Origin: a virus
DNA: 64,000 nucleotides
Direction: 5' to 3' (one strand)
Virus record (IMG/VR): IMGVR_UViG_3300024999_000057
Span: 1-64,000 of that record
How positions within the stretch are numbered: position 1 is the first letter of the stretch; every line of letters begins with the position of its first letter. The notes under the pieces were generated by a model. That model did no database searches. It was not told where the DNA came from and saw nothing but the letters and a program-made list of their open reading frames with translations. Both the position numbers and the translations under genes were made by a program. Below, piece after piece: positions 1 through 64,000 of this stretch.

Positions 1-100
1 TCACACCCTACAGCTCGCCCTCGGTCACACCCTACAGCTCGCCCTCGGTCACACCCTACAGCTCGCCCTCGGTCACACCCTACAGCTCGCCCTCGGTCAC
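1..100. repeat. 24-bp tandem repeat TCACACCCTACAGCTCGCCCTCGG, 4 perfect copies plus TCAC; probably continues left of the window
   Basis: Read directly: units start at 1, 25, 49, 73; no spacers. Confidence 0.97.
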
Positions 101-200
101 TGGGGAGTGGTGGCGGGGTGAAAGTTTTAATGAGAGCCAGGCGCCCTTACCCATTCACTCACACGCTACGAAGTAAAATTCAGATGTACATATTTTTAGC

Positions 201-229
201 TTGACAGGAACCAAGTATTACTGTAGTCT
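201..229 (+). promoter_or_regulatory. sigma70-type promoter
   Basis: TTGACA-N17-TAGTCT upstream of RBS AAGGAGG and ATG 262; 14-bp motif variant at 178-191. Confidence 0.7.
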
Positions 230-261
230 ACAAATAGCCAAGACAAAGGAGGACCCAAAAA

Positions 262-627
262 ATGTACAAAATATCCAAAGGAGACCAATTCAATTCATGG
301 ACTGTCTTGTCCCAAGCACCAACAAGACCCAACAATATAAAGCACTGGCTCTGCCGTTGTACCTGCGGCACCACCAGGGAGGTCTCACAACACAACCTGA
401 TCCACAATAAGTCGAAGAACTGCGGCTGCTTCAGGGTGGTATCCGAGCACACCAGGAAGCTACTCTCAGAAGCTAACAAGGGAGTACCGAAAAGACCTAA
501 GGGTTATCAGCATTCTGAGGAAGCCAAGGCGAAGATGAAGGCGTCCCAGGTGGCTAGGAGGGAAAGAGAGCGTGTTGAAGCAGAACCACAGGTTTCCTCA
601 GGTAAAAATGCTTCGCACCTCTCCTGA
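262..627 (+). CDS. Homing-endonuclease-derived DNA-binding protein (Cys-rich N-domain plus NUMOD3-like motifs), no nuclease domain
   Basis: WLCRCTCG...NCGC domain also seen in 27504 HNH; HSEEAKAKM NUMOD3-like motif; strong RBS. Confidence 0.7.
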   Translation: MYKISKGDQFNSWTVLSQAPTRPNNIKHWLCRCTCGTTREVSQHNLIHNKSKNCGCFRVVSEHTRKLLSEANKGVPKRPKGYQHSEEAKAKMKASQVARRERERVEAEPQVSSGKNASHLS

Positions 628-684
628 GGAAACCTGTGGTCTGAACTAGGCGAACCTGTGGTCTGAACTAGGCGAACCTGTGGT
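585..684. repeat. 18-bp perfect inverted repeat (585-602/623-640) followed by 22-bp direct repeats (631-652, 653-674, partial 675-684)
   Basis: ACCACAGGTTTCCTCAGG / CCTGAGGAAACCTGTGGT; AACCTGTGGTCTGAACTAGGCG x2. Confidence 0.92.
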
Positions 685-755
685 TAATCCAAGATAACCA
701 AAACCCAGCGCAATCTCATACGGATCTTCCAACATTAAAATAGGAGCCAATTAAA

Positions 756-1151
756 ATGAAGACAATAATCCTGAATCACCCTGCAACTCCCGAGGAAGCT
801 ATCCAATTCACCCAGCACCTCCTCCAAAAGTTTCCTCTCAACCAAACCAACCAAATCAGCATCGAGTTTCTTCCCAGGAACTCCATTGGCAAAACTGCGT
901 ATGGTCGTTGCTACTATGTGAAGGCCAGGAACCTTAACGTCTGGATCAGGATTGCCCTTGGCGCCTCGAAGGAGAGGCGCCAGCTTCCTGATCTGCTTAA
1001 GACCATCGGGCACGAGTACTGTCACGCACTCCAACACGACCAGGGGAGAGATGCTTGCTGTGTCGAAGCTGATGAATTCGGATGGAGGGAGTCCAAAAAG
1101 TACCTGAATCTGACCGAAAAGCGAGATTCTGGGAGCAAAAGGGCTGCTTGA
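756..1151 (+). CDS. Small zincin-like metallopeptidase (HExxH)
   Basis: IGHEYCHALQ followed by downstream E (VEADEF), ImmA/IrrE/SprT-like pattern; RBS AGGAG. Confidence 0.7.
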   Translation: MKTIILNHPATPEEAIQFTQHLLQKFPLNQTNQISIEFLPRNSIGKTAYGRCYYVKARNLNVWIRIALGASKERRQLPDLLKTIGHEYCHALQHDQGRDACCVEADEFGWRESKKYLNLTEKRDSGSKRAA

Positions 1152-1236
1152 TGCTTTCCTGCTCAGATTCCATAACTGTTCATAAAAACTGAACGCAGCA
1201 CAAATCTGAACAGCGCCTCCCCCTCTTGTACCTGGG

Positions 1237-1302
1237 TTAATGCTTCATATATGGTACGTTAAGCCTAGATTTGGCCCTTAATGATTCATACATGATACGT
1301 TA
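1237..1302. repeat. Imperfect 25-bp direct repeat in non-coding region
   Basis: TTAATGCTTCATATATGGTACGTTA (1237-1261) vs TTAATGATTCATACATGATACGTTA (1278-1302). Confidence 0.85.
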
Positions 1303-1476
1303 GGGAATGTGGTATTTGGATCGGAGGTGGGAGTTGGTTTCGCTGAAAATTTTGAGATGGGGTTTGGGAGGTATATATGATTAGAAGGACTCTTCAGGCA
1401 AACCACAGGTTTCCTCAATTTCTCCCGCTTCGCGCTAATCCTGAGGAGGCTTGTGGCTGGGCTCGTGGCGCAATGT

Positions 1477-1527
1477 ATTCACATCCGAATTTTTTCTCTT
1501 GACAAACATTCAGAAGTGAATTAAGAT
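1477..1527 (+). promoter_or_regulatory. Early sigma70 promoter with operator-like 14-mer in the spacer and a second copy upstream
   Basis: TTGACA(1499-1504)-N17-TAAGAT(1522-1527); ATTCAGAAGTGAAT 1508-1521; ATTCACATCCGAAT 1477-1490. Confidence 0.85.
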
Positions 1528-1639
1528 GCAATTCATCAAGAGGTCTGCCCGCCGCTAACGGGAGAGGCCTTTGTTTTGGCCGGACAAATTCACGTAGCGG
1601 AGCGAAGTGCGTAAGCACATCTGAATTAAGGAGAACATT

Positions 1640-2122
1640 TTGACGATCACGATCAAAGAAAGCAAGACGGCGGATTCTCGGACCTGTGGAGATCCGGCTA
1701 CAGTGACCAAGGAGATTTTGGCTGCTTCATCTGAGCAGCACATTGAGGACGTAGGGAAGGGGTTGGAGTTTATCAAGGGGCTTCTGGATGACGCCACGAA
1801 GTGGCATGACTTCGACAAGCTGAGTTACCTTCATGAATTCCACGCGGACTTCCAGACTGGGTTTGAGAAGCACGATTGGTGGGACCAGCACAAGAAGATT
1901 TCCAGGCACCACCTTTCGGCTGAAGAAGGAGTGCCTGAGGACGTGGACCTGATCGACGTGCTGGAGTTCATCGTCGATTGTGTCATGGCTGGGATGGCGC
2001 GGAGCGGGAGTGTTTATGATTTGGAGTTGCCTAGTGGGCTACTGGATCGGGCCTTTAGGAACACAGTGGAACTTTTAAAGGCTGAGGTTGTGGTGGAGAA
2101 GGAGGATTCGTGCAACGAATAG
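1640..2122 (+). CDS. Hypothetical phage protein (His/Asp-rich, possibly HD-like)
   Basis: RBS AAGGGAG, TTG start; WHDFDK, SRHH, DC motifs. Confidence 0.75.
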   Translation: MTITIKESKTADSRTCGDPATVTKEILAASSEQHIEDVGKGLEFIKGLLDDATKWHDFDKLSYLHEFHADFQTGFEKHDWWDQHKKISRHHLSAEEGVPEDVDLIDVLEFIVDCVMAGMARSGSVYDLELPSGLLDRAFRNTVELLKAEVVVEKEDSCNE

Positions 2123-2140
2123 ATCTTTGGGCTTGGGGGA

Positions 2141-2434
2141 ATGGATTTGGGCTTACTAGAAAGCCCTACTGAAATCACAGTAGTTCGGGATGCCGTAGGA
2201 AAAGTCTCAGGACTCACTTGCACAGACACAGAAGGCAACCAGAGGTTCCTGCCTTTCGAGCGCCTTTATATTTCAGAGCGCGAGGTGAGCCGTGATTATG
2301 CAGGCAGAACCAAATCCGGCTGTCTGGGAGGCTGCAACTACGGAGGATTCAATCACCTCCCATTGGTGGACACCTTGATTGCGTGTGCCCCGTGTAAGCT
2401 GAAGTGGATAGAGGAGAATTTGGATGAATCCTAG
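2141..2434 (+). CDS. Hypothetical protein with two Cys pairs
   Basis: Operon context; CLGGC and CAPC. Confidence 0.6.
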   Translation: MDLGLLESPTEITVVRDAVGKVSGLTCTDTEGNQRFLPFERLYISEREVSRDYAGRTKSGCLGGCNYGGFNHLPLVDTLIACAPCKLKWIEENLDES

Positions 2435-2588
2435 AACCTGCAAACGCTGCGGTACTGAGATGACCAAGCGGATTTCCATTCCTTGCCCTGGTGGTCGGAT
2501 TGGCTGCGCCGTAGCCCACTACCGGCTGACCTGCGACTGCGAGGATATTCCGCTGGAATTGTTGGAGGTGCATGATGTTCAAGACTAG
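2424..2588 (+). CDS. Small zinc-ribbon protein (54 aa, not in ORF track)
   Basis: RBS GAGGAG; MNPRTCKRCGTEM...CDC. Confidence 0.65.
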   Translation: MNPRTCKRCGTEMTKRISIPCPGGRIGCAVAHYRLTCDCEDIPLELLEVHDVQD

Positions 2589-2745
2589 GTACCGAATCGT
2601 TCGAGATCGGGGGCGTGGATACGAGGTACAGGTGAAGCACGGGTGGTTCGGGTTTTGGCACATGCCTACGATAAACACGCTGTCCTCAATTGAAGAGGCT
2701 AAGGCTTACATAGAGGACCTAAAATTTGTCCTATACGTGGACTAA
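2572..2745 (+). CDS. Small hypothetical protein (57 aa, not in ORF track)
   Basis: RBS GGAGG; MMFKTRYRIV...GWFGFW...SIEEAKAYIE. Confidence 0.65.
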   Translation: MMFKTRYRIVRDRGRGYEVQVKHGWFGFWHMPTINTLSSIEEAKAYIEDLKFVLYVD

Positions 2746-2756
2746 AGGAGAATAAG

Positions 2757-2954
2757 ATGAGGACATTTGAGCTAACCGAGGAAGCAAGGGAAAGGATCAT
2801 CGCGGACCTTAAAGTGGTAGTGGAGGATCTTGAGTACCTCCAAAAAAGAAACGGGATGCTGGAGGACATGCTGGAAGTCCTCGGTGTTCCGGAGGAGCGC
2901 TGGTTCTCTGGGTACTCGGAGATGGTGAAAAAGTTGGGGGAGGCCCAAAAGTGA
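2757..2954 (+). CDS. Hypothetical protein
   Basis: RBS AAGGAG; tight packing. Confidence 0.7.
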   Translation: MRTFELTEEARERIIADLKVVVEDLEYLQKRNGMLEDMLEVLGVPEERWFSGYSEMVKKLGEAQK

Positions 2955-3151
2955 CCAAATGTACTTGGGTCGATTGCCCTGAAGATGGAATCAACCCGCA
3001 GTTTTCTAAAGATGGTAAAGAGTGGGCCTGTCTGTGTGACGAGCACCACTTGAAGTTGGAAGGGGATTTGGATTCTTTGGATGCCAGAAGAATTTTGTCA
3101 TCTTGGGTGAAGGCACAAGGCGGGGCTGCGAAAGCGGCGAGGAGGGTTTGA
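2951..3151 (+). CDS. Hypothetical Zn-binding protein
   Basis: GTGA overlap; C-x4-C...C-x2-H. Confidence 0.65.
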   Translation: MTKCTWVDCPEDGINPQFSKDGKEWACLCDEHHLKLEGDLDSLDARRILSSWVKAQGGAAKAARRV

Positions 3152-3152
3152 G

Positions 3153-3662
3153 ATGGAAAAGGCTCGGCTGAACTCGCACGAGAAAGCAATAGCTCCTGAG
3201 GACATGCCCAAGAACAATCCGCAGCGAGCGATGTGGCGGTGTTCGGCTGAGATTCATGCTGAGATGCGTAAAAGGGAAGTGGAAGGCCACTACATCCCGA
3301 TGTATATAGCCGACAACGCAAAGTATTTCGCGGAGCACTCGTACCAAAGCGCTACCTACGTCTGGAGAGAATGCTTCGGATTTGTTACTAGCGAAGAAGA
3401 GGATCTTTGGGACCGTATGGATTATGGGGCCTCCATCAGCCAGCCTCTCAACATCGAGGCTCTCGATTTCGCGAGAGACCTCCAGAAGATCATGTGCACG
3501 AAACTGAAGTTGAAGGATTACGAGACGGCTTACCTGCTGTTCTTCTCCGGGTGCAGTGCGAAGCAAGTCGCTGAGGAGTTGGACCTGCCAATCCAGACGG
3601 TCTATAGCAGGAGAGCCAAAATCGCCAAGATCCTTCAGAAGCACTACTACGAGGCCAATTAA
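3153..3662 (+). CDS. Sigma70 region-4/LuxR-type HTH transcription regulator
   Basis: C-terminal SGCSAKQVAEELDLPIQTVYSRRAKI. Confidence 0.75.
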   Translation: MEKARLNSHEKAIAPEDMPKNNPQRAMWRCSAEIHAEMRKREVEGHYIPMYIADNAKYFAEHSYQSATYVWRECFGFVTSEEEDLWDRMDYGASISQPLNIEALDFARDLQKIMCTKLKLKDYETAYLLFFSGCSAKQVAEELDLPIQTVYSRRAKIAKILQKHYYEAN

Positions 3663-3844
3663 TGGAACCTCACAACTTCGTCAAGCTCTACCGATCAATC
3701 CCTTGGCTCGTCTGTAGCAAATGCGGGCTCGTAAGGTTGAGAAATCCGTTCACAGATTGGTGCGTCCGGAATGGCTGCGATGCAGACGAGCGTTTCGACT
3801 ATGTGAAGATGCGAGATAAATTAACGAGACAGGAGGGGCTTTAA
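3662..3844 (+). CDS. Small zinc-finger protein
   Basis: H...CSKCG...C; TAATG coupling. Confidence 0.65.
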   Translation: MEPHNFVKLYRSIPWLVCSKCGLVRLRNPFTDWCVRNGCDADERFDYVKMRDKLTRQEGL

Positions 3845-4023
3845 TGCCTTGGAACGTAGATGTGAAGAGCAACCTGAAGAAGCTGAAGCACAAGCCAAAG
3901 AGGGAGGCTGTCTGCTGCGGGGAGCCTTGCCCCGGCCACCCAGAAATGGTCTGCTGCCGCTTTAAAAACCACAAAGGTGCCCACGGTTCTTGGGGCGCGA
4001 GTTGGAAAATCGAGGAGGTTTAA
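3844..4023 (+). CDS. Small Cys/His-rich protein (59 aa, not in ORF track)
   Basis: TAATG coupling, RBS GGAGG; CCGEPC...CCRFKNHKGAH. Confidence 0.6.
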   Translation: MPWNVDVKSNLKKLKHKPKREAVCCGEPCPGHPEMVCCRFKNHKGAHGSWGASWKIEEV

Positions 4024-4025
4024 AA

Positions 4026-4301
4026 ATGGAAGTGATTTGTGATCACGCCGGGGTAGAGGGGTGTGCTCGGTGGTGCCCGCACAGGAAGAGGCACAAACTT
4101 GATGACACCTTGTTTTGTGATGAGGAGGAGTGCCGCGAGATCCAGAAGGTAGTCAAATGCATCCCGGTCGAAGCCAAAAAGGACCATGCTGATCTACTGG
4201 TCAGGCTCAAGGATCAGATCCAAGAAATCAACGGTTACAACGGCAGGATGAGCCAAATCCTGATCATGGAAGCTCTTGCGGCTCTGCTGGAGGCAAGATG
4301 A
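4026..4301 (+). CDS. Hypothetical Cys-rich protein
   Basis: RBS GAGGAGG before ATG 4026. Confidence 0.7.
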   Translation: MEVICDHAGVEGCARWCPHRKRHKLDDTLFCDEEECREIQKVVKCIPVEAKKDHADLLVRLKDQIQEINGYNGRMSQILIMEALAALLEAR

Positions 4302-4537
4302 CCAAACAAAAGTTCTACGCAGTAGGCGCCCTGCACAAATCGGTGCTCGCTAGGATTAGTGGAGAGGAGCGTTCGATCCCACTCTCTTGGAGCGCCGGGA
4401 TGATCGGGATGATGCCTGTTTTCGATAACAGGCAAGCGGCTGAGGTGGAGGCGGGGGATAAGTTCGAGGTGGAGGAGTTTGGTGAGACGGATTCTTGCGT
4501 CATGATAAATTCAGATGTGAATTCAAAGGAGATTTAA
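4298..4537 (+). CDS. Hypothetical protein
   Basis: ATGA overlap, RBS GGAGG. Confidence 0.65.
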   Translation: MTKQKFYAVGALHKSVLARISGEERSIPLSWSAGMIGMMPVFDNRQAAEVEAGDKFEVEEFGETDSCVMINSDVNSKEI

Positions 4538-4924
4538 ATGTCAAGTTTTACAAAGAAGGGCCTTTCGCTAAAAGAAGGCGACAAGGTGAAGTGGGATGGC
4601 CTCCCGTCAATCGTAGTTGCGGTAGCTGAGGAGGATGTGGAGTGCCCCTACAGGGTATTCAGTGAGAAGCATGAGATTTCTGGGTGGGTGAGTGGGGAGG
4701 TGCTTGTGTTGGTTGAAACGGCTAAGTATGAAGCGCCTGTGGTCGAGTTGCTGAAGGTCGGGGATTTTGTGGCGACTCCTGAGGGGAAGGGAGTTGTGCT
4801 GGAAGTGGATATATACGACGCAGGCCAGCCTTACCGCGTAGGTGTATTTAATTCCGGGGATGAGTGGCACTCAGAGAACGAAGTGACCCTCCTCGCCCGC
4901 CCTGACTACGGCATGGAGGTTTAA
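4538..4924 (+). CDS. Tandem SH3/KOW-like beta-barrel protein
   Basis: Two LKxGDxV...GxV...PYRV...W repeats. Confidence 0.65.
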   Translation: MSSFTKKGLSLKEGDKVKWDGLPSIVVAVAEEDVECPYRVFSEKHEISGWVSGEVLVLVETAKYEAPVVELLKVGDFVATPEGKGVVLEVDIYDAGQPYRVGVFNSGDEWHSENEVTLLARPDYGMEV

Positions 4925-5413
4925 ATGAAACCCGAAATTGGAGATAAGGTTCGGCTTAAGTATTTCTCCCGTGATAAGGAAGGGATCATTTTTAAAGTCC
5001 CGAGTGAGACTTCCACTCTCTACAACATAGGCCTCGAAAATGGCACAACCATCTATGCCGAAGAGAGTGATATCACAATTCTCTTCCGGCCCGAGTACCA
5101 CTACGTCAACCGCTGTCTCTACAAAATAGGCGACCTGGTTAACTGGAATGGGGAGCATTGTTTGGTTGTAGGCCTAGTGAAGTTGGGCGAGTACAACTAC
5201 CGGATTTCTAGGACGAACTATGAAGGGGCTCTGACTTTCGCGAGAGAGCAGGACCTGAGTTTGGTTCATGCAGCGGAGCACCCTGAGGTTGGTGCTGCTC
5301 CCGAAGTTCCTGAATTCGAGCCTGTAGGTTGGCGGGGTTACCAGCCTGAGGTGCCTGATCCTCCCGCCCCGCCTGTGTTCACGGAGGCAGATGATGAACT
5401 GCTGCCTTTCTAA
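4925..5413 (+). CDS. Tandem SH3/KOW-like protein with acidic Pro-rich tail ending DDELLPF
   Basis: IGDKV and KIGDLV repeats; SSB-like C-terminus. Confidence 0.65.
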   Translation: MKPEIGDKVRLKYFSRDKEGIIFKVPSETSTLYNIGLENGTTIYAEESDITILFRPEYHYVNRCLYKIGDLVNWNGEHCLVVGLVKLGEYNYRISRTNYEGALTFAREQDLSLVHAAEHPEVGAAPEVPEFEPVGWRGYQPEVPDPPAPPVFTEADDELLPF

Positions 5414-5555
5414 CTGCGACTTCACCATTTCCAGGCTACAGGCTCAACTGGAACTATCCAAGAAAAGGGAAGCAGAACTTGAGGAGTTGTTGAAGGACGC
5501 CCGGAAATTAGCAGAAACTTATCGCGTTTTTACGCGGAGAACTATTCAGAAGTGA
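5391..5555 (+). CDS. Small coiled-coil protein (54 aa, not in ORF track)
   Basis: RBS GGAGG; fills gap between 5413 and 5572. Confidence 0.5.
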   Translation: MMNCCLSNCDFTISRLQAQLELSKKREAELEELLKDARKLAETYRVFTRRTIQK

Positions 5556-5571
5556 TTAAAAGGAGTAGCAA

Positions 5572-6003
5572 ATGTTTAGAGACGCGAAAGTAGGAGAGCA
5601 AGTTTGGGATGTGCTGAGGGGATGGGGCAAGGTTTACGAAATCGAGGGTGCAAGCACTTGGCCCATCAAGGTTGAGTTCGAGAGGGGGTGTTCTGATTGT
5701 GAGTCCTACACCTACGAGGGAATGATGAGCACGGATGATCAGTATCCTGCCCTCTTCTGGGACGAGATCGTGATCAAGGCGCCAGAGAAGCCGGTTAGGT
5801 TAACCGAGAGGACTTTTGAGGGCTGGGCGAACCTCTACTACGCTGAGGAGCCTAAGTTTCACCCTACACAGCTTAACGCCGCACAGGCTGCGGCGGATAA
5901 CGTGCTCGGTACCTTCCCTGTGCGTGTTATTTTCTCCCAAGTTCCCGAGGGGTTCGACTTTTCGGAGGTTGGCGAAGTGAGGGACTTGAATGAAATCGCG
6001 TAA
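5572..6003 (+). CDS. Hypothetical protein, SH3-like N-domain
   Basis: AKVGEQVWD...GWGKV...WPIKVEF; RBS AAGGAG. Confidence 0.7.
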   Translation: MFRDAKVGEQVWDVLRGWGKVYEIEGASTWPIKVEFERGCSDCESYTYEGMMSTDDQYPALFWDEIVIKAPEKPVRLTERTFEGWANLYYAEEPKFHPTQLNAAQAAADNVLGTFPVRVIFSQVPEGFDFSEVGEVRDLNEIA

Positions 6004-6442
6004 CATCGCACGCTGCGCTCTCTGCGGCGACATCATCGAGTCCACCTACAGGCACCACTTTGTTTCGTGCAAGTGTGGCGAGATCAGCTTGGATGGTGGG
6101 ACAGATTATTGTAGAGGCGTAGGTAATCTGGAGAATTTCAAAAGGCTTACTGAGGAGGAACTTGCTGCCTGGGATTCGGTGACTACAGGGAGGTTGGAGG
6201 ATTGGACTTATGCTGGTGGGATTATTTACGGGACCATCTACGACGACAAGCTGAAGAGGTTCTTCGATGGAACTGAAATATCAACTTCTCCGGTGGTCTC
6301 TCCAGCGAAGGACCGTAAAGAGGGCAAGGTGATCCAGACCCGAGGTAGCACTTACCTTCTTGGTAAGAAGTTTGTTCAGAAGAAGGATTGGACTGCCGAG
6401 GTTGCTGAGGAAGCGGCTGAGGTTGGGGTTGGTGTGGTTTAG
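5990..6442 (+). CDS. Zinc-ribbon domain protein fused to a second small phage domain
   Basis: CALCGDIIES..RHHFVSCKCG..SLDGG; C-terminal GTIYDD..RFFDG..ISTS..TRGSTYLL. Confidence 0.75.
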   Translation: MKSRNIARCALCGDIIESTYRHHFVSCKCGEISLDGGTDYCRGVGNLENFKRLTEEELAAWDSVTTGRLEDWTYAGGIIYGTIYDDKLKRFFDGTEISTSPVVSPAKDRKEGKVIQTRGSTYLLGKKFVQKKDWTAEVAEEAAEVGVGVV

Positions 6443-6551
6443 GCGGAAGCGGGGGTTCAGAGTGTGTCGGTTAGCTGATGACAGGACGGCTTTACGTTCA
6501 GGTCTATAGGTGGGTTATGCCCGTCGCAACTTCTTTGGAAAGGAAAATCAA

Positions 6552-6842
6552 ATGAACATTAGAAAACATATGGAAATGCTGGGGCTGAAAGTTGAGGACA
6601 AAGTTACCGGATTCAAGGGCGTTGTCACATCTGTCAGCTTTGACCTGTATGGCTGCGTTCAAACAATCGTCAATCCAGGTGTGGGGGAAGACAAGAAGCC
6701 GGGTGACTCTCTCTGGTTCGACATTGGCCGGTTGAAGGTACTAGGATCTACGCCTGTCATGGATGTGCCTAATTTCGAGTATGGCGCAATAGCTGAAGGC
6801 AAAAAAGGCCCAGCAGAGAAGCCGATGTTTATGAAAGCATAA
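6552..6842 (+). CDS. Hypothetical SH3-like phage protein
   Basis: LGLKVEDKVTGFKGVV...WFDIGRL; ATG 6552 after AAGGA. Confidence 0.75.
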   Translation: MNIRKHMEMLGLKVEDKVTGFKGVVTSVSFDLYGCVQTIVNPGVGEDKKPGDSLWFDIGRLKVLGSTPVMDVPNFEYGAIAEGKKGPAEKPMFMKA

Positions 6843-6895
6843 CACGAATATGCCAGACGCAAGCGCTGTAGGTTCGATCCCTACCCTATAAAAAT

Positions 6896-6929
6896 GAAAG
6901 CCCTTGGGTTCTCCCAAGGGCCTTCTTTT
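6896..6929. terminator. Intrinsic terminator between convergent early operon and integrase
   Basis: GCCCTTGGG-TTCT-CCCAAGGGC followed by CTTCTTTT. Confidence 0.85.
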
Positions 6930-8166
6930 ATTCAAATTGCTCCCCAAATTTATCAGCATCCTTCCTCTTTTGCTCCCGATCCACGAATGAGTACTTCCTG
7001 CTCATGTTAATATCGCTGTGATCGAGGAAATCTGCGGTCTTCCTGATGTCCTGCGTAGCTTGGTAGTAGAAGGTCCCGGCTGAGTGCTTGGTGTCGTGGA
7101 ATCGCTTGTCTTCGAGCCCTGCTTCCTTTTTGACCTTCTGGAAAATGTTGTCCCAGTAGGATCTGGAGATGGGCACGTCCTTAGTCTCGCCGCAGAAGAG
7201 CCAATGGCTTTCCTGCTCCTTCTTGGTTAGTCCCTCCAGGTAGGAATCCAGCAGGCTCCTAAGCCGAGGGATCATGTCCAAGTAATGCGTGTAGTCGCCC
7301 CGCTTCCTCTTGCTTGCTGGAATGGCTAGAAGGTTTTCTTGGAGGTTCAGGTACTCCTTTTTTAATGAGCAGATGGTTTTCCTTCTGAGCCCTCCGAACG
7401 CCCCAAATCCAATTATTAGTGAAGCCCTTTTATCTACGAACTCCGCAGCCTCAAATAGCCTCGTCAATTCCCCCACCGTGTAAAACTTATCCTCCCTAGA
7501 ATCGTTCTCAGGCCACGCAGAAACCGCTTGAAGCTGATTATATTCCAGGTACCGCGTGTTGTCTGGAGCTACGATTTTGGACTTCACGAAGCAGTTGATC
7601 ATGTTGATGAGGGTTGACCTGGCCCGGTTCACGGTCGAGTTGGAGTGCTTCAGTTCATCCCTGCAGTAGACCATGTAGGACTGGAGGTGCTGAGGCAGGA
7701 GGTCCGCTACATAAACTGGGAGTCGGTCTGCTAACTGGCGAGGGAGGGGCTTGTCTGACTTCCAACTGAAATCTCGGAAGAAGGGGGTCAGGTTGCAGTT
7801 CAACCGCTGGACGTAGAAGGCACGGGTGTCCTCATTGGAGAGGCCTTGGAGGTAGGCGGTGTAAAGCTCTGTGGCGCGATCCCAGGTGAGCTTTTCCTTC
7901 TTCTGGTTCAGCTTGAAGCGATCATCTACGATCTGGCCCAGGACTTGGTTGAGCCGGTCTTCCGCCTGTTTCTTGTGGACGCTGATTTGCTCCGCTATTT
8001 GCTTCCCCTCGAAGGAGTAGGAAATGCTCCAGAATTTATCAGCCTCGTTTGTGGTGCTCCCGCATTTTTTGCAGGGAGGCAGCTTCTTAGGAGGGTCTGC
8101 AAATCGCTTCCTAGCACCACACTCGTAGCAGCGGACCACCTTAAAAATCGAACCTTTTTCGCGCAT
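6928..8166 (-). CDS. int: Tyrosine recombinase (phage integrase) with N-terminal zinc ribbon
   Basis: GLRR (R), FHDTKH (HxxR variant), LDH, SRKY catalytic Tyr; CYECG/CKKCG; start ATG 8166 with RBS AGGAGGG. Confidence 0.92.
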   Translation of the reverse strand: MREKGSIFKVVRCYECGARKRFADPPKKLPPCKKCGSTTNEADKFWSISYSFEGKQIAEQISVHKKQAEDRLNQVLGQIVDDRFKLNQKKEKLTWDRATELYTAYLQGLSNEDTRAFYVQRLNCNLTPFFRDFSWKSDKPLPRQLADRLPVYVADLLPQHLQSYMVYCRDELKHSNSTVNRARSTLINMINCFVKSKIVAPDNTRYLEYNQLQAVSAWPENDSREDKFYTVGELTRLFEAAEFVDKRASLIIGFGAFGGLRRKTICSLKKEYLNLQENLLAIPASKRKRGDYTHYLDMIPRLRSLLDSYLEGLTKKEQESHWLFCGETKDVPISRSYWDNIFQKVKKEAGLEDKRFHDTKHSAGTFYYQATQDIRKTADFLDHSDINMSRKYSFVDREQKRKDADKFGEQFE

Positions 8167-8187
8167 GGGGTTACCCTCCTTGACTGA

Positions 8188-8216
8188 AATATAATTCAGA
8201 CGTGAATGGAAGTCAA
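8188..8216 (-). promoter_or_regulatory. Integrase promoter with operator-like 14-mer in the spacer
   Basis: Minus strand TTGACT-N17-TATATT; ATTCAGACGTGAAT at 8194-8207. Confidence 0.8.
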
Positions 8217-8411
8217 GCCTTGGCTGCAATAATTGAGCAATAATTGAAATTTCCCGAGTGTTCCCTATATCGGTTAAGTGGCTGGATTTGGTACTTTTCT
8301 TAGCTGAGTTAAGTAGTTATCAATTCAGACGTGATTTTAAAAGGATGTGATTTAAGGAAGTCTTTGTAAATCTGTTGGTTAGAGGATTTGAGGCATTTCT
8401 GTTGATAAACC

Positions 8412-8441
8412 AAAGGCCCTCTTGAATCAAGAGGGCCTTTT
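8412..8441. terminator. Bidirectional terminator-like hairpin
   Basis: AAAGGCCCTCTTGA-A-TCAAGAGGGCCTTTT. Confidence 0.8.
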
Positions 8442-8494
8442 GATAACTGATTGATGTTATTACCTAATTTGGCTTTAACAAATAATTCATTTGT

Positions 8495-8533
8495 GAATCA
8501 GAATCCGTTGCCTTACCGCTTGGCGACACCCCT
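8495..8533 (-). tRNA. 5' half fragment of tRNA-Gln(CTG), attP core; not a complete gene
   Basis: Minus strand AGGGGTGTCGCCAAGCGGTAAGGCAACGGATTCTGATTC: acceptor 5' strand, D arm, anticodon loop TT-CTG-AT; similarity stops just after the loop. Confidence 0.9.
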
Positions 8534-8609
8534 ATTTCAACTACTTACGCCGTTTATTTTTCCTTAGCAATGGTCTTGCAATAATTGAATCCGAATTGCT
8601 GCCTAACAA

Positions 8610-8654
8610 AAAATGCCCTGCCTTGCTTCGGTGAGTCGCAAGATAGGGCATTTT
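8610..8654. terminator. Terminator-like hairpin downstream of xis
   Basis: AAAATGCCCT...AGGGCATTTT with internal stem. Confidence 0.65.
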
Positions 8655-8659
8655 GAAAT

Positions 8660-9004
8660 TCATGTCAATATTCTTTTTCGTCTTTTTTTAGGCACAGGGT
8701 CTTGCCTGGATGCCGGGTGAAGTGACTTCAATTCATCCAGGAGGATCACAGGATCAAGCTGCCATCTTCCCCTCGGACCTGTCTTCCAGCCAGTAAGTTC
8801 GCCAAGTTCCAGCTTTCCCTTCAACCAGCGGTCGGACTTGCTTATTTTTAGAGAGGCTTGCTTTAGGCCAATCAGCAGGGGCTCTGGCTTGTTAGGGCTG
8901 AGGGCTTCGATGGCCGCTTGTAGAATTTTTAATGTCGCTGCGTGTACCTCGGCTTGGGCCTGAAGGAGCCCGAGGAGCGCTGCTGGGTCTGCCTGGATCT
9001 GCAC
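8660..9004 (-). CDS. Excisionase-like winged HTH protein
   Basis: LIGLKQASLKISKSDRWLKGKLELGELTGWK..RGRWQL; next to attP; GTG 9004 with GGAGG (start uncertain). Confidence 0.7.
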   Translation of the reverse strand: MQIQADPAALLGLLQAQAEVHAATLKILQAAIEALSPNKPEPLLIGLKQASLKISKSDRWLKGKLELGELTGWKTGPRGRWQLDPVILLDELKSLHPASRQDPVPKKRRKRILT

Positions 9005-9064
9005 TGGAAATGCCCTCCTGCAATAGTCTTGCAATTATTGAACTGGATTTTTAAACGATTACAG

Positions 9065-9217
9065 TTACTTCCAAGGCCACTTGAAGATCGGAGTCGAGTA
9101 GTTCTCCCTGAAAAACTTCCACGAGGCAAAGTGCGACCGACAGCAGAAGTCCAACTGGTACTTCTTGGAGTAGATCCCCTTGTGGTTGAACTGTGAGTGG
9201 CACCAGGCGCAGATCAT
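9065..9217 (-). CDS. Small TRASH-like Zn-binding protein (50 aa, not in ORF track)
   Basis: MICAWCHSQF...DFCCRSH; RBS AGGAG. Confidence 0.65.
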   Translation of the reverse strand: MICAWCHSQFNHKGIYSKKYQLDFCCRSHFASWKFFRENYSTPIFKWPWK

Positions 9218-9238
9218 TTCTAGTCTCCTGAGCTGATC

Positions 9239-9412
9239 CTACTCCTCGCCTTCGTAAGTAACAAGTTGGAAGCACCTGCGTGGATTCTTGATGCAGGCCA
9301 CTTCAGGCGATTCGGTTGAGCACTCGGAGTGCGACTTGCAGTAGAAGCAGCACGTTTTATTTTCCATGAATGGGTCGAAGGGACAGCACGAGGATTTGCA
9401 ACTTGCGATCAT
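9239..9412 (-). CDS. Small Cys-rich protein (57 aa, not in ORF track)
   Basis: MIASCKSSCCPF..CCFYC..C..C..C; ATGA overlap with upstream gene. Confidence 0.6.
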   Translation of the reverse strand: MIASCKSSCCPFDPFMENKTCCFYCKSHSECSTESPEVACIKNPRRCFQLVTYEGEE

Positions 9413-9591
9413 TCCCCACCTCCGTACAAATCTTTAGCCCACCCAGAGCCCTTCAGGATAAAAGTTGGTGAAGAGACGGCGCGGTGCATGAAATTACCAC
9501 AGGCGCACATTTGAAATCCCACGAAGCCGTAGGCTTCTCGGACCTCCCTTGTTTTACTGCATTTGCTACATTTGTACTCGTACAGAGGCAT
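9409..9591 (-). CDS. FmdB-family zinc-ribbon regulatory protein
   Basis: MPLYEYKCSKC...CACG...FILKGSGWAKDLY. Confidence 0.88.
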   Translation of the reverse strand: MPLYEYKCSKCSKTREVREAYGFVGFQMCACGNFMHRAVSSPTFILKGSGWAKDLYGGGE

Positions 9592-9674
9592 TTTGGTAAA
9601 TCTCCTATTCGGATATGAATTGTTCGGGTAAACGAAAGGCCCCGCTAAAGCCCTCGATACACCCTTTGATGAGG

Positions 9675-9703
9675 ATGTTACCTCAGGTCAGGCTCGGTGT
9701 CAA
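9675..9703 (-). promoter_or_regulatory. Leftward sigma70 promoter of the xis operon
   Basis: Minus strand TTGACA-N17-TAACAT. Confidence 0.75.
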
Positions 9704-9709
9704 GAAATA

Positions 9710-9723
9710 ATTCACATGTGAAT
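9710..9723. promoter_or_regulatory. Perfect palindromic operator between divergent promoters
   Basis: ATTCACATGTGAAT. Confidence 0.8.
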
Positions 9724-9732
9724 AAAAAACGC

Positions 9733-9760
9733 TTGACTTTTAATGAGAGTGTGGTATAAT
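9733..9760 (+). promoter_or_regulatory. Rightward sigma70 promoter (extended -10)
   Basis: TTGACT-N16-TATAAT with TG extension. Confidence 0.8.
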
Positions 9761-9821
9761 TAAATTATTAATGAGGGAGAAGTATGCCCTCAACAATTCA
9801 GATGTGAATGGGAGAAGAGAA

Positions 9822-10205
9822 ATGGTTAAAACGATTGGCCTGGACAAACTGAGGAAGGACAACAGCAACTTGTGGCGCATAGAGGGGGTGGGCCGCACAC
9901 TGATGGAGGAGTTGAAGAAGGTGAAGTTTAAAAAAGTCAAACCTAACCACATTGATGATCTGAGAAATTGGGTGGCAGTAACAGGGTACGGTGAGACGAA
10001 CCCTTACACAGAACTGGACAAGAAACTAGATTTGGAAAAGTTTGCAGACTCCCTTCCTGAGGAGTACCAGGAAATTTTCAATCTCTTCCTGGAGAATCTG
10101 ACTGTGCCTGAAATAAGTGTCGAATTGGGCATCCCGAAGCCTACGCTGTACTCGAAGCTGCGGTTCATAAATCAGTTGTACAAGGAATTTTACCTGGAGG
10201 AATAA
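9822..10205 (+). CDS. Sigma70 region-4-like HTH protein, candidate late transcription activator
   Basis: SLPEEYQEIFNLFLENLTVPEISVELGIPKPTLYSKL; heads the packaging operon; start 9822 or 9771. Confidence 0.75.
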   Translation: MVKTIGLDKLRKDNSNLWRIEGVGRTLMEELKKVKFKKVKPNHIDDLRNWVAVTGYGETNPYTELDKKLDLEKFADSLPEEYQEIFNLFLENLTVPEISVELGIPKPTLYSKLRFINQLYKEFYLEE

Positions 10206-10726
10206 TGGAAGATCCAATAATTGGAACCAAATCAATTGTACCAAAAGACGCTGACGCTTTTGAACTAGCGGATTTCGAAACACCGCTTTCAACTTCAGCA
10301 GTACCTAATGTCATGTGGAGCATCGAGAAGCACAAAGTAGCTCAGATGATGGCTTTGTCAGGGTTATCCAAAGCTCAGATCAGCAGAGAAACCAAGGTTC
10401 CTATAGGAGCCATCAAGAAGTGGCAGGAAAGCTCGGAGTTCCGTGACTACGTAAACCAGTTGGTCCTCGAATCAGCAAATCTTATGAAGGCTACCCGCCT
10501 GCAGATCCTGACCAAAATCCTGAATGCCAGAATTGATGAAGCAGAAAAAACTGACGACTACGCTCGCCTCTCCAAAGCCGACACGGTGGACATCATCAAC
10601 GCGATCCGGAAAGAGACGGTCGAGGATGAGGAGAAGAAGGAGTCCAAGTATGTTCAGATCCTGGAGAAGATGGTGGAATTGACCCACCAGCCCAGGGTGG
10701 TATCTCTGCCTAACCAGCAAAATTGA
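10205..10726 (+). CDS. Putative terminase small subunit
   Basis: N-terminal HTH (GLSKAQISRETKV...IKKW), helical oligomerisation region, upstream of TerL. Confidence 0.65.
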   Translation: MEDPIIGTKSIVPKDADAFELADFETPLSTSAVPNVMWSIEKHKVAQMMALSGLSKAQISRETKVPIGAIKKWQESSEFRDYVNQLVLESANLMKATRLQILTKILNARIDEAEKTDDYARLSKADTVDIINAIRKETVEDEEKKESKYVQILEKMVELTHQPRVVSLPNQQN

Positions 10727-10753
10727 TACGTTTGGTATTTTTTTGGCCCTATA
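10721..10753 (+). promoter_or_regulatory. Candidate phage late promoter copy 1
   Basis: AATTGATAC-N18-CCTATA, shared with 15241 and 28032. Confidence 0.65.
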
Positions 10754-10797
10754 AAGATATTGAGAACAAAATTCAATATCTTTTATGGGGTCCTTAA

Positions 10798-11199
10798 ATG
10801 AATGCTTTTTTAGCCAAGATATTCGGCAACAGGCCTGGCGTCATTTTCAGGCTTTACATGGCAGCGGTGCTTTTTCAGTTTTCACTCCTAAGTTTCGCCT
10901 CAGTCGATTTGGCGGCAACGAATGATCTCTGCTTTGGTGCTTTCAACATGGTGCTGGATATCTCCTTCTGGCTCGGCGTGTTTTCATCGCTGGGCGCCTG
11001 TAGCTTGGCTTTTAGAAGCAAATACGTGAACTGGCCGCTAGGCATCCTACTCAGTGAATCAGCCGCAGTCCTCGCCTTCATCACCCTCAGCTATGACTAC
11101 TTGACCCGCAAGCCTCCGATCATCGCAGGTAGCGTTCTCTCCATAACCGCCGCTATTTTCCTGATTGGAGGCCTTATCTATGAGCGAAGAAATCCTTAA
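10798..11199 (+). CDS. Four-TM membrane protein (holin-like?)
   Basis: Four hydrophobic segments. Confidence 0.65.
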   Translation: MNAFLAKIFGNRPGVIFRLYMAAVLFQFSLLSFASVDLAATNDLCFGAFNMVLDISFWLGVFSSLGACSLAFRSKYVNWPLGILLSESAAVLAFITLSYDYLTRKPPIIAGSVLSITAAIFLIGGLIYERRNP

Positions 11200-11419
11200 T
11201 TACAAAATCGAGCAGCTTGTAGAGCGAGTAGAAAAGTTGGAGGAGCACCACGAAAGGTGTGCTCAGCCGGAAGAAGGAACTCTGGCTTTGATGAAGACTA
11301 GCTTGAAGGAGGACATAGGTAAGGTGGAGTCGAAGTTTAATTGGCTCATCACCTTGATTCTCACAACTGTGCTGGGTGCTTTAGTGACCATCTTTTTAAG
11401 TAAGATGGGGTTTAATTGA
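11180..11419 (+). CDS. Coiled-coil plus C-terminal TM protein (XhlA/holin-associated type)
   Basis: VERVEKLEE...FNWLITLILTTVLGALVTIFL; RBS GGAGG. Confidence 0.7.
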   Translation: MSEEILNYKIEQLVERVEKLEEHHERCAQPEEGTLALMKTSLKEDIGKVESKFNWLITLILTTVLGALVTIFLSKMGFN

Positions 11420-12216
11420 TGATTGAGAAAACTTGTAGGACTTGTGGACATGTAGGGCCGGTGGAGGAGTTTATAAAGGGGTTGAATTGGTGCAAGAAAT
11501 GTAAAGCAGAATACTCCAAAACTTGGAAAAAGGCAGGAGGCAGTAACACAGAGATCAGGACGTGTAATTCGTGTGGTAAGACTGCCTCAGTAACTGAGTT
11601 TATCAATCACAGAAATACTTGCAAAATATGTGATAACAAACGCAACAATGAACGCAGGTACAGCGAAGATCCAAATAAAATAAAAATTTGTACAAAGTGC
11701 AACTATGAAGGTAAGGCCTCTGAATTTGAGCCCGGCAGGAATAGATGCAAGAAGTGCCTAAGTGACTACGGCAAAGTAGTCACCCCAAAGTGGAGGGCTA
11801 ATAATGCAGAACATGTTATGGCCTACGGTATCAGATACTACGAACAGAACAAAACAAGGCTGAGTGTTCAGAAGAAAAAGTGGGTCAAACTGAATATCGT
11901 TAAAGTGTATGCAAGCAACCGTAACAGGATAGCCCACCTTAAATCAGTACCAGGTCAGCACAGTGCGGAAGACATAGTATCTCTGCACACCCAGCAATTA
12001 GGTCTCTGCACTTATTGTAGGACGGAATTAGGTACTAACTACCACGTAGATCATATCATCCCCTTGAGTAGAGAAGGTTCGTCTAACTGGCCTTCCAATC
12101 TTCAGCTTTTATGCCCTCAATGTAATTGTTCTAAACACGACAAAAATCACGAGGAGTACTTAGAATACAGACGGTACAGAGGCCTCCCTGTGTTTGACAA
12201 TCAGGAGGCTGCATAA
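11419..12216 (+). CDS. HNH homing endonuclease with repeated Zn-finger N-domains
   Basis: CTYC..HVDHIIPLSREGSSNWPSNLQLLCPQCNCSK; three CxxC...CxxC repeats; AT-rich. Confidence 0.92.
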   Translation: MIEKTCRTCGHVGPVEEFIKGLNWCKKCKAEYSKTWKKAGGSNTEIRTCNSCGKTASVTEFINHRNTCKICDNKRNNERRYSEDPNKIKICTKCNYEGKASEFEPGRNRCKKCLSDYGKVVTPKWRANNAEHVMAYGIRYYEQNKTRLSVQKKKWVKLNIVKVYASNRNRIAHLKSVPGQHSAEDIVSLHTQQLGLCTYCRTELGTNYHVDHIIPLSREGSSNWPSNLQLLCPQCNCSKHDKNHEEYLEYRRYRGLPVFDNQEAA

Positions 12217-13817
12217 TGGAACTAAGAGCTAGACGCGGAGCCGGAAGGATCACCAAGAAGAAACCAGAGGTTGTGGAGTACTTCAGGTTCAAGGGCAGGC
12301 TAACCACCCCTGCCTTCATCGAAGTCTTGAACGACGCCGGAATACAGTTTGAACCGCATGACGGGCAGTGGCAGATAATTGATGCCTACGAAGAAAGGAT
12401 TCCGGCATCGGAATCTGTAATACAAATGGCACTTGAAAACGGCATCAATCTCGACTTTGAATATAAATATCGTGTAATTTCAGCTATTTGCGGTCGTCGT
12501 ATGGGCAAGAGCGTGATCGCGTCTGTACTTGGCGCTCAAGAAATGTTGGTGCCCAACGCCAGAGTTTTGATTGTTTCCTACACTTTTTCCAACTGCCAGG
12601 TCATCTACGACAACGTTAGAAAAATCATAGTAGATCTGCTCGGCAAGGACGAAATTGTAGCCGACAGACAGCAAGCAATGGAGTTGATCTTAAAAAATGG
12701 AGCCGAACTTAGGGTGGGCTCCAACGACTCTATCGACAGCCTTCTCGGAAAAGCTGTGTCATTACTGATAGTTGACGAGGCGAAGGTTTTCAAGGAGCAA
12801 ATTCTGGTCCGTGGGCTATTACCCATGCTACTCGACTACGCGCCCTTCAGTAGAACGGTCTTGATTTCTTCTCCAGAAAATAACTGGATAGAAGGCTGGT
12901 ACAAAAGAGGCCAGTCCGACGAGTATCCTCGGTACTGGTCCATCAACCTTCCGACCCACGCGAACCCCACAATTCCCCGAGAAGAACTTGACCAGATGAA
13001 GAAGGACCTCCCGCCTGAAATTTACGAACAAGAGGTTCTCGGGCTCTTCACCTCCAACGCAGGCCTAGTTTGCCGTGAGTTCACCAAGGAAAGAAACGTC
13101 TACAGGCCCGAAGATTACCCGTTCCTCTACGAGTGGCTTCATTCGGGAAATGTCATCATCAACATGATCGACTCAGGATATTCGCACTACTTTGCGTCGG
13201 TCTGGGTCATGTATGTCGAGGAGTTGGACACCTACTTCGCCTTCGCTGAGTATGCCAAGAATAAGACCCTGACTTCCGAACATGCCAGATACATCAACGA
13301 GTTCGAGGCCGAGAACGACATCCAGGTTGACATCCGGTTTGCCGACCCCGCCGCCAGTCAACAGTTAGCGGACTTCACGGAGTATGACCTCTACTTCAAC
13401 AAGGCTGCGAAGGTATTAAGAGAAACCATCAATAATCTCAATACTCTTTTCTTCCAGACTAGCGAGATCACAGGCAAGCCTCGGCTCCTAGTGAGTACTG
13501 AATGCCCCGAACTGATCAGGCAACTTTCCTCGGTCATCTGGAAAACTGGCAAAGACGACGAGCAGACCAAAGAACAGTCAGCTCAAGGCACCAAGCCGTT
13601 CACTCCAGACAAGGAAGGTCCTGTAGGAGGCGGAAACAAGACTGACTGGGACCTCTTCGACGCCTTTCGTTATGGCCTCTTTTCATTCATCAAAAATAAC
13701 CGGGTTGACGCAACGGTAATCACAACTGAAACCGGGAACCAACGAGACGCCTCCGAAGATGAATTCGACGAGATGCTATACTCACGGGGATGGTTCAGGT
13801 TCAGTGACTCCGTTTAA
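12216..13817 (+). CDS. terL: Terminase large subunit
   Basis: Walker A GRRMGKS, Walker B LLIVDEA, nuclease IDSG / ADPA / DLFDAFRY. Confidence 0.95.
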   Translation: MELRARRGAGRITKKKPEVVEYFRFKGRLTTPAFIEVLNDAGIQFEPHDGQWQIIDAYEERIPASESVIQMALENGINLDFEYKYRVISAICGRRMGKSVIASVLGAQEMLVPNARVLIVSYTFSNCQVIYDNVRKIIVDLLGKDEIVADRQQAMELILKNGAELRVGSNDSIDSLLGKAVSLLIVDEAKVFKEQILVRGLLPMLLDYAPFSRTVLISSPENNWIEGWYKRGQSDEYPRYWSINLPTHANPTIPREELDQMKKDLPPEIYEQEVLGLFTSNAGLVCREFTKERNVYRPEDYPFLYEWLHSGNVIINMIDSGYSHYFASVWVMYVEELDTYFAFAEYAKNKTLTSEHARYINEFEAENDIQVDIRFADPAASQQLADFTEYDLYFNKAAKVLRETINNLNTLFFQTSEITGKPRLLVSTECPELIRQLSSVIWKTGKDDEQTKEQSAQGTKPFTPDKEGPVGGGNKTDWDLFDAFRYGLFSFIKNNRVDATVITTETGNQRDASEDEFDEMLYSRGWFRFSDSV

Positions 13818-13834
13818 ACCCAAAAGGACACCAA

Positions 13835-15211
13835 ATGGGATGGTTCTTCAAAGAGAGAGCACATCAGCCTAGCGTGGCTGTGTACTCGACTCCTCCACGA
13901 CGCACGATTGACTACTCAGGCAAAGAAAACCCTGCCGACAAAATTACTTACACAGGCATAGGCCAAACCAAGTACGCCAGTGGATTACCTCCTTCCATCT
14001 TCGACAACCCGATCACAGCGGTTCGCTCTTATCCGGTAGTCTACTCGGTCATTTCAGCAATTTCCGACGCCATAGCTGGGTTGAACATCAAGGTCTATCA
14101 GCTTAAAGGTGGGCAGCGAACCGAGGCAATGGACCACCCCTTCTACAAAGTTTTCTCGAACCCTAATCCTTACCAAGGGAGTTTCGAGTTCCTCGAAGAA
14201 CTTGAGCAGGGGCTGGACACCTGTGGGAACGTCTACATCCTGAAGGAACCTGGACCTAACGGGGTCGAACTTTACATCCTCAATCCGAAGTACGTAGCGA
14301 TCCTTCCCGATCCTACTATTAAGGTCAAGGCCTACCGCTACTACATCAATGGTCAGTCTATGGATTTCCCCCCGGAGTCTGTCATCCACATCAAGTACAA
14401 CGACGTGGACGATCCGTACTACGGGATGCCTCCTCTGGCTACTGCGACCGACGTAATCACTTTTGAGAAGAACCGCATCGCGTTTGCCAATCAATATTTT
14501 GTGAACGGCGCAATTCCGGTTGGGGTCCTTGAGACCGAGCAGGTTCTCGGTGAGACTCTCCTGAAGAAACTCAGGAAGGAATGGAGTGGGATTCATCAAG
14601 GAGTGAGTAACGCCCACAAAGTGGGGATTCTTCAAGGCGGGTTGAAGTACCGCGCAGTGTCCTCCCCAATCAAGGATCTGGATTTCCCTGGTTTGAAGAA
14701 GATGTCCCGCGAAGACATTTTGGCGATCTTCAAAGTGCCTGAGTCCATTCTTGGTAATCAGGAAGGTACGGGTGCTAAAGAAGGCAAGGACGCAGTGGTC
14801 GCCTTCTGGCGCCAGTGCATTATCCCTAGGCTTCGTAGGATCGAAAGCGGTCTGAATCGCGGCCTCCAGATCGAGATGTTTGGGCAGGGCACGTTCGTCT
14901 TTGAGTTCAACCTGAAAGATGTCGTAGCTTTGCAGGACGACAGAGAATCATTGAGCAAATACCTCCAGACTCTGGTAGGTAGCTCGATTATGACCGCCAA
15001 TGAAGCCCGCGCCGTCATAGGCCTGCCTTTAAGTAAGGACCCCACCGCAGACGTTCTGATGGTCAACAACAGCCAATTCGGGAACGCTCTAATGCCGGTT
15101 GGAGACGTAGGAAATCAAGGCGCAGGCTCCAACGACAAGAAGCCTGGAGCAAAGCCGGGAGGGACTAAGCCTGTGAACGGAGAGAAGCCTAAGGCTAAAC
15201 CTGCGGCTTAA
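13835..15211 (+). CDS. Portal protein (HK97 family)
   Basis: NPNPYQ, GNVY, YGMPP, FVNGAIPVGVL, IFKVP, MTANEAR. Confidence 0.95.
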   Translation: MGWFFKERAHQPSVAVYSTPPRRTIDYSGKENPADKITYTGIGQTKYASGLPPSIFDNPITAVRSYPVVYSVISAISDAIAGLNIKVYQLKGGQRTEAMDHPFYKVFSNPNPYQGSFEFLEELEQGLDTCGNVYILKEPGPNGVELYILNPKYVAILPDPTIKVKAYRYYINGQSMDFPPESVIHIKYNDVDDPYYGMPPLATATDVITFEKNRIAFANQYFVNGAIPVGVLETEQVLGETLLKKLRKEWSGIHQGVSNAHKVGILQGGLKYRAVSSPIKDLDFPGLKKMSREDILAIFKVPESILGNQEGTGAKEGKDAVVAFWRQCIIPRLRRIESGLNRGLQIEMFGQGTFVFEFNLKDVVALQDDRESLSKYLQTLVGSSIMTANEARAVIGLPLSKDPTADVLMVNNSQFGNALMPVGDVGNQGAGSNDKKPGAKPGGTKPVNGEKPKAKPAA

Positions 15212-15240
15212 AGTATTCATATGTGAATTAAAAATTAGAA

Positions 15241-15274
15241 AATTGATACAAAAATGGCAAAAAACATACCTATA
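15241..15274 (+). promoter_or_regulatory. Candidate phage late promoter copy 2
   Basis: AATTGATAC-N19-CCTATA upstream of head genes. Confidence 0.65.
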
Positions 15275-15299
15275 CATAAGATGAGGCATAAGGAGAATT

Positions 15300-15389
15300 A
15301 TGGAAAATAAAACGTTCAACCTCTTGACCAAATTCGAGGTCAAAGCAGCGGCATCCCCTCCTCACGATCCCGACACTGGGGGTGCTTGA
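15300..15389 (+). pseudogene. 29-aa duplicate of the prohead protease N-terminus, coupled to HNH gene
   Basis: MENKTFNLLTKFEVKAAASPPHDPDTGGA* vs MENKNFNLLTRFEVKAATDPPHDPATCDTG at 16159; RBS AAGGAG; TGA overlaps TTG 15386. Confidence 0.88.
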
Positions 15390-16159
15390 GTTTGGTTGAC
15401 TTAAATGCCTTAACACGCGTGTGCAGTGAATGTGGCATAACAAAACCTAAAAGCGATTTTTACACCACCCGAAAAACTCATAAATGCAAAGAGTGCATTA
15501 AATTGACCACCCGAACCACCTGCAAGCATTGTGGAAAGCCAATAACAGGAGCGGGGCGGGAATTTTGTAGTAGGAGTTGTAAGGGCATTTTCCAGCATGG
15601 AGTCTCCAGGACTGCGGTTACTTGTAATTATTGTGGCATTACTTTTTACAAAAAGAATTCACATGCGAATAGATGCGAGACCCATTACTGCTCTAGAAAA
15701 TGTATGGACGACAATTACAAAGAGGTGGGTCGGATAGACAAGATATGCGAATCCTGTGGGAAGGCATACTCACCACCCGCCTACAGAAGTTCCAGTAGGT
15801 TTTGCTCAAAAGGATGTGAGTATGTGTGGAGGTCCACGTTGACAGGAGAAAAATCATCCTTTTGGAAAGGAGGAGTAACTTCTGAACTGGAGTTAGCCCG
15901 CACAACTAAAGAGTTGGCTCAGTGGAAAATTGATGTGTTCACGCGCGATGATTATACGTGTCAACACTGTGGGATAAGAGGAGGCAAACTTAACGCCCAC
16001 CACATAAAACGATTTAGGGATTTTCCTGATCTACGCACCGAGTTGTCCAACGGAATTACCCTTTGTGTTGATTGCCACAAAGTGGAAACTGCCAAGGAGC
16101 TTTCATCAGATTACCCTGCTAAAAAAGAAAAATTTAATCGCTGGAAGAAGGAGTCCTGA
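15386..16159 (+). CDS. HNH homing endonuclease with Zn-finger repeats
   Basis: RDDYTCQHCG...LNAHHIK...NGITLCVDCH; FCSxxC repeats. Confidence 0.92.
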   Translation: MSLVDLNALTRVCSECGITKPKSDFYTTRKTHKCKECIKLTTRTTCKHCGKPITGAGREFCSRSCKGIFQHGVSRTAVTCNYCGITFYKKNSHANRCETHYCSRKCMDDNYKEVGRIDKICESCGKAYSPPAYRSSSRFCSKGCEYVWRSTLTGEKSSFWKGGVTSELELARTTKELAQWKIDVFTRDDYTCQHCGIRGGKLNAHHIKRFRDFPDLRTELSNGITLCVDCHKVETAKELSSDYPAKKEKFNRWKKES

Positions 16160-17130
16160 TGGAAAATAAAAATTTTAATCTACTGACTAGATTTGAGGTC
16201 AAGGCTGCGACTGACCCTCCCCACGATCCAGCAACGTGTGACACTGGAGATTCCGAAGTAATCAAGATAGCAGGCTACGCGAACTTTTCTGGGGCTGTAG
16301 AAGAAGGCGATGTCTATTGCGATTTGGTCGGCGACTGCATAATCGCGAGTGGTATTGACGTAACGATCTGGAAGAAGAACCCCCAGATTCTACTCCAACA
16401 TAACCGCCAGGCCACAATCGGCAGAGGGATTTCCGTAGTCAAGAAGAAGGATGGTCTTTACATCGAAGCAGAGATCCACAAGGGCGCGATGGATGATGAA
16501 GATTTCTACCGCATCAAATCGGGGCTCATCTCCTACTTCTCCGTCGGATTTAGATCTCTGGCTGGTGAGTACAAAAAGATCGGAGATCGCCAAGTCTACT
16601 TCATCACGAAGTCACTTTTGCTTGAGGTCTCGTGTGTTGGAATTCCAGCGAATTCAGCATCTTCCTTCCAAATCATCAAATCCCTCCCCGACGATGGAGG
16701 TTTCTACGCAGGCGAACTTACAGGAAAAATTTGTCCCACCATTGAAAATGAAACTCAAGAACAAAAAGGAGTAGCAATGAAATTCGTTTCTACGCTCAGA
16801 GACACCCTGCCTGAGGCAGAGGTCAAACGACTGGAGGCCCTCGGGATGGGCGCGAAGCTTGAGGAGGAAATCGAGGTCGATGCGAAAGCATATGTGGCCG
16901 AGGTTGTCTTCAAGGCGCTCGCGGAAGTCACCGACGCAATGAAGGCCCTTCAGGAAGAAGTAGCCAAGCTGCAGGAGCAACTCAAGGAGGCGCCCGCAGA
17001 GGAGACCCCTGAGGAAATCCCGGAAGAGGAAAAAGAGGCACCTGCTGAGGAAGAACTCAGTGAGGAAGATGTGACCACCATGAAAGAGCTGCTTGTGCAG
17101 ATCGAAGAAATCAAAAAGGCGCTCGACTAA
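16159..17130 (+). CDS. Prohead protease (HK97/U35 type) with acidic coiled-coil C-terminus
   Basis: IAGYA, LLQHN..IG, FSVGF, LLEVSCVGIPAN. Confidence 0.92.
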   Translation: MENKNFNLLTRFEVKAATDPPHDPATCDTGDSEVIKIAGYANFSGAVEEGDVYCDLVGDCIIASGIDVTIWKKNPQILLQHNRQATIGRGISVVKKKDGLYIEAEIHKGAMDDEDFYRIKSGLISYFSVGFRSLAGEYKKIGDRQVYFITKSLLLEVSCVGIPANSASSFQIIKSLPDDGGFYAGELTGKICPTIENETQEQKGVAMKFVSTLRDTLPEAEVKRLEALGMGAKLEEEIEVDAKAYVAEVVFKALAEVTDAMKALQEEVAKLQEQLKEAPAEETPEEIPEEEKEAPAEEELSEEDVTTMKELLVQIEEIKKALD

Positions 17131-17162
17131 GAGAGCACAAACCAAACAGGAGATATCCAAAC

Positions 17163-18518
17163 ATGAGTAAAGAAATTCTTGAGCAGCTCCAGGGCGAAGT
17201 CGCCAACCTCACCAAAACTCTGGCTGATAAAGTCAATGCAAGCCAGACCGCAGAAGTCAAAGAACTGGGTGACAAACTGACCGCTCTCCAGGCTCAGATG
17301 ACTGAGAAGCGTCACCAGTTCGCGGTTGACCAGCATGTCACCAAGGAGAAGTCTGTTGAACTCGACCGCAAGATGGATGAGCTGTTTATCGCCTCCCACC
17401 TCCTGCGTACCGAATCCGGGCACCTGAATAAAGACGCCTACGGCGCGATCCTCACTATTCCGGAGTACCGGGACGCAGTGAAAGCTTCGGGCTTCACCGT
17501 CGATGCCCAGACCACCACGGGTTCCGCCACGGGTCTTGAATTCATCCCCACCGCTTTCTCCAGCACCCTGAAGGAAGAGATCTGGCTGAAGCTGGAAATC
17601 GCCAATCTGTTCTCCCGCATCAACATGCCTGCTCCTACCTACGTACTGCCGTTCTCTCCGGGTCGTGGGATTGCTCAGAGTGTTGCCGAGGGTGGTGCTC
17701 CGACCAAGGTTAAAGCAAGCACCGCGAAGCTGACCTTCGCTAGCCAGAAAATCATGTCCAACATCGAGTTCACTGACGAATTCGAGCAGGACAGCATTGT
17801 GTCTGTGCTGCCGTTCATCCGCAAGCAGCTCATCGACGGCTTCGCGCTCGCGCAGGAAACTATGTCCCTGAACGGCGACAAGAACGCTACGCTGCTCGCC
17901 AACGGCGCCTATGGTGCAACTGACTGCCGTACTCTGGTCGCAGGCATCCGTGCAGACGCCACCAACTCTGCCGCAGGTAACGCCGCTGTTTCGTTCGCCT
18001 CTGGCGGGTTCACAGCGGACAACCTGCGCTCCCTCAGGACCGCGATGGGCAAGTATGGCAAAACCCCCTCGGACCTCGCGATCATCGTTTCGATGGCTGA
18101 CTACAACAAGATGCTGGCTACCGCATGGAACAGCGGGGCATTCCAGATGCTCTACTCCTACGGCGCAGGCGCTACCCTCCTGACCGGCGAGATGGGCCGC
18201 TTCGACAACATCCCCATCATCGTCTCCGAACTGGTGCCGAAAGCCAACACCGGCTCCACTGCTGACCTCCCGGACGCACTTGGCGGTCTGAACGCTTCCG
18301 GCCTTCATGACTACACCACCGCAGCCAACAACGCCAAGAACACCTGCGTCCTGGTCAACAAGAACGCTTACATGTGGGGTGATCGCGACGCCTTCGCACT
18401 GGAGACCTTCCGCAACCCGTTCAACCAGACCCTGAACCTGATCGGTTCGCAGCGCCTCGACTTCCAGAAAGTCCTGACTGCTACCGACCCGACCTGCGCG
18501 GTAGGCATCAACTACTAA
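17163..18518 (+). CDS. Major capsid protein (HK97 fold, N-terminal delta domain)
   Basis: Coiled-coil N-terminus, GLEFIPT, LNGD, biased codons, position after protease. Confidence 0.93.
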   Translation: MSKEILEQLQGEVANLTKTLADKVNASQTAEVKELGDKLTALQAQMTEKRHQFAVDQHVTKEKSVELDRKMDELFIASHLLRTESGHLNKDAYGAILTIPEYRDAVKASGFTVDAQTTTGSATGLEFIPTAFSSTLKEEIWLKLEIANLFSRINMPAPTYVLPFSPGRGIAQSVAEGGAPTKVKASTAKLTFASQKIMSNIEFTDEFEQDSIVSVLPFIRKQLIDGFALAQETMSLNGDKNATLLANGAYGATDCRTLVAGIRADATNSAAGNAAVSFASGGFTADNLRSLRTAMGKYGKTPSDLAIIVSMADYNKMLATAWNSGAFQMLYSYGAGATLLTGEMGRFDNIPIIVSELVPKANTGSTADLPDALGGLNASGLHDYTTAANNAKNTCVLVNKNAYMWGDRDAFALETFRNPFNQTLNLIGSQRLDFQKVLTATDPTCAVGINY

Positions 18519-18537
18519 AATCTATTCAGATGTGAAT

Positions 18538-18567
18538 AGGGCGGGGGCCTTAGCTCCCCCGCCCTTT
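18538..18567 (+). terminator. Intrinsic terminator after capsid gene
   Basis: AGGGCGGGGG...CCCCCGCCCTTT. Confidence 0.8.
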
Positions 18568-18589
18568 CTCATAGGAATACAGGAGATTT

Positions 18590-18961
18590 ATGGAACTCGC
18601 AGCTATTCAAACCTACAGAGAGCCGTCTTTCGAGATTTGGCCTGGAGGTGACACCATCGGCCTGGACATCTCTGAGGAGCACAAAGCGCAGATGCTTGCA
18701 GATTTTCCGCAGAAACTTCAGGTGATCGAAGATGTCGAGGCTTACTTGAAAGAGAAAACTGAAAGGCTCGCAGCAGAGGCCCAGAAGAATATGCAGGAGA
18801 TCTTGGATCAGTATGAAGATGCTGACATCTTCAACCCCAAGCCTATGACTGCCAAAGAAGACGCCTTCGAGAAGGACAAGGATTTTGCCCCAGAGACCAA
18901 AGAGGATGCCCTTGAAATTGAGACTCCAGAAGCCAAGCAGGGCAAGGGCAAGAGGAAATAA
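18590..18961 (+). CDS. Hypothetical head-region protein
   Basis: RBS AGGAG; charged, basic C-terminus. Confidence 0.75.
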   Translation: MELAAIQTYREPSFEIWPGGDTIGLDISEEHKAQMLADFPQKLQVIEDVEAYLKEKTERLAAEAQKNMQEILDQYEDADIFNPKPMTAKEDAFEKDKDFAPETKEDALEIETPEAKQGKGKRK

Positions 18962-18964
18962 TCC

Positions 18965-19543
18965 ATGAGCTTTACCACAGTAGCTAATGTAAAGACCTTC
19001 CTGAACCAGGATGTACTCACCACGGCCCAGAACAGCACCATCTCGGCGTTGATTCTTTTGATTGACGGGGTGATCAGCAACTACTGTGGCTGGGCTATGC
19101 TGGCTAAGGATTACGAAGAGAAGAAGTTCAACGGCAACGGCGACACCGAGTTGGACTTGGGGGTTTACCCGGTCAATTCAGTGGAAGAAGTTCTGATCTA
19201 CGACGACCTCACCTACACCGTGTTCGAGGATGTGACTGCCGACATTGTTGCAGCGGAGGATGAAGGAGTCCTTCTCTTTAAGGATGGAAGCACGGTCTTC
19301 ACCTTAGGTAGAAGGAACATCTCGATATCTTTCAACGCAGGTTTTGCTGAAGAAGAGATGCCGGACGACCTCAAGTATGCTGCATCTTACTTGGTAGCCA
19401 TTGAGTACACCAAGATCGACAAAGAGACTTTGGGCGTATCGGCCCAGAAGTTTAACAATTTGGAAGAGAAGTTCGAAAGCGACGATCTTCCGATGCTAGT
19501 TAAAAGAGTTCTGGATCGCTATCGCAAAATTCTGGTTCTTTAA
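18965..19543 (+). CDS. Head-tail adaptor/connector
   Basis: VKTFL...ISNYCG...YPVNSV...AGF...PDDLKYA...VLDRYR. Confidence 0.8.
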   Translation: MSFTTVANVKTFLNQDVLTTAQNSTISALILLIDGVISNYCGWAMLAKDYEEKKFNGNGDTELDLGVYPVNSVEEVLIYDDLTYTVFEDVTADIVAAEDEGVLLFKDGSTVFTLGRRNISISFNAGFAEEEMPDDLKYAASYLVAIEYTKIDKETLGVSAQKFNNLEEKFESDDLPMLVKRVLDRYRKILVL

Positions 19544-19556
19544 AGGAGGATCTTGG

Positions 19557-20180
19557 ATGAGCAAATTTGCAGCAAGGTTATCCGCCAGAATCCTGAGAAC
19601 TCGGACAGGGACCATTGACGGAGAGCCCCGGATCATCAATCTGGATCGCAACGAGAGCTTCTACGGCTACGTCGAGATCAACACTCAGGCCACCTCCCCT
19701 GTCGCCCGAATCAAGACCCACAAAGCCTGGTTCATGCCAGATGCTCCTGTCGGGGATGGGGAACTGATTCAGGACCGCGCTGACGACAAAAAGTACTTGG
19801 TCATGTCTCTGAAGAAGGAAATAGATGGTGGGGTATGCGCCTACATAGACGGGACGGTTTATTTTGTGAATGTGCTAGCCAACATCGAGCGGTTCTCTGA
19901 TTCAAGTAGGAACTCGTTTGGTAGAGCTACCGAAGCTGAAGGTTCGATTGTGGCTTACGACGTGCCGATTATGACCTCCTCGATGTCGATGAACGTCAAT
20001 GAACAGAAGGACCAAAACCTCGCTGCTGAGAAAATCAAAGTGGTTATCCAGAGCAAAGTTGGGGTCCAGATAAACGACCGCCTGATTTGTGACTCAGGCA
20101 GCGTGTACAAAGTCAACAGCATCAACCGAGATGACTTGGTTGGGCTGTGGGTTCTGTACGTTGATGTGGACGTGCGCTAA
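19557..20180 (+). CDS. Head closure/stopper-like protein
   Basis: Synteny, beta-rich. Confidence 0.6.
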   Translation: MSKFAARLSARILRTRTGTIDGEPRIINLDRNESFYGYVEINTQATSPVARIKTHKAWFMPDAPVGDGELIQDRADDKKYLVMSLKKEIDGGVCAYIDGTVYFVNVLANIERFSDSSRNSFGRATEAEGSIVAYDVPIMTSSMSMNVNEQKDQNLAAEKIKVVIQSKVGVQINDRLICDSGSVYKVNSINRDDLVGLWVLYVDVDVR

Positions 20181-20782
20181 TGATTACTTCTATCAAGTTC
20201 AAGAAATCCGACTTGACCAGGATCACCCAAAAAATCAAGAAACTCGAATCCAACGTGATGGACACGAAGAAGCTCTTCTACGTAATCGAGCACTACGCGA
20301 AGGCGTACAGGAACGGGGTGATCAAGGCCATAGGGACCGTGGAGGCTTCTACAGACATGGAAGGTGGCGGTCATGCTTATCCGGTCATATCCTTCGAGGG
20401 GCTTACGGCATCACCTGCTGGCGGTTGGGAACCACTCTCACCCAGGGCTATCAACAGCAAGATCAAGCGTGGAGGCAAGGTCACTTTTTGGTACCAGACC
20501 GGGGAAGTCTTTGGGGCGGTTGGGCATTCAGTTCAGGTTGGCTCCTACTACTCCGACCGGGTAGCCAAGGTCTTCGCTGGGATTGATGGCGCAAGAGACG
20601 CAGAGGCCCTCAAACACGCCTTACTGACTGAGTTCGGTGGGGTGAACGAGAAGAACAAACGAGTTCCGGCTCGCGCCCTCTTCACAATCGCCAACGAGCT
20701 TTTCAAAACCAAAAGAAATGAAATCGAGAAAGCGGTCATGACCGCAGTTTTAGAGGGCGTCAACTGGGGAGGGACTAAATGA
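20180..20782 (+). CDS. Tail completion/neck protein (HK97 gp10-like)
   Basis: WEPLS, EFGG...VPARALF. Confidence 0.7.
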   Translation: MITSIKFKKSDLTRITQKIKKLESNVMDTKKLFYVIEHYAKAYRNGVIKAIGTVEASTDMEGGGHAYPVISFEGLTASPAGGWEPLSPRAINSKIKRGGKVTFWYQTGEVFGAVGHSVQVGSYYSDRVAKVFAGIDGARDAEALKHALLTEFGGVNEKNKRVPARALFTIANELFKTKRNEIEKAVMTAVLEGVNWGGTK

Positions 20783-21201
20783 CTCTGACCGACATAGAAG
20801 CGTCCTTCTTCCGGTACCTCTACGAGCAACTCGAAGTGCCCTTCGGCATCCGAGTGTTCGAGGACATCACCTTGGAGGAATACGCAGATTTAGAAAAGTG
20901 GGTCGTCATCGAAACCCTGACTAATCCTACGGGAGACCAGCCGAAACAACTTTTTTTCATCCACATGGCTACGCAAAACAACGCAAAGCAGTCGAAAGAG
21001 GTTCTGATCAGGCTGGTTGATCAGGTCATGAAGGTGGTCAACAAAGGCACCACAATGGTGGTCTACGACTACGATGACGGACAAGAAATAGGTGGGATGG
21101 AGGTTCAAGAAACCAGCCTCAGCCCTGTAATGCCCCACTTCAGCGGCGGGGCTTTTCGCAGCTTAACAGTCGGCGTAACTTACGTCGCTGAAACAAACTA
21201 A
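20779..21201 (+). CDS. Tail terminator
   Basis: Size and position before tail tube gene. Confidence 0.65.
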   Translation: MTLTDIEASFFRYLYEQLEVPFGIRVFEDITLEEYADLEKWVVIETLTNPTGDQPKQLFFIHMATQNNAKQSKEVLIRLVDQVMKVVNKGTTMVVYDYDDGQEIGGMEVQETSLSPVMPHFSGGAFRSLTVGVTYVAETN

Positions 21202-21214
21202 AGGAGATTCACCA

Positions 21215-22306
21215 ATGGCCGTATTAGGAAAAGATTATCAGCCGATTGTTAAAAATGCAGGAGACGTGTTGGTTGGCGTGGCCCAGGTGCGGGTCAGTAA
21301 GTCGTCTTACCGTCCTGCCGGGACTGCCGTTGTAGGTACCCCGATAGCCGCTTCCAAATCCAAAATCATCATCGACGAGTCCGATGGTGTGACCCCGGTT
21401 GTTTTACCTACCTCAGGGCTCCCCTCCGCAGTAGCAAATACCTGGACCGGGCAGCCTGTCACCGTGACAGGAACCTACACCGGGATCTACGACGGTTGCT
21501 TTATTGTCCGTGCTGGGGCGTACAACGACACCCTCGGGTCTGTGCTGGCTGCTACCGGGAAGGTTGAGGTCTTCGCCCCGAACGGTTTCAGGACCCAGCT
21601 TACCCTCGTAGGAGGGGCTGTAGCGGCTACTGAGATCGACCTGAACGACGAGTCAACTCCTACTGCATCCGGCCTGAGTATCGCTCTGGCATTCGGGGCA
21701 TCCCCTACAGCGCAGGTAGGTGACACTTGGACAGTTCCTGTCTGGTCTGGTTCGGCTATTGACCGCACCCAGACCTGCATCGTGACTCCATTCTCGATGT
21801 TCAGGGGTGCTAATGAGTCTGTAGGTGGCTTGACCGATTCTTCCTTCGCACCGAACATCGACTCCATCGTGAGCCTCGAATCGGGATTTCCCGCAGAAGT
21901 AATGGACAGGATTGTCACTAAGACCAGTGGACAGATTACCTTCCAGGCCCAGGAATTCATCAACAGCCAGATCCAGATCCTTAAGGACATGGTTTCGCAG
22001 ACCATCAACGAGGCTAAGATGTCTGCCTGCCCGGTCGAGGTTGTGGCGCGCACCAGAGGTAATACCCAGGTTTCCTTCTGGATTCCTAACGCAGGTATTT
22101 CCAAGGCACCTACCTACAACCCCAAGAACGAGTACTCCACTCTTCCGTGGGAGATGGAAGCAATCAACCAAACCGAGGTCTCCAAGAATGGGGATTTTGC
22201 CGCACTGCCCTCGTCCGGGAATCCGGCTGCTCCGAAAGAGTACGAGACGCTCCAAGCTTGGCTTCGCAACATCCCGCTTTACTCCGAACTCTACTATAAG
22301 CACTAA
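21215..22306 (+). CDS. Major tail tube protein
   Basis: Synteny, followed by terminator and G/GT chaperones. Confidence 0.8.
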   Translation: MAVLGKDYQPIVKNAGDVLVGVAQVRVSKSSYRPAGTAVVGTPIAASKSKIIIDESDGVTPVVLPTSGLPSAVANTWTGQPVTVTGTYTGIYDGCFIVRAGAYNDTLGSVLAATGKVEVFAPNGFRTQLTLVGGAVAATEIDLNDESTPTASGLSIALAFGASPTAQVGDTWTVPVWSGSAIDRTQTCIVTPFSMFRGANESVGGLTDSSFAPNIDSIVSLESGFPAEVMDRIVTKTSGQITFQAQEFINSQIQILKDMVSQTINEAKMSACPVEVVARTRGNTQVSFWIPNAGISKAPTYNPKNEYSTLPWEMEAINQTEVSKNGDFAALPSSGNPAAPKEYETLQAWLRNIPLYSELYYKH

Positions 22307-22352
22307 GTAGTTGATTTCATTCAACTTTTAATTCAGATGTGAATTCAAAATC

Positions 22353-22389
22353 AGAGGGCGAGGTTGATCTCAGCCTCGCCCTCTTGTTT
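22353..22389 (+). terminator. Terminator-like hairpin after tail tube gene
   Basis: AGAGGGCGAGG...CCTCGCCCTCTTGTTT. Confidence 0.75.
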
Positions 22390-22414
22390 CACGCGACATT
22401 CTCTTGGAGGAGAA

Positions 22415-22819
22415 ATGGCTAAGGCTAAAGTAGAACCTAAAGAAACCTGGAAACAAATCTCGGACAGAAAGTATCAGAGACTCAACGCCGAAGGCGAGTG
22501 GGTCACCATCGACGTGCCCTATGGCAAAATCGAGATGCTCCTCTCGGAGTTCCTCGGCAGAAATGGAATCATCGACCCTTCCGCGGGTATTGTAAAAACC
22601 GACCTGATGACTCTCATCAATAACTTCGGGACCATCGGCGACATCATGCTGACCGAGTTCGATGAGCAGGGCAAAGTGAAGACCCAAGGCAACGTCAAGA
22701 ATCTCTCGATGACCGAAGTGCCTGCACTCTTCACGATGGCGGTCCACATAATTGAAACTTTTATCAACGCGGTATCCTCGATGCAGGGAGCGGGGATGAC
22801 CGCAGCGGAAAACGAGTAA
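22415..22819 (+). CDS. Tail assembly chaperone G
   Basis: RBS GGAGG, ATG 22415; slippery G GAA AAC at 22807-22813. Confidence 0.8.
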   Translation: MAKAKVEPKETWKQISDRKYQRLNAEGEWVTIDVPYGKIEMLLSEFLGRNGIIDPSAGIVKTDLMTLINNFGTIGDIMLTEFDEQGKVKTQGNVKNLSMTEVPALFTMAVHIIETFINAVSSMQGAGMTAAENE

Positions 22820-23166
22820 GAAAAAAGGCTCCCGAGGAAGAGGACGATCCCCTCACCATTAACGACCTTTTGCATCTCCTCGCAGAATTCAACCCCCTCT
22901 CGGTTATCTACTACAAGTGGAATTACTCCTGGGACGAAATCAAACGACTTTACCAAGTCAAGACGAAGGATTGGGCTTCCAAAAGAAAGCTCGATTACGA
23001 GTTCCTGATTGACCTCGCGAGTGCAGCTTTGGGAGGCAAGAAAAAAGGGGAGGGAGAATACGGGTTGGATGGGGGAGATGGGTTGGATGAGATGACGCCT
23101 GAACAAGAGCAAGATTGGCGTGAGATTTTGGGTGATGCTGAGTTCGAGCGTCTGTACGGAAAATAA
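22807..23166 (+). CDS. Tail assembly chaperone T segment (expressed as G-T by -1 frameshift)
   Basis: -1 frame open from slippery site through 23166. Confidence 0.75.
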   Translation, partial: GKRVRKKAPEEEDDPLTINDLLHLLAEFNPLSVIYYKWNYSWDEIKRLYQVKTKDWASKRKLDYEFLIDLASAALGGKKKGEGEYGLDGGDGLDEMTPEQEQDWREILGDAEFERLYGK

Positions 23167-23238
23167 AGCAATCGGAATAGCGGGTTGAACTGGGTTAAGC
23201 CTCAAGTTTAACCCGCTATTTCCGTATGGAGAGCATTT

Positions 23239-26200
23239 ATGTCGCAGAATGAGAAACTGGGAATTGAGATAAATATAGATTTGGGTAAGGCCAAGGAGCA
23301 GATCGACCGGCTGAATGGCTTGTTGGCGAAGCTTGGTCAGTCGCCAGACGCTGCTCAGAAGAGCTTGGAGAAGTTGACTGCTCGGATTGAGGCTTTGGGT
23401 AAGGCTACGGGCTTAGCTCCGGAAAAGGTCAAATCTTTGATGAAGGCTTTTGAGGACTCTTCCTCGTTCGAGAAGTTCTTCAAGAACTTAGGTAAGTTTG
23501 GAGAAGGAACTGAGAAAGTCCTGAATGCCGAAAAAGCGATGATCAGGCAGCGCAATAAGGACCTTGAAACCGCAGGCAATGAGCGGATGGTCCTGATCCG
23601 CAGGCAGACTCAGCAGGAGCTTGAAGAACGTAAAAGGGCTGTGCAGCAGATACAGGCTCAGTCCTCTCAGCAGCAGTTAGCTTGGAATGCAGCAGCCAGG
23701 ACTCAAGGCGCTAAGTACCAAGGGGTACAGGGCGGTTTCGTTAGGTCCTCTGTGCAGGCTCAGAATCTGAACCCTGAAGCCCTTGCCCATATTCGGGCAG
23801 AAGCTACAAAGATGAACGCAGCGCTCAGCCAAAGCCCGAAGCACGTAAATGTGCTGAATGGCGCACTCGGTAAACTAACTGCTCGGATCGCGGAGTTCTA
23901 CTCCATCCGAGGAGCGATGTTCGCAGTTACGAACCAGCTTCAGGAAGCCACGCGTTCCGCGATCTCCTTGAATCAGGCGATGTACGACATCGCGGCTATT
24001 TCGGGGGCTCCTGTAGACAGTGTGAACGTGTTCAGTGATGCCATCTTGAAGATCGCCAAGAACTCCAGGTTCACAGCGGATGAAGTATCCGGACTCATGA
24101 AGGTTCTCGCTCAGGCGGGCGTGAAGATGGAGCAGTTGCCTGCCGTGTCTGAAGCGGTTGGTATGTTCGCTACAGCCACAGGCTCCAGCCCTGCTGTTTC
24201 TGCAGATCTCACCACCACCGCGATGAACGTGTATGGCATCGCAGCGGAAAATGTAGCAAGAATCACGAATGCAATGACCGCTGCCCTGAACGAATCCAAA
24301 CTTTCAACGGAAGGTTTGGCTACGGCTTTCAACTACCTGGCTCCGCAAGCCGCGCAGATGGGCATGTCGATGGAGCAGACCCTTGGGATGATTGCGACCC
24401 AAGCCCAGGCAGGCATCGAGCCCTCTACAATCGGTACGGGCTTGTCTCAGTTGATAAAGGATTTGGCGGCTCCTAAGCCTCGCCTCAAGAAGCTTCTCGA
24501 AGTTTATGGGATCGATGAAGAGTCCATCGACACGACCAAGCACACCTTGGACGAAGTAGCCGACGTGTTCCGGAATCACAACGTCAGGGTGCAGGACCTG
24601 ATGGCTGCGATGGACACTCGTGTGGGCCGTGCGATGATCACCTCCATGACCCTCGGAGGAGATGCGTTCCGCCTGATGACCGAGAACGTCACAGGCACCA
24701 ACGCGACAATGATCGCCTTCGACAAATCCATGCAGGGTGCCCAGGCCCGCCTCAACGTGATCAAGCAGACCTTCGCGAGCACGGTGGTGACTTTAGGCCA
24801 GGGTGGGTTGGGTGGTGCCTTATCTATGCTCACCGAAGGAATTACTTCGTTCGTCAGGGGGCTCGCTTCCGCACCAGGACAACTCCTGTTGGTTGCTGCT
24901 GCAATTGGTGGGATTGTTTTGGCTGTGAAAGCACTGTCAGGGAGTCTAGTTCTTCTGGGCATCGCTGCTAGTGCAACAGGGATAGGCCAGTTGCTAGGAG
25001 CGGTGGTTTTGCTTGGCTTTGCTATAGGTAAGCTAGGCGACTACCTCCACAAAGAGGAAGATGCAATTAAGGCGAGCAACGAAGCCTTGACCAAAAAGAG
25101 GACCATCACTGGCGAGTATGTAAAGCTCCTGAACCGCGCTGCGACTGAAAACTCGTCCCATAATGAGTCGATGAAGGAGGCAGCTAAGCTTTATCGGGAA
25201 GAAGGCGAACTCGCCTTGCCCAAAATAGCCAAGCTCAAGGGCCAATCCATCAAGCTCAGTGCTGAACTTAGGACTGAAATTACTAAATTTGCAGAGAAGC
25301 ATCCGGAGTACTTAGAACTTCTGAACAAAGAAAAAATTAGTCTTACGGAACTCTACAACATTAAAGTTCGGATCAACAAGGAAAGCCAGGCTGATGATAT
25401 CTCGCGCCTGAATAAGGCAAACAGCATCCGCCGCGATATTTCCTCCTCTCAATCGGTTCTTGCTTTATATGAGCAGGAGTTGGTCAAATCAAAGAATTCT
25501 GGTGCGTATAATCCAGGCAGGACTAAAGACGACATTCAGCGTGACGTTGACAGGATGAAGAAAAGTATTGGTGAGTTGAATCTTTTACGCACTGAAACTC
25601 TGAAGCCTGTTCAAATGCCCTACGCGTCCGACGAATTAGGACAGGTCTTCCCAATTTTTGACAAGCCCAAACCGGAGAAGCCTGATAAACCACCTCCTTC
25701 ACACGCAGCGGAAGAAAGTGGCGTTGACATTCTCAAACGGGTCAAAAACAGGGAAGAGAAAAATCGCGAGGAACTCAAGCAGGAAGCTCTTCATCAAGCA
25801 CGTTTGACCGGTGAGGCGGAACTCCAAGCGCTACAAAAGGCTGGTGACGAAACCAAAGATAAAAAGCTTGCAGTAGAGAAACAGCTTGATGAGGAATATG
25901 CTGCCCGGAGGAAAGCGGAGAGGGCAGCAGCATTCGCGCAACTCGCGGGCGACTTCGGTGGTTCTGCTCAGTTGAATGCAGACGGGTCCTACGGCATCAC
26001 AGGTTACAACAAGAAAAAAGTCACTCCTGCCCAAGTTAAGTTGGGTCTTGCTGAAGTAGAAATGACACAGAAAGAACAAGAGAAAGCAGATCAGGCCAGA
26101 AAAATTAAAGAGCAGGCTGAGATTGCTAAGATGGCTGAAGCCAAGAAGGATGGGCATGGTCCTAAATCGCCCAACCTGATTGCAACACGGCTTGAAAAGC

Positions 26201-27501
26201 AGGACATGATGACAATGAAGTCCGTGCAGCAGCGGATTACATTGCGGAAGGAAGAGGCGTGGACAGCAGAAGAGGTAAATAAACTCGACCAAGAGTTACT
26301 AAGTGAAACAATTAAAATGGGGGAGATGAAGACACACAACCTCACAAAAGACAACGAGGAAATCCAGCTTTGGATGAAGAAGACGGAGCGCACGGAAGCA
26401 ACCCGCGCTGAGTTCGAGAAGTACACGGCATTACATGATAACAACATAGTGGCGATGGAGGCACAGAACGCACTACTCGCAGAGCAGCGCGAGGAACTGA
26501 AGCGGATAGCTTCCCTTACAGATTCCATTCGCTTCAGTCAGGGTGTTCGTGGCGCGTTTCGGGAGCAGACAGACACTGGGGCGCTTAGTGAGCGGTTCGG
26601 CTCCGACATCACCAACTCAGCATTCAACGGAATCACAGGCACCCTCAGCAACACCCTCTCCACCTTCACGCTGCCCGATCAAGATGCCATTGACAGCATC
26701 AAGTCCAAGATCAACGAGTTGAATGTTCAGAAGGCACAGATCCAGGCCTCAATTAGTTCGATCACGTCGAAAGGCGAGTTCATGACCGGCGCCGACAAGT
26801 CCGCGTTGAATGAGCAGGCGTCTGGATTGGAGGCGGTTAATGCTTCTTTAAGAGAGCAGGAAAAGTTGTTAGATAAGCAGGGCAATGCTTGGTCTCGTTT
26901 TAAAGATGGGCTTGCTGAGACCATGAAGCTGATCCTGAAGACGCTGCAAGAATACATAATCAAGCTGATGGTTGTGGCTTTGGTTAAGAAGATCGCGGGT
27001 GTCGCCGCAGGGTCGGGCGGTGAGGGAACTATCCCCGCTATCGAAAACGTAGGTGGGCAGGATATTGCCACAGGCCTGGCTGCTACAGGAGCCACAGGCG
27101 GTTTGGTAGGCACCAACAGGATTGGCAAGAACCCCTTGATGGCCTTTGCGTCAGGTGGATTAGTCCCGATGATGCCTGGGGCTGACCCCAACAAAGACAG
27201 TGTTCATGCACTTCTGCAGCCAGGTGAATTTATTTTACCGGCGTCAGTAACCCGGAAGGTGGGTATCGGATTCCTTGAAAACCTCCGAGCACAGAAATTT
27301 GCAGAAGGGGGTTTGGTAGGCGGAACCAGCAGAGGCAAAGGTAGTTCAGGAGAAATCCCAGTCAATTTAACTTTGATCAACGTAGCTGACGTAAATAGCA
27401 TCCCGCAGCAGCCAGTGGATGCAAATCAGGTTATCAACATCGTTAGTTTTGACATCAACAAAAAAGGCACCATACACAGAACAATGAAGCTAGCAATATA
27501 A
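23239..27501 (+). CDS. Tape measure protein (TP901-type core)
   Basis: 1420 aa helical Ala-rich; C-terminal FASGG, DSVHALLQPGEFIL, FAEGG. Confidence 0.95.
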   Translation: MSQNEKLGIEINIDLGKAKEQIDRLNGLLAKLGQSPDAAQKSLEKLTARIEALGKATGLAPEKVKSLMKAFEDSSSFEKFFKNLGKFGEGTEKVLNAEKAMIRQRNKDLETAGNERMVLIRRQTQQELEERKRAVQQIQAQSSQQQLAWNAAARTQGAKYQGVQGGFVRSSVQAQNLNPEALAHIRAEATKMNAALSQSPKHVNVLNGALGKLTARIAEFYSIRGAMFAVTNQLQEATRSAISLNQAMYDIAAISGAPVDSVNVFSDAILKIAKNSRFTADEVSGLMKVLAQAGVKMEQLPAVSEAVGMFATATGSSPAVSADLTTTAMNVYGIAAENVARITNAMTAALNESKLSTEGLATAFNYLAPQAAQMGMSMEQTLGMIATQAQAGIEPSTIGTGLSQLIKDLAAPKPRLKKLLEVYGIDEESIDTTKHTLDEVADVFRNHNVRVQDLMAAMDTRVGRAMITSMTLGGDAFRLMTENVTGTNATMIAFDKSMQGAQARLNVIKQTFASTVVTLGQGGLGGALSMLTEGITSFVRGLASAPGQLLLVAAAIGGIVLAVKALSGSLVLLGIAASATGIGQLLGAVVLLGFAIGKLGDYLHKEEDAIKASNEALTKKRTITGEYVKLLNRAATENSSHNESMKEAAKLYREEGELALPKIAKLKGQSIKLSAELRTEITKFAEKHPEYLELLNKEKISLTELYNIKVRINKESQADDISRLNKANSIRRDISSSQSVLALYEQELVKSKNSGAYNPGRTKDDIQRDVDRMKKSIGELNLLRTETLKPVQMPYASDELGQVFPIFDKPKPEKPDKPPPSHAAEESGVDILKRVKNREEKNREELKQEALHQARLTGEAELQALQKAGDETKDKKLAVEKQLDEEYAARRKAERAAAFAQLAGDFGGSAQLNADGSYGITGYNKKKVTPAQVKLGLAEVEMTQKEQEKADQARKIKEQAEIAKMAEAKKDGHGPKSPNLIATRLEKQDMMTMKSVQQRITLRKEEAWTAEEVNKLDQELLSETIKMGEMKTHNLTKDNEEIQLWMKKTERTEATRAEFEKYTALHDNNIVAMEAQNALLAEQREELKRIASLTDSIRFSQGVRGAFREQTDTGALSERFGSDITNSAFNGITGTLSNTLSTFTLPDQDAIDSIKSKINELNVQKAQIQASISSITSKGEFMTGADKSALNEQASGLEAVNASLREQEKLLDKQGNAWSRFKDGLAETMKLILKTLQEYIIKLMVVALVKKIAGVAAGSGGEGTIPAIENVGGQDIATGLAATGATGGLVGTNRIGKNPLMAFASGGLVPMMPGADPNKDSVHALLQPGEFILPASVTRKVGIGFLENLRAQKFAEGGLVGGTSRGKGSSGEIPVNLTLINVADVNSIPQQPVDANQVINIVSFDINKKGTIHRTMKLAI

Positions 27502-27503
27502 TA

Positions 27504-28037
27504 ATGCGTACTCCAGAGGATCTAACAAATAAAACCTTCGGCAGACTTCTGGTGCTTAAAAGAGCGCCAAATAAAAACGGAAGAACCTGCTGGCTCTGCC
27601 TGTGTAACTGTGGGACTTTTAAGGAGGTGCGTGCTGCTAGCCTGAAAAGAGGCAGCACCACCTCCTGCGGTTGTAAGCGAAGAGAAAGGTTCCACGAATT
27701 GATGAAGCAAGGGACCTTGAAGGGACGCGGCGTCGAGCACATGAAATGGGCAGGTGCTATTAAATCAAGAGATGGGAAATCCTGTTTCCTCTGTGAGCAC
27801 CCAAATAAGTTAGCCGCCCACCACCTCTATTCCTACCACGCTCATCCTGAATTGAGAATCGAGTTAACCAACGGGATCACTTTATGTGATCAGTGCCACA
27901 AAGAATTCCACAAGATGTTCTCGTTCAAATTTAATAACCCTGAGCAATTTACTGAGTTCCGGGAATATTATTTTGACCGGATGTATTCAGAAACGGATTT
28001 GAATTCAGATTGGCATATTTCTTTCCAAGAAAATTGA
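27504..28037 (+). CDS. HNH homing endonuclease
   Basis: DLTNKTFGRL..WLCLCNCG..SCGC; AHHL..NGITLCDQCH. Confidence 0.9.
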   Translation: MRTPEDLTNKTFGRLLVLKRAPNKNGRTCWLCLCNCGTFKEVRAASLKRGSTTSCGCKRRERFHELMKQGTLKGRGVEHMKWAGAIKSRDGKSCFLCEHPNKLAAHHLYSYHAHPELRIELTNGITLCDQCHKEFHKMFSFKFNNPEQFTEFREYYFDRMYSETDLNSDWHISFQEN

Positions 28038-28064
28038 TACATAAGTGGCTTTTTCAAACCTATA
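28032..28064 (+). promoter_or_regulatory. Candidate phage late promoter copy 3
   Basis: AATTGATAC-N18-CCTATA upstream of tail-tip genes. Confidence 0.65.
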
Positions 28065-28105
28065 CCAATAGTGAAGCAGCTTTTTTTCTTACTTGAGGAG
28101 AACCC

Positions 28106-28513
28106 ATGCCAACCCCAGTTTTCCCTACAAATTATACAACGGCTGGTCTGCCCTCTACCACAGGGACGGACCACAGACTACCCAATCCCGCCCGACCATT
28201 AACCGAGGCAATCAAGGTTCCCTCAATCACTTTTCAGGCGGATTCGGGACATACCCAGCGCAGGGTAAAAAGCAACCCCATAAAAGTCTGGGATTGCAAC
28301 TACCTGGCGCTCTACGCGAACCAGGCGCTAGCAATCGAGACCTTCTTTCTTCAAATGTATGGCTCTGTCACCTCTTTCGATTGGTGGCACCCAGTGACCA
28401 AAACAAAATACCACGTCCGTTTCCAGTCGGACACGCTCGAAAAAAAGTACATCGAGCACGGACCCAAAGGTCCCATATACACGCTCTCGTTTAAGCTGGA
28501 GCAGACGTGGTAG
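28106..28513 (+). CDS. Distal tail protein (lambda gpM-like)
   Basis: DSGHTQR, IETFF..GSVTSFDWWHP, LSFKLEQ. Confidence 0.8.
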   Translation: MPTPVFPTNYTTAGLPSTTGTDHRLPNPARPLTEAIKVPSITFQADSGHTQRRVKSNPIKVWDCNYLALYANQALAIETFFLQMYGSVTSFDWWHPVTKTKYHVRFQSDTLEKKYIEHGPKGPIYTLSFKLEQTW

Positions 28514-28848
28514 TTCCTGTTGATCCTGAAGTCCTATCAAACCTTCAGAAAGAATGCACCAAATCGAATAAAGAAATCTGCGGAATTATCAGCACAAACC
28601 AAGAAGTCTTCTTCATCCCCAACATCTCCAAAACCCCGAGCAACTCCTTCCTGATGGACCAAGCACAGTACTTCCGGACCCTGAATTCCCTCTCCCGTTC
28701 AGGCCTTGGAGTACTGTGCCTTTTCCACACTCATCCTGGAGCTTCACCGGAGCCCTCGGAGAAGGACTTGGAGTTTATGAAGAAATCTGTCTATGCGATG
28801 CTGATTGTTTCGTCTACCTCTTGGAGGTACTTAGATGGCCCGGATTAA
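28507..28848 (+). CDS. JAB/JAMM (Mov34) metalloprotease
   Basis: EICGII...FHTHP...PSEKD. Confidence 0.88.
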   Translation: MVVPVDPEVLSNLQKECTKSNKEICGIISTNQEVFFIPNISKTPSNSFLMDQAQYFRTLNSLSRSGLGVLCLFHTHPGASPEPSEKDLEFMKKSVYAMLIVSSTSWRYLDGPD

Positions 28849-29800
28849 TCACCCGCTTTTCCAGAAGAAAACCACCGAATCTTCACAAGGCAAACTTCTT
28901 CATCTGATAGAAATTGAAATCCCTGACAATCCTACTTTAAGGATCGTGGATAGCAACTGCGACATCTCGTTCGGTTCGGTGGTTTATTCTAAATTCCCGG
29001 TTCAATATTCCGGAACTACGATGTCCTCTGACGGCTCCATCGACAAAGCCACGCTGACCGTAGCGAACCCAGGTAGGGTTTTTCAGTACTACGTGAACGA
29101 CTTCAAAGCTTTGAGAGGAACCAGAGTCTCGGTTAAAACCACCTATGAATCCTTCGCGGATTTTACCTACACGTTTGGGGCCGATGGCTCGGTCACTCCG
29201 CAGGCAAACACTGATCCAGGCCCGGATTCAACAGCCTACATCGAGGACGCCTTCGTGGTGGACAGCTACACCTCCAACGAAACCTCGATTGTCTTCAACC
29301 TGGACCCGATTGTTGACTTCAATATTCGGCTTCCTCGGGTTGCCTTCAACTCCAACGTATGTCGATTCAGGTACAAAGATCCCCGGACCTGCATGTACTC
29401 TGGGAATCTAGCAACCTGCAAGAAGACGTTGGATGACTGCAAGCTTCATTTATTTGAAGTGGCTGATGCAGGAAGTACTACGATTGCTGCAGGGAGTTCT
29501 ATAGCGACTGTCACAAATCTGGTGACTCCGCGTGCAGGCGATTTTCTAACAATTGGATCGGAAGTATTTGAAATCGAAGGAGTTATTGAAGGTTCTCCAC
29601 TAACCAACCAGCCTACCTCGACCACGACTGATGGGCACAAAGTGGTCTACAAAAGGATTGTGTATCAAGGGGTTAGTATTCAATTGGCTTCTGTTTCTAC
29701 TTTAGGCACTTCAGGTATTGGGAAAATCGGTAGAGGAAATCACGAACGATACGGTGGATTTCCTGGGGTTCCCTCAGGAGTTCGAAGGATCAGGCTGTGA
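28835..29800 (+). CDS. Minor tail protein (lambda gpL-like) with inserted beta domain
   Basis: CRFRYK..C.Y..CKKTLDDC Cys cluster; terminal YGGFPG. Confidence 0.85.
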   Translation: MARINHPLFQKKTTESSQGKLLHLIEIEIPDNPTLRIVDSNCDISFGSVVYSKFPVQYSGTTMSSDGSIDKATLTVANPGRVFQYYVNDFKALRGTRVSVKTTYESFADFTYTFGADGSVTPQANTDPGPDSTAYIEDAFVVDSYTSNETSIVFNLDPIVDFNIRLPRVAFNSNVCRFRYKDPRTCMYSGNLATCKKTLDDCKLHLFEVADAGSTTIAAGSSIATVTNLVTPRAGDFLTIGSEVFEIEGVIEGSPLTNQPTSTTTDGHKVVYKRIVYQGVSIQLASVSTLGTSGIGKIGRGNHERYGGFPGVPSGVRRIRL

Positions 29801-30171
29801 GGTTTTTAGCCTATCTTCAGATCCCCTACTGCCATAAAAAGTCGGACTGCTTCAGCCTGGTCAGGAAATTTTATGAAAATGAATTTCAAATTGAACTCCC
29901 TGACTTCGACTACGAGGAAAATTGGCACGACTCAGATCCGGATCTGATTTTCTTGAAAGCTAGTGAATTTGGATTTTTTGAAATTTCTGGTTTACCTGAA
30001 TTTGGCGACGTTCTGGTTTTGAAACACCGAGGGCTCCCAACTCATTTGGGCGTCGTAATCGACAAAGGGGATTTCCTCCACACAACTCTAAAAGGCACTG
30101 CCTGTCATTCACACGTTAGCGGGTTTTGGGCTGACAAGATTTGTGCAGTCCTCAGGTACAAAAAGGACTGA
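29797..30171 (+). CDS. NlpC/P60 tail assembly protein (gpK C-domain-like)
   Basis: DCFSLVR...HLGV...FLH. Confidence 0.85.
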   Translation: MRFLAYLQIPYCHKKSDCFSLVRKFYENEFQIELPDFDYEENWHDSDPDLIFLKASEFGFFEISGLPEFGDVLVLKHRGLPTHLGVVIDKGDFLHTTLKGTACHSHVSGFWADKICAVLRYKKD

Positions 30172-30174
30172 ACC

Positions 30175-33100
30175 GTGAAAATACTTCTGGATAAAGAACT
30201 GATTCGCTACACCTCGCTTCAGGATGAAGTAGAAGTCTCAGGCACAACCGTGGTTGATGCCTTAGAAGACCTTTTTGGTAAATTCCCGCAGTTCCTGGTT
30301 TTCCTCACGGTGTATAAAGGCGCCGAAGCCGAGAAGACCTCGATCAAACTGAACGGCGAATACCTGTTCGATCCGAAGGACCTTCATCGGGTTGTTTGCG
30401 CTGAGGATGTTATTGAGTTTGGTAGGGATGTCCCTGAGGGTGAGAAGGGTGGGCTACAGATTTTAGCTGCGGTGGTTATTGCAGCAGTCAACACCTTGAC
30501 CATCAAGAATCCCTATGTATATCAGTTTGCTATAGCACTAGCCATCGGAGGTGCTGCCGACTTAATAATCGGCTCCCCCAAGCTCCCTACATTCGACTCA
30601 GGCAACTCCACCTCAGCCACCTACACCTTCTCTGGAATCAAGAATACGACGGTCTCCGGAACCCCGATCCCGATTGTCTACGGCAGGCACCGGGTTGGCG
30701 GGCACGTCCTGAACGCTTACGTGGATGTTCTAGGCAAGTACAGTTATCTTTATGTCCTGCTTGGTATTGCAGCAGGACCAATAAATAAGATTGAGCCTGA
30801 CAGCTTCGAAATCAATGAGCGTAAAGCAAACAATTTTCAGGACATAGCATTTTACTATAGAAAGGGGAATCAGTTTAATCTGCCTCCTTCGGACAACCCA
30901 CTCATACAACCAAAGGAAGTGAAGTTCCTAGAGGAAGTGCCCTATACAAGTTTTGATGGTACCTATCATAAATTTGTATTACCCAACGCAGGAGATGTAG
31001 ATGAGGTCTCTTTCGCGGTGTCCTACTGGGGAGGTACGTTTACCGCGCACATAGGTATATACAACTACAACGAGACTATTTTACTATATGAGACTACCAG
31101 TTCACTTTATAATTATGATAACCGAGTATGTTACTATGTTAATCACAATTTCGGAAGTATTCTTTCTGGTAATTTAGTAGTAAAAACTCGACTGGAACTT
31201 ACTGCGGTATACACACCAGAAGATGCAAAGATAATTGATTACGTGAGCGTTAACACTTCGGAAACTACCCTAGATAATTTAGCAGTAATGAAGGGGTTCA
31301 ACCAGATAGAGAATTCAATTAGCTTCAACCAGCTTATCCCTGACGAAGACCCTGACAACCAAAACATTGGAGCCATAGTCTCCACAGAAACTCCTGTGGA
31401 ATCTGTTAAAATTAGATTGAATGCGCTAGGTTTCTACTCGAAAAGCGGCAATGAGCACGCCGAGGTCCAATTTAAGGTCTACACCAAACAAAGCAATGCG
31501 ACTGACTGGAGCCTCTACAACTTCGCGGCAAATAAAGAGTCTGGGGTAGAAGATAAGGATTGGGACTACTTCAAAACTGACAAGCCATCCAAAACTGAAG
31601 TCTCCGTAGCGAGAACCATCACCCTACCCAGCATCGACTACTACGACATCAAGATCGTTAGAGTAACCCCGAGGAACGCTTCAGACATTACGATCTCAGA
31701 CGACATCTACTTAGCCGACCTTATAGAGATATCATCGGAAGGCTTGGCTTACCCTTGGGTCGCACTATTAGGAGCCAGGATCAGAGCTACGGATCAAATC
31801 TCAGGGAGCCTCCCCACGATCACGTCGATCATCGAAGGCTCCTGTGTGTCTCTGCCGACAGGCTACGTCAGCAAGTACGACCCTCTGACCAACCGCTCGA
31901 TCCGCTACTGGGAAGACACTTGGGATGGCACCATGAGCACCGATTCCGACCCCGATAACGTCATCTGGACCGACTCCCCCATCTGGTGCCTCTGGGACCT
32001 CTTGACCAACCCGATTCACGGCCTCAACGAGCATTTTAGTATTAAGCCGGAAAAGAAGAATCTGGTTCTGGCTAACCTAGTGCAGATGAGTTACTACTGC
32101 GACCAATATTTGTTTGAGGACGGTACGGTTGCTGCCTCCTACAACGAGGTCGATGATGAAGATGTGTTTCCTCGGGTAAGGTATTCGCTGAACCTGGTCA
32201 TCGACCAAAGCAAGTCAGCGAGAGAATGGGTCAACGTTATTTGCGCCTCGATGAACGCGTTGCTCTTCCAAGCAGATGGGATGGTCTACCTCGATGTAGA
32301 CCAGCCGAAGAACATCACGCAGATTTTCAACATGAGCAACATCAAGGATTATTCGCAGAGTTGTGCTTCGCTCAGAGCGATCCCCAATACTTACGAGGTT
32401 AGCTTTTACAACAAGGACAAGGACTACGATCAAGATTCGTTCTTGGTTGAGACTCCTGAGTACCAAGCAAGTGACTTAACCACAGAAGAACGCAAGCAGA
32501 CCCTGAGTTATATCGGGGTCACCGACGAGCGCCAGGTTAGAAATCTTTTGTTTAGGACGATGAACGTAGCGAGCAACACCGGGACCATCGTTAGTTTTAA
32601 GACCGGCACGGAAGGCCTGATGAGCACCGTATTTTCCGTGGTAGGCGTTCAACACGACGTACCCCAATGGGGCTCGGGTGGGCTTATTCAGGAAGTGGAA
32701 GATGCCGGATCTTCCTGGCTGGTCACCTTGAGTGATTCCTTCGTCTACACCTTACTTGAAGGAGATAACCTCTGGGGCCAATTGGCAATCAGCATCTCGA
32801 ACGCAGGAAAGGTTCCAGTTGAAATCGGAGTGGTTGAGCCTGGGGTTAACGGGACATATTCAGAAGTGAATATTTCTAAGACCTACGTGGATTCTGAGGG
32901 AGCAACCCAGAACTTCACTCCTGTAGTCGGAGCAACATACATCTTGGGCCAAGTCACCAACACGGTGAAACCATTCAAGATTCTGAATCTTAAAAGGGAC
33001 TCAGACGAGCTTACCGAAGTCACAGCCGTTGAATACTTAGAAGACGCTTACTCGGATGACGTCACTAACATGCCGGTCGTGGCAATGCCTTCGTTCAGCC

Positions 33101-33846
33101 AATTACCTCCCGTGGAGAAATCTTCTGTCACATCAGTCGTGGCTGAAGAGACCATCTACGTGGATACCACAGGAAACCTGAAGACCGGAGCCACGGTTTA
33201 CTACGCAGTTCAAAACAACCTCCTCTGGACAGGCTGCATCGTCTACTACGGGATCGCAGGTAATTACTCACTGACTCCTGTGGATAAAACCGGAATCGTG
33301 TTCATCCCGGAAATCTCTGAGGAAGGCGACTACGATTTCATCTGCATATCCCTTTACTCAGACGGGACCAGGCAAACCGTAGCAGATGCTCTGGCAGATC
33401 CCAAGCAGCCCTATACCTCCCTCCATCTCACGCCCTACGTGGAAAACACGGAGTTCCTTAAAGGAGTCTCTGGGCTTCAGTTGGTAGGCCAAGGGAACGA
33501 CTCTGAATTCGTAGGCAAAGACGCCAAGTTCACTTGGAAGAGGCCATCGGCTACTGACTTCGGGCTCAACTCGATTGCCTCAGATAATCCTCTGGGCGTT
33601 CAAAACGCCGACAGTTGGCTTAGAGAGTACCAAATTACCGTTAAGAACACGGACGGCTCGATTAGGCACACTACAAAGGTATATGCAGAGGCATACGATT
33701 ACAAATATGAGCAGAACTATGTGGACGGCTCAGGCAGACCTACTAGATCATTTTCGATAATTGTAGTTGCTGTCGATAGACTAGGTAGATCCAGTAAACC
33801 AGTTAGTATTACTGTCAATAATCCAGCGCCTGCTATATTAACCTAA
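30175..33846 (+). CDS. Tail tip protein: ubiquitin-like/gpI region fused to gpJ-like hub
   Basis: GTTVVDAL..L..KFP Ubl fold; YTFSGIKNT..GTPIPIVYGRHRVGG; WTDSPIWCLWDLLTNP; EVTAVEY. Confidence 0.9.
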   Translation: MKILLDKELIRYTSLQDEVEVSGTTVVDALEDLFGKFPQFLVFLTVYKGAEAEKTSIKLNGEYLFDPKDLHRVVCAEDVIEFGRDVPEGEKGGLQILAAVVIAAVNTLTIKNPYVYQFAIALAIGGAADLIIGSPKLPTFDSGNSTSATYTFSGIKNTTVSGTPIPIVYGRHRVGGHVLNAYVDVLGKYSYLYVLLGIAAGPINKIEPDSFEINERKANNFQDIAFYYRKGNQFNLPPSDNPLIQPKEVKFLEEVPYTSFDGTYHKFVLPNAGDVDEVSFAVSYWGGTFTAHIGIYNYNETILLYETTSSLYNYDNRVCYYVNHNFGSILSGNLVVKTRLELTAVYTPEDAKIIDYVSVNTSETTLDNLAVMKGFNQIENSISFNQLIPDEDPDNQNIGAIVSTETPVESVKIRLNALGFYSKSGNEHAEVQFKVYTKQSNATDWSLYNFAANKESGVEDKDWDYFKTDKPSKTEVSVARTITLPSIDYYDIKIVRVTPRNASDITISDDIYLADLIEISSEGLAYPWVALLGARIRATDQISGSLPTITSIIEGSCVSLPTGYVSKYDPLTNRSIRYWEDTWDGTMSTDSDPDNVIWTDSPIWCLWDLLTNPIHGLNEHFSIKPEKKNLVLANLVQMSYYCDQYLFEDGTVAASYNEVDDEDVFPRVRYSLNLVIDQSKSAREWVNVICASMNALLFQADGMVYLDVDQPKNITQIFNMSNIKDYSQSCASLRAIPNTYEVSFYNKDKDYDQDSFLVETPEYQASDLTTEERKQTLSYIGVTDERQVRNLLFRTMNVASNTGTIVSFKTGTEGLMSTVFSVVGVQHDVPQWGSGGLIQEVEDAGSSWLVTLSDSFVYTLLEGDNLWGQLAISISNAGKVPVEIGVVEPGVNGTYSEVNISKTYVDSEGATQNFTPVVGATYILGQVTNTVKPFKILNLKRDSDELTEVTAVEYLEDAYSDDVTNMPVVAMPSFSQLPPVEKSSVTSVVAEETIYVDTTGNLKTGATVYYAVQNNLLWTGCIVYYGIAGNYSLTPVDKTGIVFIPEISEEGDYDFICISLYSDGTRQTVADALADPKQPYTSLHLTPYVENTEFLKGVSGLQLVGQGNDSEFVGKDAKFTWKRPSATDFGLNSIASDNPLGVQNADSWLREYQITVKNTDGSIRHTTKVYAEAYDYKYEQNYVDGSGRPTRSFSIIVVAVDRLGRSSKPVSITVNNPAPAILT

Positions 33847-33856
33847 AGGAGCATTT

Positions 33857-36800
33857 GTGATAGAACTAAATGCTGGAATTAAATTCTTCACTATTTCATT
33901 TTTACCATCAGTAGAAATGGATGTTGTTGGGTACACCATTCATGCAGTACATCAGGACGACTTGGTAAATGGTGATTTTGTACCCAGTGCTTCTACTCAG
34001 ATTAACGCAGGGCCTGAAACTACTTTTACTTACAAAGTATCTCAAGCTGGAACCTACTTTGTTAGAGCAGCCGCCTACGATTCATTTGAGGACACCAAAA
34101 ATATTAACTATAGTTCCCTCAATTGGACACCATTATATTCAGTTGCCGTTTCAAGTTTAGACCCTCTTGACTTGGTAGCTCCTGACACACCTACAGGTTT
34201 AACCTTAGACACTGGCTTAGATACCACGCAGGCTATCCAAGATACCACATTTATTACAGCTACTTGGAGTCAACCAGCAGACCCTACAGTAGACCTAGCG
34301 GGGTATTCAGTTCAACTCAAGAAGGGTGCTGAGGTTGACTATATTGAAACTGCTATAAACGGCAAGGACACCCTGACTACTAAATTTAGCGGGCTTGTGG
34401 CTAATACTAGTTACAGCGTCAGGGTGTCTGCCTACGATAAATGGGGTAACATCTCGGCGTACTCCCCCTGGGTGGCTATAACTACGACTAAGGACGAAAC
34501 TATACCAAATGATGTAGTTCTGTCTTCAGTTACTTCTGCCTTTAAAAATGTGTTCATCAGTTGGGTAGCATCTACTGACACCGATATCAATTACTACCAG
34601 ATAGACGTAGCGACTAACTCAGGATTTACCGTAGGGCTTCGTTCCTTTAACGTTACAGGGACAAGCCTAACCGTAGACGCTGTTTCTGGCTCAACTTACT
34701 ACGTAAGGGCCAAAGCTGTAGACTTCTCAGGTAACGTTTCAGTTAACTACAGCAACGTGCTGAACACAACCGCAGCGTTAGTTTCGGGTATAGATATAGC
34801 CGCCTTAACTTTGACAGCAAGTAATATCGCAAATGGAGAGATAGATTTAGGTGGAAGTAAAATAACCGGATTGCTGGCTAATGCAAATTTAGCTCAAATT
34901 ACTGACGCAACTAAGATTGCAGACAGCCTGATAATTACAAGTAAAATCGCAGACGCAGCAATACTAAGTACTAAGTTAGCGGCAGGAGCAGTAGACAATA
35001 CCAAAATTGCAGATGGAGCTATTAGCGCGGCTAAAGTGGCAGCCAGTGCTATAGACGCAACCAAGACCAGCATAGCCGCCATAAATAGCAGCACAGGTAA
35101 TCTTAATGCAGGCACTGTGTCCGCTTCGAATTTAGTCGCTAATGCAGTTACCGCCACCGCGATAGCAGCGAGCGCCGTGACCGCAGCAAAACTTAGTGTT
35201 GCCGCGATAGACCCCGCTTCCGGAAACCTAGCCGCTAACAGTGTAACCGCAGGTACAATTGCCGCAGGCACTATTGTTGCTGCTGACATAGCGGCTGACA
35301 CAATTACCGCAAGTAACATTGCTGCAGGGGCCATAGGCGCAACTGAAATTGCAGCGGGAGCCATAACAGCAGGTAAAATCGCAGCGGGGGCTATTGTTGC
35401 TGCTGACATAGCTGCCGACACAATTACCGCAAGTAACATTGCAGCGGGGGCTATCACAGCAGCGGAGTTATCCACTAATAGTGTTGTGGCTGGTAAGATA
35501 GCAGCCAATACCCTGACTGTAGGCGACGGGGTAATGGCTAACGCTTATATCACTTCTGCCCTTATTGCCAATCTTGCAGTAGGTTCAGCACAAATCCAGG
35601 ACGCCGCCATTACTAATGCTAAGATTGGAGCCCTCGCAGTAGGTTCAGCACAAATTCAAGATGCCGCCATTACTAATGCTAAAATAGGAACTTTGGCAGT
35701 AAATACGAGTAACATAGTGGATGCTGCCATAAGTACAGCTAAAATTGCAAACCTAGCAGTAGACGTAGGTAAAATTGCAGACGCCACTATTACAGATGCT
35801 AAGATAGCCAACGCTACGATTACCTCAGCTAAAATTAATGACCTATCCGCAGGTAAAATTACTACAGGGACTTTGGCTGCAACCTCAGTTATAGCTGTAG
35901 GGGATGATAGGGTTAAAATTGACGGAACGAATAAACGAATCACAGTTAACGATGGGACTTACGACAGGGTTATTTTAGGTAATACTGGAGCAGGATCTTA
36001 TGGCCTAGTCATAAATAACGCAGCAGGGCAATCCATATTTCACACAGATGGAAACATTGACGGAACTAAGATAGCAAACTTAGCTGTTACCGGTAGCGTA
36101 GCGGTAGGAGGCTCGGTGACAATCGGAGGCGCTACCCTTACGTTTACTGCACCTAATCCCGCAGGTATTGGTGCTGTGGCTGTTGACTTGAGCAACGCTC
36201 CCACAAGTATTTTGAACAGTAGCGTGACTGCGGACACGCTGAGTGTTGTTAAGACAGACGCCTCCAACGCCCCGTCAAGCATCCTCAACAGCAGCATCTC
36301 AATCAGTTCCACTGGGGTTTTGTCCGGAGGCGGCGGCGGGACCGTTACTTTATCAGGGTTGGGCTACACGATTCCCACCTACAATCTGATTACAGGAGGA
36401 CCTCCGGTTACCGCAGACAACACCAGTTCCATCTTAAGTAATGAAAGTGGGCAGGTGGGCACCTTAACACTGAACGCAGCCCTGACCATCAACTCCCTCC
36501 TGACCATCTCAGGAAGTGCCGCAGGAATAACTTCCGGGCTGGCAAGTTATTCTTCTGATGGTACCGGCTTCTGGATCAGCAAGGACACAAGCAACTCGCG
36601 AATGCGCGTGGGCACTGTGAGCGGTGGAGTTCTGACCAACGGGTTCGTTTGGGATGGGACTGCGTTTAAAGTGAGGGGGGCACTGAACGCAGATGATATG
36701 ACAGCCGGTACACTAAATGTTGATGATTTAGTCGCTCCCAACTCTATCATCAATCCGGAGTCTGCATACACGCCTGACGCAGTAATAATAACAACCGAAG

Positions 36801-37096
36801 CAGATATACAGTCCGTAACCATCGTAGCAACAGGTAAGCCCATTTTATTGACAGTCAGTTTCCAACAGTTAGGTGGAACGTCTGCTCAGTTACGCTTAAA
36901 AAGAACCACATCAGGAGTTACAACCACCTTACTAGGTCCAAATAGCCAAGATGGAACTCACGCAGGGTTTGTCAGTTTTTCTATTATGGATTCCCCCGCT
37001 GCTGGTACTCATATTTATAGCATAACCGGTACTAACATAAGTGTTCAGTACCGGTCGTTGGTCGCTATTGAACTCAAAACAAGCTCTCTGTCTTAA
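33857..37096 (+). CDS. Central tail fibre distal part: FN3 domains plus 10-aa A(I/V)TxxKI repeats
   Basis: APDTPTGL...YSVRVSAYDKWGN FN3; repeats about 34900-35880; own RBS AAGGAG. Confidence 0.85.
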   Translation: MIELNAGIKFFTISFLPSVEMDVVGYTIHAVHQDDLVNGDFVPSASTQINAGPETTFTYKVSQAGTYFVRAAAYDSFEDTKNINYSSLNWTPLYSVAVSSLDPLDLVAPDTPTGLTLDTGLDTTQAIQDTTFITATWSQPADPTVDLAGYSVQLKKGAEVDYIETAINGKDTLTTKFSGLVANTSYSVRVSAYDKWGNISAYSPWVAITTTKDETIPNDVVLSSVTSAFKNVFISWVASTDTDINYYQIDVATNSGFTVGLRSFNVTGTSLTVDAVSGSTYYVRAKAVDFSGNVSVNYSNVLNTTAALVSGIDIAALTLTASNIANGEIDLGGSKITGLLANANLAQITDATKIADSLIITSKIADAAILSTKLAAGAVDNTKIADGAISAAKVAASAIDATKTSIAAINSSTGNLNAGTVSASNLVANAVTATAIAASAVTAAKLSVAAIDPASGNLAANSVTAGTIAAGTIVAADIAADTITASNIAAGAIGATEIAAGAITAGKIAAGAIVAADIAADTITASNIAAGAITAAELSTNSVVAGKIAANTLTVGDGVMANAYITSALIANLAVGSAQIQDAAITNAKIGALAVGSAQIQDAAITNAKIGTLAVNTSNIVDAAISTAKIANLAVDVGKIADATITDAKIANATITSAKINDLSAGKITTGTLAATSVIAVGDDRVKIDGTNKRITVNDGTYDRVILGNTGAGSYGLVINNAAGQSIFHTDGNIDGTKIANLAVTGSVAVGGSVTIGGATLTFTAPNPAGIGAVAVDLSNAPTSILNSSVTADTLSVVKTDASNAPSSILNSSISISSTGVLSGGGGGTVTLSGLGYTIPTYNLITGGPPVTADNTSSILSNESGQVGTLTLNAALTINSLLTISGSAAGITSGLASYSSDGTGFWISKDTSNSRMRVGTVSGGVLTNGFVWDGTAFKVRGALNADDMTAGTLNVDDLVAPNSIINPESAYTPDAVIITTEADIQSVTIVATGKPILLTVSFQQLGGTSAQLRLKRTTSGVTTTLLGPNSQDGTHAGFVSFSIMDSPAAGTHIYSITGTNISVQYRSLVAIELKTSSLS

Positions 37097-37386
37097 TTAA
37101 CTGTTACATAGTCGTAAGAGCCTGTGTCTCGGTAGCATTTGATCTGGGTATCGGTGGCACTAACCCTTAGAACCGGAGGGATATACATATCACCGGGGAG
37201 TAAAATACCAGTGCCCTCAGTAATTACACTACTCGTAATTGAGCACGCTTGGATAGCAGCCTCTTGTGTTCCCAGGTCTCTAGTCCCAATTCCAATTTTG
37301 TAATTTTTAGCGGGCTCCACATAATCCGGATCTCCACAACCAGCCAACAACCCAACGACCAGCAAAATAATCATTTTTTTCATCAC
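37093..37386 (-). CDS. Lipoprotein moron (candidate superinfection exclusion)
   Basis: MKKMIILLVVGLLAGC lipobox; antisense in tail operon; RBS AGGAGG. Confidence 0.8.
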   Translation of the reverse strand: MMKKMIILLVVGLLAGCGDPDYVEPAKNYKIGIGTRDLGTQEAAIQACSITSSVITEGTGILLPGDMYIPPVLRVSATDTQIKCYRDTGSYDYVTVN

Positions 37387-37413
37387 CCACCTCCTAGAAA
37401 TTTAATTAATCAA

Positions 37414-37442
37414 ACTGTACCTCAACCCAAACAACCTGTCAA
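37414..37442 (-). promoter_or_regulatory. sigma70 promoter for the lipoprotein
   Basis: Minus strand TTGACA-N17-TACAGT. Confidence 0.8.
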
Positions 37443-37494
37443 CATAAAAATTCACTTCTGCACATAAATTCACTCCACCAAAGGAGTCTCCTAG

Positions 37495-38796
37495 ATGGCG
37501 CAATACAAACTCGGAACAATTTCAATAACTAACGGAACCAACATCGTCACCGGGGCTTCAACACAATTTCTAGCAAATGTGGCTGTAGGCAACTCCTTCA
37601 AGGTCTCTGGAGTAAATGCTCTTTACAATGTGATCGCGGTGGACTCCGACACGCAGATTAGGATAAGCCCAAATTACGCCGGGACGACTGTTGCAGGAAG
37701 CCAGTACCAGATTTCTAAGGACTTCACGCCTAATTTAGGATTGGCAGAAATCGAGACAGGGGATTCCGAATTCGCGTTCCACCTGACCCACGAGGTCATC
37801 CGGAAGTTGGACGCGGCAATTCCTGATTATACCGATGCGTTGGCGGGGAAATCTCCTTTGGCTGGGCCTGGGGCTGCGCAGGCGTTTAGTGTGGGGGCTT
37901 TGAGTGCTGCGGGTGTAACGATAGCAGCAACCTCTCCTAAACTCAGCCTTAACGCATTTTCTGACGCAGCCAAGGGGCTTGTCTTCGTCTCAGACAATGA
38001 CGGCGGGATCATCCACAGTAAGGCAGCATTCCCGATGCTGAGGTTCGGTCATTCCACCAACGGCGGGACAACCATAGTTGAGGATATGCGATTAACAAAC
38101 ACAGGCAACCTCCTCATCAACACCCCTACAGACAACGGCTCTGGTGCGAAGTTGCAGGTGAATGGTTCTATAAACGCAGGAGACGTTAATAACGGCTCAT
38201 TTATAGCCGGGACCACGCCCACATACCAAGGTAAATTCACCTATGCCGCAGCAGGAGACACAGCACTATACATCGACCAAACATACGACAGTGCCAGTGC
38301 ATCAATAATGTTCAGAATGCGCACTTCTAGCACAAATATTAATACACCACTTTGCATAAAGGGTACGGGTACTGTACTTGTGAACACCACCACCGAAAAC
38401 GGCTCTGGCGCGGTGTTACAGGTTGCAGGCGCGGGTACATTCAGTGGTGCGGCTGTGTCAACGCCATTAGCAAGTGCAGTTACTATTGATACCGCTGGCG
38501 GCATTGGTCGGATTATGTGCTCAGAGGCGGGAGGTACGTGGAATGCAACACTCTCTGTCGTACCGTATGGTGGGAATCTCTTAGTAGGCACAACTACAGA
38601 CAATGGCTCTGGCGCGGTGTTACAGGCGAATGGGAATGTTACTTTCGCGGGCAACGTTAGGTGCAACATAGCCGCAGGACAAACCCTTACAGATAACTAT
38701 GATTTTCATATAGTAATGGTTGACAACACGCATATTCAGCTCGGGATGCGGGGGTCTGATGGTGTTATCCGCTCTGTCACCCTAGCACTCGCATAA
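37495..38796 (+). CDS. Side tail fibre
   Basis: YKLGTISITNG..VTG N-terminus; three GxxLxxTxT(D/E)NGSGAxLQ repeats. Confidence 0.85.
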   Translation: MAQYKLGTISITNGTNIVTGASTQFLANVAVGNSFKVSGVNALYNVIAVDSDTQIRISPNYAGTTVAGSQYQISKDFTPNLGLAEIETGDSEFAFHLTHEVIRKLDAAIPDYTDALAGKSPLAGPGAAQAFSVGALSAAGVTIAATSPKLSLNAFSDAAKGLVFVSDNDGGIIHSKAAFPMLRFGHSTNGGTTIVEDMRLTNTGNLLINTPTDNGSGAKLQVNGSINAGDVNNGSFIAGTTPTYQGKFTYAAAGDTALYIDQTYDSASASIMFRMRTSSTNINTPLCIKGTGTVLVNTTTENGSGAVLQVAGAGTFSGAAVSTPLASAVTIDTAGGIGRIMCSEAGGTWNATLSVVPYGGNLLVGTTTDNGSGAVLQANGNVTFAGNVRCNIAAGQTLTDNYDFHIVMVDNTHIQLGMRGSDGVIRSVTLALA

Positions 38797-38810
38797 AAGG
38801 AGCCATAAAA

Positions 38811-39086
38811 ATGGGCACACCCAACTATAACGAGAAGCCAGTTTCCGCTACCACTTGGGAACGCACATGTGCAATCAGGATTGAGAACACCTACGGCCAG
38901 ATGCCCTCCGTAATGACGGTTGAGGAAGTAATCACCGTAGATGCTGAAGGCGTGAAAGTTTCTGCCAAGCCCAACGGGAACCTCTGCCTGACCTTCGACC
39001 CTGAGAATGAAGATGACATGTTCGTCTACAACCATCTGAACGCGAAGACAATCGCTGCTAGAGAAGCACGAGACCTCAACCAATAA
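38811..39086 (+). CDS. Tail fibre-associated protein
   Basis: Synteny, RBS AAGGAG. Confidence 0.65.
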   Translation: MGTPNYNEKPVSATTWERTCAIRIENTYGQMPSVMTVEEVITVDAEGVKVSAKPNGNLCLTFDPENEDDMFVYNHLNAKTIAAREARDLNQ

Positions 39087-39097
39087 AAGGAAATAAA

Positions 39098-39253
39098 ATG
39101 AACTTTCAGATCGAACTCGCAGAAAATGAAATCAACTACATTTTAGCTTCTCTCCAAGAAAAGCCCTTCAAAGAAGTCGTTGGGCTGATCGACAAGATCA
39201 TGAAGCAGGCGAATGCTCAGTTGGCTGAAAAGAAGGTTGAGGAGCAAGAATAA
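39098..39253 (+). CDS. Small fibre chaperone-like helical protein (51 aa, not in ORF track)
   Basis: EINYILASLQEKPFKEVVGLIDKI pattern. Confidence 0.7.
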   Translation: MNFQIELAENEINYILASLQEKPFKEVVGLIDKIMKQANAQLAEKKVEEQE

Positions 39254-39285
39254 GAATTCAGATGTGAATCCTTGGAGGAGCCAGA

Positions 39286-39618
39286 ATGAACCACAACGAC
39301 ACAATTGAGCAGGGCGCCACTTTCTATCGAGAGGTGGTCCTCTACACGGACATAAGCAAAACCACACCGATCAACCTCACTGACAAGACTCCCAGAGCCT
39401 CCCTCATGACTCAGAATGGCCTGCACGTGGCAGATTTCGGGTGCGCTGTTTTGGCTGCGTTAGAAGGCAAGATCGCTTGGACCATGCCTCGTGCTACCAC
39501 AGCCTCACTAGAGCCTAGGCAGTACCTCTACAATTTGGATCTTGACGACGCTGACGATATCACCACCGACCGGGCTTTGTCTGGGCAGATCACGGTGAAG
39601 ACCGGGCAGGTGCTTTAA
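39286..39618 (+). CDS. Ig-like fibre adaptor (T5 p132/BppU N-domain-like)
   Basis: IEQGATF...INLT...YLYNL...LSGQITV. Confidence 0.7.
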   Translation: MNHNDTIEQGATFYREVVLYTDISKTTPINLTDKTPRASLMTQNGLHVADFGCAVLAALEGKIAWTMPRATTASLEPRQYLYNLDLDDADDITTDRALSGQITVKTGQVL

Positions 39619-39845
39619 TGATCGCCGTGGTCGCGGCTAGAGCCATCTTCGGGCTGATTTTAGCTGGGCTAATCCATGCGTCGGTGGTCTCGGAGGAAAT
39701 CTATTGGGGTGTAAGAGCGCCTAGAGAAATTCATTCGCTGGTGCAAACTAGGCCTCCTGCCGTGACCGCTGAGGGAAACCTCTACGACGCAACAACCGGC
39801 GCGTTTCTATACGACGCAGTTACAGGAGCGCCTTTAATGGCTTAG
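39618..39845 (+). CDS. Small hypothetical structural-module protein
   Basis: TAATG coupling; LYDATTG / LYDAVTG repeat. Confidence 0.6.
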   Translation: MIAVVAARAIFGLILAGLIHASVVSEEIYWGVRAPREIHSLVQTRPPAVTAEGNLYDATTGAFLYDAVTGAPLMA

Positions 39846-39849
39846 TGAG

Positions 39850-41811
39850 GTGGAAATGTCGGTTCAACCAATTTCATTACAATCAGTTTTAGAAGGGGCT
39901 CCTATTGAAGAGAGCCCTGAAAGCGGGGATTACTTAGTCTCCGTGCGTAGTGGTGTCATCCACAAGATCGGCTATTCCTCCCTCACCTTGTCTCCCTCTG
40001 AACGTGCTGCCAACGGTGAAGTGACTCAGATCCTCGGCTACCTCGCTGAGTCAGGTGATTTTGATACCCCGACATTAGCTTTGATAGAAGAAAAACGCAC
40101 TGCGGGTTGGCCTGACTATGCAATACACATTCGCATCATGGGTACATCTGTCGGGGGTCTTGGCACTTTTGTCGGGGTTTCTGCTGCAGCGAGTGTCGCT
40201 GAAATTTCTGGAGTAGGTGGATTAGCAGGACTAGGCTCTCTCGCGGGTATTTTTGTTTCGGCAGATGCTGCTGAAATTTCCGGCGTTGGTGTAGCAATTG
40301 GCCTTGGTTCTCTCACGGGTATCTCCGGGGCAATCAGTGTTGCTGAGATTTCAGGGGCAGGCATAGCACTAGGCACCGGGAATCTTGCCGGTGTGCAAAC
40401 CGCTTCGTCCATGAGTGATCTCGGAGGAATCGGCATTGCTGCTGGGGAGGGAATTGGGTCGGTTACCGGAGTCCTGGCTACATTGAGCGTGGCAGAACTT
40501 CTTGGCGCAGGAATCTCCTTAGGGATTGGGGCTTTGGCTGAAGTCGTTGTCGGAACCTCCGTAGAGGAAATTAGTGGTTCTGGTGAAGTAGTCATTCTAG
40601 GAACGGGCGAACTAACAGATGTGAGTGCTGGAACCAGTGTTGCTGAAATATCCGGTACCGGTGTAGCACTTGGGGCCGCTGATTTGACCAGTGTAACTGT
40701 ATCCACAGTGGTCGCTGAAATATCTGGAGTAGGTGAGGTTGTGTCTATTCCCGGCATTGCCTCCCTGACTGGAGTTACAACTTCATCGAGCAGTGGGACT
40801 GTGACTGGAGTTGGGGTTGTAGTTGGCATTGGGGCTGCTACTGGAGTGGCGGTTACATCATCTGTGGCTAGCGTCGGAGGGGTTGGTGCGGCATCCGCGC
40901 CCCTCGCACCTTCGGGCTTCTCCGTTTCTAACTCCCCCGCGCAGATTACGGCGGTATGGACAGACCTTACAGGAGAAACGAGCTACGAACTGTTCTATTC
41001 AACCAACTCAGGACTCAATGAGGCGACAGACGGGCTATCCGGTTACGTCTCAACAGTTGCTTACCCTGCTACGCCGCAATCGGCTGTCTCAGGACATATT
41101 ACAGGTATACCTGCGGGGTCTGTTCAGCACGTACTTAATGGGATGCTTACTCAGGGAACAACTTATTATGTGAGAGTAGGTGGAAGAAACGGTACAGTGC
41201 TTGGCACTCTAGCCGCCGCGTCTAGTGCTGCTGCTGCTGCTATTCTGTATGATGCTTTTACAGGAGAGGGCGCGTTAGGTAGTAATTGGGGGGCTAACCC
41301 CTATACCGGTACCGCAACAAAAACAGGGGGTAAGTTAGTATCGAACGGTAATGCAATACAGCGATGGACAGGCAGCTTCGGCTCAAATCAATTTTCACGC
41401 ATTACTGTTGATACGCTAGCAATTTCAGATAGCAGTGCTTACGGGGTGACTGTCAGAGATAACGGGAGCAAAACGTATTATGCCCTACGCACATATTGGG
41501 AGTCTAGGGAGAGCGATGGCTATTGGTACGACACCTACGTATTTGACATCATAAAAATTGTAGGGGGTGCCTATATAGGTTCCTTGCTTAACATTGAAGG
41601 TGGGCCGGACGCAAACATCACTCTTAAATTGGAAATTTCAGGTTCATTGTTAACAGCATACTATTCAACTAACAACGGGACGAATTGGACGTTAATTGAC
41701 TCCGTTACAGATAGCGTGTCACCTATAGCAACAGGCAATCCTGGCTTCTATGTCTCGGCTACAGGCGCAATACCTATAACATTAGATAATTGGTATGGTG
41801 GCACTCTATGA
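39850..41811 (+). CDS. Repeat-stalk protein with FN3 and C-terminal lectin-like domain
   Basis: About 10 Gly/Ala/Ser/Val 24-27 aa repeats; APLAPSG...TTYYVRV FN3. Confidence 0.75.
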   Translation: MEMSVQPISLQSVLEGAPIEESPESGDYLVSVRSGVIHKIGYSSLTLSPSERAANGEVTQILGYLAESGDFDTPTLALIEEKRTAGWPDYAIHIRIMGTSVGGLGTFVGVSAAASVAEISGVGGLAGLGSLAGIFVSADAAEISGVGVAIGLGSLTGISGAISVAEISGAGIALGTGNLAGVQTASSMSDLGGIGIAAGEGIGSVTGVLATLSVAELLGAGISLGIGALAEVVVGTSVEEISGSGEVVILGTGELTDVSAGTSVAEISGTGVALGAADLTSVTVSTVVAEISGVGEVVSIPGIASLTGVTTSSSSGTVTGVGVVVGIGAATGVAVTSSVASVGGVGAASAPLAPSGFSVSNSPAQITAVWTDLTGETSYELFYSTNSGLNEATDGLSGYVSTVAYPATPQSAVSGHITGIPAGSVQHVLNGMLTQGTTYYVRVGGRNGTVLGTLAAASSAAAAAILYDAFTGEGALGSNWGANPYTGTATKTGGKLVSNGNAIQRWTGSFGSNQFSRITVDTLAISDSSAYGVTVRDNGSKTYYALRTYWESRESDGYWYDTYVFDIIKIVGGAYIGSLLNIEGGPDANITLKLEISGSLLTAYYSTNNGTNWTLIDSVTDSVSPIATGNPGFYVSATGAIPITLDNWYGGTL

Positions 41812-43553
41812 CCCTTGAACTGTCAGAACCCGTAAGGGTTGGTGATTGGGAGCCTTTCTATTGCGGCACAGGTTACGCTGCTGATGGCTATTTCTACGTT
41901 TTTGGTGGAAATGCGACAGAAGAAGAGGGTGGTGCAGACAATTCCCCCTACACTCGTGTTGTACGATCACTAAACTTGTTGGATTGGGAAGACGTAGTTA
42001 GAGGTACGTCCATTGATTATCGCGCCCCAGATTGTGGCAAAATCCATCTACCTGATGGTAGGTCCGGTTATTGGGGTTGGTATTGCTATAGAGACAACAA
42101 TGCACAACTATACGCTGAAAATGCGTTGTATTACTATTTCCAGGAAACACACACACCATCAATAGACGACACTCTTTTCAGAAGGGTTGCTCCTACGTTA
42201 TCAAATGGCGGAAATTACTTCTTTGCCGCAGGTTTGGCCGCACTTCCAATCATAAGAGGTGACTATGTTTATTGGTTATCATGGTTGGACCCTACGCAAG
42301 CCATTCGTGAAGCTGCCATACCCAACGCGACTACCGGGAATAGGTTACGTATTTGGAGAGCACCCGTATCAAGCATAGGTCAAAATGACTGCTTTACTAC
42401 TTACGCCGACATAGGCCCAATCCCAAACTGTTACATGAGTGAACCGGACTGGGTAGAAACAAATTCTGGGGAAATAATCATAGTAGTGCGGGTTGAATCA
42501 AGCAACGCAACAGGGGGAAAGAAGGGAACATTTATTACACGTAGTTCGAACTTCCTTAATTGGTCAAGTCCTTCTTTTTTATGTAATGGGTTCCCACCGC
42601 AGATATTCAAAGATTTTGACGGGACTATCTATGTTGCTGCTGCTGAACGGGGTTCGGGATATGGGGGAAACAGATGGGATAGCACCTCCGGCAGTCAACA
42701 GGAGTGTTACGCTCTCACGTCAACTGATAACGGTGCAACCTTTTCAGCACCACAGGTCGTAGCGAACTTAAATGATGCCACAGGGGGGTATTCGTATTTT
42801 GGTAGGTACAAAAATAAACTAATTCACGGATTTTACCAAGACCCCTCAGGCAGCGAAGGACAGTATGTACAGACGCAAGCTGACGCGGGCTTAAACATTA
42901 CAATTAACGTAGTTGATTCACTTACATTACAAGCTACGGCAAACGGTCATGATATAACCGCTGACGGTTTGTGGTATAGCAGTAACCCCACAAGTGTCAA
43001 AGTTTTCAATGGGGTACTGACGCCTTTGTCAGATGGCAGTGTCACGATAACCTTCGACTATGCAGGATACCTAGCCACAACTGAATATGCACCGCCCGGA
43101 GTTGGTACCTGCGTAGGAGTTACAACCGGAACAAGCACAGGAGTGCTTACAGGGGCCGGTATCACAGTAGGAACTGGGTCACTCGCCAGCACTTCAGTCT
43201 CAGCTTCCGCAGCAACAATAATTGGTACAGGCGCAATCCTTGGGGCGGGTAACCTCTCCGGGACAGCAACCAATGCAACCACAGAGGCAGCAACAGGAAG
43301 CGGAGTTGCAATAGGCTTAGGACAACTCACTGAAATTTCCACTACAGCAACCACAGCTTCAATAGAAGGGATAGGCCAAGCAATTATCGAGGGGGCAGGT
43401 ACTGCTTCAGGAGTCACAGCAGAAACCAGCGTGGAATCCGTGACTGGCACTGGAGTGACTGCAAGTTCGATCAATCAAATCCGCGCCCCCAATAATCAGA
43501 TCATCGACCTTCGGGATGTCAACAATCAACCCATAACCATGCAGTATTTATAG
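41808..43553 (+). CDS. BNR/sialidase-like propeller protein with Ig-like domain and repeat stalk
   Basis: Asp-box STDNGATFS; RSLNLLDW; 5 C-terminal repeats; ATGA overlap start. Confidence 0.75.
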   Translation: MTLELSEPVRVGDWEPFYCGTGYAADGYFYVFGGNATEEEGGADNSPYTRVVRSLNLLDWEDVVRGTSIDYRAPDCGKIHLPDGRSGYWGWYCYRDNNAQLYAENALYYYFQETHTPSIDDTLFRRVAPTLSNGGNYFFAAGLAALPIIRGDYVYWLSWLDPTQAIREAAIPNATTGNRLRIWRAPVSSIGQNDCFTTYADIGPIPNCYMSEPDWVETNSGEIIIVVRVESSNATGGKKGTFITRSSNFLNWSSPSFLCNGFPPQIFKDFDGTIYVAAAERGSGYGGNRWDSTSGSQQECYALTSTDNGATFSAPQVVANLNDATGGYSYFGRYKNKLIHGFYQDPSGSEGQYVQTQADAGLNITINVVDSLTLQATANGHDITADGLWYSSNPTSVKVFNGVLTPLSDGSVTITFDYAGYLATTEYAPPGVGTCVGVTTGTSTGVLTGAGITVGTGSLASTSVSASAATIIGTGAILGAGNLSGTATNATTEAATGSGVAIGLGQLTEISTTATTASIEGIGQAIIEGAGTASGVTAETSVESVTGTGVTASSINQIRAPNNQIIDLRDVNNQPITMQYL

Positions 43554-43564
43554 GAGTTTCAAAA

Positions 43565-43999
43565 ATGGCATACAACGCCGGAGTAACCCGTTATCAGAAG
43601 AAGAAGTGGATGGACGAGCTTGTGACCAAAATCGGTGCAGGTTCCCTCAAGATGTCCATCCACAGCACCACTACCACCTGGGATGCTACTACCGATCCCT
43701 CAACCCCGCAGGTTTATGGTACTACGGGCGAACTGACTTCGACTGGCACCGGCTACACCGCAGGCGGCTACGTGCTCACTGCAGCCAACCTCACTGCGAG
43801 CGGCAACGCCTACCAGCTTGATTTCGCAGATGTAGTTACCAGCGCAGGAACCATCGCAACCGGCACCTACTGCGGTTGTATCTACGACACTACGGACTCC
43901 AGCCGTGTTCTGGCGATCTGCACCATGACCGTCACTCAGGCATCCGCTGGTGGTGCAATGACCTTCACCATCCCGGCTAACGCCATTGCGCTGACCTAA
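43565..43999 (+). CDS. Small conserved virion structural protein
   Basis: GELTSTGTGYTAGG; capsid-like codon bias; followed by terminator. Confidence 0.75.
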   Translation: MAYNAGVTRYQKKKWMDELVTKIGAGSLKMSIHSTTTTWDATTDPSTPQVYGTTGELTSTGTGYTAGGYVLTAANLTASGNAYQLDFADVVTSAGTIATGTYCGCIYDTTDSSRVLAICTMTVTQASAGGAMTFTIPANAIALT

Positions 44000-44019
44000 T
44001 CAAATTCAGATGTGAATTT

Positions 44020-44051
44020 AGAGCCGCTCTTGAATTAGAGAGCGGCTCTTT
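44020..44051 (+). terminator. Intrinsic terminator
   Basis: AGAGCCGCTCT...AGAGCGGCTCTTT. Confidence 0.8.
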
Positions 44052-44063
44052 CAGGAGTAATAA

Positions 44064-44510
44064 ATGAAACCCAAGTGGCTGGAAATTGCAGAAAAAGAAA
44101 TTGGGGTGCAAGAAAAAAGGGGCGGCGAAAATCCAAGGATCATCAAGTACCACTCATCCACCTCGCTGAAAGCCAAGGAGGACGAAATTGCCTGGTGTAG
44201 TTCCTACGTAAATTGGTGTGTCACCCAAGCAGGTGTCAAAGGCACCAATTCGGCTGCTGCGATTTCGTGGTTGAACTGGGGTGTCCCAACAGAGCCCAAA
44301 GAAGGCGCCATCGTAATCATCAGACAGAAACAAAAGTCCAACGACAAAGCAACCGGAAGTTCTTCAGGGAATCATGTGGCTTTCTTCAAAGAGATAAAAG
44401 AAGGAAGGATTTTTCTTTTGGGCGGGAATCAGTCGGACCAGGTGAAAATTTCTAGTTTCGGTCTTGGGAGTTACGAGGTTCTTGGTTACAGGTGGCCTAC
44501 TCAGGCTTAA
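44064..44510 (+). CDS. Endolysin, TIGR02594-type NlpC/P60/CHAP peptidase
   Basis: PKWLEIA..EIG, DEIAWCSSYVNW, HVAF, LGGNQ, GYRWP. Confidence 0.88.
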   Translation: MKPKWLEIAEKEIGVQEKRGGENPRIIKYHSSTSLKAKEDEIAWCSSYVNWCVTQAGVKGTNSAAAISWLNWGVPTEPKEGAIVIIRQKQKSNDKATGSSSGNHVAFFKEIKEGRIFLLGGNQSDQVKISSFGLGSYEVLGYRWPTQA

Positions 44511-44531
44511 TAAAATATTACGGAGATAAAA

Positions 44532-44889
44532 ATGAAAAAGATTATTTTGCTTCTGGCAGCACTTCTGGGTGCCCCCGCAGCCTTTGCCGCTTCACCGGGG
44601 GTTCCTCGAAAGGGACTTCAATAGTGCTGTCATCCAAGGAGGGGCGCCTAATGGTACTCTCTCGCAGACCCTAACTATCAACTCCACGACCATTGATGGC
44701 ACTAACTCGATCTGGTGGTCACTGTATCCGCCTACTGCTTGCAAGGTCCGGCTGATGCCTACTTCTGCGAAAGGATCTTACCCTCAATTCACGGCTCCTG
44801 TTGGGGTTAATCTCTCCAGATTTGTGAACAAGGCGACTCCTTTCATCAATTTCAGCGGATGTACTTCGGGAGAACTGCAGCGGAATTAG
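44532..44889 (+). pseudogene. Secreted protein, frameshifted at G5 run 44597-44601
   Basis: Signal peptide MKKIILLLAALLGAPAAFA stops at 44624; deleting one G joins it to the frame ending 44889. Confidence 0.75.
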
Positions 44890-44902
44890 GAGCCTTGAAT
44901 AT

Positions 44903-45073
44903 ATGAAATTATTTTTACTCCTTCCCCTTCTTACAGCCTGTTCCCTCAATTCAGTAGCGACTCCAAAAACCATAGCCCTTGAAGCGGGAACCTCAGTCCG
45001 ACACGACGTGGGCGATGTTCCCTCGAAGGTCAACACGATTTCCCTCAAGGCACTTTGGGAACTCAGAAAGTAG
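44903..45073 (+). CDS. Small lipoprotein (56 aa, not in ORF track)
   Basis: MKLFLLLPLLTAC lipobox. Confidence 0.65.
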   Translation: MKLFLLLPLLTACSLNSVATPKTIALEAGTSVRHDVGDVPSKVNTISLKALWELRK

Positions 45074-45084
45074 GAGGTAAGAAA

Positions 45085-45282
45085 ATGAACTTAAAAATTT
45101 TAGTGCTGGCTTCCATCCTCCTGCTTCCTGGATGCGCTGCCCTAGAAACCACTGTAGAAATCCTCGACATTCTCGTACCCGACCCCGTTCCTGTCTGTGA
45201 TAGAGATTCGGTTGGAGTTGAGGTTGGTGGGGAGCAGTGCTTGAAGCTCTCGGATGGGAGTTATGTTTGGAGGTCTAGTTGA
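45085..45282 (+). CDS. Small lipoprotein (o-spanin-like)
   Basis: MNLKILVLASILLLPGC; PDPVPVC; RBS AGGAGG. Confidence 0.7.
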   Translation: MNLKILVLASILLLPGCAALETTVEILDILVPDPVPVCDRDSVGVEVGGEQCLKLSDGSYVWRSS

Positions 45283-45854
45283 ATCCCGAACTTATAAAAA
45301 CCTGTGCGGTCCTCTGCGACCAAAGCTATTCAGATGTGAATCCAAATTTCGTCACTGTGGACGATTTAAGGTACGGGGTTTTTGAAACAGAGCACGGAAA
45401 AATAATCTGCATCCGGGGAACGGACAATCTGGAGAATTGGGGCGTGAACGCGAATGTTTTGCCCGCGAAGTCTTGTGGTGGTTTTCTAGCCCACAAGGGG
45501 TTCATAAAAGCCTACCGAGAACTCTGCTCGGGTGGGATGCCTACGACCAAAAATCCTTCCGTCATAGCAACTGGGCATTCTCTTGGAGGCGCCCTGGCAA
45601 CTCTGCTAGCAGAGCACACAGGGTGCAAATTAATTACTTTTGGATCACCAAGAGTTTATTGGAGATTTGGAAAAGCGCCTAAATTGGATTACATCAGGAT
45701 AGTAAGAGACGACGATCCGGTTCCAGAAGTTCCCAAGTTCCTCTACAGGCACACCCAGGAACCTCTTGTATTGAAAGACGGTGACCACAGGCATTTGCAA
45801 GTCAAGGATCATTTTATGAAGTCGTACCTTGAGGCTTTAAAGGAGTTAAAATGA
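45279..45854 (+). CDS. Class 3 lipase
   Basis: IRGT, HKGF, TGHSLGGALA, TFGSPRV, DPVPEVP, DH. Confidence 0.92.
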   Translation: MNPELIKTCAVLCDQSYSDVNPNFVTVDDLRYGVFETEHGKIICIRGTDNLENWGVNANVLPAKSCGGFLAHKGFIKAYRELCSGGMPTTKNPSVIATGHSLGGALATLLAEHTGCKLITFGSPRVYWRFGKAPKLDYIRIVRDDDPVPEVPKFLYRHTQEPLVLKDGDHRHLQVKDHFMKSYLEALKELK

Positions 45855-46036
45855 AAGCGGGATTGAAGAAGAGAATTGTTGGGCACAAGTTGTCCTCCAT
45901 TTTGGGAGTGGTAGGCGGGGCTGCGTTGGCGGGTGCTTCTGGTTATTATCAGGCGTCGGGTGGTTCTATGGCAGACTGGAAGCCGTATGCAGTTGCGGCT
46001 GGGGTTTCTGTGGTAGGGCTGCTGTACAAGAAATAA
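45851..46036 (+). CDS. Putative holin (2 TM)
   Basis: Two hydrophobic segments, basic termini, end of lysis cluster. Confidence 0.6.
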   Translation: MKAGLKKRIVGHKLSSILGVVGGAALAGASGYYQASGGSMADWKPYAVAAGVSVVGLLYKK

Positions 46037-46062
46037 AAAGTTCCTTCCTCCAAGGGGAACGA

Positions 46063-46098
46063 GAAAGGGCTCCTGGGTTGGTTACCAGGAGCCCTTTT
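46063..46098. terminator. Bidirectional terminator between the two genome arms
   Basis: AAAGGGCTCCTGG...CCAGGAGCCCTTTT. Confidence 0.88.
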
Positions 46099-46110
46099 GG
46101 TTTTAGCGTT

Positions 46111-46278
46111 CTACATCCTCTCGTTGATTGCTTGCTGGATATAATCCAGGGTCGCTGCAATTAGCAGTTCGTTTGTCTCGGCGTCTCTGAGATCCGCGTA
46201 GATGATCCCTTGCCTTGTATCTTTTCCTCTTCGGAGGTTGGTGATTATGAGTTGGCGATTTTGGAGGTCTTTTGTCAT
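46111..46278 (-). CDS. Small hypothetical protein (55 aa, not in ORF track)
   Basis: MTKDLQNRQL...; abuts nrdG. Confidence 0.55.
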   Translation of the reverse strand: MTKDLQNRQLIITNLRRGKDTRQGIIYADLRDAETNELLIAATLDYIQQAINERM

Positions 46279-46731
46279 TCAGAAGTCAACTCCCTTCTTG
46301 AAAATGTGTTGGTTGGTGGAAGCCAATTTAATCCCGTACTGTTCTTTCTCGCCCCTCAGGTTCTCCTCGTACCGACCGCACTTGAGGTAGGCCAAATATC
46401 GCTTAGCGAACTCTGGGACTTCCAAAGGCTTCAACCGGGTGAAGAGCCAGATATCCAAGCAGTGCCGGTCTAGGTACCACAGGAAGGTTTCGAGTTCTTC
46501 GTGGTCCTGATCGAAGGGTTCTCCTCCGAAGATCATGATGTTCTCGATGAGATCCGGGAATCTAGCAACCTTGTCGTTGATTTGCAGCAAGGACTCCTTC
46601 CAGTCAACTCCCTGATTAAAATCCCAGCTTTCCGGATTGTGGCAGTTTTCACAATGAGGGCCTTTGCACCCAGCCAAGTAAATATCTAGGCTTCTTGTTT
46701 CCAACGAGAACTGAGTTGTTAGGACGTTCAT
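46279..46731 (-). CDS. nrdG: Anaerobic RNR activase (radical SAM)
   Basis: GCKGPHCENCHNPESW, GGEP, LKCGRY. Confidence 0.92.
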   Translation of the reverse strand: MNVLTTQFSLETRSLDIYLAGCKGPHCENCHNPESWDFNQGVDWKESLLQINDKVARFPDLIENIMIFGGEPFDQDHEELETFLWYLDRHCLDIWLFTRLKPLEVPEFAKRYLAYLKCGRYEENLRGEKEQYGIKLASTNQHIFKKGVDF

Positions 46732-46732
46732 T

Positions 46733-48631
46733 CTATATCCCTGAGTAAAATTGCCTGTGGGGGAAATCCTGCTCGCGCCTAACTTTGTGCCATGATTTAA
46801 CCGAGGTCAGGAAACCCACAACGCGGGTCAGCTTGTCCACAATTTCTCCTCCGCATTCCGAGCAGGTCTCCGAGATCCCCACGGTCATGTGGCCGTTCTC
46901 GCATTTGTTCAGTAGGAAGTTGATCGCGAAGTAGATGACCCCAGCTTTAGCTGCAGCCTTAATCAAATCCACCACCAGCTTGGGATCTTCGATCTTCTGC
47001 TCCACGTTCAGGTGGCAGATGGAGCCCCCAGAGAAGTGCTTGTCGAAAAGCCCTTGGAGCATTATGCGATCCAACAGGTCCGCCTCGACCGTAAGGGGGA
47101 TAAACTGGTTGCTGTAGAGGTCGTAGCGACTATTGAACCCCAGCAACCGGTCCTTCTCCGCGAGCTTCACCGAAACATTTTCTCCAGGGATCTGCTCGCA
47201 ATTGTGGGGCGACTTGAGTTTCTTCTGCCACCTGTCGTTCTCGGAGTTGATCGTGTTCAGGATTGCCAGCACGAAATCCTGCCCGTCTCTGGTCATTATG
47301 TCATAGCCCATGATCTCACAGGCTTCGTTCAGGCCGTTAACCCCGCAGGTCGAGTATTGCTTGTTGAGGTCCATGAACCCATGAGAGTAAAGCGGGAGGT
47401 TCCCGTTCTCGATTCTCTTCTTGACGATGTGCCTTTTCGTGTTGTTGATTCGGGAGCACGTCCCAACTAACCGCTCTACCTCGGAGAAGAATTTCTCGGG
47501 GTCCTTTTTATACCGGAAGGCCAGCTTCGGCATGTTGATGGTGACTACACCGAGCGAGCCGATTTTGCTGGAGCCAGAACCGAAGGAGTTGAAGTACTCG
47601 TTGTCGGTCTCGCTGCGGAGGCGGCAGCACGAACTGAGCGTTGACGATTTCCCGGTGTAGATGTTGATGAAGCCGAATTCGAGGTTCCTCTCCGCGACCT
47701 GGTTGAGGAAGGTCTCGTCGTGGATTTCTCCTGAATCATCTACTGCGAAGCACGCAGTCGTTACCGGGAACGTAATGGCGGTTCTTCGCATTTCGGTGTT
47801 CATGACATCGAGGAAAAGCATCTGCAGCTTTTTCACGATCTCGATGTCTGGAGTGGTGCCGTCAGGGAAAACGTAGTTCGGACAGAGGCTCCCCAAGAAT
47901 TCCTCGTCGTAAACCGAGACATTCGTGAAGGGGCTCTGGGATGCCCTGAGCGGCTGATTGACGGTGTAGATGAAGGACACGAGATTCTCCTTCACATAAC
48001 GCCAGCAATCCTCTTCGCTCGCGAAGCTGAAGTTAGCGTCCATCTTGGTTGCCAAGATGTTCTTGACGTAGTAGCTCATGACGATCAGGAGATCCGCAAG
48101 TCCTGCTGCTCCCAGCGTCGAATTGCTGGCGAGCACGACGAACTGCTCCAGTTGCGACTTGAAGCTGTAGAGGTACTTGGGAGGCACCGAGGTGATTTTG
48201 CTGATCATCGGGAGCCCGAGAAGCATCACGTCGTAGGTCGAGTAGTTGAAGCAGTAGGCTTGGGACGATCCGATACCATGAACGTCATTCACGTAGATGT
48301 CCCCGCAGACCTGCATCTCGATAACCTCGTCAGATGTCTCCTTCCCGTAGAGCTTCTTGAAGTGCTTCCACAGCATGTAGTAGGAATTCAGCTTAAGGAA
48401 TGGCTTGGGCAACTCCGCGTTGTAGACGATGATGCTCATGTCGCCCAAGTTGGAGTTGGCGTCTATCGAGACATCAGCCGTAGTTTTAGCTGCGAAGAAA
48501 TCCTTGGAGAACTTGGGGAGGTCGAGTTGCTTCCCGATCCCATCCATATCGAAAAGCTTTTGTGGATACTTGGATTTGAGGAGATCCATCAATTCTTCGA
48601 ACTGAGGGTCGTAACTGAAGAAGATATTCAT
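46733..48631 (-). CDS. nrdD: Class III anaerobic ribonucleoside-triphosphate reductase (no ATP cone)
   Basis: SPFTN, TFPV, SCCRL, zinc site, glycyl loop RVVGFL. Confidence 0.95.
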   Translation of the reverse strand: MNIFFSYDPQFEELMDLLKSKYPQKLFDMDGIGKQLDLPKFSKDFFAAKTTADVSIDANSNLGDMSIIVYNAELPKPFLKLNSYYMLWKHFKKLYGKETSDEVIEMQVCGDIYVNDVHGIGSSQAYCFNYSTYDVMLLGLPMISKITSVPPKYLYSFKSQLEQFVVLASNSTLGAAGLADLLIVMSYYVKNILATKMDANFSFASEEDCWRYVKENLVSFIYTVNQPLRASQSPFTNVSVYDEEFLGSLCPNYVFPDGTTPDIEIVKKLQMLFLDVMNTEMRRTAITFPVTTACFAVDDSGEIHDETFLNQVAERNLEFGFINIYTGKSSTLSSCCRLRSETDNEYFNSFGSGSSKIGSLGVVTINMPKLAFRYKKDPEKFFSEVERLVGTCSRINNTKRHIVKKRIENGNLPLYSHGFMDLNKQYSTCGVNGLNEACEIMGYDIMTRDGQDFVLAILNTINSENDRWQKKLKSPHNCEQIPGENVSVKLAEKDRLLGFNSRYDLYSNQFIPLTVEADLLDRIMLQGLFDKHFSGGSICHLNVEQKIEDPKLVVDLIKAAAKAGVIYFAINFLLNKCENGHMTVGISETCSECGGEIVDKLTRVVGFLTSVKSWHKVRREQDFPHRQFYSGI

Positions 48632-48697
48632 TTATGCTTGGTGCTCCTGTGGTGTTTGAAATGAAAGGCTGGCAGTTCTCCACCAGCCTTTCTAAAA

Positions 48698-49135
48698 TTA
48701 AATTCCCGAATGGCCGAAGCCGCCCTGCCCTCTTTCCGATTCGCTCAGTTCGTCCACCTCTTCCCACTGGATCGTCTCGAACTTGTTCAGCACGAGTTGG
48801 CAGATCCTGTCGCCGGGATTGAGGGTGAACGGCTCGGTGCCGTGGTTGATCAGGATGGCACCTACGGTTCCACGATACGATTCGTCGATGGTACCCGGAG
48901 AATTAAGCACCGAAATGCCATGCTTCAACGCCAATCCCGACCTCGGGCGTACCTGTATTTCATACCCTTCGGGGATTTCCACACTAATCCCGAGGCTGAC
49001 CAATTTCCTGTCTCGGGGCCAGAGAGTAAGAGGCTTTTCGATAGCAGCCCTCCCGTCACAACCAGCATCCCCGATTCGGGCGTACACAGGTACTCCGAAA
49101 TCTGCCAGATTTTTAACCTTAACGGTTACAGGCAT
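48698..49135 (-). CDS. dut: Trimeric dUTPase
   Basis: AGCD, RPRSGLA, GTIDESYRG, RICQL, RGQGGFGHSG. Confidence 0.97.
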   Translation of the reverse strand: MPVTVKVKNLADFGVPVYARIGDAGCDGRAAIEKPLTLWPRDRKLVSLGISVEIPEGYEIQVRPRSGLALKHGISVLNSPGTIDESYRGTVGAILINHGTEPFTLNPGDRICQLVLNKFETIQWEEVDELSESERGQGGFGHSGI

Positions 49136-49405
49136 CTACGCTGCCTCCCTGTCCCGATCTTGATACTCCCTGCACCATGTCTGGGTCAGTGCATCGACTT
49201 CGAGGTCAACCTCAACGAATTCGTCGGAGTTCTTCTGGTACTCCTTCCACTTCTTGTAGTCGGCCTTGATCGACTTCACGCTCACGTCGTACTTCTTGGC
49301 GAATTCAGTGAGGGCGTCCTTGATGTACGCGCCAATGTCCTTCTTCCTGGCTTCCTGTGCTTCGATGTCCCTGTAGAAGGGGATGAGTTCTTCGTGCTTA
49401 ATCAT
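49136..49405 (-). CDS. Small dsDNA-binding protein (T4 DsbA/GapR-like helical fold)
   Basis: IEAQEARKKDIGAYIKDAL..AKKYDV pattern. Confidence 0.55.
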   Translation of the reverse strand: MIKHEELIPFYRDIEAQEARKKDIGAYIKDALTEFAKKYDVSVKSIKADYKKWKEYQKNSDEFVEVDLEVDALTQTWCREYQDRDREAA

Positions 49406-49676
49406 TGAAAATCTCCAGTTTCTCTTTGATGTTCAGAAGTTGGTCCGCTGCGTTGTGAAGTTTCACAAGCTGCTTGTCGATGATGTGGGTCATGTAGCGA
49501 GCCTCGTCAGAAGTAAAGAGAGGCTCGCAGCCAGGGCAATCGCCTTCGGCCTCTTCATGGGAAATGAAAAGGACCGGCCCAGTGCAGATAGGGCAGACGT
49601 ACATGAAGCCATCGGGAACTTCGAATTCAACTGGTTCTGCTATCGGGTACTCGCATTTGCTGCAGTAATACGTCAT
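49398..49676 (-). CDS. Zinc-ribbon protein
   Basis: CSKC, CPIC, CPGC. Confidence 0.7.
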   Translation of the reverse strand: MTYYCSKCEYPIAEPVEFEVPDGFMYVCPICTGPVLFISHEEAEGDCPGCEPLFTSDEARYMTHIIDKQLVKLHNAADQLLNIKEKLEIFND

Positions 49677-49690
49677 TCTGACAAGCTCCT

Positions 49691-50311
49691 TTAGGCTACG
49701 CTGATTTCAGCGGGTTCGATGTTAAGCATGTGGACATCCGGGTTCGACGATGCCATGTCCGCGAGATGGACGACGATTTCGTGGAGTGAGTACTCTTCAG
49801 GGAACGCTTTGACTGCGTGCGCCGGATTCTTCCTGATCGACCACCTACCCATGTGCCAGGCGATGCTTCCTGTGATGACAGAAAGCATCGGGACTTCCTC
49901 GCCCCTCTCTGCGTGGAACTCTCGCGCTGCTCTATGCACGAAGAGGGCAGAAGAAAAATCGTGATCCTTGGAGGTGTGCCTCTGCTTCACCTCGACGCCC
50001 TTCTCGTAGTCTGAGTATTTCAGGATGTCGTGGAGGAGGCACGCTGCGATCACCGCATCCATGTCGTCGTTCTCGAAGCCGTAGGCTCTCCCGAAACGAA
50101 TCCCGAAGGAGACAGTGGATTTCAGGTGGTTGACCAAGCCGTAGGGCTCAAGCCTACTCTGTGGTGGGTGGTATTTACCGGTCGAACTGCTAGCTACCTG
50201 AGTCAGGTACGTAGGCGCCTTCATAAGTGTGAACGCCACGAAATCCTGGATCAGCGGATTTTTGATTTGCTTCAGTTCAGCTTCAACTAATTCGATAATT
50301 TCTTCGCTCAA
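49691..50311 (-). CDS. HD-domain phosphohydrolase
   Basis: ASSSTGKYHP..GLVNH..LLHDILK..HMG..HLAD. Confidence 0.88.
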   Translation of the reverse strand: MSEEIIELVEAELKQIKNPLIQDFVAFTLMKAPTYLTQVASSSTGKYHPPQSRLEPYGLVNHLKSTVSFGIRFGRAYGFENDDMDAVIAACLLHDILKYSDYEKGVEVKQRHTSKDHDFSSALFVHRAAREFHAERGEEVPMLSVITGSIAWHMGRWSIRKNPAHAVKAFPEEYSLHEIVVHLADMASSNPDVHMLNIEPAEISVA

Positions 50312-50526
50312 TTTGTCTCTTTCTCCCTCACCTCAGCGACTCCGCTGAGGAAATCAATGTTGATGCAGGTGGTTCGTCCTGATTCAGTTTCGAGAGTCAG
50401 CCAACCCGCTTCTACTTGTTTCAGGACTCCTTCGTGCGGGACCAAGGAGCCGTACTTGTCGATCAACTGGACCTTCTTATTCAGAAGGGATTCGATCCCA
50501 GATTCAGGTTTCTTCTTCGGTGGCAT
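50308..50526 (-). CDS. Small Sm/LSm-like fold protein
   Basis: LLNKKV...EGVL..V...LTL...INIDFL. Confidence 0.55.
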   Translation of the reverse strand: MPPKKKPESGIESLLNKKVQLIDKYGSLVPHEGVLKQVEAGWLTLETESGRTTCINIDFLSGVAEVREKETN

Positions 50527-50653
50527 CCTCTTCCTCCTCTCCTTCCCAACACCAGGCGTCTTCAGGAATCACCTGGTCCAAATTCAGTGTGCATTCGCCC
50601 CCGCCGTAATCGACGGGGGCCATTCTTGTGTACGGGCAATGCGAGTAGCACAT

Positions 50654-50941
50654 CTAGCGAACTGCCCTCCACTGGATTGTCGTGACTTCGACAGGCTCAA
50701 CTTCAGTGACTTCGACTTCCTCACTCCAGTCCTCGCTGCAGTAATACCAGTCGGAGTGGTAACTCCCTGACCTGGACTCGTAGAGGGAATAGTGTTTGTC
50801 CTCGAACTTGAAGATGATTTCCCTGCCTTGGTACTTGTAGTCCTGAATCCACTCACCCTCTTCGACGATCTCGAATCCTTCTGGAACATCTTCTTTGGTG
50901 ATGGCGAGCATCAGGTCTTTCGCGAATTTTCTAGTTTTCAT
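50654..50941 (-). CDS. Hypothetical phage protein
   Basis: RSGSYHSDWYY...EVEPVEVT; RBS GGAGG. Confidence 0.75.
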   Translation of the reverse strand: MKTRKFAKDLMLAITKEDVPEGFEIVEEGEWIQDYKYQGREIIFKFEDKHYSLYESRSGSYHSDWYYCSEDWSEEVEVTEVEPVEVTTIQWRAVR

Positions 50942-51215
50942 TTACTGCCTCCCACTGAAACGTTTCCTCGTTCAAGTAGACCTCGTAACCAGGAACGTCT
51001 CCTTCCCAATTCACGAGGAATCCTTTAGGCCTCTCGCCGCCATTCCAGCAGCCTACTTGGTAGAACTTCCCTTCGTGCCCGAAGACGATATAGGTGCCCT
51101 TGCCCTTGGGTTCTTCGGGGTCCCACGAAAACGTAAGCTCCCGAAGTTCATACCCTTCCGGAACGATCTGGCCTGCGAGGGCAATGATGTCGTCCTTGGG
51201 AAAATATTTGGTCAT
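50931..51215 (-). CDS. Hypothetical protein
   Basis: ATG 51215 overlapping upstream stop, RBS GGAGG. Confidence 0.65.
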   Translation of the reverse strand: MTKYFPKDDIIALAGQIVPEGYELRELTFSWDPEEPKGKGTYIVFGHEGKFYQVGCWNGGERPKGFLVNWEGDVPGYEVYLNEETFQWEAVNEN

Positions 51216-52216
51216 TTGTCCCACCTCCACAATTTGGATTTGTTGTAGTCGAATTTGCCCTGTGTGAACCCGATGGTCGCGAATCCGCGCACCCATTTCA
51301 GCCCGGTGGCTCTGTTGTTCAGGTAGTAAGGCTGGTCCATGCACGAGCAACCCGTTTCGATGTACGTTGCACCCATGCTGTCGTAGGAGCCAAGCTGGTG
51401 TGAGTGCCCGATCACAAAGGCGTTGAAGTCGATCCCCTGCTTAGATATGGCCCCTGCAGCACCAATTCCGGTCCTCATCGGGACTACCGTGAAGCGGGAC
51501 GGGTGGGCGAAAATGGTGTCCTTAACCTTGAGCCACCAGTTGTGGGCGTAGTGTACGTTCTCAAAGTGCTCCGACACGTTAGCCAGCAGATCGGCCTTGA
51601 TTAGGAACTTCATGCACTCGTATTGCAGGTTCCGCTGACAATAGCGCTCTACAACGTCATCGTGATTACCTCGTACAAGAAGCACTTGCTCGAAGTTGCT
51701 GCTGAACCACTGGATCATTTTCACGAGTTGCCCGTACTCGATCTCAGGATCTACGTGGACATTTTTGGCGTGCTTGGAGAAGAAGTCGCCGTGCGTGATA
51801 TCTCCGTTGAGTACCACAACCTTCACGCCGCGCTTCTGAGCCTCACGAACCGCAAACGTGATCATCTCGGTGTTGGCATAAGGGATCTCAATGTCAGAGA
51901 GCACCAGAATTTCAAACGTCTGGTACTTGCTGAGAATGTTGTCGATTTCCTCTTGGAACTGCTGGGCGCGGATGATGTTTCCGTACAACTTATCCTCGTT
52001 GAGGTAGTCGTCCGTCAGCACTAGCGCGTCTGCACTGTTAATTTTTGAAGCCTCGTACAAGCGCTTAGCTTCCTCCCAACTCCCGAAAACCCTCATGTAT
52101 GGAGCTTCGGTCACGTTGAACTCGGACCGCATCTGCCTTCTGGTGGGAATTGCTCCGTGTCTGTCCTCGTACTGCTGGATCAGATCCAGAAGATACTCTT
52201 TCGTGTAACTACTCAA
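51212..52216 (-). CDS. Calcineurin-like metallophosphoesterase with N-terminal HTH repeat
   Basis: SDIE, NGD, GNHD, FAH, GHSH; N-terminal FGSWEEAK. Confidence 0.88.
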   Translation of the reverse strand: MSSYTKEYLLDLIQQYEDRHGAIPTRRQMRSEFNVTEAPYMRVFGSWEEAKRLYEASKINSADALVLTDDYLNEDKLYGNIIRAQQFQEEIDNILSKYQTFEILVLSDIEIPYANTEMITFAVREAQKRGVKVVVLNGDITHGDFFSKHAKNVHVDPEIEYGQLVKMIQWFSSNFEQVLLVRGNHDDVVERYCQRNLQYECMKFLIKADLLANVSEHFENVHYAHNWWLKVKDTIFAHPSRFTVVPMRTGIGAAGAISKQGIDFNAFVIGHSHQLGSYDSMGATYIETGCSCMDQPYYLNNRATGLKWVRGFATIGFTQGKFDYNKSKLWRWDK

Positions 52217-52224
52217 TTTGGCTC

Positions 52225-52650
52225 CTATTCAGATGTGAATTCATCTGGGCGAAATTCAGAAATAATAAGTTCCGCCCTTGGGTTTTCCTTGTCGATTCCG
52301 CCGAACTTGTACTCGATCTCCGGGATGAACGTGTAGTTATCGTCCTCCAGGAGCTTCAGTTCAATCAGCGCGTCATCTGCGAATTTCTGTACCACCGCTC
52401 CGATGTTTGCCAGATCGAACAGTCGCTTCGTCGAGTAGAAAATCGTGTAGGTGAATTTGTACGGAGGCTTGCCTAGCTTGCCCTCAGCCTTCTCGACTGC
52501 CTTCGCTACGATTTCCTTGTACAAGATCTTCAGCGCGTTGCTCTCGTGGTGCTGCCAGTTGCGGTAATTATTTAGTCCGAGCGAATACTTCTTCCCTGGC
52601 TTCGTCTTCCTTGGGATGGTCACCGTTAGTGGTAATATCAGTTGATACAT
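52225..52650 (-). CDS. RusA-like Holliday junction resolvase
   Basis: DLANI..KFADDAL...DDN...DKENPR. Confidence 0.85.
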   Translation of the reverse strand: MYQLILPLTVTIPRKTKPGKKYSLGLNNYRNWQHHESNALKILYKEIVAKAVEKAEGKLGKPPYKFTYTIFYSTKRLFDLANIGAVVQKFADDALIELKLLEDDNYTFIPEIEYKFGGIDKENPRAELIISEFRPDEFTSE

Positions 52651-53146
52651 ACTTGTACGCCTTGCCCAGCTTGATTCTACTAATTGTGGTTTGGGTTACC
52701 CCAAATTGTTTAGCTAGATCCCTGCCGGTTCCGTTGATGGAGAAATCTGATTTTTTAATTATCAGCACTTGCTCCAAGGTTAGTTTGGTGTTGAAGTTTC
52801 TCTCGCCGGTAGCACTCCTATTTCTAGTAACTCTGTCGTTCACGTTGTCTTGAGTTGTCCCTATTAGAAGATGTTCGGGGTTAACACAAAGAGGGTTGTC
52901 GCACGTATGCCTAACAACTTTGCCCGTAGGATCTTCACCCTTCAGAAAAATAACGGATAGTCTGTGTGCAAGCCTGTATTTTCCCCAAAGTTTGTAGAAT
53001 CCATACCCGTTACTATTAATTGTCCCTCTCCACCGCCAGCATTCATCCGGCCCTCTTTGCTCGATCAACGTCTTGAATTTTTCTACAGTGTTACTTGGTC
53101 GCCCTACTTGCCCTCCAGGGTTCCTAATTCTCTTCGCTATCCTCAT
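52568..53146 (-). CDS. HNH homing endonuclease with C-terminal HTH
   Basis: ECWRWRG..GYG..AHR..RHTCDNPLCVNPEHL..N; LAKQFGV; start 53146 after AAGGAG. Confidence 0.92.
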   Translation of the reverse strand: MRIAKRIRNPGGQVGRPSNTVEKFKTLIEQRGPDECWRWRGTINSNGYGFYKLWGKYRLAHRLSVIFLKGEDPTGKVVRHTCDNPLCVNPEHLLIGTTQDNVNDRVTRNRSATGERNFNTKLTLEQVLIIKKSDFSINGTGRDLAKQFGVTQTTISRIKLGKAYKYVSTDITTNGDHPKEDEAREEVFARTK

Positions 53147-54659
53147 CTCCTTTAATTTCCACTGGCAGAAATCGCCAGCATCCGTCTTCTCTCGCTTCGA
53201 TCCGGTGCCCCTTGTATTTATAAGGCACCATCTCAAGCATTTCAGGTTCCCACGACGATTTCCGCCGTTTCTTGCTCATCACACCCTTGGCTACGATCCA
53301 GTTCCCAACTCCATTGTGCTCAAAATAATACTTCATGTTTTTGTCGCAGATCGCACAGATCCCGGCGCCATGTGAAGGAGCATTTGTGCCCCCACAAAGG
53401 GTGCATTTTTCCAGCCGGGTGTGTTTTCCATGCAGCCTGTATCTTCGCCAAGGGGCCTTGTCCCAGAGGATCTTCCTACCAACACCGATCTTGGTCCCGC
53501 CTACTTTCAAGTAGAGGAATTCCAAGAGCTTGCCTTTCGCCGGCTTGATGTTGTTCAGGAGAGCGTTGTCCCTTCCCGCGAAGCTGAAAGCTACTCGGAA
53601 GAGATCCCCGTTGAACCAAACTAAAAACCCTTTGGCGTTCCCGCCTACGTGCCAGAATCGTTCTACGATTCCCACGGTCACCCTGACCTCAACCACATGA
53701 GATTCCCCGGTTCTGGCGGTATCCTGGTCGGTCAGCGTGAGGTACTCGCAATCCGAGTGCTCCATGACCTTGACGACTTCGCCCAAAACTTCCTCTTCCC
53801 GAAATGCGAGGCCCACATAATTGGGCGTGATCTGTGTCAAGAGGTTGTTGTCTTGAAACCTGCGCAGCTTCTCTACTCGCTCGGGAAACGGGGTCGTGGG
53901 CTTGCCATTGAGGGTCAAGGCAAACTCCTTCAGATTGTCGAAGTAATCGACTGGGTGAAACACGGTCCTTCCTGAATTCAACCGCCCCGCGTACCCCGTC
54001 AGGGTAAATCGTGGAGTTCCGATGTACTGCATATCCACGGGAAGTAATGGCTTAATTCCAACTAATTTTCCTGCTTCACACTCAAATGACCTAGTTGATC
54101 TGGGCTCCTTGGAAACCACCCCCAGCCTCATGTCGGGGGCCATAACAGCGGAGATGGCGACCGGGTAGTTCAACGCGGCGAAGCTTGTCTGGAGGGCCTC
54201 AGGTGCCTTATAAATTTCGAAGGTGTTAACCACACCAAGGTCGAGCGAGGTCTGAATCTCCATGACGGGCAATCCTTTGGTAAAACTTTTTGAAACTAGC
54301 GAGAGGTAAAACTCGCGGTCGATCCTGCTGGTCTTCGCTAGAAATCGAATTAACTCTGACTCCCTCGTGCGAGTCACAGTTTTCCGGTTGAAGAACCTGA
54401 CGACTTCCAGAAATCCACCGAATGATGCCTCAGAAATTTCTAGTTCCGGGACTGAGTGGTACCTGGAGTCGTCGATGGCCTTGAACCGAAAATTCAACAT
54501 GCAGAACCAGCAGGCGAAAGTGAGGAGCCATTCGGATTCCTCTGGAAGCTTCAGAACCCCCTCAGCGAATTGCCTCCGTTTTTCCTTAGGTGACCTGAGT
54601 TCAACCAAGGAATTCCTGAAGTTCAAAACTTCTTCGATGTTGGAAAGTTCGATTTTCAT
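53124..54659 (-). CDS. Large protein, possibly degenerate ATP-dependent DNA ligase fold, with C-terminal Zn finger
   Basis: Ligase-like layout without KxDG; CTLC...CAIC. Confidence 0.5.
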   Translation of the reverse strand: MKIELSNIEEVLNFRNSLVELRSPKEKRRQFAEGVLKLPEESEWLLTFACWFCMLNFRFKAIDDSRYHSVPELEISEASFGGFLEVVRFFNRKTVTRTRESELIRFLAKTSRIDREFYLSLVSKSFTKGLPVMEIQTSLDLGVVNTFEIYKAPEALQTSFAALNYPVAISAVMAPDMRLGVVSKEPRSTRSFECEAGKLVGIKPLLPVDMQYIGTPRFTLTGYAGRLNSGRTVFHPVDYFDNLKEFALTLNGKPTTPFPERVEKLRRFQDNNLLTQITPNYVGLAFREEEVLGEVVKVMEHSDCEYLTLTDQDTARTGESHVVEVRVTVGIVERFWHVGGNAKGFLVWFNGDLFRVAFSFAGRDNALLNNIKPAKGKLLEFLYLKVGGTKIGVGRKILWDKAPWRRYRLHGKHTRLEKCTLCGGTNAPSHGAGICAICDKNMKYYFEHNGVGNWIVAKGVMSKKRRKSSWEPEMLEMVPYKYKGHRIEAREDGCWRFLPVEIKGDEDSEEN

Positions 54660-56890
54660 TGCTGAATTGATGTCGTTCCGTCCTCGTGTTTAGTAGCTCT
54701 GATTATGCTCGTGTAGGTCATCGGCAGCGCCAGTTCGGAGTGAGCGATAATGGCGATGCAGCGGCCCTGCTCCTTCAGGTAGCCCAGCACCTCAAAAAGT
54801 CCAGCCTTCCCCTCTTCATCCAACGACCCGAAGATTTCATCGAGGCAAAGCACGTTGAACGAAGAGGAGCCTGTGGCTTCCAAAATTTCCAACGTAGCGA
54901 AGAGGCAGGACATCTTGACCCTCGCCTTCTCACCCTCCGACCAGTTCGCCCACTTGACCGTCTTGTGGCTGTCGGTGACCGTGAATTGGACCTCACCATC
55001 TTCATCGAGATAGAAGACGCACGCGATTCTTCCCGAGGTGATCATCTCCGAATATTTCCGGATCAGGATGTTGAAGCTCCTCAGGAACCTGTCGATTTTC
55101 CTGACTCGGTAACCCTTCGGCCCGAGGATTCCCAACCAATTCCTGATGTCCTCCAAGGTACTTTCTGCCTGAAACAACTCATTTCTGGAAGCGTCCAATC
55201 GGAGCAATAAATCCCGGTTGTTTTCCTCGACCTGACGATTAAGTTCTTTTCGGGCTCTCGATAAAGCGTTGTGGTCCTTGGCCTTGGTTACTTCAGTATC
55301 AATTTGGGAAACCTCGTTTTTTACTGAAATCAACTTAGAAACCAATTCGCCCAACTTCAAATCAATAGCCATCAAAACCAGAGGATCAACCTCAACCGCA
55401 GGACCAACTTCAGCTTTCAACCGGTTCAACTCGAACTGCCTCTGCTCGAACTGCAGGTGCTCCATCCCGATTAATACCGCTTCCTGCAAGTTCAATTGAA
55501 TCCGACGCTTGCGATCCTCGAAGCAACTCACATCAAGCTGAGCTTGATTCCCGTCGATCTTGGTATCCGGGTTGGCTTCGAGCTTTTCAAGCTCCTGAGT
55601 TTTCCTGGTGATTTCCTGCCAAGCCTTCTGGATGAGGCGGTACTTTGAGAGGGAGGACTCGCATTTTTCGATGAGAGCATTGTCGGCTTCGATCTGAGCA
55701 GAAAGCTCTTCGATCTGCCCTTCAAACTGCGTCGAGTCAACCGAATGTCCGCAGGTAGGGCAGGCACAGGACTTCGCGGAATTCTCAAGGCTCAGGCGCT
55801 CCGATCCCTTCTGACTTCGGGCAACCTGCGTCTTCGTCTTGAGGTTCTCGATCTTCCTCAGTTGCTCCTCAGCGAACTCTGCTTCAACTTCAGGAGTTTC
55901 CAATTTGGAAAGTTCTTCCCTCAATGGAAGCAGCCGCTCGATCTGAGGCTTGGCCTTTTCGTACCTAGCGAGAACCCCTTGAGCCTCTTGAAGCTTGGAT
56001 TCGGTGAACCTGAGTTCTTCCTGAAGCTTAGTTGCTCTGCTTTGTGCGTCTTCCTTCGATAAAGAGGGGAGTTCGAAGGTTTTAATCTCGTCTTCTAACT
56101 CCTGAATCTTCTCTTGTGTCGCTTGGTTCGCCTCGGCTTTTTTCAATAGCTCTGTGAGATCGCTTCGATCTCTGGAGAGTTCCAGTTGCTGAGCTTTCAA
56201 GTTATCAACTTCAACCCAAAGATTCTTCAGTCTGGATTCAAGCTCAGCAACCTCGACTTCCTCAAGTTCAGGCTGAGGATGAACCACGCCCTGCTCCATC
56301 AACTCGATCTGCTTCTGGAGCATCAGGATCTTGCCATGCTTTCCTGCGAGAGCCTTTTCCTTCTCCTTCATCCGGTCGAATTCAGCGTCGAGTTCATCCA
56401 GGCGATTGACTCTGGAGATGAACTTTTTCCTCTCGCCATCGGAGGAGGATTCGAGGAGATTCAAGGAGCTTTTCGGGCTCTGGTAAACGAGATCCACGAA
56501 AGTTGAATAGTCGGTTTCGAGGACCTCTTCGAGGAACTTCAGGTTGTCCGGGATTCGCTTCAGGTGCCGCTTGTGCTTCGCTCCGTTGACCTCTTCGTAA
56601 ATCTCGATCTCACCGGTCTTCTTCGAGTTCTTGACATACCACTCGGAAGCGCCCTTGGTGAACCAGATTTCGATCTCATAAGGCTGGCCTGTGATCTCGT
56701 TATTCACGTCGTCTACTTTGGTGCCCTTCGGGTTCTTGTTGAACAGGCCCTGGATCAGCGTCAGGAAAAGGCTCGTCTTGCTGGCGCCGTTGTTGCCGAT
56801 GACCGAGTGAATTCCATTCTCGAACGTGAAGTCGAGGTACTTGTAGGCGAAGCAGTCTCGGGCCACTACTCGGGTGAACTCGACTACCAC
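54656..56890 (-). CDS. SbcC/Rad50-like recombination ATPase (T5 D13/T4 gp46 type)
   Basis: GNNGASKT, CPTCG hook, SEGE signature, LDEIFGSLD, IIAH. Confidence 0.95.
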   Translation of the reverse strand: MVVEFTRVVARDCFAYKYLDFTFENGIHSVIGNNGASKTSLFLTLIQGLFNKNPKGTKVDDVNNEITGQPYEIEIWFTKGASEWYVKNSKKTGEIEIYEEVNGAKHKRHLKRIPDNLKFLEEVLETDYSTFVDLVYQSPKSSLNLLESSSDGERKKFISRVNRLDELDAEFDRMKEKEKALAGKHGKILMLQKQIELMEQGVVHPQPELEEVEVAELESRLKNLWVEVDNLKAQQLELSRDRSDLTELLKKAEANQATQEKIQELEDEIKTFELPSLSKEDAQSRATKLQEELRFTESKLQEAQGVLARYEKAKPQIERLLPLREELSKLETPEVEAEFAEEQLRKIENLKTKTQVARSQKGSERLSLENSAKSCACPTCGHSVDSTQFEGQIEELSAQIEADNALIEKCESSLSKYRLIQKAWQEITRKTQELEKLEANPDTKIDGNQAQLDVSCFEDRKRRIQLNLQEAVLIGMEHLQFEQRQFELNRLKAEVGPAVEVDPLVLMAIDLKLGELVSKLISVKNEVSQIDTEVTKAKDHNALSRARKELNRQVEENNRDLLLRLDASRNELFQAESTLEDIRNWLGILGPKGYRVRKIDRFLRSFNILIRKYSEMITSGRIACVFYLDEDGEVQFTVTDSHKTVKWANWSEGEKARVKMSCLFATLEILEATGSSSFNVLCLDEIFGSLDEEGKAGLFEVLGYLKEQGRCIAIIAHSELALPMTYTSIIRATKHEDGTTSIQQ

Positions 56891-57069
56891 TCCTCTTCCT
56901 CCTTTTTAAGCTTAATGGATTCAGTGCATTCAAATTGAGCGATGTCTTCAATTCCAAGCAAACACTCCGCGCACAATTTGTAAGTGGCACCAGGAGCTGA
57001 TTGTCTCTGGATTTTAAAAATTATTTCTTCTGGCCCAGCACCACAATTATCACAGACCCCTAGTCCCAC
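56884..57069 (-). CDS. Small zinc-finger protein
   Basis: CDNC...CAEC. Confidence 0.65.
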   Translation of the reverse strand: MGLGVCDNCGAGPEEIIFKIQRQSAPGATYKLCAECLLGIEDIAQFECTESIKLKKEEEEW

Positions 57070-57317
57070 TCCTCTTCCTCCTGAGGAATCGTGTAGGATT
57101 TCTCCTTAACGACCCTGCCCACGAAGAGGCCAAGGAAAAGGACTTGGAAGGCGAACCCCCTCAACGACGGAATGAAGAGGAAGGGGAAAATCATGTCGTC
57201 CAGGTAGCCCATCGCGGAAAACTCGAAGTCGATTCCGAAGAGCCTTAACCTGAGAGCTACGGTCCTGTTGGGCTCGTTCAGGGAACCTTCGATTTCAAAT
57301 AAATCTGAGAATTTCAT
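57060..57317 (-). CDS. Hypothetical protein
   Basis: Operon packing. Confidence 0.65.
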   Translation of the reverse strand: MKFSDLFEIEGSLNEPNRTVALRLRLFGIDFEFSAMGYLDDMIFPFLFIPSLRGFAFQVLFLGLFVGRVVKEKSYTIPQEEEEWD

Positions 57318-57595
57318 TTTAGTCCTCCGAACACAAACGACTCCCCGAAATCGGTAATCAAGATGTAAGTCCTACCAGGGCGCACGTAACACTTCTCCTC
57401 TAGCCACAGGCGCAGGAGCACGACAACTTCTTCCCAAGTTTCTGGTTCGTCAGTGTCGTAGTAAGAAGGCCACGGATTGAACCAATCAACCATCTGCATA
57501 ACCACAGGCTTACTTCCGTCGAAGCAGAACCCCTCCGGGTATTCGAGGGGAAGTTCGAACACGCGGCAAAAATTTGTTTCTTCTGTGGGCCTCAC
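57314..57595 (-). CDS. Hypothetical protein
   Basis: Operon packing with 4-bp overlaps. Confidence 0.7.
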   Translation of the reverse strand: MRPTEETNFCRVFELPLEYPEGFCFDGSKPVVMQMVDWFNPWPSYYDTDEPETWEEVVVLLRLWLEEKCYVRPGRTYILITDFGESFVFGGLK

Positions 57596-57966
57596 ACCAC
57601 CTCCCCTGAGAAGAGCAACTTCTCAACTGAATCCCAGTCCACGAAAGGACGTTCGAATTCATCAAGCCCTTTGCAAAGGGGAACCCCTAAAGCCGCGTCG
57701 TCGATGTAGAGGTGTGCGTAGATTTTGGGGCTTTGGGTCCAGCGTTTCTGCCCCGGATTCTCGTTGATGCTCCAGAGTTCAATTTCGTTTTCCTTGAACC
57801 AAGCCACAGCGTCTTCCAATTCTTTGCCACTCCGCATCGTGTAGAGGATGAGTTGGTGGCCTTCGCCAGTGAGCTTTTTAAGAACGGGCTGCGCTCCGAT
57901 TTCTCTCCCAATCTTCGGGTACTCGTGCGTTACGCAGGTACCGTCGAAATCAACTGCGATTATCAA
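57592..57966 (-). CDS. HAD-superfamily phosphatase (BT0820-like)
   Basis: IIAVDFDGT, LYTMR, KIYAHLYIDD. Confidence 0.9.
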   Translation of the reverse strand: MIIAVDFDGTCVTHEYPKIGREIGAQPVLKKLTGEGHQLILYTMRSGKELEDAVAWFKENEIELWSINENPGQKRWTQSPKIYAHLYIDDAALGVPLCKGLDEFERPFVDWDSVEKLLFSGEVV

Positions 57967-58961
57967 GCTGCCTCCTTGTAGACCATCATCATCCGGTCGA
58001 TTTTATTTTCGTCGTACCCAAGTTCCTTCAGATAGGAAGCCAGTTCCTCGTCGAGCGAGGCGTTGATGATTTCTTCTTGCTCTCCTGAATCCTGAACCAA
58101 AACCTGCAAAGCCTCAGGCACCTTCACCAACTTGACGTTGGATTGAGGCGCTGAAATGGTCTTCAACTCAGGCACGGTGCCGGTGACCTCGATCCGGTAG
58201 AAGTCGGTTTCGTTTAAAGCAGGAAATTCCTCATCCGCTCGAATTCGGATCTGAATTAGTGAGGGCAAATTTGTGGCTATTCGCTCGTACTTCGCGGTGC
58301 CCTTGTCAAGGGTCAGGAGGACAACTCCGGTATCGACCGAGGTTTGAAACTCCTTGTTGACCGGGTGGTTCGTGTAGACGAGCTTGCCTACTGAGTAGGG
58401 GGCGTGAATATCTGAACAAATAGCCAAATCGAAAGGCTCCAGCAAATGATCGACATCAATTTCCTCCTTGACGAACTGGTTGTAGTTGCATCGGAAGTGA
58501 GAGATCAAAATGTTCAGCTTGGTGCCAGTCACTGTGGGTCCAGAATAGGTGCCCAAGGAACAATGATTTACAAAGTGCAGCGTGCAATTTTCGTCAGGCA
58601 GGTGATGAACCCAAGGCTTCGCTTGGTAATTCAGCTTGATCGTCTTGTCCTTGCCCATGTCCAGGTACTGGAAAGTGTCCTTGCCTGGCCCGATCTGTTC
58701 GTGATTTCCAGAGATCAAGTAGACTTCGATACCGGCCTCACGACACATCCTGAAGAAGATAAAAGCAAGCTCTTGCTCCTCAAGCTCGGGCTCACATTTC
58801 TCCCAAAGATCCCCTGCTATGATCAACTCCGCGTGGTTGTGCAGGCAGGCCTCGATCAGGAACTCGAAGAGTTGCATGTAGCGGTCGATCTGCCAAGCGA
58901 AGGGAGCCTCTTTGCGAAGCCAAATGTGCCAATCCCCGCTGCAAAGAAATTTTCTAGCCAC
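57963..58961 (-). CDS. SbcD/Mre11-like nuclease (T5 D12/T4 gp47 type)
   Basis: GDWH, AGDL, SGNHE, SH, SDIH; GTG start 58961. Confidence 0.9.
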   Translation of the reverse strand: MARKFLCSGDWHIWLRKEAPFAWQIDRYMQLFEFLIEACLHNHAELIIAGDLWEKCEPELEEQELAFIFFRMCREAGIEVYLISGNHEQIGPGKDTFQYLDMGKDKTIKLNYQAKPWVHHLPDENCTLHFVNHCSLGTYSGPTVTGTKLNILISHFRCNYNQFVKEEIDVDHLLEPFDLAICSDIHAPYSVGKLVYTNHPVNKEFQTSVDTGVVLLTLDKGTAKYERIATNLPSLIQIRIRADEEFPALNETDFYRIEVTGTVPELKTISAPQSNVKLVKVPEALQVLVQDSGEQEEIINASLDEELASYLKELGYDENKIDRMMMVYKEAA

Positions 58962-59364
58962 CCGACCTCCCCACTCCCATCGCACATTTTTTGAACTCCA
59001 TTTCCTGCAACGGCTTCAACGTGGGATCACAAGGAAGGCTGGTAAGCCCGAAGCAGTTCAGCCTCACGTCGGTTTCGACCCAGACTTCATCTACGAGGCC
59101 TCCACGCATAACCTGATAACCAGGAACCACAAATCCTTCCGCCTTCTCCAAAAGCCCAACAAGAAGCTCGCCTTCGATGATCAGCTTGTTGTCCAAGACC
59201 TTCGCTGAGTCCACGAAGCCAACCTTGACGTGCTGGTTGAAACCATCAAGAATCGGAATCTCCTTCCCTTGTACGGCCTCAGCCATCTGGTAGAGAGCTT
59301 CAGGCGCAAACCTGTCTCCTTTGAGATCTACTGCGGTTGATGCTGCTTCTGCGATGAATCTCAT
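58954..59364 (-). CDS. Prohead-protease-fold protein, catalytic residues apparently missing
   Basis: FIAEA..VDLKGDRF..AL..IPIL..VG..LIIEGEL..GLTSLPCDP. Confidence 0.6.
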   Translation of the reverse strand: MRFIAEAASTAVDLKGDRFAPEALYQMAEAVQGKEIPILDGFNQHVKVGFVDSAKVLDNKLIIEGELLVGLLEKAEGFVVPGYQVMRGGLVDEVWVETDVRLNCFGLTSLPCDPTLKPLQEMEFKKCAMGVGRSGG

Positions 59365-59601
59365 TTAAGCCACCTCGTCTTCCGGCAGATCCTTGTCACA
59401 GCCGAACAAGGTGTCCATCCCGTACTCCTCATTGGCTTCGCAGGCAATGTCGCCCAGGATCGAATCAATCTCTTCGAGAGCATCGGTGTCGATCTCGTCG
59501 AAATTGCGAAGGCCACATAGCCGGTCGAGGACGTAGGCCCGAGCCTCTTTGAGCCGCTCCGGGTCGATTGCGAGATGATAAATTTTGAATTCTTCGTTCA
59601 T
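59365..59601 (-). CDS. Small acidic protein
   Basis: RBS AAGGAG before ATG 59601. Confidence 0.7.
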   Translation of the reverse strand: MNEEFKIYHLAIDPERLKEARAYVLDRLCGLRNFDEIDTDALEEIDSILGDIACEANEEYGMDTLFGCDKDLPEDEVA

Positions 59602-59614
59602 TTTGGATCTCCTT

Positions 59615-59917
59615 AAATTAGGCGGCAGACTTCCACGCGGTCTGCCAGCGCTGCCTGAATAACTACCGTAGAGTACAGGCTCCTCCCCTTTCACACGCTC
59701 AGGTCACTCATGTTAGGCTTGGGTACAACTACCGTAGAGCACAGGTTTGAGCTTCAAGCTCTCAGCAGCTGAGAACCTCAGAGGCTTGCGCTCCAAATCC
59801 GGTTGTACCAGCTACCAGCCTTAGCCAAATTAGGCCATGCCCTCAATGACGTGCTACTTGTCCGCGCTGCTTGCACCTCATGTTCCGAGGGAGAGGATCG
59901 GCGGGGTGATCTCGTTC
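59615..59917 (-). ncRNA. Candidate structured non-coding RNA or leader
   Basis: About 300-bp GC-rich gap with hairpins and a 19-bp duplication (59661-59679, 59727-59745). Confidence 0.35.
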
Positions 59918-60127
59918 CTACAGAAAGGCCTGCTTCATTTTCTCAGCGAGCCTGGTTGCTTCCAGACTTTCACCAAGGTGCTTCTCGCGATCATTCATCA
60001 GATCTGAAATCTTGGTTTCGATACCATCTGCGATAGCGTCGTGCTTCGAGGAATGAAGTTCGAGTTCCTTGACAGCCTTCTGGAAGGTACCCATAATTTC
60101 GTCGATGGTTTTACTTTTGAGGAACAA
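59918..60127 (-). CDS. Small coiled-coil protein
   Basis: RBS AAGGAG; TIDEIMGTFQKAVKELE. Confidence 0.7.
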   Translation of the reverse strand: MFLKSKTIDEIMGTFQKAVKELELHSSKHDAIADGIETKISDLMNDREKHLGESLEATRLAEKMKQAFL

Positions 60128-60249
60128 TTTATTCTCCTTTCCTGGTTATTTTTTAATCCATCTCCAAGCTACAACTACTCCGCAAGCGAAGCCACCTGAG
60201 CCAATAATCAAACACCCGATCACGAATGTGCTTACATCCACCAGCACAC

Positions 60250-60633
60250 TCATTTCACGGTGTCCTCATCGGAGCAGCCCACGAGTTCCGGCTTGTATCC
60301 ACAGAAAACCTTGACTTCCCTGAAGCCACCATTCTGCTGCGGGACCATGCCTACGGAGGTGACGAGGCCATTGAAGTTGCTGTCGGAGGGCCTCACGTTG
60401 ACGAGGGCGCCACGCTCTTTCGTCAGCACGATGTTGCCATCCGCTTCCTTGCGCTGAACAGGCCATTCCTTCTCGAAGTACCTCTTGGCGTTGATTTCAG
60501 CCAGCGTGCGCTCCTCTGCGGTCAGTGCATGGACGTTGGCTACGGTCGCTGCGACTTTTTCATCAGCGGACTTTTTGCAGCCTGCGGAAAATGCAGCTAC
60601 CACGATCAGCGCGAAAATTACGAGTTTGTTCAT
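60250..60633 (-). CDS. Lipoprotein
   Basis: MNKLVIFALIVVAAFSAGC lipobox. Confidence 0.8.
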   Translation of the reverse strand: MNKLVIFALIVVAAFSAGCKKSADEKVAATVANVHALTAEERTLAEINAKRYFEKEWPVQRKEADGNIVLTKERGALVNVRPSDSNFNGLVTSVGMVPQQNGGFREVKVFCGYKPELVGCSDEDTVK

Positions 60634-60895
60634 TTTTTGGTCTCCTTTTTAATTTTTGGTTTTAGTTCCTGGTGCTCAGTATGTGCATCATGAGCATGTT
60701 GAAAGTTGCTTGAGAGTAATCCCCTTGGATCAGCGCCACAAGTCCTGCGATCCCAGACATGATTGCCACAACCTGCGTAACCACTACCCAACCCGCTACG
60801 AGTAAATCTTTGGTTTCTTGTTTCAAAATTTTTACCTCTCCCAGAACAACTCCGCAGGCTCAGAGGAGGGAAAGGCCTGCGGAGTTGTTCACTTT

Positions 60896-61825
60896 TTAGA
60901 AAACGATGTTGTCGAATTCGGCGTCTTGTGCTCCTGCACCCAAGCCACCAGAATTGCCAGCCCCTTTGCCCTCGATACTCATTCCGGCAGGCAGAGCTTT
61001 CTGCGCTTCTTCCTTGCGGGTAGCCGAGATCAGCTTGCGCTGAGTCTCGAAGCCCCTCACGGACTCGTCAACCGCCTTAACGGTCTCGGTCAGCAGCTTG
61101 CGCTCTTCGAGGGGATACGGGCGATCCTTCTGGAGGATTGGGGTTATGATCCAGTAGACGTTCGTGCCGTTGACCTGCTGCTCGGTGGTCAGGAGGGTCG
61201 GGAAGAAGTACAGCGGGAACTTCCCAGCCGAATCCAGGTACTGTTTGAAGGGCAGGAAGCTGGTGCCCTTGAAGTACATGATCGCGCCTTTTGTTTCCTC
61301 ACCGATCTTCACCTCGACGAAGACCTGATACTGGCAAGTGCATTTTTCCGCCTTGTCAACGTCCTTCGCACGGCGTGGGCATTTCCCGGACATGCACTCG
61401 AAGCCGAGATTGTCGCCTGCGGCTTTCTCGCCGGGATCGAGCACGAGCTGGCTCTGACAAATATGCTTCTTCACGTCCTTGACTTTGGTGCCATCCGGGA
61501 AGAAAGAAAACTTGGTCCCGAATTTGACCACGGTGATCTCCGGGTTAGCCCCGCAGTCGATGCCGATGTCTTCAACAATCGTGTTTTTCCCGTCCTGCTT
61601 GGTGATCTGGTTGTACACGAAGTTCCCCATCGGAACGGTGTTGCCTTTGGCGTCTTTAATCGGGAACTTGTTGATCTTGAGCGTCGGGGTCTTATCGAAC
61701 GAAGCGTTGGTGGCCTGTCCGGTCGCACCAAGTATTTCCCGGATTTCGTCAGGAGTCATTCCTTCAAAAAGGTCTGCCAGATTTACAGATGCTGCTGCGT
61801 TAGTTTTTTCAGTTGCTTTTGCCAT
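60896..61825 (-). CDS. Putative single-stranded DNA-binding/annealing protein
   Basis: OB-like core with Cys cluster, flexible acidic tail ending EFDNIVF. Confidence 0.65.
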   Translation of the reverse strand: MAKATEKTNAAASVNLADLFEGMTPDEIREILGATGQATNASFDKTPTLKINKFPIKDAKGNTVPMGNFVYNQITKQDGKNTIVEDIGIDCGANPEITVVKFGTKFSFFPDGTKVKDVKKHICQSQLVLDPGEKAAGDNLGFECMSGKCPRRAKDVDKAEKCTCQYQVFVEVKIGEETKGAIMYFKGTSFLPFKQYLDSAGKFPLYFFPTLLTTEQQVNGTNVYWIITPILQKDRPYPLEERKLLTETVKAVDESVRGFETQRKLISATRKEEAQKALPAGMSIEGKGAGNSGGLGAGAQDAEFDNIVF

Positions 61826-61905
61826 TTTGAGATTTTCCTTAAATAATTTGAGATAGTTGGGTTCCCTCCCTGATTTTTGAAATTCATTTGTGAATTGTTG
61901 GTGGA

Positions 61906-61932
61906 AAAGAGGAGCCCTCCGAAGAGGGCTCC
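61906..61932 (-). terminator. Intrinsic terminator
   Basis: GGAGCCCTC-CGAA-GAGGGCTCC with U tract on minus strand. Confidence 0.8.
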
Positions 61933-61940
61933 AATCAAAA

Positions 61941-62330
61941 CTACAGCGCGTCTACCATCGCCCTAAGCTGCTCAAGGGATGCACCCAGGAGCTTCTCGTC
62001 TTCCTTCTGGGCGATGATCGACATGAGTTTCTGCTTCTTCTCCTTGGACTCCTTGATCCTCTCAGCAGCCTCGGCCTCGTTCAGCCTGACTTCGATGACC
62101 CGCTTGATGACCTCGAACTTGAGTTGGAGTACGGCGTCGAGATTCTTGCTCTTGACGACGAAGCTCTCGGTGTCGCTGTCCTTCAGCTTGCGGTGTAGGT
62201 CCTTGGCAATATTGTCTAGGCAGGCGCCGTTGTTGACTGCGGTGAGTGGGAGATCCCATAGGTCCTCGGTGCTGAGGTTGCCCTTGGGAGACTCGAAGCG
62301 AATTTTCATCCTGCTGGCTTTTTCGAACAT
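61941..62330 (-). CDS. Conserved-type phage hypothetical protein
   Basis: MFEKASRMKIRF..KGNLSTEDLWDLPL; RBS AGGAGG. Confidence 0.8.
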   Translation of the reverse strand: MFEKASRMKIRFESPKGNLSTEDLWDLPLTAVNNGACLDNIAKDLHRKLKDSDTESFVVKSKNLDAVLQLKFEVIKRVIEVRLNEAEAAERIKESKEKKQKLMSIIAQKEDEKLLGASLEQLRAMVDAL

Positions 62331-62341
62331 TTTTCTTCCTC

Positions 62342-64000
62342 CTAGAAGTTGATTTTGAGGGTGCGAGTGAAGCTACCCTTGACTCTGCAAAGTACGCTGC
62401 TGCGCTGCGTTGAGGAGAACCCGATGCCACTGAGTTGGTTCTCGGATTCCTCGACCTTCATCTTGGAACCGACGACCTCGAAGACCTTCCGGTGCGCGTT
62501 CAATTCCTCGTTCAGGAACTCGTTGTAGAAGCCCCTGGCCTTGCCCTCGTTCACACACTGGTCGAGCATGAAGAAGAAGTGCTTGTTGCCTACGCCGTGC
62601 CCGTCCCAGTGGTTCGGGGAGTGCATCAGGACGTTGACCTTGTGAAAGGTCTGTGTCGGGAGGCCCCAGACGACTTTCGAGGTCTGCGAAGAAGGCAACG
62701 ACTTGATGATCTCGAAGCCGTCCTTGTGGCTGTACTTGATCTGGGCGACCTCAACGTATTCGCCTGAGCGCATCGCCTTGGGGTAGACGAAGTTGTGGGT
62801 GGTTCCGCCGAACTCGATCTCCACCTCGAACCCAACGTCGCTGCTATTTCTCGACTGGTACTGGTTGACCTGCAGCGTGTAACCGCCCTCGCGCATCCGG
62901 CGCTTGTCGGCGTAGTAGATGTTCTCAGCAGGATCGGTCCTCATCCCGTCTGCACCGTTTGCGTCCAGGTCGAGGCGCCCACCGTTCGGAGATAGCTTGC
63001 GACGATTCGAGTAGTAGATTCTCTGCCCGTTGGGCTCAACCATGTGGAAATCGAGGTCGTCGGTGTTGTTCCACGCCAGCCTGCAGCAGAGAGCCCCATC
63101 GACCTTCCCACCAGCCTTCTTGACGCGCTCCTTGATCGAGTCCGCCACATCCCCTGTGTACGACCACGAGAAGTTGTTCGGCCACTTGAACATGCCCTTG
63201 GCATCTGCTTCGATGGGTGCGATCAGGCTGACCATGTTCCCGGCGTGCTTGTTCTCAAGCAGGATCTCCAGTGACTCCACCTTCGGTAGAACATTGGAGA
63301 TGAATTCTGTGATCCCGATTTCTTCAACTCGGTCGAAACTTTTCATGTTCTCGGGAACCGCACTAGCCAGTTCCTCGAAGACGTTCATCCGCTGCTTGGA
63401 TTCACGGTTCGCGAACAGGATGTTGTTCACGGTGATGTCCTCGGTGACCGCGTACCTGCGTTGGAGGGCAGAGGTTAACCCGAGTTCCTCGATTGTCCTC
63501 TGTGCCTTCTCGATCATGCCTTTGGTGATCAGAGCAGTTGGGCGCTTGTAGTTGCTGGGCGCCACCTTTGCCTCGAACGAACCCACAGACGGCTCCAAGT
63601 CCTTGCCTTCGGAGAGGTCCACCAGCAAAGTCCCGATGACCGTGCCACGAATCTTGGAGACGGACTGCGGAACGCTCTTCAGCTTTGACCAGCAGAAGAT
63701 GTCGTGCTGCGAAGACGGAAGCTTGGAGAATTCCTTCTTCAGCTTCAAGAAGCTCTCCACAGCGAACTTGTGCTCCTCGCCACGGTACAGCGAATTCTGA
63801 GCGATCAACTCCAGTACCGTGTCGATGGAATCCATCGATATTTCCTTGAGGCTCCTCAGGAAAACGTCCTTGGTGCTCCTGGACTCGGACAGTCTGGAGC
63901 CGATGTCGAGCCCTTTGACCACTCGGTCGGTCGGGACCTTGATGTAGAAGTGTTCCCAGGTAAGCATTTCTCCCGAATCTGCCTGCTGGAAATTTTTGTC
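62342..64000 (-). CDS. Large phage protein with YfaP/DUF2135-like domain; 5' end outside window
   Basis: LAWNNTDDLDFH..LDLD.N..ENIYY..GGYTLQVNQY; frame open to window edge. Confidence 0.75.
   Translation of the reverse strand, partial: DKNFQQADSGEMLTWEHFYIKVPTDRVVKGLDIGSRLSESRSTKDVFLRSLKEISMDSIDTVLELIAQNSLYRGEEHKFAVESFLKLKKEFSKLPSSQHDIFCWSKLKSVPQSVSKIRGTVIGTLLVDLSEGKDLEPSVGSFEAKVAPSNYKRPTALITKGMIEKAQRTIEELGLTSALQRRYAVTEDITVNNILFANRESKQRMNVFEELASAVPENMKSFDRVEEIGITEFISNVLPKVESLEILLENKHAGNMVSLIAPIEADAKGMFKWPNNFSWSYTGDVADSIKERVKKAGGKVDGALCCRLAWNNTDDLDFHMVEPNGQRIYYSNRRKLSPNGGRLDLDANGADGMRTDPAENIYYADKRRMREGGYTLQVNQYQSRNSSDVGFEVEIEFGGTTHNFVYPKAMRSGEYVEVAQIKYSHKDGFEIIKSLPSSQTSKVVWGLPTQTFHKVNVLMHSPNHWDGHGVGNKHFFFMLDQCVNEGKARGFYNEFLNEELNAHRKVFEVVGSKMKVEESENQLSGIGFSSTQRSSVLCRVKGSFTRTLKINF

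Follow-up and report, generated by a model that had tools for sequence, protein, structure and literature searches.

A dispersed ATTCA-N4-TGAAT palindrome as the probable operator of one phage-encoded regulator in an uncultured T5-like phage

In phage P1 one repressor, C1, acts on many operators that are scattered over the genome of about 94 kb and belong to unrelated operons, and these operators are asymmetric 17-mers at promoters. Dimers of the MarR family bind to short dyads, e.g., GTTGA-N5-TCAAC in the case of MexR, which often overlap the -35/-10 region, and autoregulation is common. In Cluster K mycobacteriophages a conserved short motif, the start-associated sequence (SAS), is reportedly located directly 5′ of many translation starts, and in the study on the SAS it is said to be asymmetric and to overlap the ribosome-binding region. 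In the Cluster A phages L5 and Bxb1 the repressor site is present in dozens of copies, called stoperators, which have been proposed to silence the whole genome by blocking initiation as well as elongation (PMC9283540, PMC4351075). Cluster O mycobacteriophages harbor more than 30 dispersed copies of a 17-bp dyad repeat, TGTTCGGNNNCCGAACA, with which the Cluster K SAS have been contrasted (PMC4351075). The Cluster O repeats and comparable ones in TLS/T1 remain listed as unexplained (PMC4351075, PMC11447400).

Distribution of the palindrome

The record IMGVR_UViG_3300024999_000057 (G000) comprises 102,669 bp (about 103 kb), and the term window denotes its positions 1–64,000. It represents an uncultured, T5-like, integrase-carrying phage, which appears to be temperate. 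A megablast search with 10 kb of the phage DNA did not yield a match among GenBank phages, and a search for a host or prophage with the capsid protein retrieved a single distant MAG contig and nothing else. The comparison included G001, a relative with about 80% nucleotide identity that carries the same motif, and the more distant relatives G002 and G006, the latter being syntenic with G000.

An earlier sequence-only reading had reported eight exact copies of ATTCAGATGTGAAT in the window. All eight were found, all of them on the plus strand (Table 1), while 100 shuffles contained none. The other sites of Table 1, including those at 1508 and 8194 within promoters, had been described as variants with one or two mismatches; every one of them was present, and two further variants were detected at 15657 and 58243. 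The whole record contains 14 exact copies (12 on the plus and 2 on the minus strand). The motif scan was extended to the full genome and its relatives, as had been suggested. ATTCA-N4-TGAAT with perfect arms occurred 15 times in the window (0.13 expected) and 32 times in the record (about 0.1–0.2 expected, 0 in shuffles), and the sites were kept in G001. In addition, the record contains 15 copies with one arm mismatch (about 2.5 in shuffles), so that perfect-arm and near copies together amount to about 45 per genome. The genome is only 10% intergenic, and 26 of the 32 perfect-arm sites are located between genes (binomial P ~1e-20).

Table 1. Sites of the motif, predicted promoters that contain them and the integrase gene in the window.
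Feature	Position	Strand	Context
Two-mismatch site	178..191	+	TTGACA box 9 bp downstream
One-mismatch site	1477..1490	-	ends 8 bp upstream of the P1499 -35 box; 31 bp centre-to-centre from site 1508
Predicted sigma-70 promoter P1499	1499..1527	+	TTGACA, 3 bp, site 1508-1521, TAAGAT; kept in G001
Two-mismatch site	1613..1626	-	adjoins SD of gene 1640-2122
Exact site	4509..4522	+	stop codons directly 5′; SD and ATG (4538) 15 nt 3′
One-mismatch site	5544..5557	+	upstream gene stops at the TGA of the site; ATG at 5572 follows after 14 nt; not retained in G001
Tyrosine integrase gene	6928..8166	-	presumed to be driven by the promoter with site 8194-8207
Predicted integrase promoter	8188..8216	-	TTGACT, 3 bp, site 8194-8207, TATATT; kept in G001
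One-mismatch site	8323..8336	+	int-attP region
Perfect-arm site	8485..8498	+	adjoins tRNA-Gln-like segment of putative attP
One-mismatch site	9607..9620	+	15 nt before start of minus-strand gene 9409-9591
Perfect palindrome	9710..9723	.	common to divergent P9703(-) and P9733(+); -35 boxes at distances of 6 and 9 bp
Exact site	9796..9809	+	12 nt before ATG of sigma-r4-like gene 9822-10205
Perfect-arm site	15215..15228	+	3 nt after stop of gene 13835-15211
Exact site	18524..18537	+	5 nt after major capsid stop; intrinsic terminator directly 3′ (~18538-18565)
Exact site	22331..22344	+	after stop of gene 21215-22306; terminator 3′ (~22353-22384)
Perfect-arm site	32858..32871	+	within large tail gene ORF 30175-33846 (gene caller: 31018-33846)
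Exact site	39256..39269	+	2 nt past a stop; 16 nt before ATG at 39286
Exact site	44004..44017	+	4 nt past a stop; terminator directly 3′ (~44020-44049)
Exact site	45328..45341	+	within lipase-like gene 45279-45854
Exact site	52227..52240	+	inverted relative to minus-strand genes; 10 nt before start of gene 51212-52216
Perfect-arm site	61882..61895	+	56 nt upstream of minus-strand gene 60896-61825

One explanation would be that the phage exploits a host transcription factor box. The nearest E. coli boxes are the ARG box (TGAAT-N4-ATTCA) and the MetR box (TGAA-N5-TTCA), the half-sites of which are everted compared with ATTCA-N4-TGAAT. Within IMG/VR, enrichment of the motif is restricted to the narrow clade of G000, and similarly organized relatives use quite different palindromes (see below), which is the expectation for a phage-encoded, co-evolving specificity. 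A host box is thus improbable.

The spread of the copies across the whole genome and the location of 12 of the 14 exact copies on one strand would also fit to centromere-like (parS-style), nick or packaging signals, which organize the DNA and not its expression, and T5-like phages possess strand-specific nicks (PMC3517423). Nick sites described so far have an asymmetric consensus, and all of their copies are found on the same strand (PMC3517423). In contrast, the motif has symmetric arms and exact copies on both strands, and the nick site idea was rejected. The perfect-arm copies, counted by their centre, are split only about 18 versus 10 between the strands. The parS-style organization, which the sequence-only reading had considered, turned out to be unsupported, because no ParB was found among the about 105 proteins scanned. 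As the exact promoter register described below indicates a role in transcription, a DNA-organizing function is hardly credible.

Promoter sites and the candidate regulator

It had been claimed that the site fills the -35/-10 spacer at 1508 and 8194 and that it lies between divergent promoters at 9710, and the analysis confirmed both placements. Four predicted sigma-70 promoters share a single register, TTGACA-N3-site-TAnnnT, i.e., P1499, the integrase promoter, P64417 and P96796. A site ending 6–9 bp upstream of the -35 box was seen at six or seven promoters, including P1499, P9703, P9733, P64417, P64521 and P92820; this position is not transcribed from the respective promoter. The motif does not have the features of a structured RNA. 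The hairpin would have a stability of only -2 to -3 kcal/mol (z ~0), which is no better than that of shuffles, an Rfam search did not yield a match, and of 13 arm variants 2 were wobble-compatible and none was compensated. The arms are dyad-symmetric, both orientations are found before genes, and at orthologous sites in G001 the arms are kept while the centre drifts. The promoter register, the weak RNA hairpin and the uncompensated arm variants make binding at the DNA level well supported, as far as this can be judged from the sequence.

The preferred explanation is that a single dimeric regulator encoded by the phage, for which a MarR-fold protein is the candidate, uses ATTCA-N4-TGAAT as its operator, and a probability of roughly 0.55 is assigned to this explanation. 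At the strongest predicted sigma-70 promoters the site fills the -35/-10 spacer, sits just upstream of the -35 box, or both. A bound dimer, sometimes two at a distance of 30–31 bp, would repress the promoters by keeping RNA polymerase out or by trapping it. This control would include the early operons on the left and right, the integrase gene, the attP-side gene block, a 669-aa gene and the packaging-start operon. The same protein would also occupy the sites that lie at gene junctions or precede three terminators, and most likely these sites would act, independent of their orientation, as roadblocks or as punctuation of read-through transcription, like the L5 stoperators. The earlier interpretation was supported in part, namely with regard to one dimeric DNA-binding protein that would touch early, integrase and structural operon promoters together with many gene junctions, and most likely one phage repressor would control the whole genome through these palindromes.

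As stated before, a binder is not recognizable within the window. Of the helix-turn-helix proteins that had been suggested, two did not withstand the comparison with G001, in which the motif is identical: a counterpart of the candidate at 3153 is absent there, and the candidate at 9822 has a diverged recognition helix. The candidate at 262 is a NUMOD3 endonuclease-type protein. The top candidate is a 118-aa MarR-fold protein encoded at 89853-90209, with a tandem paralog at 90301-90651, both outside of the window. It matched the Pfam family MarR_2 with 35.5 bits (cut-off 27) and the PDB in a profile search with 1e-8, and the top PDB matches of its AlphaFold model (pLDDT 95.9) were all MarR, MexR, MepR or SlyA. 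The ATG of its gene is preceded by two one-mismatch sites, at distances of 41 and 59 nt, a perfect site is found 3′ of its terminator, and a half-site lies 8 bp upstream of the -35 box of a promoter at 90717; between the two paralogs no clear promoter was found.

The recognition helix of the candidate is identical in G001, and the G006 ortholog also has the same recognition helix. In G006, AWTCACATCTGCAT precedes the TTGACA box of seven to eight sigma-70 promoters at a distance of about 7 bp, while G002 has neither a MarR-like protein nor the element in its promoters. Protein and promoter element thus co-occur in G000, G001 and G006, and the proposed link between protein and motif is correlative, as it is based on three lineages that have both and a fourth that lacks both. 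The recognition helix shared by G000 and G006 fits to the shared promoter element, but not to the dispersed palindrome of G006. Apart from G006 and G007, viral and metagenome scans for divergent carriers of the motif or the MarR-like protein retrieved nothing but close relatives. The Pfam scan covered about 105 of the 168 proteins, and therefore another protein might be the binder, possibly the double-HTH protein g86247.

Sites at gene junctions and in related phages

About half of the sites adjoin a Shine-Dalgarno (SD) sequence, in either orientation and at a distance of 10–16 nt from the start codon, in agreement with the claimed placement next to ribosome-binding sites. The order stop codon, site and terminator at 18524, 22331 and 44004 was likewise found as described, with strong GC hairpins followed by U runs. 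For the claimed overlap with the att region at 8485, a tRNA-Gln-like attP segment was recognized at the site, judged by eye only on the flanking sequence. The proximity to start codons is not required by a roadblock model, and a symmetric dimer does not explain that all nine GAAG-centred copies are co-oriented with transcription.

The palindromes of the more distant relatives, TGCGACATGTCGCA in G006 and TTCCGA-N3/4-TCGGAA in G002, are also located before gene starts. Both are GC-rich, absent from promoters and predicted to form strong RNA hairpins; those of G002, which lacks a MarR-like gene, tolerate a centre of 3 or 4 nt and flank tRNA genes. The fraction of copies of the own palindrome that adjoin an SD and start codon is 53–57% in G000, G001 and G006 and 37% in G002, compared with 10–15% for random positions. 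A second gene-start palindrome, AAAGTGA-N4-TCACTTT, is present in G000, and positional orthology of palindromes between the lineages was not observed. Because the distant relatives have other gene-start palindromes without promoter copies, the gene-start class may do something outside of the operator model.

These observations would fit to a separate clade-wide system at gene starts, in which another factor targets the mRNA or the initiation of translation and the palindrome serves, e.g., as a translational operator or as a hairpin for processing or stability, while the promoter operator happens to have the same sequence. However, the hairpin of G000 is marginal, the occurrence of both orientations before genes would result in a GAUG, GAAG or CAUC loop, and changes in the arms are never compensatory. 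In addition, the same 14-mer occupies untranscribed promoter positions, three copies precede terminators and not an SD, and a candidate for an RNA-binding protein was not found. Such a separate system is thus rather unlikely. Somewhat easier to envisage, yet still tentative, is a clade-wide system in which each lineage has its own 5-4-5 palindrome 5′ of the SD and a co-evolving factor for gene-by-gene control, which in G000 would be fused with MarR-type promoter repression. If true, the start-associated sequences of mycobacteriophages would thereby have a palindromic Gram-negative counterpart.

Two loci prompt the idea that the repeats are gene-cassette boundaries, i.e., short substrates for recombination during gene gain and loss, similar to integrons or PeSLs. 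A methylase-like gene (72736-73218) is flanked by two near-identical site-SD-ATG units, and G001 lacks the gene and has a single unit; furthermore, a deletion of 76745-78430 in G001 ends at a site. However, proximity to sites was no more frequent for the G000/G001 breakpoints (13/94) than for gene ends overall (42/278), and the idea was rejected on this basis. Sites before accessory genes were not enriched (P = 0.63), and the copies embedded in promoters would be left unexplained, making cassette boundaries very unlikely.

Comparison with known systems

If one small repressor reads about 45 sites, this would be a compact and testable whole-genome control outside of the mycobacteriophages, and the exact promoter register would offer ready-made repressible promoters. 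The lineage-specific palindromes next to ribosome-binding sites in related phages hint at a layer of gene control without an established mechanism.

The candidate regulator shares the fold and the Pfam match with MarR, MexR, MepR and SlyA. Unlike usual MarR repressors it has a length of 118 aa instead of 140–150 aa, no ligand role is evident, and its sites would number about 45 across 100 kb instead of one or two at one operon. In contrast to the P1 C1 operators, the sites are palindromic, and many of them are located at gene junctions without a promoter. They differ from the Cluster K SAS in being palindromic, in being placed 5′ of a normal SD and in occurring also in promoters and before terminators. 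The Cluster O repeat is similar in that it has invariant inverted arms, a variable centre with a preferred form, a mostly intergenic location and no fixed orientation. However, that repeat has not been reported inside promoters and, according to its description, is not linked to translation starts (PMC4351075), whereas the motif of G000 is found in predicted sigma-70 promoters and in about half of the cases next to an SD.

The analogy to the L5 stoperators, which the sequence-only reading had drawn, is apt. Like in L5 and Bxb1, dozens of copies are dispersed and mostly intergenic (the 32 perfect-arm and 15 near copies), most of them in short gaps of early and late operons, and the filled spacers of the four predicted sigma-70 promoters would correspond to the stoperator copies that overlap an early lytic promoter. 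Stoperators are asymmetric, oriented with transcription and read by a monomeric two-domain repressor; in contrast, the arms in G000 form a perfect dyad that is used in both orientations, the candidate binder is a MarR-fold protein, and the phage has a non-mycobacterial host. Taken together, the network of G000 would belong with the known dispersed, stoperator-like operators, as a variant.

Copies of the palindrome and their placement

The 14-bp palindrome ATTCA-N4-TGAAT was found again at every position at which the sequence-only reading had listed it. The exact, GATG-centred form ATTCAGATGTGAAT occurred eight times in the window and 14 times in the whole record (12 on the plus, 2 on the minus strand), and none was expected by shuffling. 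Copies with perfect arms, which are invariant by definition of this count, numbered 15 in the window (0.13 expected) and 32 in the record; copies with one arm mismatch numbered 15 in the record (about 2.5 expected by shuffling). The centre of the perfect-arm copies was GATG in 12 and GAAG/CTTC in seven, and nine of nine GAAG-centred copies were co-oriented with transcription. Twenty-six of the 32 lay between genes, and intergenic sequence makes up 10% of the genome (P ~1e-20).

Four sigma-70 promoters (see Table) shared one register, in which -35 box, 3 bp, site and -10 box follow each other. The proposed filling of promoter spacers by the sites at 1508 and 8194 was seen at P1499 and the integrase promoter, respectively. 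Sites also ended 6-9 bp upstream of the -35 box, separated from it by a T-rich run, at P1499, P9703(-)/P9733(+), P64417, P64521 and P92820. The perfect palindrome at 9710 is indeed common to the divergent promoters P9703(-) and P9733(+). The two sites were spaced by 31 bp at P1499 and by 30 bp at P64417, about three helical turns. A site at a promoter lies outside the stretch that this promoter transcribes.

The claimed position before ribosome binding sites applied to 15 sites in the record, which stop 10-16 nt short of a start codon, immediately 5' of the Shine-Dalgarno (SD) sequence. They point with or against the gene, and the upstream stop codon is often 0-5 nt away. At 18524, 22331 and 44004 the reported order of virion-gene stop codon, site and terminator was verified, and the intrinsic terminators are strong.

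Conservation in a close relative and probable action as DNA

Our own crude gene caller predicted 168 genes in the IMG/VR virus record (102,669 bp, classed as linear, completeness estimate 91%; the window is its first 64 kb). Among their products are a large terminase, a tape measure protein of 1,420 aa, NrdD, SbcCD-like proteins, a tyrosine integrase and a serine resolvase. The major capsid protein shares only about 29% identity with those of T5-like Vibrio, Salmonella and Escherichia phages. Genes are on the plus strand from 262 to 46036, with a minus-strand block at 6928-9591, and on the minus strand from 46111 to the record end. G001, a close relative of 82.5 kb whose capsid protein is 84% identical, is colinear with the record and spans its two ends, and therefore the gene order is circularly closed.

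G001 (about 80% nucleotide identity) retains the sites in orthologous positions, among them those in promoter register and the three copies inside genes. Their arms were kept while the centre drifted (CATG to TATC at 9710, TATG to CGTG at 15215), as would be expected if a dimeric protein read both arms. The evidence favours action at the DNA rather than the RNA level, and the copies situated in promoters point this way. As RNA, the motif folds with only -2 to -3 kcal/mol, like shuffled sequence; among 13 transcribed one-mismatch variants two keep pairing via G-U and none is compensated, and an Rfam search of the motif gave no match.

Table. Coordinates of features in the record and its relatives
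Feature	Location	Description
Spacer-filled promoters	P1499; integrase promoter 8216(-); P64417(-); P96796(-)	site between -35 and -10
HTH proteins	3153-3662; 9822-10205	small, sigma-70 region-4 HTH; the first 169 aa
tRNA-Gln(CTG)-like segment	8485-8545(-)	5' half, as far as the anticodon loop
Unassigned protein	window 62342-64000, on to genome 64351	669 aa; phrog_1735, 8.5e-283
Three ~31-bp units	72707-73571, outside window	near-identical (site, GGGAGG, TAGAA, ATG), flanking single genes
Methylase-like gene	72736-73218	
Candidate binder	89853-90209, outside window	118 aa, MarR-fold
Tandem paralog	90301-90651	immediately upstream of the candidate
Serine resolvase	93384-94061, outside window	225 aa; kept in G001 and G006
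Second palindrome	97001-102160, outside window; G001 48356-55114	AAAGTGA-N4-TCACTTT
G006 (L066-L069)	63.7 kb	syntenic with right arm, 40-50% protein identity
G002 (L026-L031)	113 kb	complete, terminal repeats

The gene of the 669-aa protein lies behind tandem promoters with four sites; the protein is 93% identical in G001 and absent from G002.

Candidate binder and palindromes of distant relatives

A Pfam or PHROGs scan covered about 105 of the 168 proteins. The HTH genes at 3153 and 9822, which had been suggested as binders, do not fit by comparison with G001: the sigma-like product of the former has no counterpart there, and the recognition helix of the sigma-r4-like product of the latter differs despite an identical motif. 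The 9822-10205 gene directly precedes the small terminase gene and is kept in G001 and G002, and its product may therefore be a late-gene regulator.

The best candidate, put forward tentatively, is a MarR-fold protein with a Pfam MarR_2 match above the curated cut-off. Its family profile matched solved MarR proteins at 1e-8, and all top PDB matches of its AlphaFold model (pLDDT 95.9) were MarR, MexR, MepR or SlyA. The G001 counterpart shares 88% identity and exactly the same recognition helix. The candidate's gene has two one-mismatch sites 41 and 59 nt upstream of the ATG and a perfect site past the terminator. A profile search revealed the tandem paralog. A sigma-70 promoter at 90717, with only a half-site upstream, precedes both short genes, and a strong terminator lies past the second.

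The MarR-like ortholog of the more distant relative G006 shares the recognition helix, PQGTVSRN(V/I)(K/R)KL. The dispersed palindrome of G006, TGCGA-CATG-TCGCA (TGCGACATGTCGCA; 29 copies, 24 exact), mostly abuts SD sequences and is not in promoters. Separate from it, AWTCACATCTGCAT lies about 7 bp upstream of TTGACA in 7-8 sigma-70 promoters, an element plainly homologous to ATTCACATCTGAAT-tttttatc-TTGACA of this phage. G006 also has a repeat family around GCGTCC/GGACGC. In G002 no member of the MarR-like family was found at E up to 1, and promoters have plain AT-rich upstream regions without the promoter-upstream element. Its palindrome TTCCGA-N3/4-TCGGAA (aCTTCCGA-N3/4-TCGGAAGt; about 40 copies between genes/ORFs and beside tRNA genes, densest at 99-112 kb) is never in promoters; a variant, cgTTCCGCTGGTCGGAAcg, lies just past the -10 box of several consensus promoters. 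Protein and promoter element are thus both present in three lineages and both absent in one, a suggestive co-occurrence that falls short of proof.

Copies abutting SD sequence and start codon made up 53-57% of the respective palindrome in this phage, G001 and G006, and 37% in G002 (random positions 10-15%). The second palindrome (AAAATGTGA-N4-TCACTTT; seven copies in this phage, 12 in G001) also immediately precedes the SD sequences of small genes in the early region and may serve the tandem paralog as operator; GTGA-N4-TCAC occurs eight times in the genome, including one copy at 49455 (shuffles 1.45). Gene-start palindromes are therefore a clade trait with lineage-specific sequence, and no positional conservation was found between lineages. 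In G006 and G002 they are distinct from promoter control and, as RNA, would fold into strong hairpins; the sequence that they have in this phage is that of the operator. Most simply, gene-start and promoter copies would be bound by the same protein, and a further role at gene starts is conceivable. Sites showed no preference for G000/G001 rearrangement breakpoints (G000 being this phage; 13/94 versus 42/278 gene ends) or for positions before accessory genes. The methylase-like gene lies between two site-SD-ATG units, the first two of the ~31-bp units, and is missing from G001; this one local case fits cassette exchange.

Proposed operator network and known systems

It is proposed that the palindrome is bound by a dimeric phage protein of MarR type. 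This dimer would repress the main sigma-70 promoters by covering the spacer and the region from -45 to -58, and would hinder read-through at gene junctions. For this network as a whole a probability of roughly 0.55 is given; the more general claim, that some protein binds the sites as DNA, is judged more probable. The tRNA-Gln-like segment, which reaches into the site at 8485 and is located beside the integrase gene, is a likely attP. The integrase and this putative attP suggest prophage silencing as the role; equally, early promoters might be shut off in a Cro-like manner during lytic growth.

The analogy to mycobacteriophage L5 stoperators, drawn in the sequence-only reading, holds in that they are the closest functional analogue, but their defining asymmetry and orientation are not shared by this motif. 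The closest formal analogue is the 17-bp dyad repeat of Cluster O, the function of which is listed as unexplained (PMC4351075), and the 21-nt repeats of TLS/T1 are another unexplained case (PMC11447400). In comparison with these systems, the operator network proposed for this T5-like phage combines palindromic sites, placed within promoters and next to SD sequences, with a candidate regulator of the MarR fold.

Follow-up and report, generated by a model that had tools for sequence, protein, structure and literature searches.

The integrase locus

The DNA that we analyzed, called the window here, is the first 64 kb of a linear IMG/VR virus record of 102,669 b, the completeness of which is estimated at 91% by CheckV. 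A tyrosine integrase gene is preceded on the minus strand by DNA that holds part of a tRNA-Gln gene, two hairpins, and several short repeats, and ahead of these is an ORF in the xis position (Table 1). Small terminase and HNH genes lie further to the right of this ORF.

Table 1. Features at the integrase locus, with positions as counted in the window
Feature	Positions	Strand	Remarks
Tyrosine integrase, 412 aa	6928–8166	-	PF00589, 1.2e-20; phrog_1 integrase, 1.9e-34
Promoter-like site for int, TTGACT-N17-TATATT	8188–8216	-	From promoter scan; called in relatives too
Tandem pair of the 11-mer GCAATAATTGA	8226–8248		Candidate arm-type integrase sites or regulatory sites
Perfect 14+14 hairpin between tRNA fragment and int	8412–8441	-	Arms 8412–8425 and 8427–8440, 100% complementary
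Copy of the palindrome ATTCA-N4-TGAAT	8485–8498		Overlaps last 4 nt of fragment; abuts proposed crossover region
tRNA-Gln(CUG) positions 1–39, identity block of proposed attP core	8495–8533	-	Exact match; conserved in relatives
Anticodon loop TTCTGAT, predicted 7-bp overlap (crossover) region	8497–8503	-	Predicted from anticodon-loop sublocation rule
Candidate phage-borne tRNA promoter and leader	8534–8581	-	-35 TTGCAA at 8581–8576; -10 AATAAA at 8558–8553
Third exact copy of the 11-mer GCAATAATTGA, other side of core	8578–8588		Kept in L003 with one mismatch; lost in L004–L006
Hairpin then T-run, after upstream ORF	8610–8654	-	Arms 8610–8626 and 8638–8654, 17 nt, 88% complementary
114-aa ORF in the xis position	8660–9004	-	GTG start at 9004; conserved in relatives

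The integrase ORF spans 6928–8229 and we read its true start as the ATG at 8166, which has the ribosome-binding site AAGGAGG ahead of it. This is the only PF00589 gene in the whole record. The protein does not have the canonical R-K-H-R-H/W-Y set of catalytic residues because the second arginine, that of HxxR, is absent. In its place is the lysine of HDTKH (residues 357–361), which aligns with HQLRH of the XerC-like protein 4a8e and is invariant in six integrase homologues, down to 49% identity. The other catalytic positions (R261, H357, H383, and Y392) do align. A CxxC...CxxC zinc-ribbon-like motif occurs at the N-terminus (approximately residues 13–37) and is absent from two homologues of 355–362 aa (P0006 and P0007). 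We also considered a protelomerase or telomere resolvase and rejected it: the palindrome at 8412–8440 is imperfect in three related phages (L004–L006), the match to an annotated resolvase covers 53% of the query at just 26% identity, and integrase families give the best matches.

The 114-aa ORF had been labeled xis in the earlier note. No family, sequence, or fold match bears this label out. The ORF has no match in Pfam, PHROG, NCBIfam, or PDB sequences, no Xis, HTH_17, or MerR-type domain is recognizable in it, and an AlphaFold2 model of low confidence (pLDDT 63) gave no Foldseek match. It is position alone that suggests an excisionase role.

The 5' half of a tRNA-Gln gene lies upstream of the integrase gene

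The minus strand at 8533–8495 is an exact copy of positions 1–39 of a bacterial tRNA-Gln(CUG). It comprises the 5' strand of the acceptor stem, the D arm, the 5' strand of the anticodon stem, and the loop TTCTGAT with the anticodon CTG, followed by TC. The fragment thus ends 2 nt past the anticodon loop, where the sequence diverges into CACAAATGAAT, and no T arm follows, just as the earlier note had read it. It lies upstream of the integrase gene on the same strand, 328 nt from the start codon, and occurs once in the whole record. No complete tRNA was found in the 64-kb window with ARAGORN or in the 102,669-b record with the RF00005 covariance model. We rejected a split or intron-containing tRNA because there is no 3' half anywhere in the record.

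The 38 bases after position 1 together with the expected CGT match exactly the intact tRNA-Gln(ctg) genes that ARAGORN called on more than 120 metagenome contigs. On the strength of this sequence match, a chance origin of the fragment is excluded. The earlier note had proposed such a comparison as a way to find the host. It did locate intact genes, but the 5' half of tRNA-Gln is common to many phyla, in which it is identical, so the fragment alone does not name a host.

The same truncated fragment is present in related phages

We found four related viral contigs (L003–L006) with integrases 88–97% identical to that of the window. All four carry the fragment and in all of them it is truncated at the identical end point; none has a complete tRNA at that position. 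In the five phages, 36 of the 39 columns of the fragment (92%) are invariant compared with 44–82% in neighboring non-coding segments, which makes it the most conserved non-coding segment of the region, with less constrained flanks. The 17 nt directly past the fragment are 88% invariant in the relatives. Phage DNA flanks the fragment on both sides in all five genomes and synteny continues on either side of int, which indicates that these are unintegrated, attP-state genomes.

These results bear on whether the fragment could be a functionless relic, either of a decayed phage tRNA gene or of host DNA taken up by imprecise excision. The former had been raised in the earlier note, with the expectation that the gene would then be complete in relatives; instead, all four have the same truncated copy. 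That tRNA genes do occur in this phage group, as with a tRNA-Thr gene in the relative G003, fits with a decayed gene. By contrast, neither the identical end point in all five genomes nor a level of conservation above that of every neighboring non-coding segment would be expected of a relic. The tRNA-Thr(TGT) of G003, an 82.5-kb relative, is complete (L140 1498–1573; G003:C1:10052–10124), and the record to which the window belongs is without a tRNA gene.

The window also contains a 450-bp insertion (6442–6891) relative to L004–L006, where 6441 joins 6892 directly. The insertion holds a 110-aa ORF (6510–6842) and a T-arm-like sequence, GTAGGTTCGATCCCTAC, on the plus strand (6868–6884). We rejected this sequence as the 3' half of the tRNA because it is on the strand opposite to the fragment and inside an insertion that is missing from relatives. 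Neither L003 nor L005 conserves the insertion, so it does not belong to the att site.

Searches beyond these relatives returned no integrated form. There was no close relative of the integrase in 185,579 species genomes, no homologue of any window protein when 120 tRNA-Gln contigs were compared with all window ORFs, and no cultured phage relative. In IMG/VR, searches with junction patterns, the 38-mer, and integrase alignment returned just the four attP-state relatives. The approach advocated in the earlier note, locating relatives and mapping attL and attR in them, therefore yielded relatives but all of these are in the attP state, and attL and attR as described below are inferred.

Fragment haplotypes match those of tRNA-Gln genes in a candidate host

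We examined the tRNA-Gln contigs for a candidate host and recognized a group of nine (L018, L029, L048, L083, L086, L089, L096, L112, and L114). These share the promoter TTGACT-N18-TATTAA, which ends 17 nt ahead of tRNA +1, and a tRNA-Glu gene begins 55–75 nt downstream of tRNA-Gln in each of the nine. ARAGORN identified the downstream gene as tRNA-Glu(ttc) on the three contigs where it was run (L029, L089, and L096). The tRNA-Gln(CTG)/tRNA-Glu(TTC) pair, with a single evident promoter, occupies 5908–6112 of L029, 3426–3643 of L096, and 6410–6627 of L089. L096 and L089 have identical flanking gene order and the VorB protein encoded beside the pair on L096 is 87–91% identical to Geomonas and Geobacter proteins. 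By these protein matches, L096 is assigned to the Geobacteraceae. The nearest integrase homologue that we found in a bacterial genome (P0007) is from Geomonas ferrireducens, with 49% identity, and is encoded on a contig of approximately 1.6 Mb. Another homologue, 89% identical, is encoded by a 6.3-kb contig that binning placed in a groundwater Spirochaetes MAG. The G+C content of the phage, 50%, is by contrast approximately 11 points below that of the candidate hosts, approximately 61%. Judged by these sequence relationships, the hosts of the phages are probably Geobacter-family bacteria. On two other contigs (L019 9805–9890 and L091 1306–1365), a tRNA-Gln with a host-type promoter is intact up to and including the variable loop, beyond which the DNA is unrelated. 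These could be the displaced 5' fragment of another reversed-orientation element with a T-arm sublocation or they could be assembly breaks at contig ends.

Variation among the five phages is confined to three positions of the fragment (1, 32, and 38), which read A/T/T in the window and L003 and T/C/C in L004–L006. Both haplotypes are present in Geobacteraceae-like host contigs with the same type of promoter and the same gene order, and each of the two phage loop variants, TTCTGAT and CTCTGAC, is an exact match to host loops. In 112 of the 112 complete host genes that we scored, positions 1 and 72 form a pair and there is covariation between positions 32 and 38. Strand exchange requires that the phage loop equal the host loop. 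Position 1, by contrast, is 30 nt away and would be of no consequence unless the phage half became fused with the 3' half of a host tRNA. That position 1 changed together with the loop supports the idea that a tRNA is rebuilt from phage and host parts, although this comparison rests on a single evolutionary event. The mirroring of two host tRNA haplotypes by two attP haplotypes is thus indirect evidence that the phage-derived half is used in the tRNA of a lysogen.

The haplotypes also argue against a relic since the changes in the fragment reproduce natural tRNA haplotypes. In addition, no host flank accompanies the fragment. The identity block begins at an internal sublocation of the tRNA gene and extends to its 5' end, and the sequence upstream of the block is unrelated to the host upstream sequences that were sampled. 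Together with the end point and conservation described above, this makes a functionless relic extremely unlikely.

From these data we consider it likely that the region from approximately 8226 to 8609 is the attP of a temperate phage, with its core at 8495–8533, and that the tyrosine integrase targets a host tRNA-Gln(CUG) gene, recombining with its anticodon-loop region in a reversed, 5'-replacing orientation. Several findings weigh against this: the lack of an integrated form among the search results, the lysine at the second catalytic arginine position (although it is invariant across the clade), the weak promoter of the window described below, the G+C difference, and the lack of a recognizable family for the ORF in the xis position.

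Repeats, palindromes, and hairpins surround the core

The 11-mer GCAATAATTGA begins at 8226, 8237, and 8578 in the 64 kb and at 9031 with one mismatch, so that all copies are confined to 8226–9041. Their positions are conserved in the relatives save for the copy at 8578 that is lost in L004–L006. The repeats may serve the integrase as arm-type sites or have a regulatory role; one copy being 500 nt away and another being lost in three relatives leaves room for the latter. On the minus strand at 8596–8586, ATTCGGATTCA matches the anticodon-region sequence ATTCTGATTCA at 10 of 11 bases, and this might be a second core-like site or a chance likeness.

The palindrome ATTCA-N4-TGAAT occurs as 15 perfect copies in the window versus 0.13 expected, at sites that include 8194, 8485, 9710, and 9796. 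The 14-bp copy at 8194–8207 lies within the spacer of the promoter-like site for int. This palindrome is probably the operator of a phage regulator.

Both hairpins described in the earlier note exist and fold in all relatives, and a simple terminator scan called neither of them. The hairpin between the fragment and int (-22 kcal/mol) has a weak T-run and its structure is kept in the relatives with altered sequence. Preservation of the structure despite sequence change is consistent with an insulator that faces the strong host tRNA promoter, and the hairpin is likely an insulator or terminator against read-in from that promoter once the phage is integrated. The hairpin after the upstream ORF ranges from -18 to -26 kcal/mol across the five genomes; as a likely terminator, it would insulate the tRNA promoter against the leftward operon. 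A promoter-like sequence, TTGACA-N17-TATCTT, at 8640–8668 on the minus strand overlaps this second hairpin.

These structures allow for a different reading in which the fragment, a promoter, and the downstream hairpin constitute a small RNA gene of their own, the product of which could be a tRNA-half-like decoy or regulator that has nothing to do with integration. The promoter-like site, the fragment, a 55-nt tail, and the hairpin would make a plausible unit of approximately 135 nt, and folding of 8547–8400 gave a z-score of -4.5. However, this score is owed to the terminator and palindrome hairpins and not to the tRNA part. Rfam returned no meaningful match at the locus. Moreover, the boundaries of the fragment, exactly at tRNA +1 and in the anticodon-stem region, are like those of att identity blocks, and its position 1 tracks host position 72, which is relevant only for a fragment that becomes fused with the 3' half of a host tRNA. 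We therefore regard a small RNA gene as very unlikely.

A candidate promoter for the rebuilt tRNA

[quoted passage not shown] The earlier note had pointed to TTGCTA-N17-TAAGTA at 8570–8542 as a weak promoter. This sequence is present but it matches only 6 of 12 consensus positions, and a better candidate is one helical turn upstream at 8581–8553. The hexamers of this candidate in the window match 8 of 12 positions and were not called by the promoter scan. At the homologous site, three relatives have TTGACA-N18-TAAAAT (as in L005), which matches 11 of 12 positions and has an A-tract ahead of it. The promoter of the relatives ends 18 nt before tRNA +1, compared with 17 nt for the host promoters. 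Between the promoter and the fragment is an invariant 16-nt leader (8549–8534), which ends in GTAGTTGAAAT. By eye the upstream region resembles those of some host tRNA-Gln genes, as if a host promoter had been captured; we rejected this origin since local alignment against all the host upstream sequences that were retrieved was no better than with shuffles.

As an alternative, the attP may be as described but with the site at 8581–8553 idle, in which case tRNA-Gln, once rebuilt, and tRNA-Glu would be transcribed by read-through of the leftward operon on the xis side or from a start elsewhere. The low match of the window hexamers and the lack of a scan call are in keeping with this, and the invariant blocks CGTAAGTAGTTGAAAT and TTGCTAAGG could serve another function or another sigma factor. 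On the other hand, the conserved hairpin and T-run at 8654–8610 lie between the operon and the fragment, and an operon with a putative excision gene should be silent in a lysogen. The promoter matching 11 of 12 positions in three relatives is, moreover, in a host-like register. Weighing these points, we think read-through or another start unlikely. Each of the three alternatives, read-through, a small RNA gene, and a relic, is less likely than a 5'-replacing attP with a phage promoter for the rebuilt tRNA.

In the candidate hosts, no consensus promoter was called between tRNA-Gln and tRNA-Glu. This is weak evidence given that the scan missed the evident host promoter too. Since tRNA-Gln heads a two-tRNA unit in these hosts, the phage promoter would probably need to serve both genes.

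Proposed integration into the host tRNA gene

In the model that we propose, strand exchange would take place in the 7-nt anticodon loop. The attL would then consist of the host promoter, the host 5' half of the tRNA, the phage tail, the palindrome, and the hairpin at 8441–8412, followed by int. At this junction, transcription from the strong host tRNA promoter would be kept out of int by the hairpin. Approximately 100 kb away, attR would consist of the xis-side operon, the terminator at 8654–8610, the phage promoter, and phage tRNA positions 1 to approximately 35, continuing into the host 3' part of tRNA-Gln and then the downstream host tRNA-Glu(UUC). The tRNA-Gln of a lysogen would thus be transcribed from phage DNA, and the tRNA-Glu probably would be too.

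That the prophage controls a host tRNA in this way is speculation. It is also conceivable that the reversed orientation is an adaptation to the place of the target in its operon, such that the rest of the operon is kept contiguous and two host tRNAs come under the phage promoter as a lever, but we find this doubtful and distinctly unlikely. If true, such a lever could, for example, stabilize lysogeny or tune host translation.

Comparison with known elements and significance

According to PMC6563490, which cites Zhao and Williams (2002) among others, tRNA genes recombine considerably less often through their 5'-distal part than through their 3' part. Reversed, 5'-replacing integration into tRNA genes has been reported in bacteria (Zhao and Williams, 2002, J Bacteriol 184:859, as cited in PMC6563490 and PMC1635311) and some Klebsiella islands are described as integrating upstream of arg2 (bioRxiv 10.1101/2020.11.02.365908). 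The configuration rule of Islander likewise allows an intact tRNA at one end with a displaced 5' fragment upstream at the other (PMC4383910). Thus, the arrangement is rare but already published, both for bacteria and for the archaeal elements discussed below, and the novelty implied in the earlier note was overstated. Like the bacterial 5'-replacing elements, the phage carries the 5' part of the tRNA, and the rebuilt gene would be downstream of element DNA and need an element-borne promoter. It differs from them in being a phage of approximately 100 kb in the free attP state, with tRNA-Gln(CUG) as the target and with integration as our inference, and in that the target heads a tRNA-Gln/tRNA-Glu pair in the candidate hosts.

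[quoted passage not shown] The same would apply to the phage. However, in the pTN3-like elements the tRNA is read from the integrase promoter, whereas here int is downstream of the fragment and the rebuilt tRNA, with a separate promoter ahead of it, would lie at the other end of the prophage.

The end of the identity block at the anticodon stem-loop agrees with the anticodon-loop sublocation described for tyrosine integrases that target tRNA genes (Williams, 2002, NAR 30:866, as cited in PMC8371274 and in the Klebsiella preprint, bioRxiv 10.1101/2020.11.02.365908), by which the 7-nt loop would be the overlap region. The block here, however, extends from the loop to the 5' and not the 3' end of the gene. 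This attP also keeps 2 of the 5 nt of the 3' stem strand, which makes the core asymmetric in attP.

The locus offers a clean phage example, in five related genomes, of the rare 5'-replacing integration into tRNA genes. In annotation, the ends of this prophage would be misplaced by island and prophage finders that look for a 3' fragment beside int. The pair of int and attP is also a candidate integration tool for Geobacter-family bacteria. Because the target seemingly heads a two-tRNA unit, the phage and its hosts provide a testable case of a prophage promoter sustaining the expression of host tRNAs.
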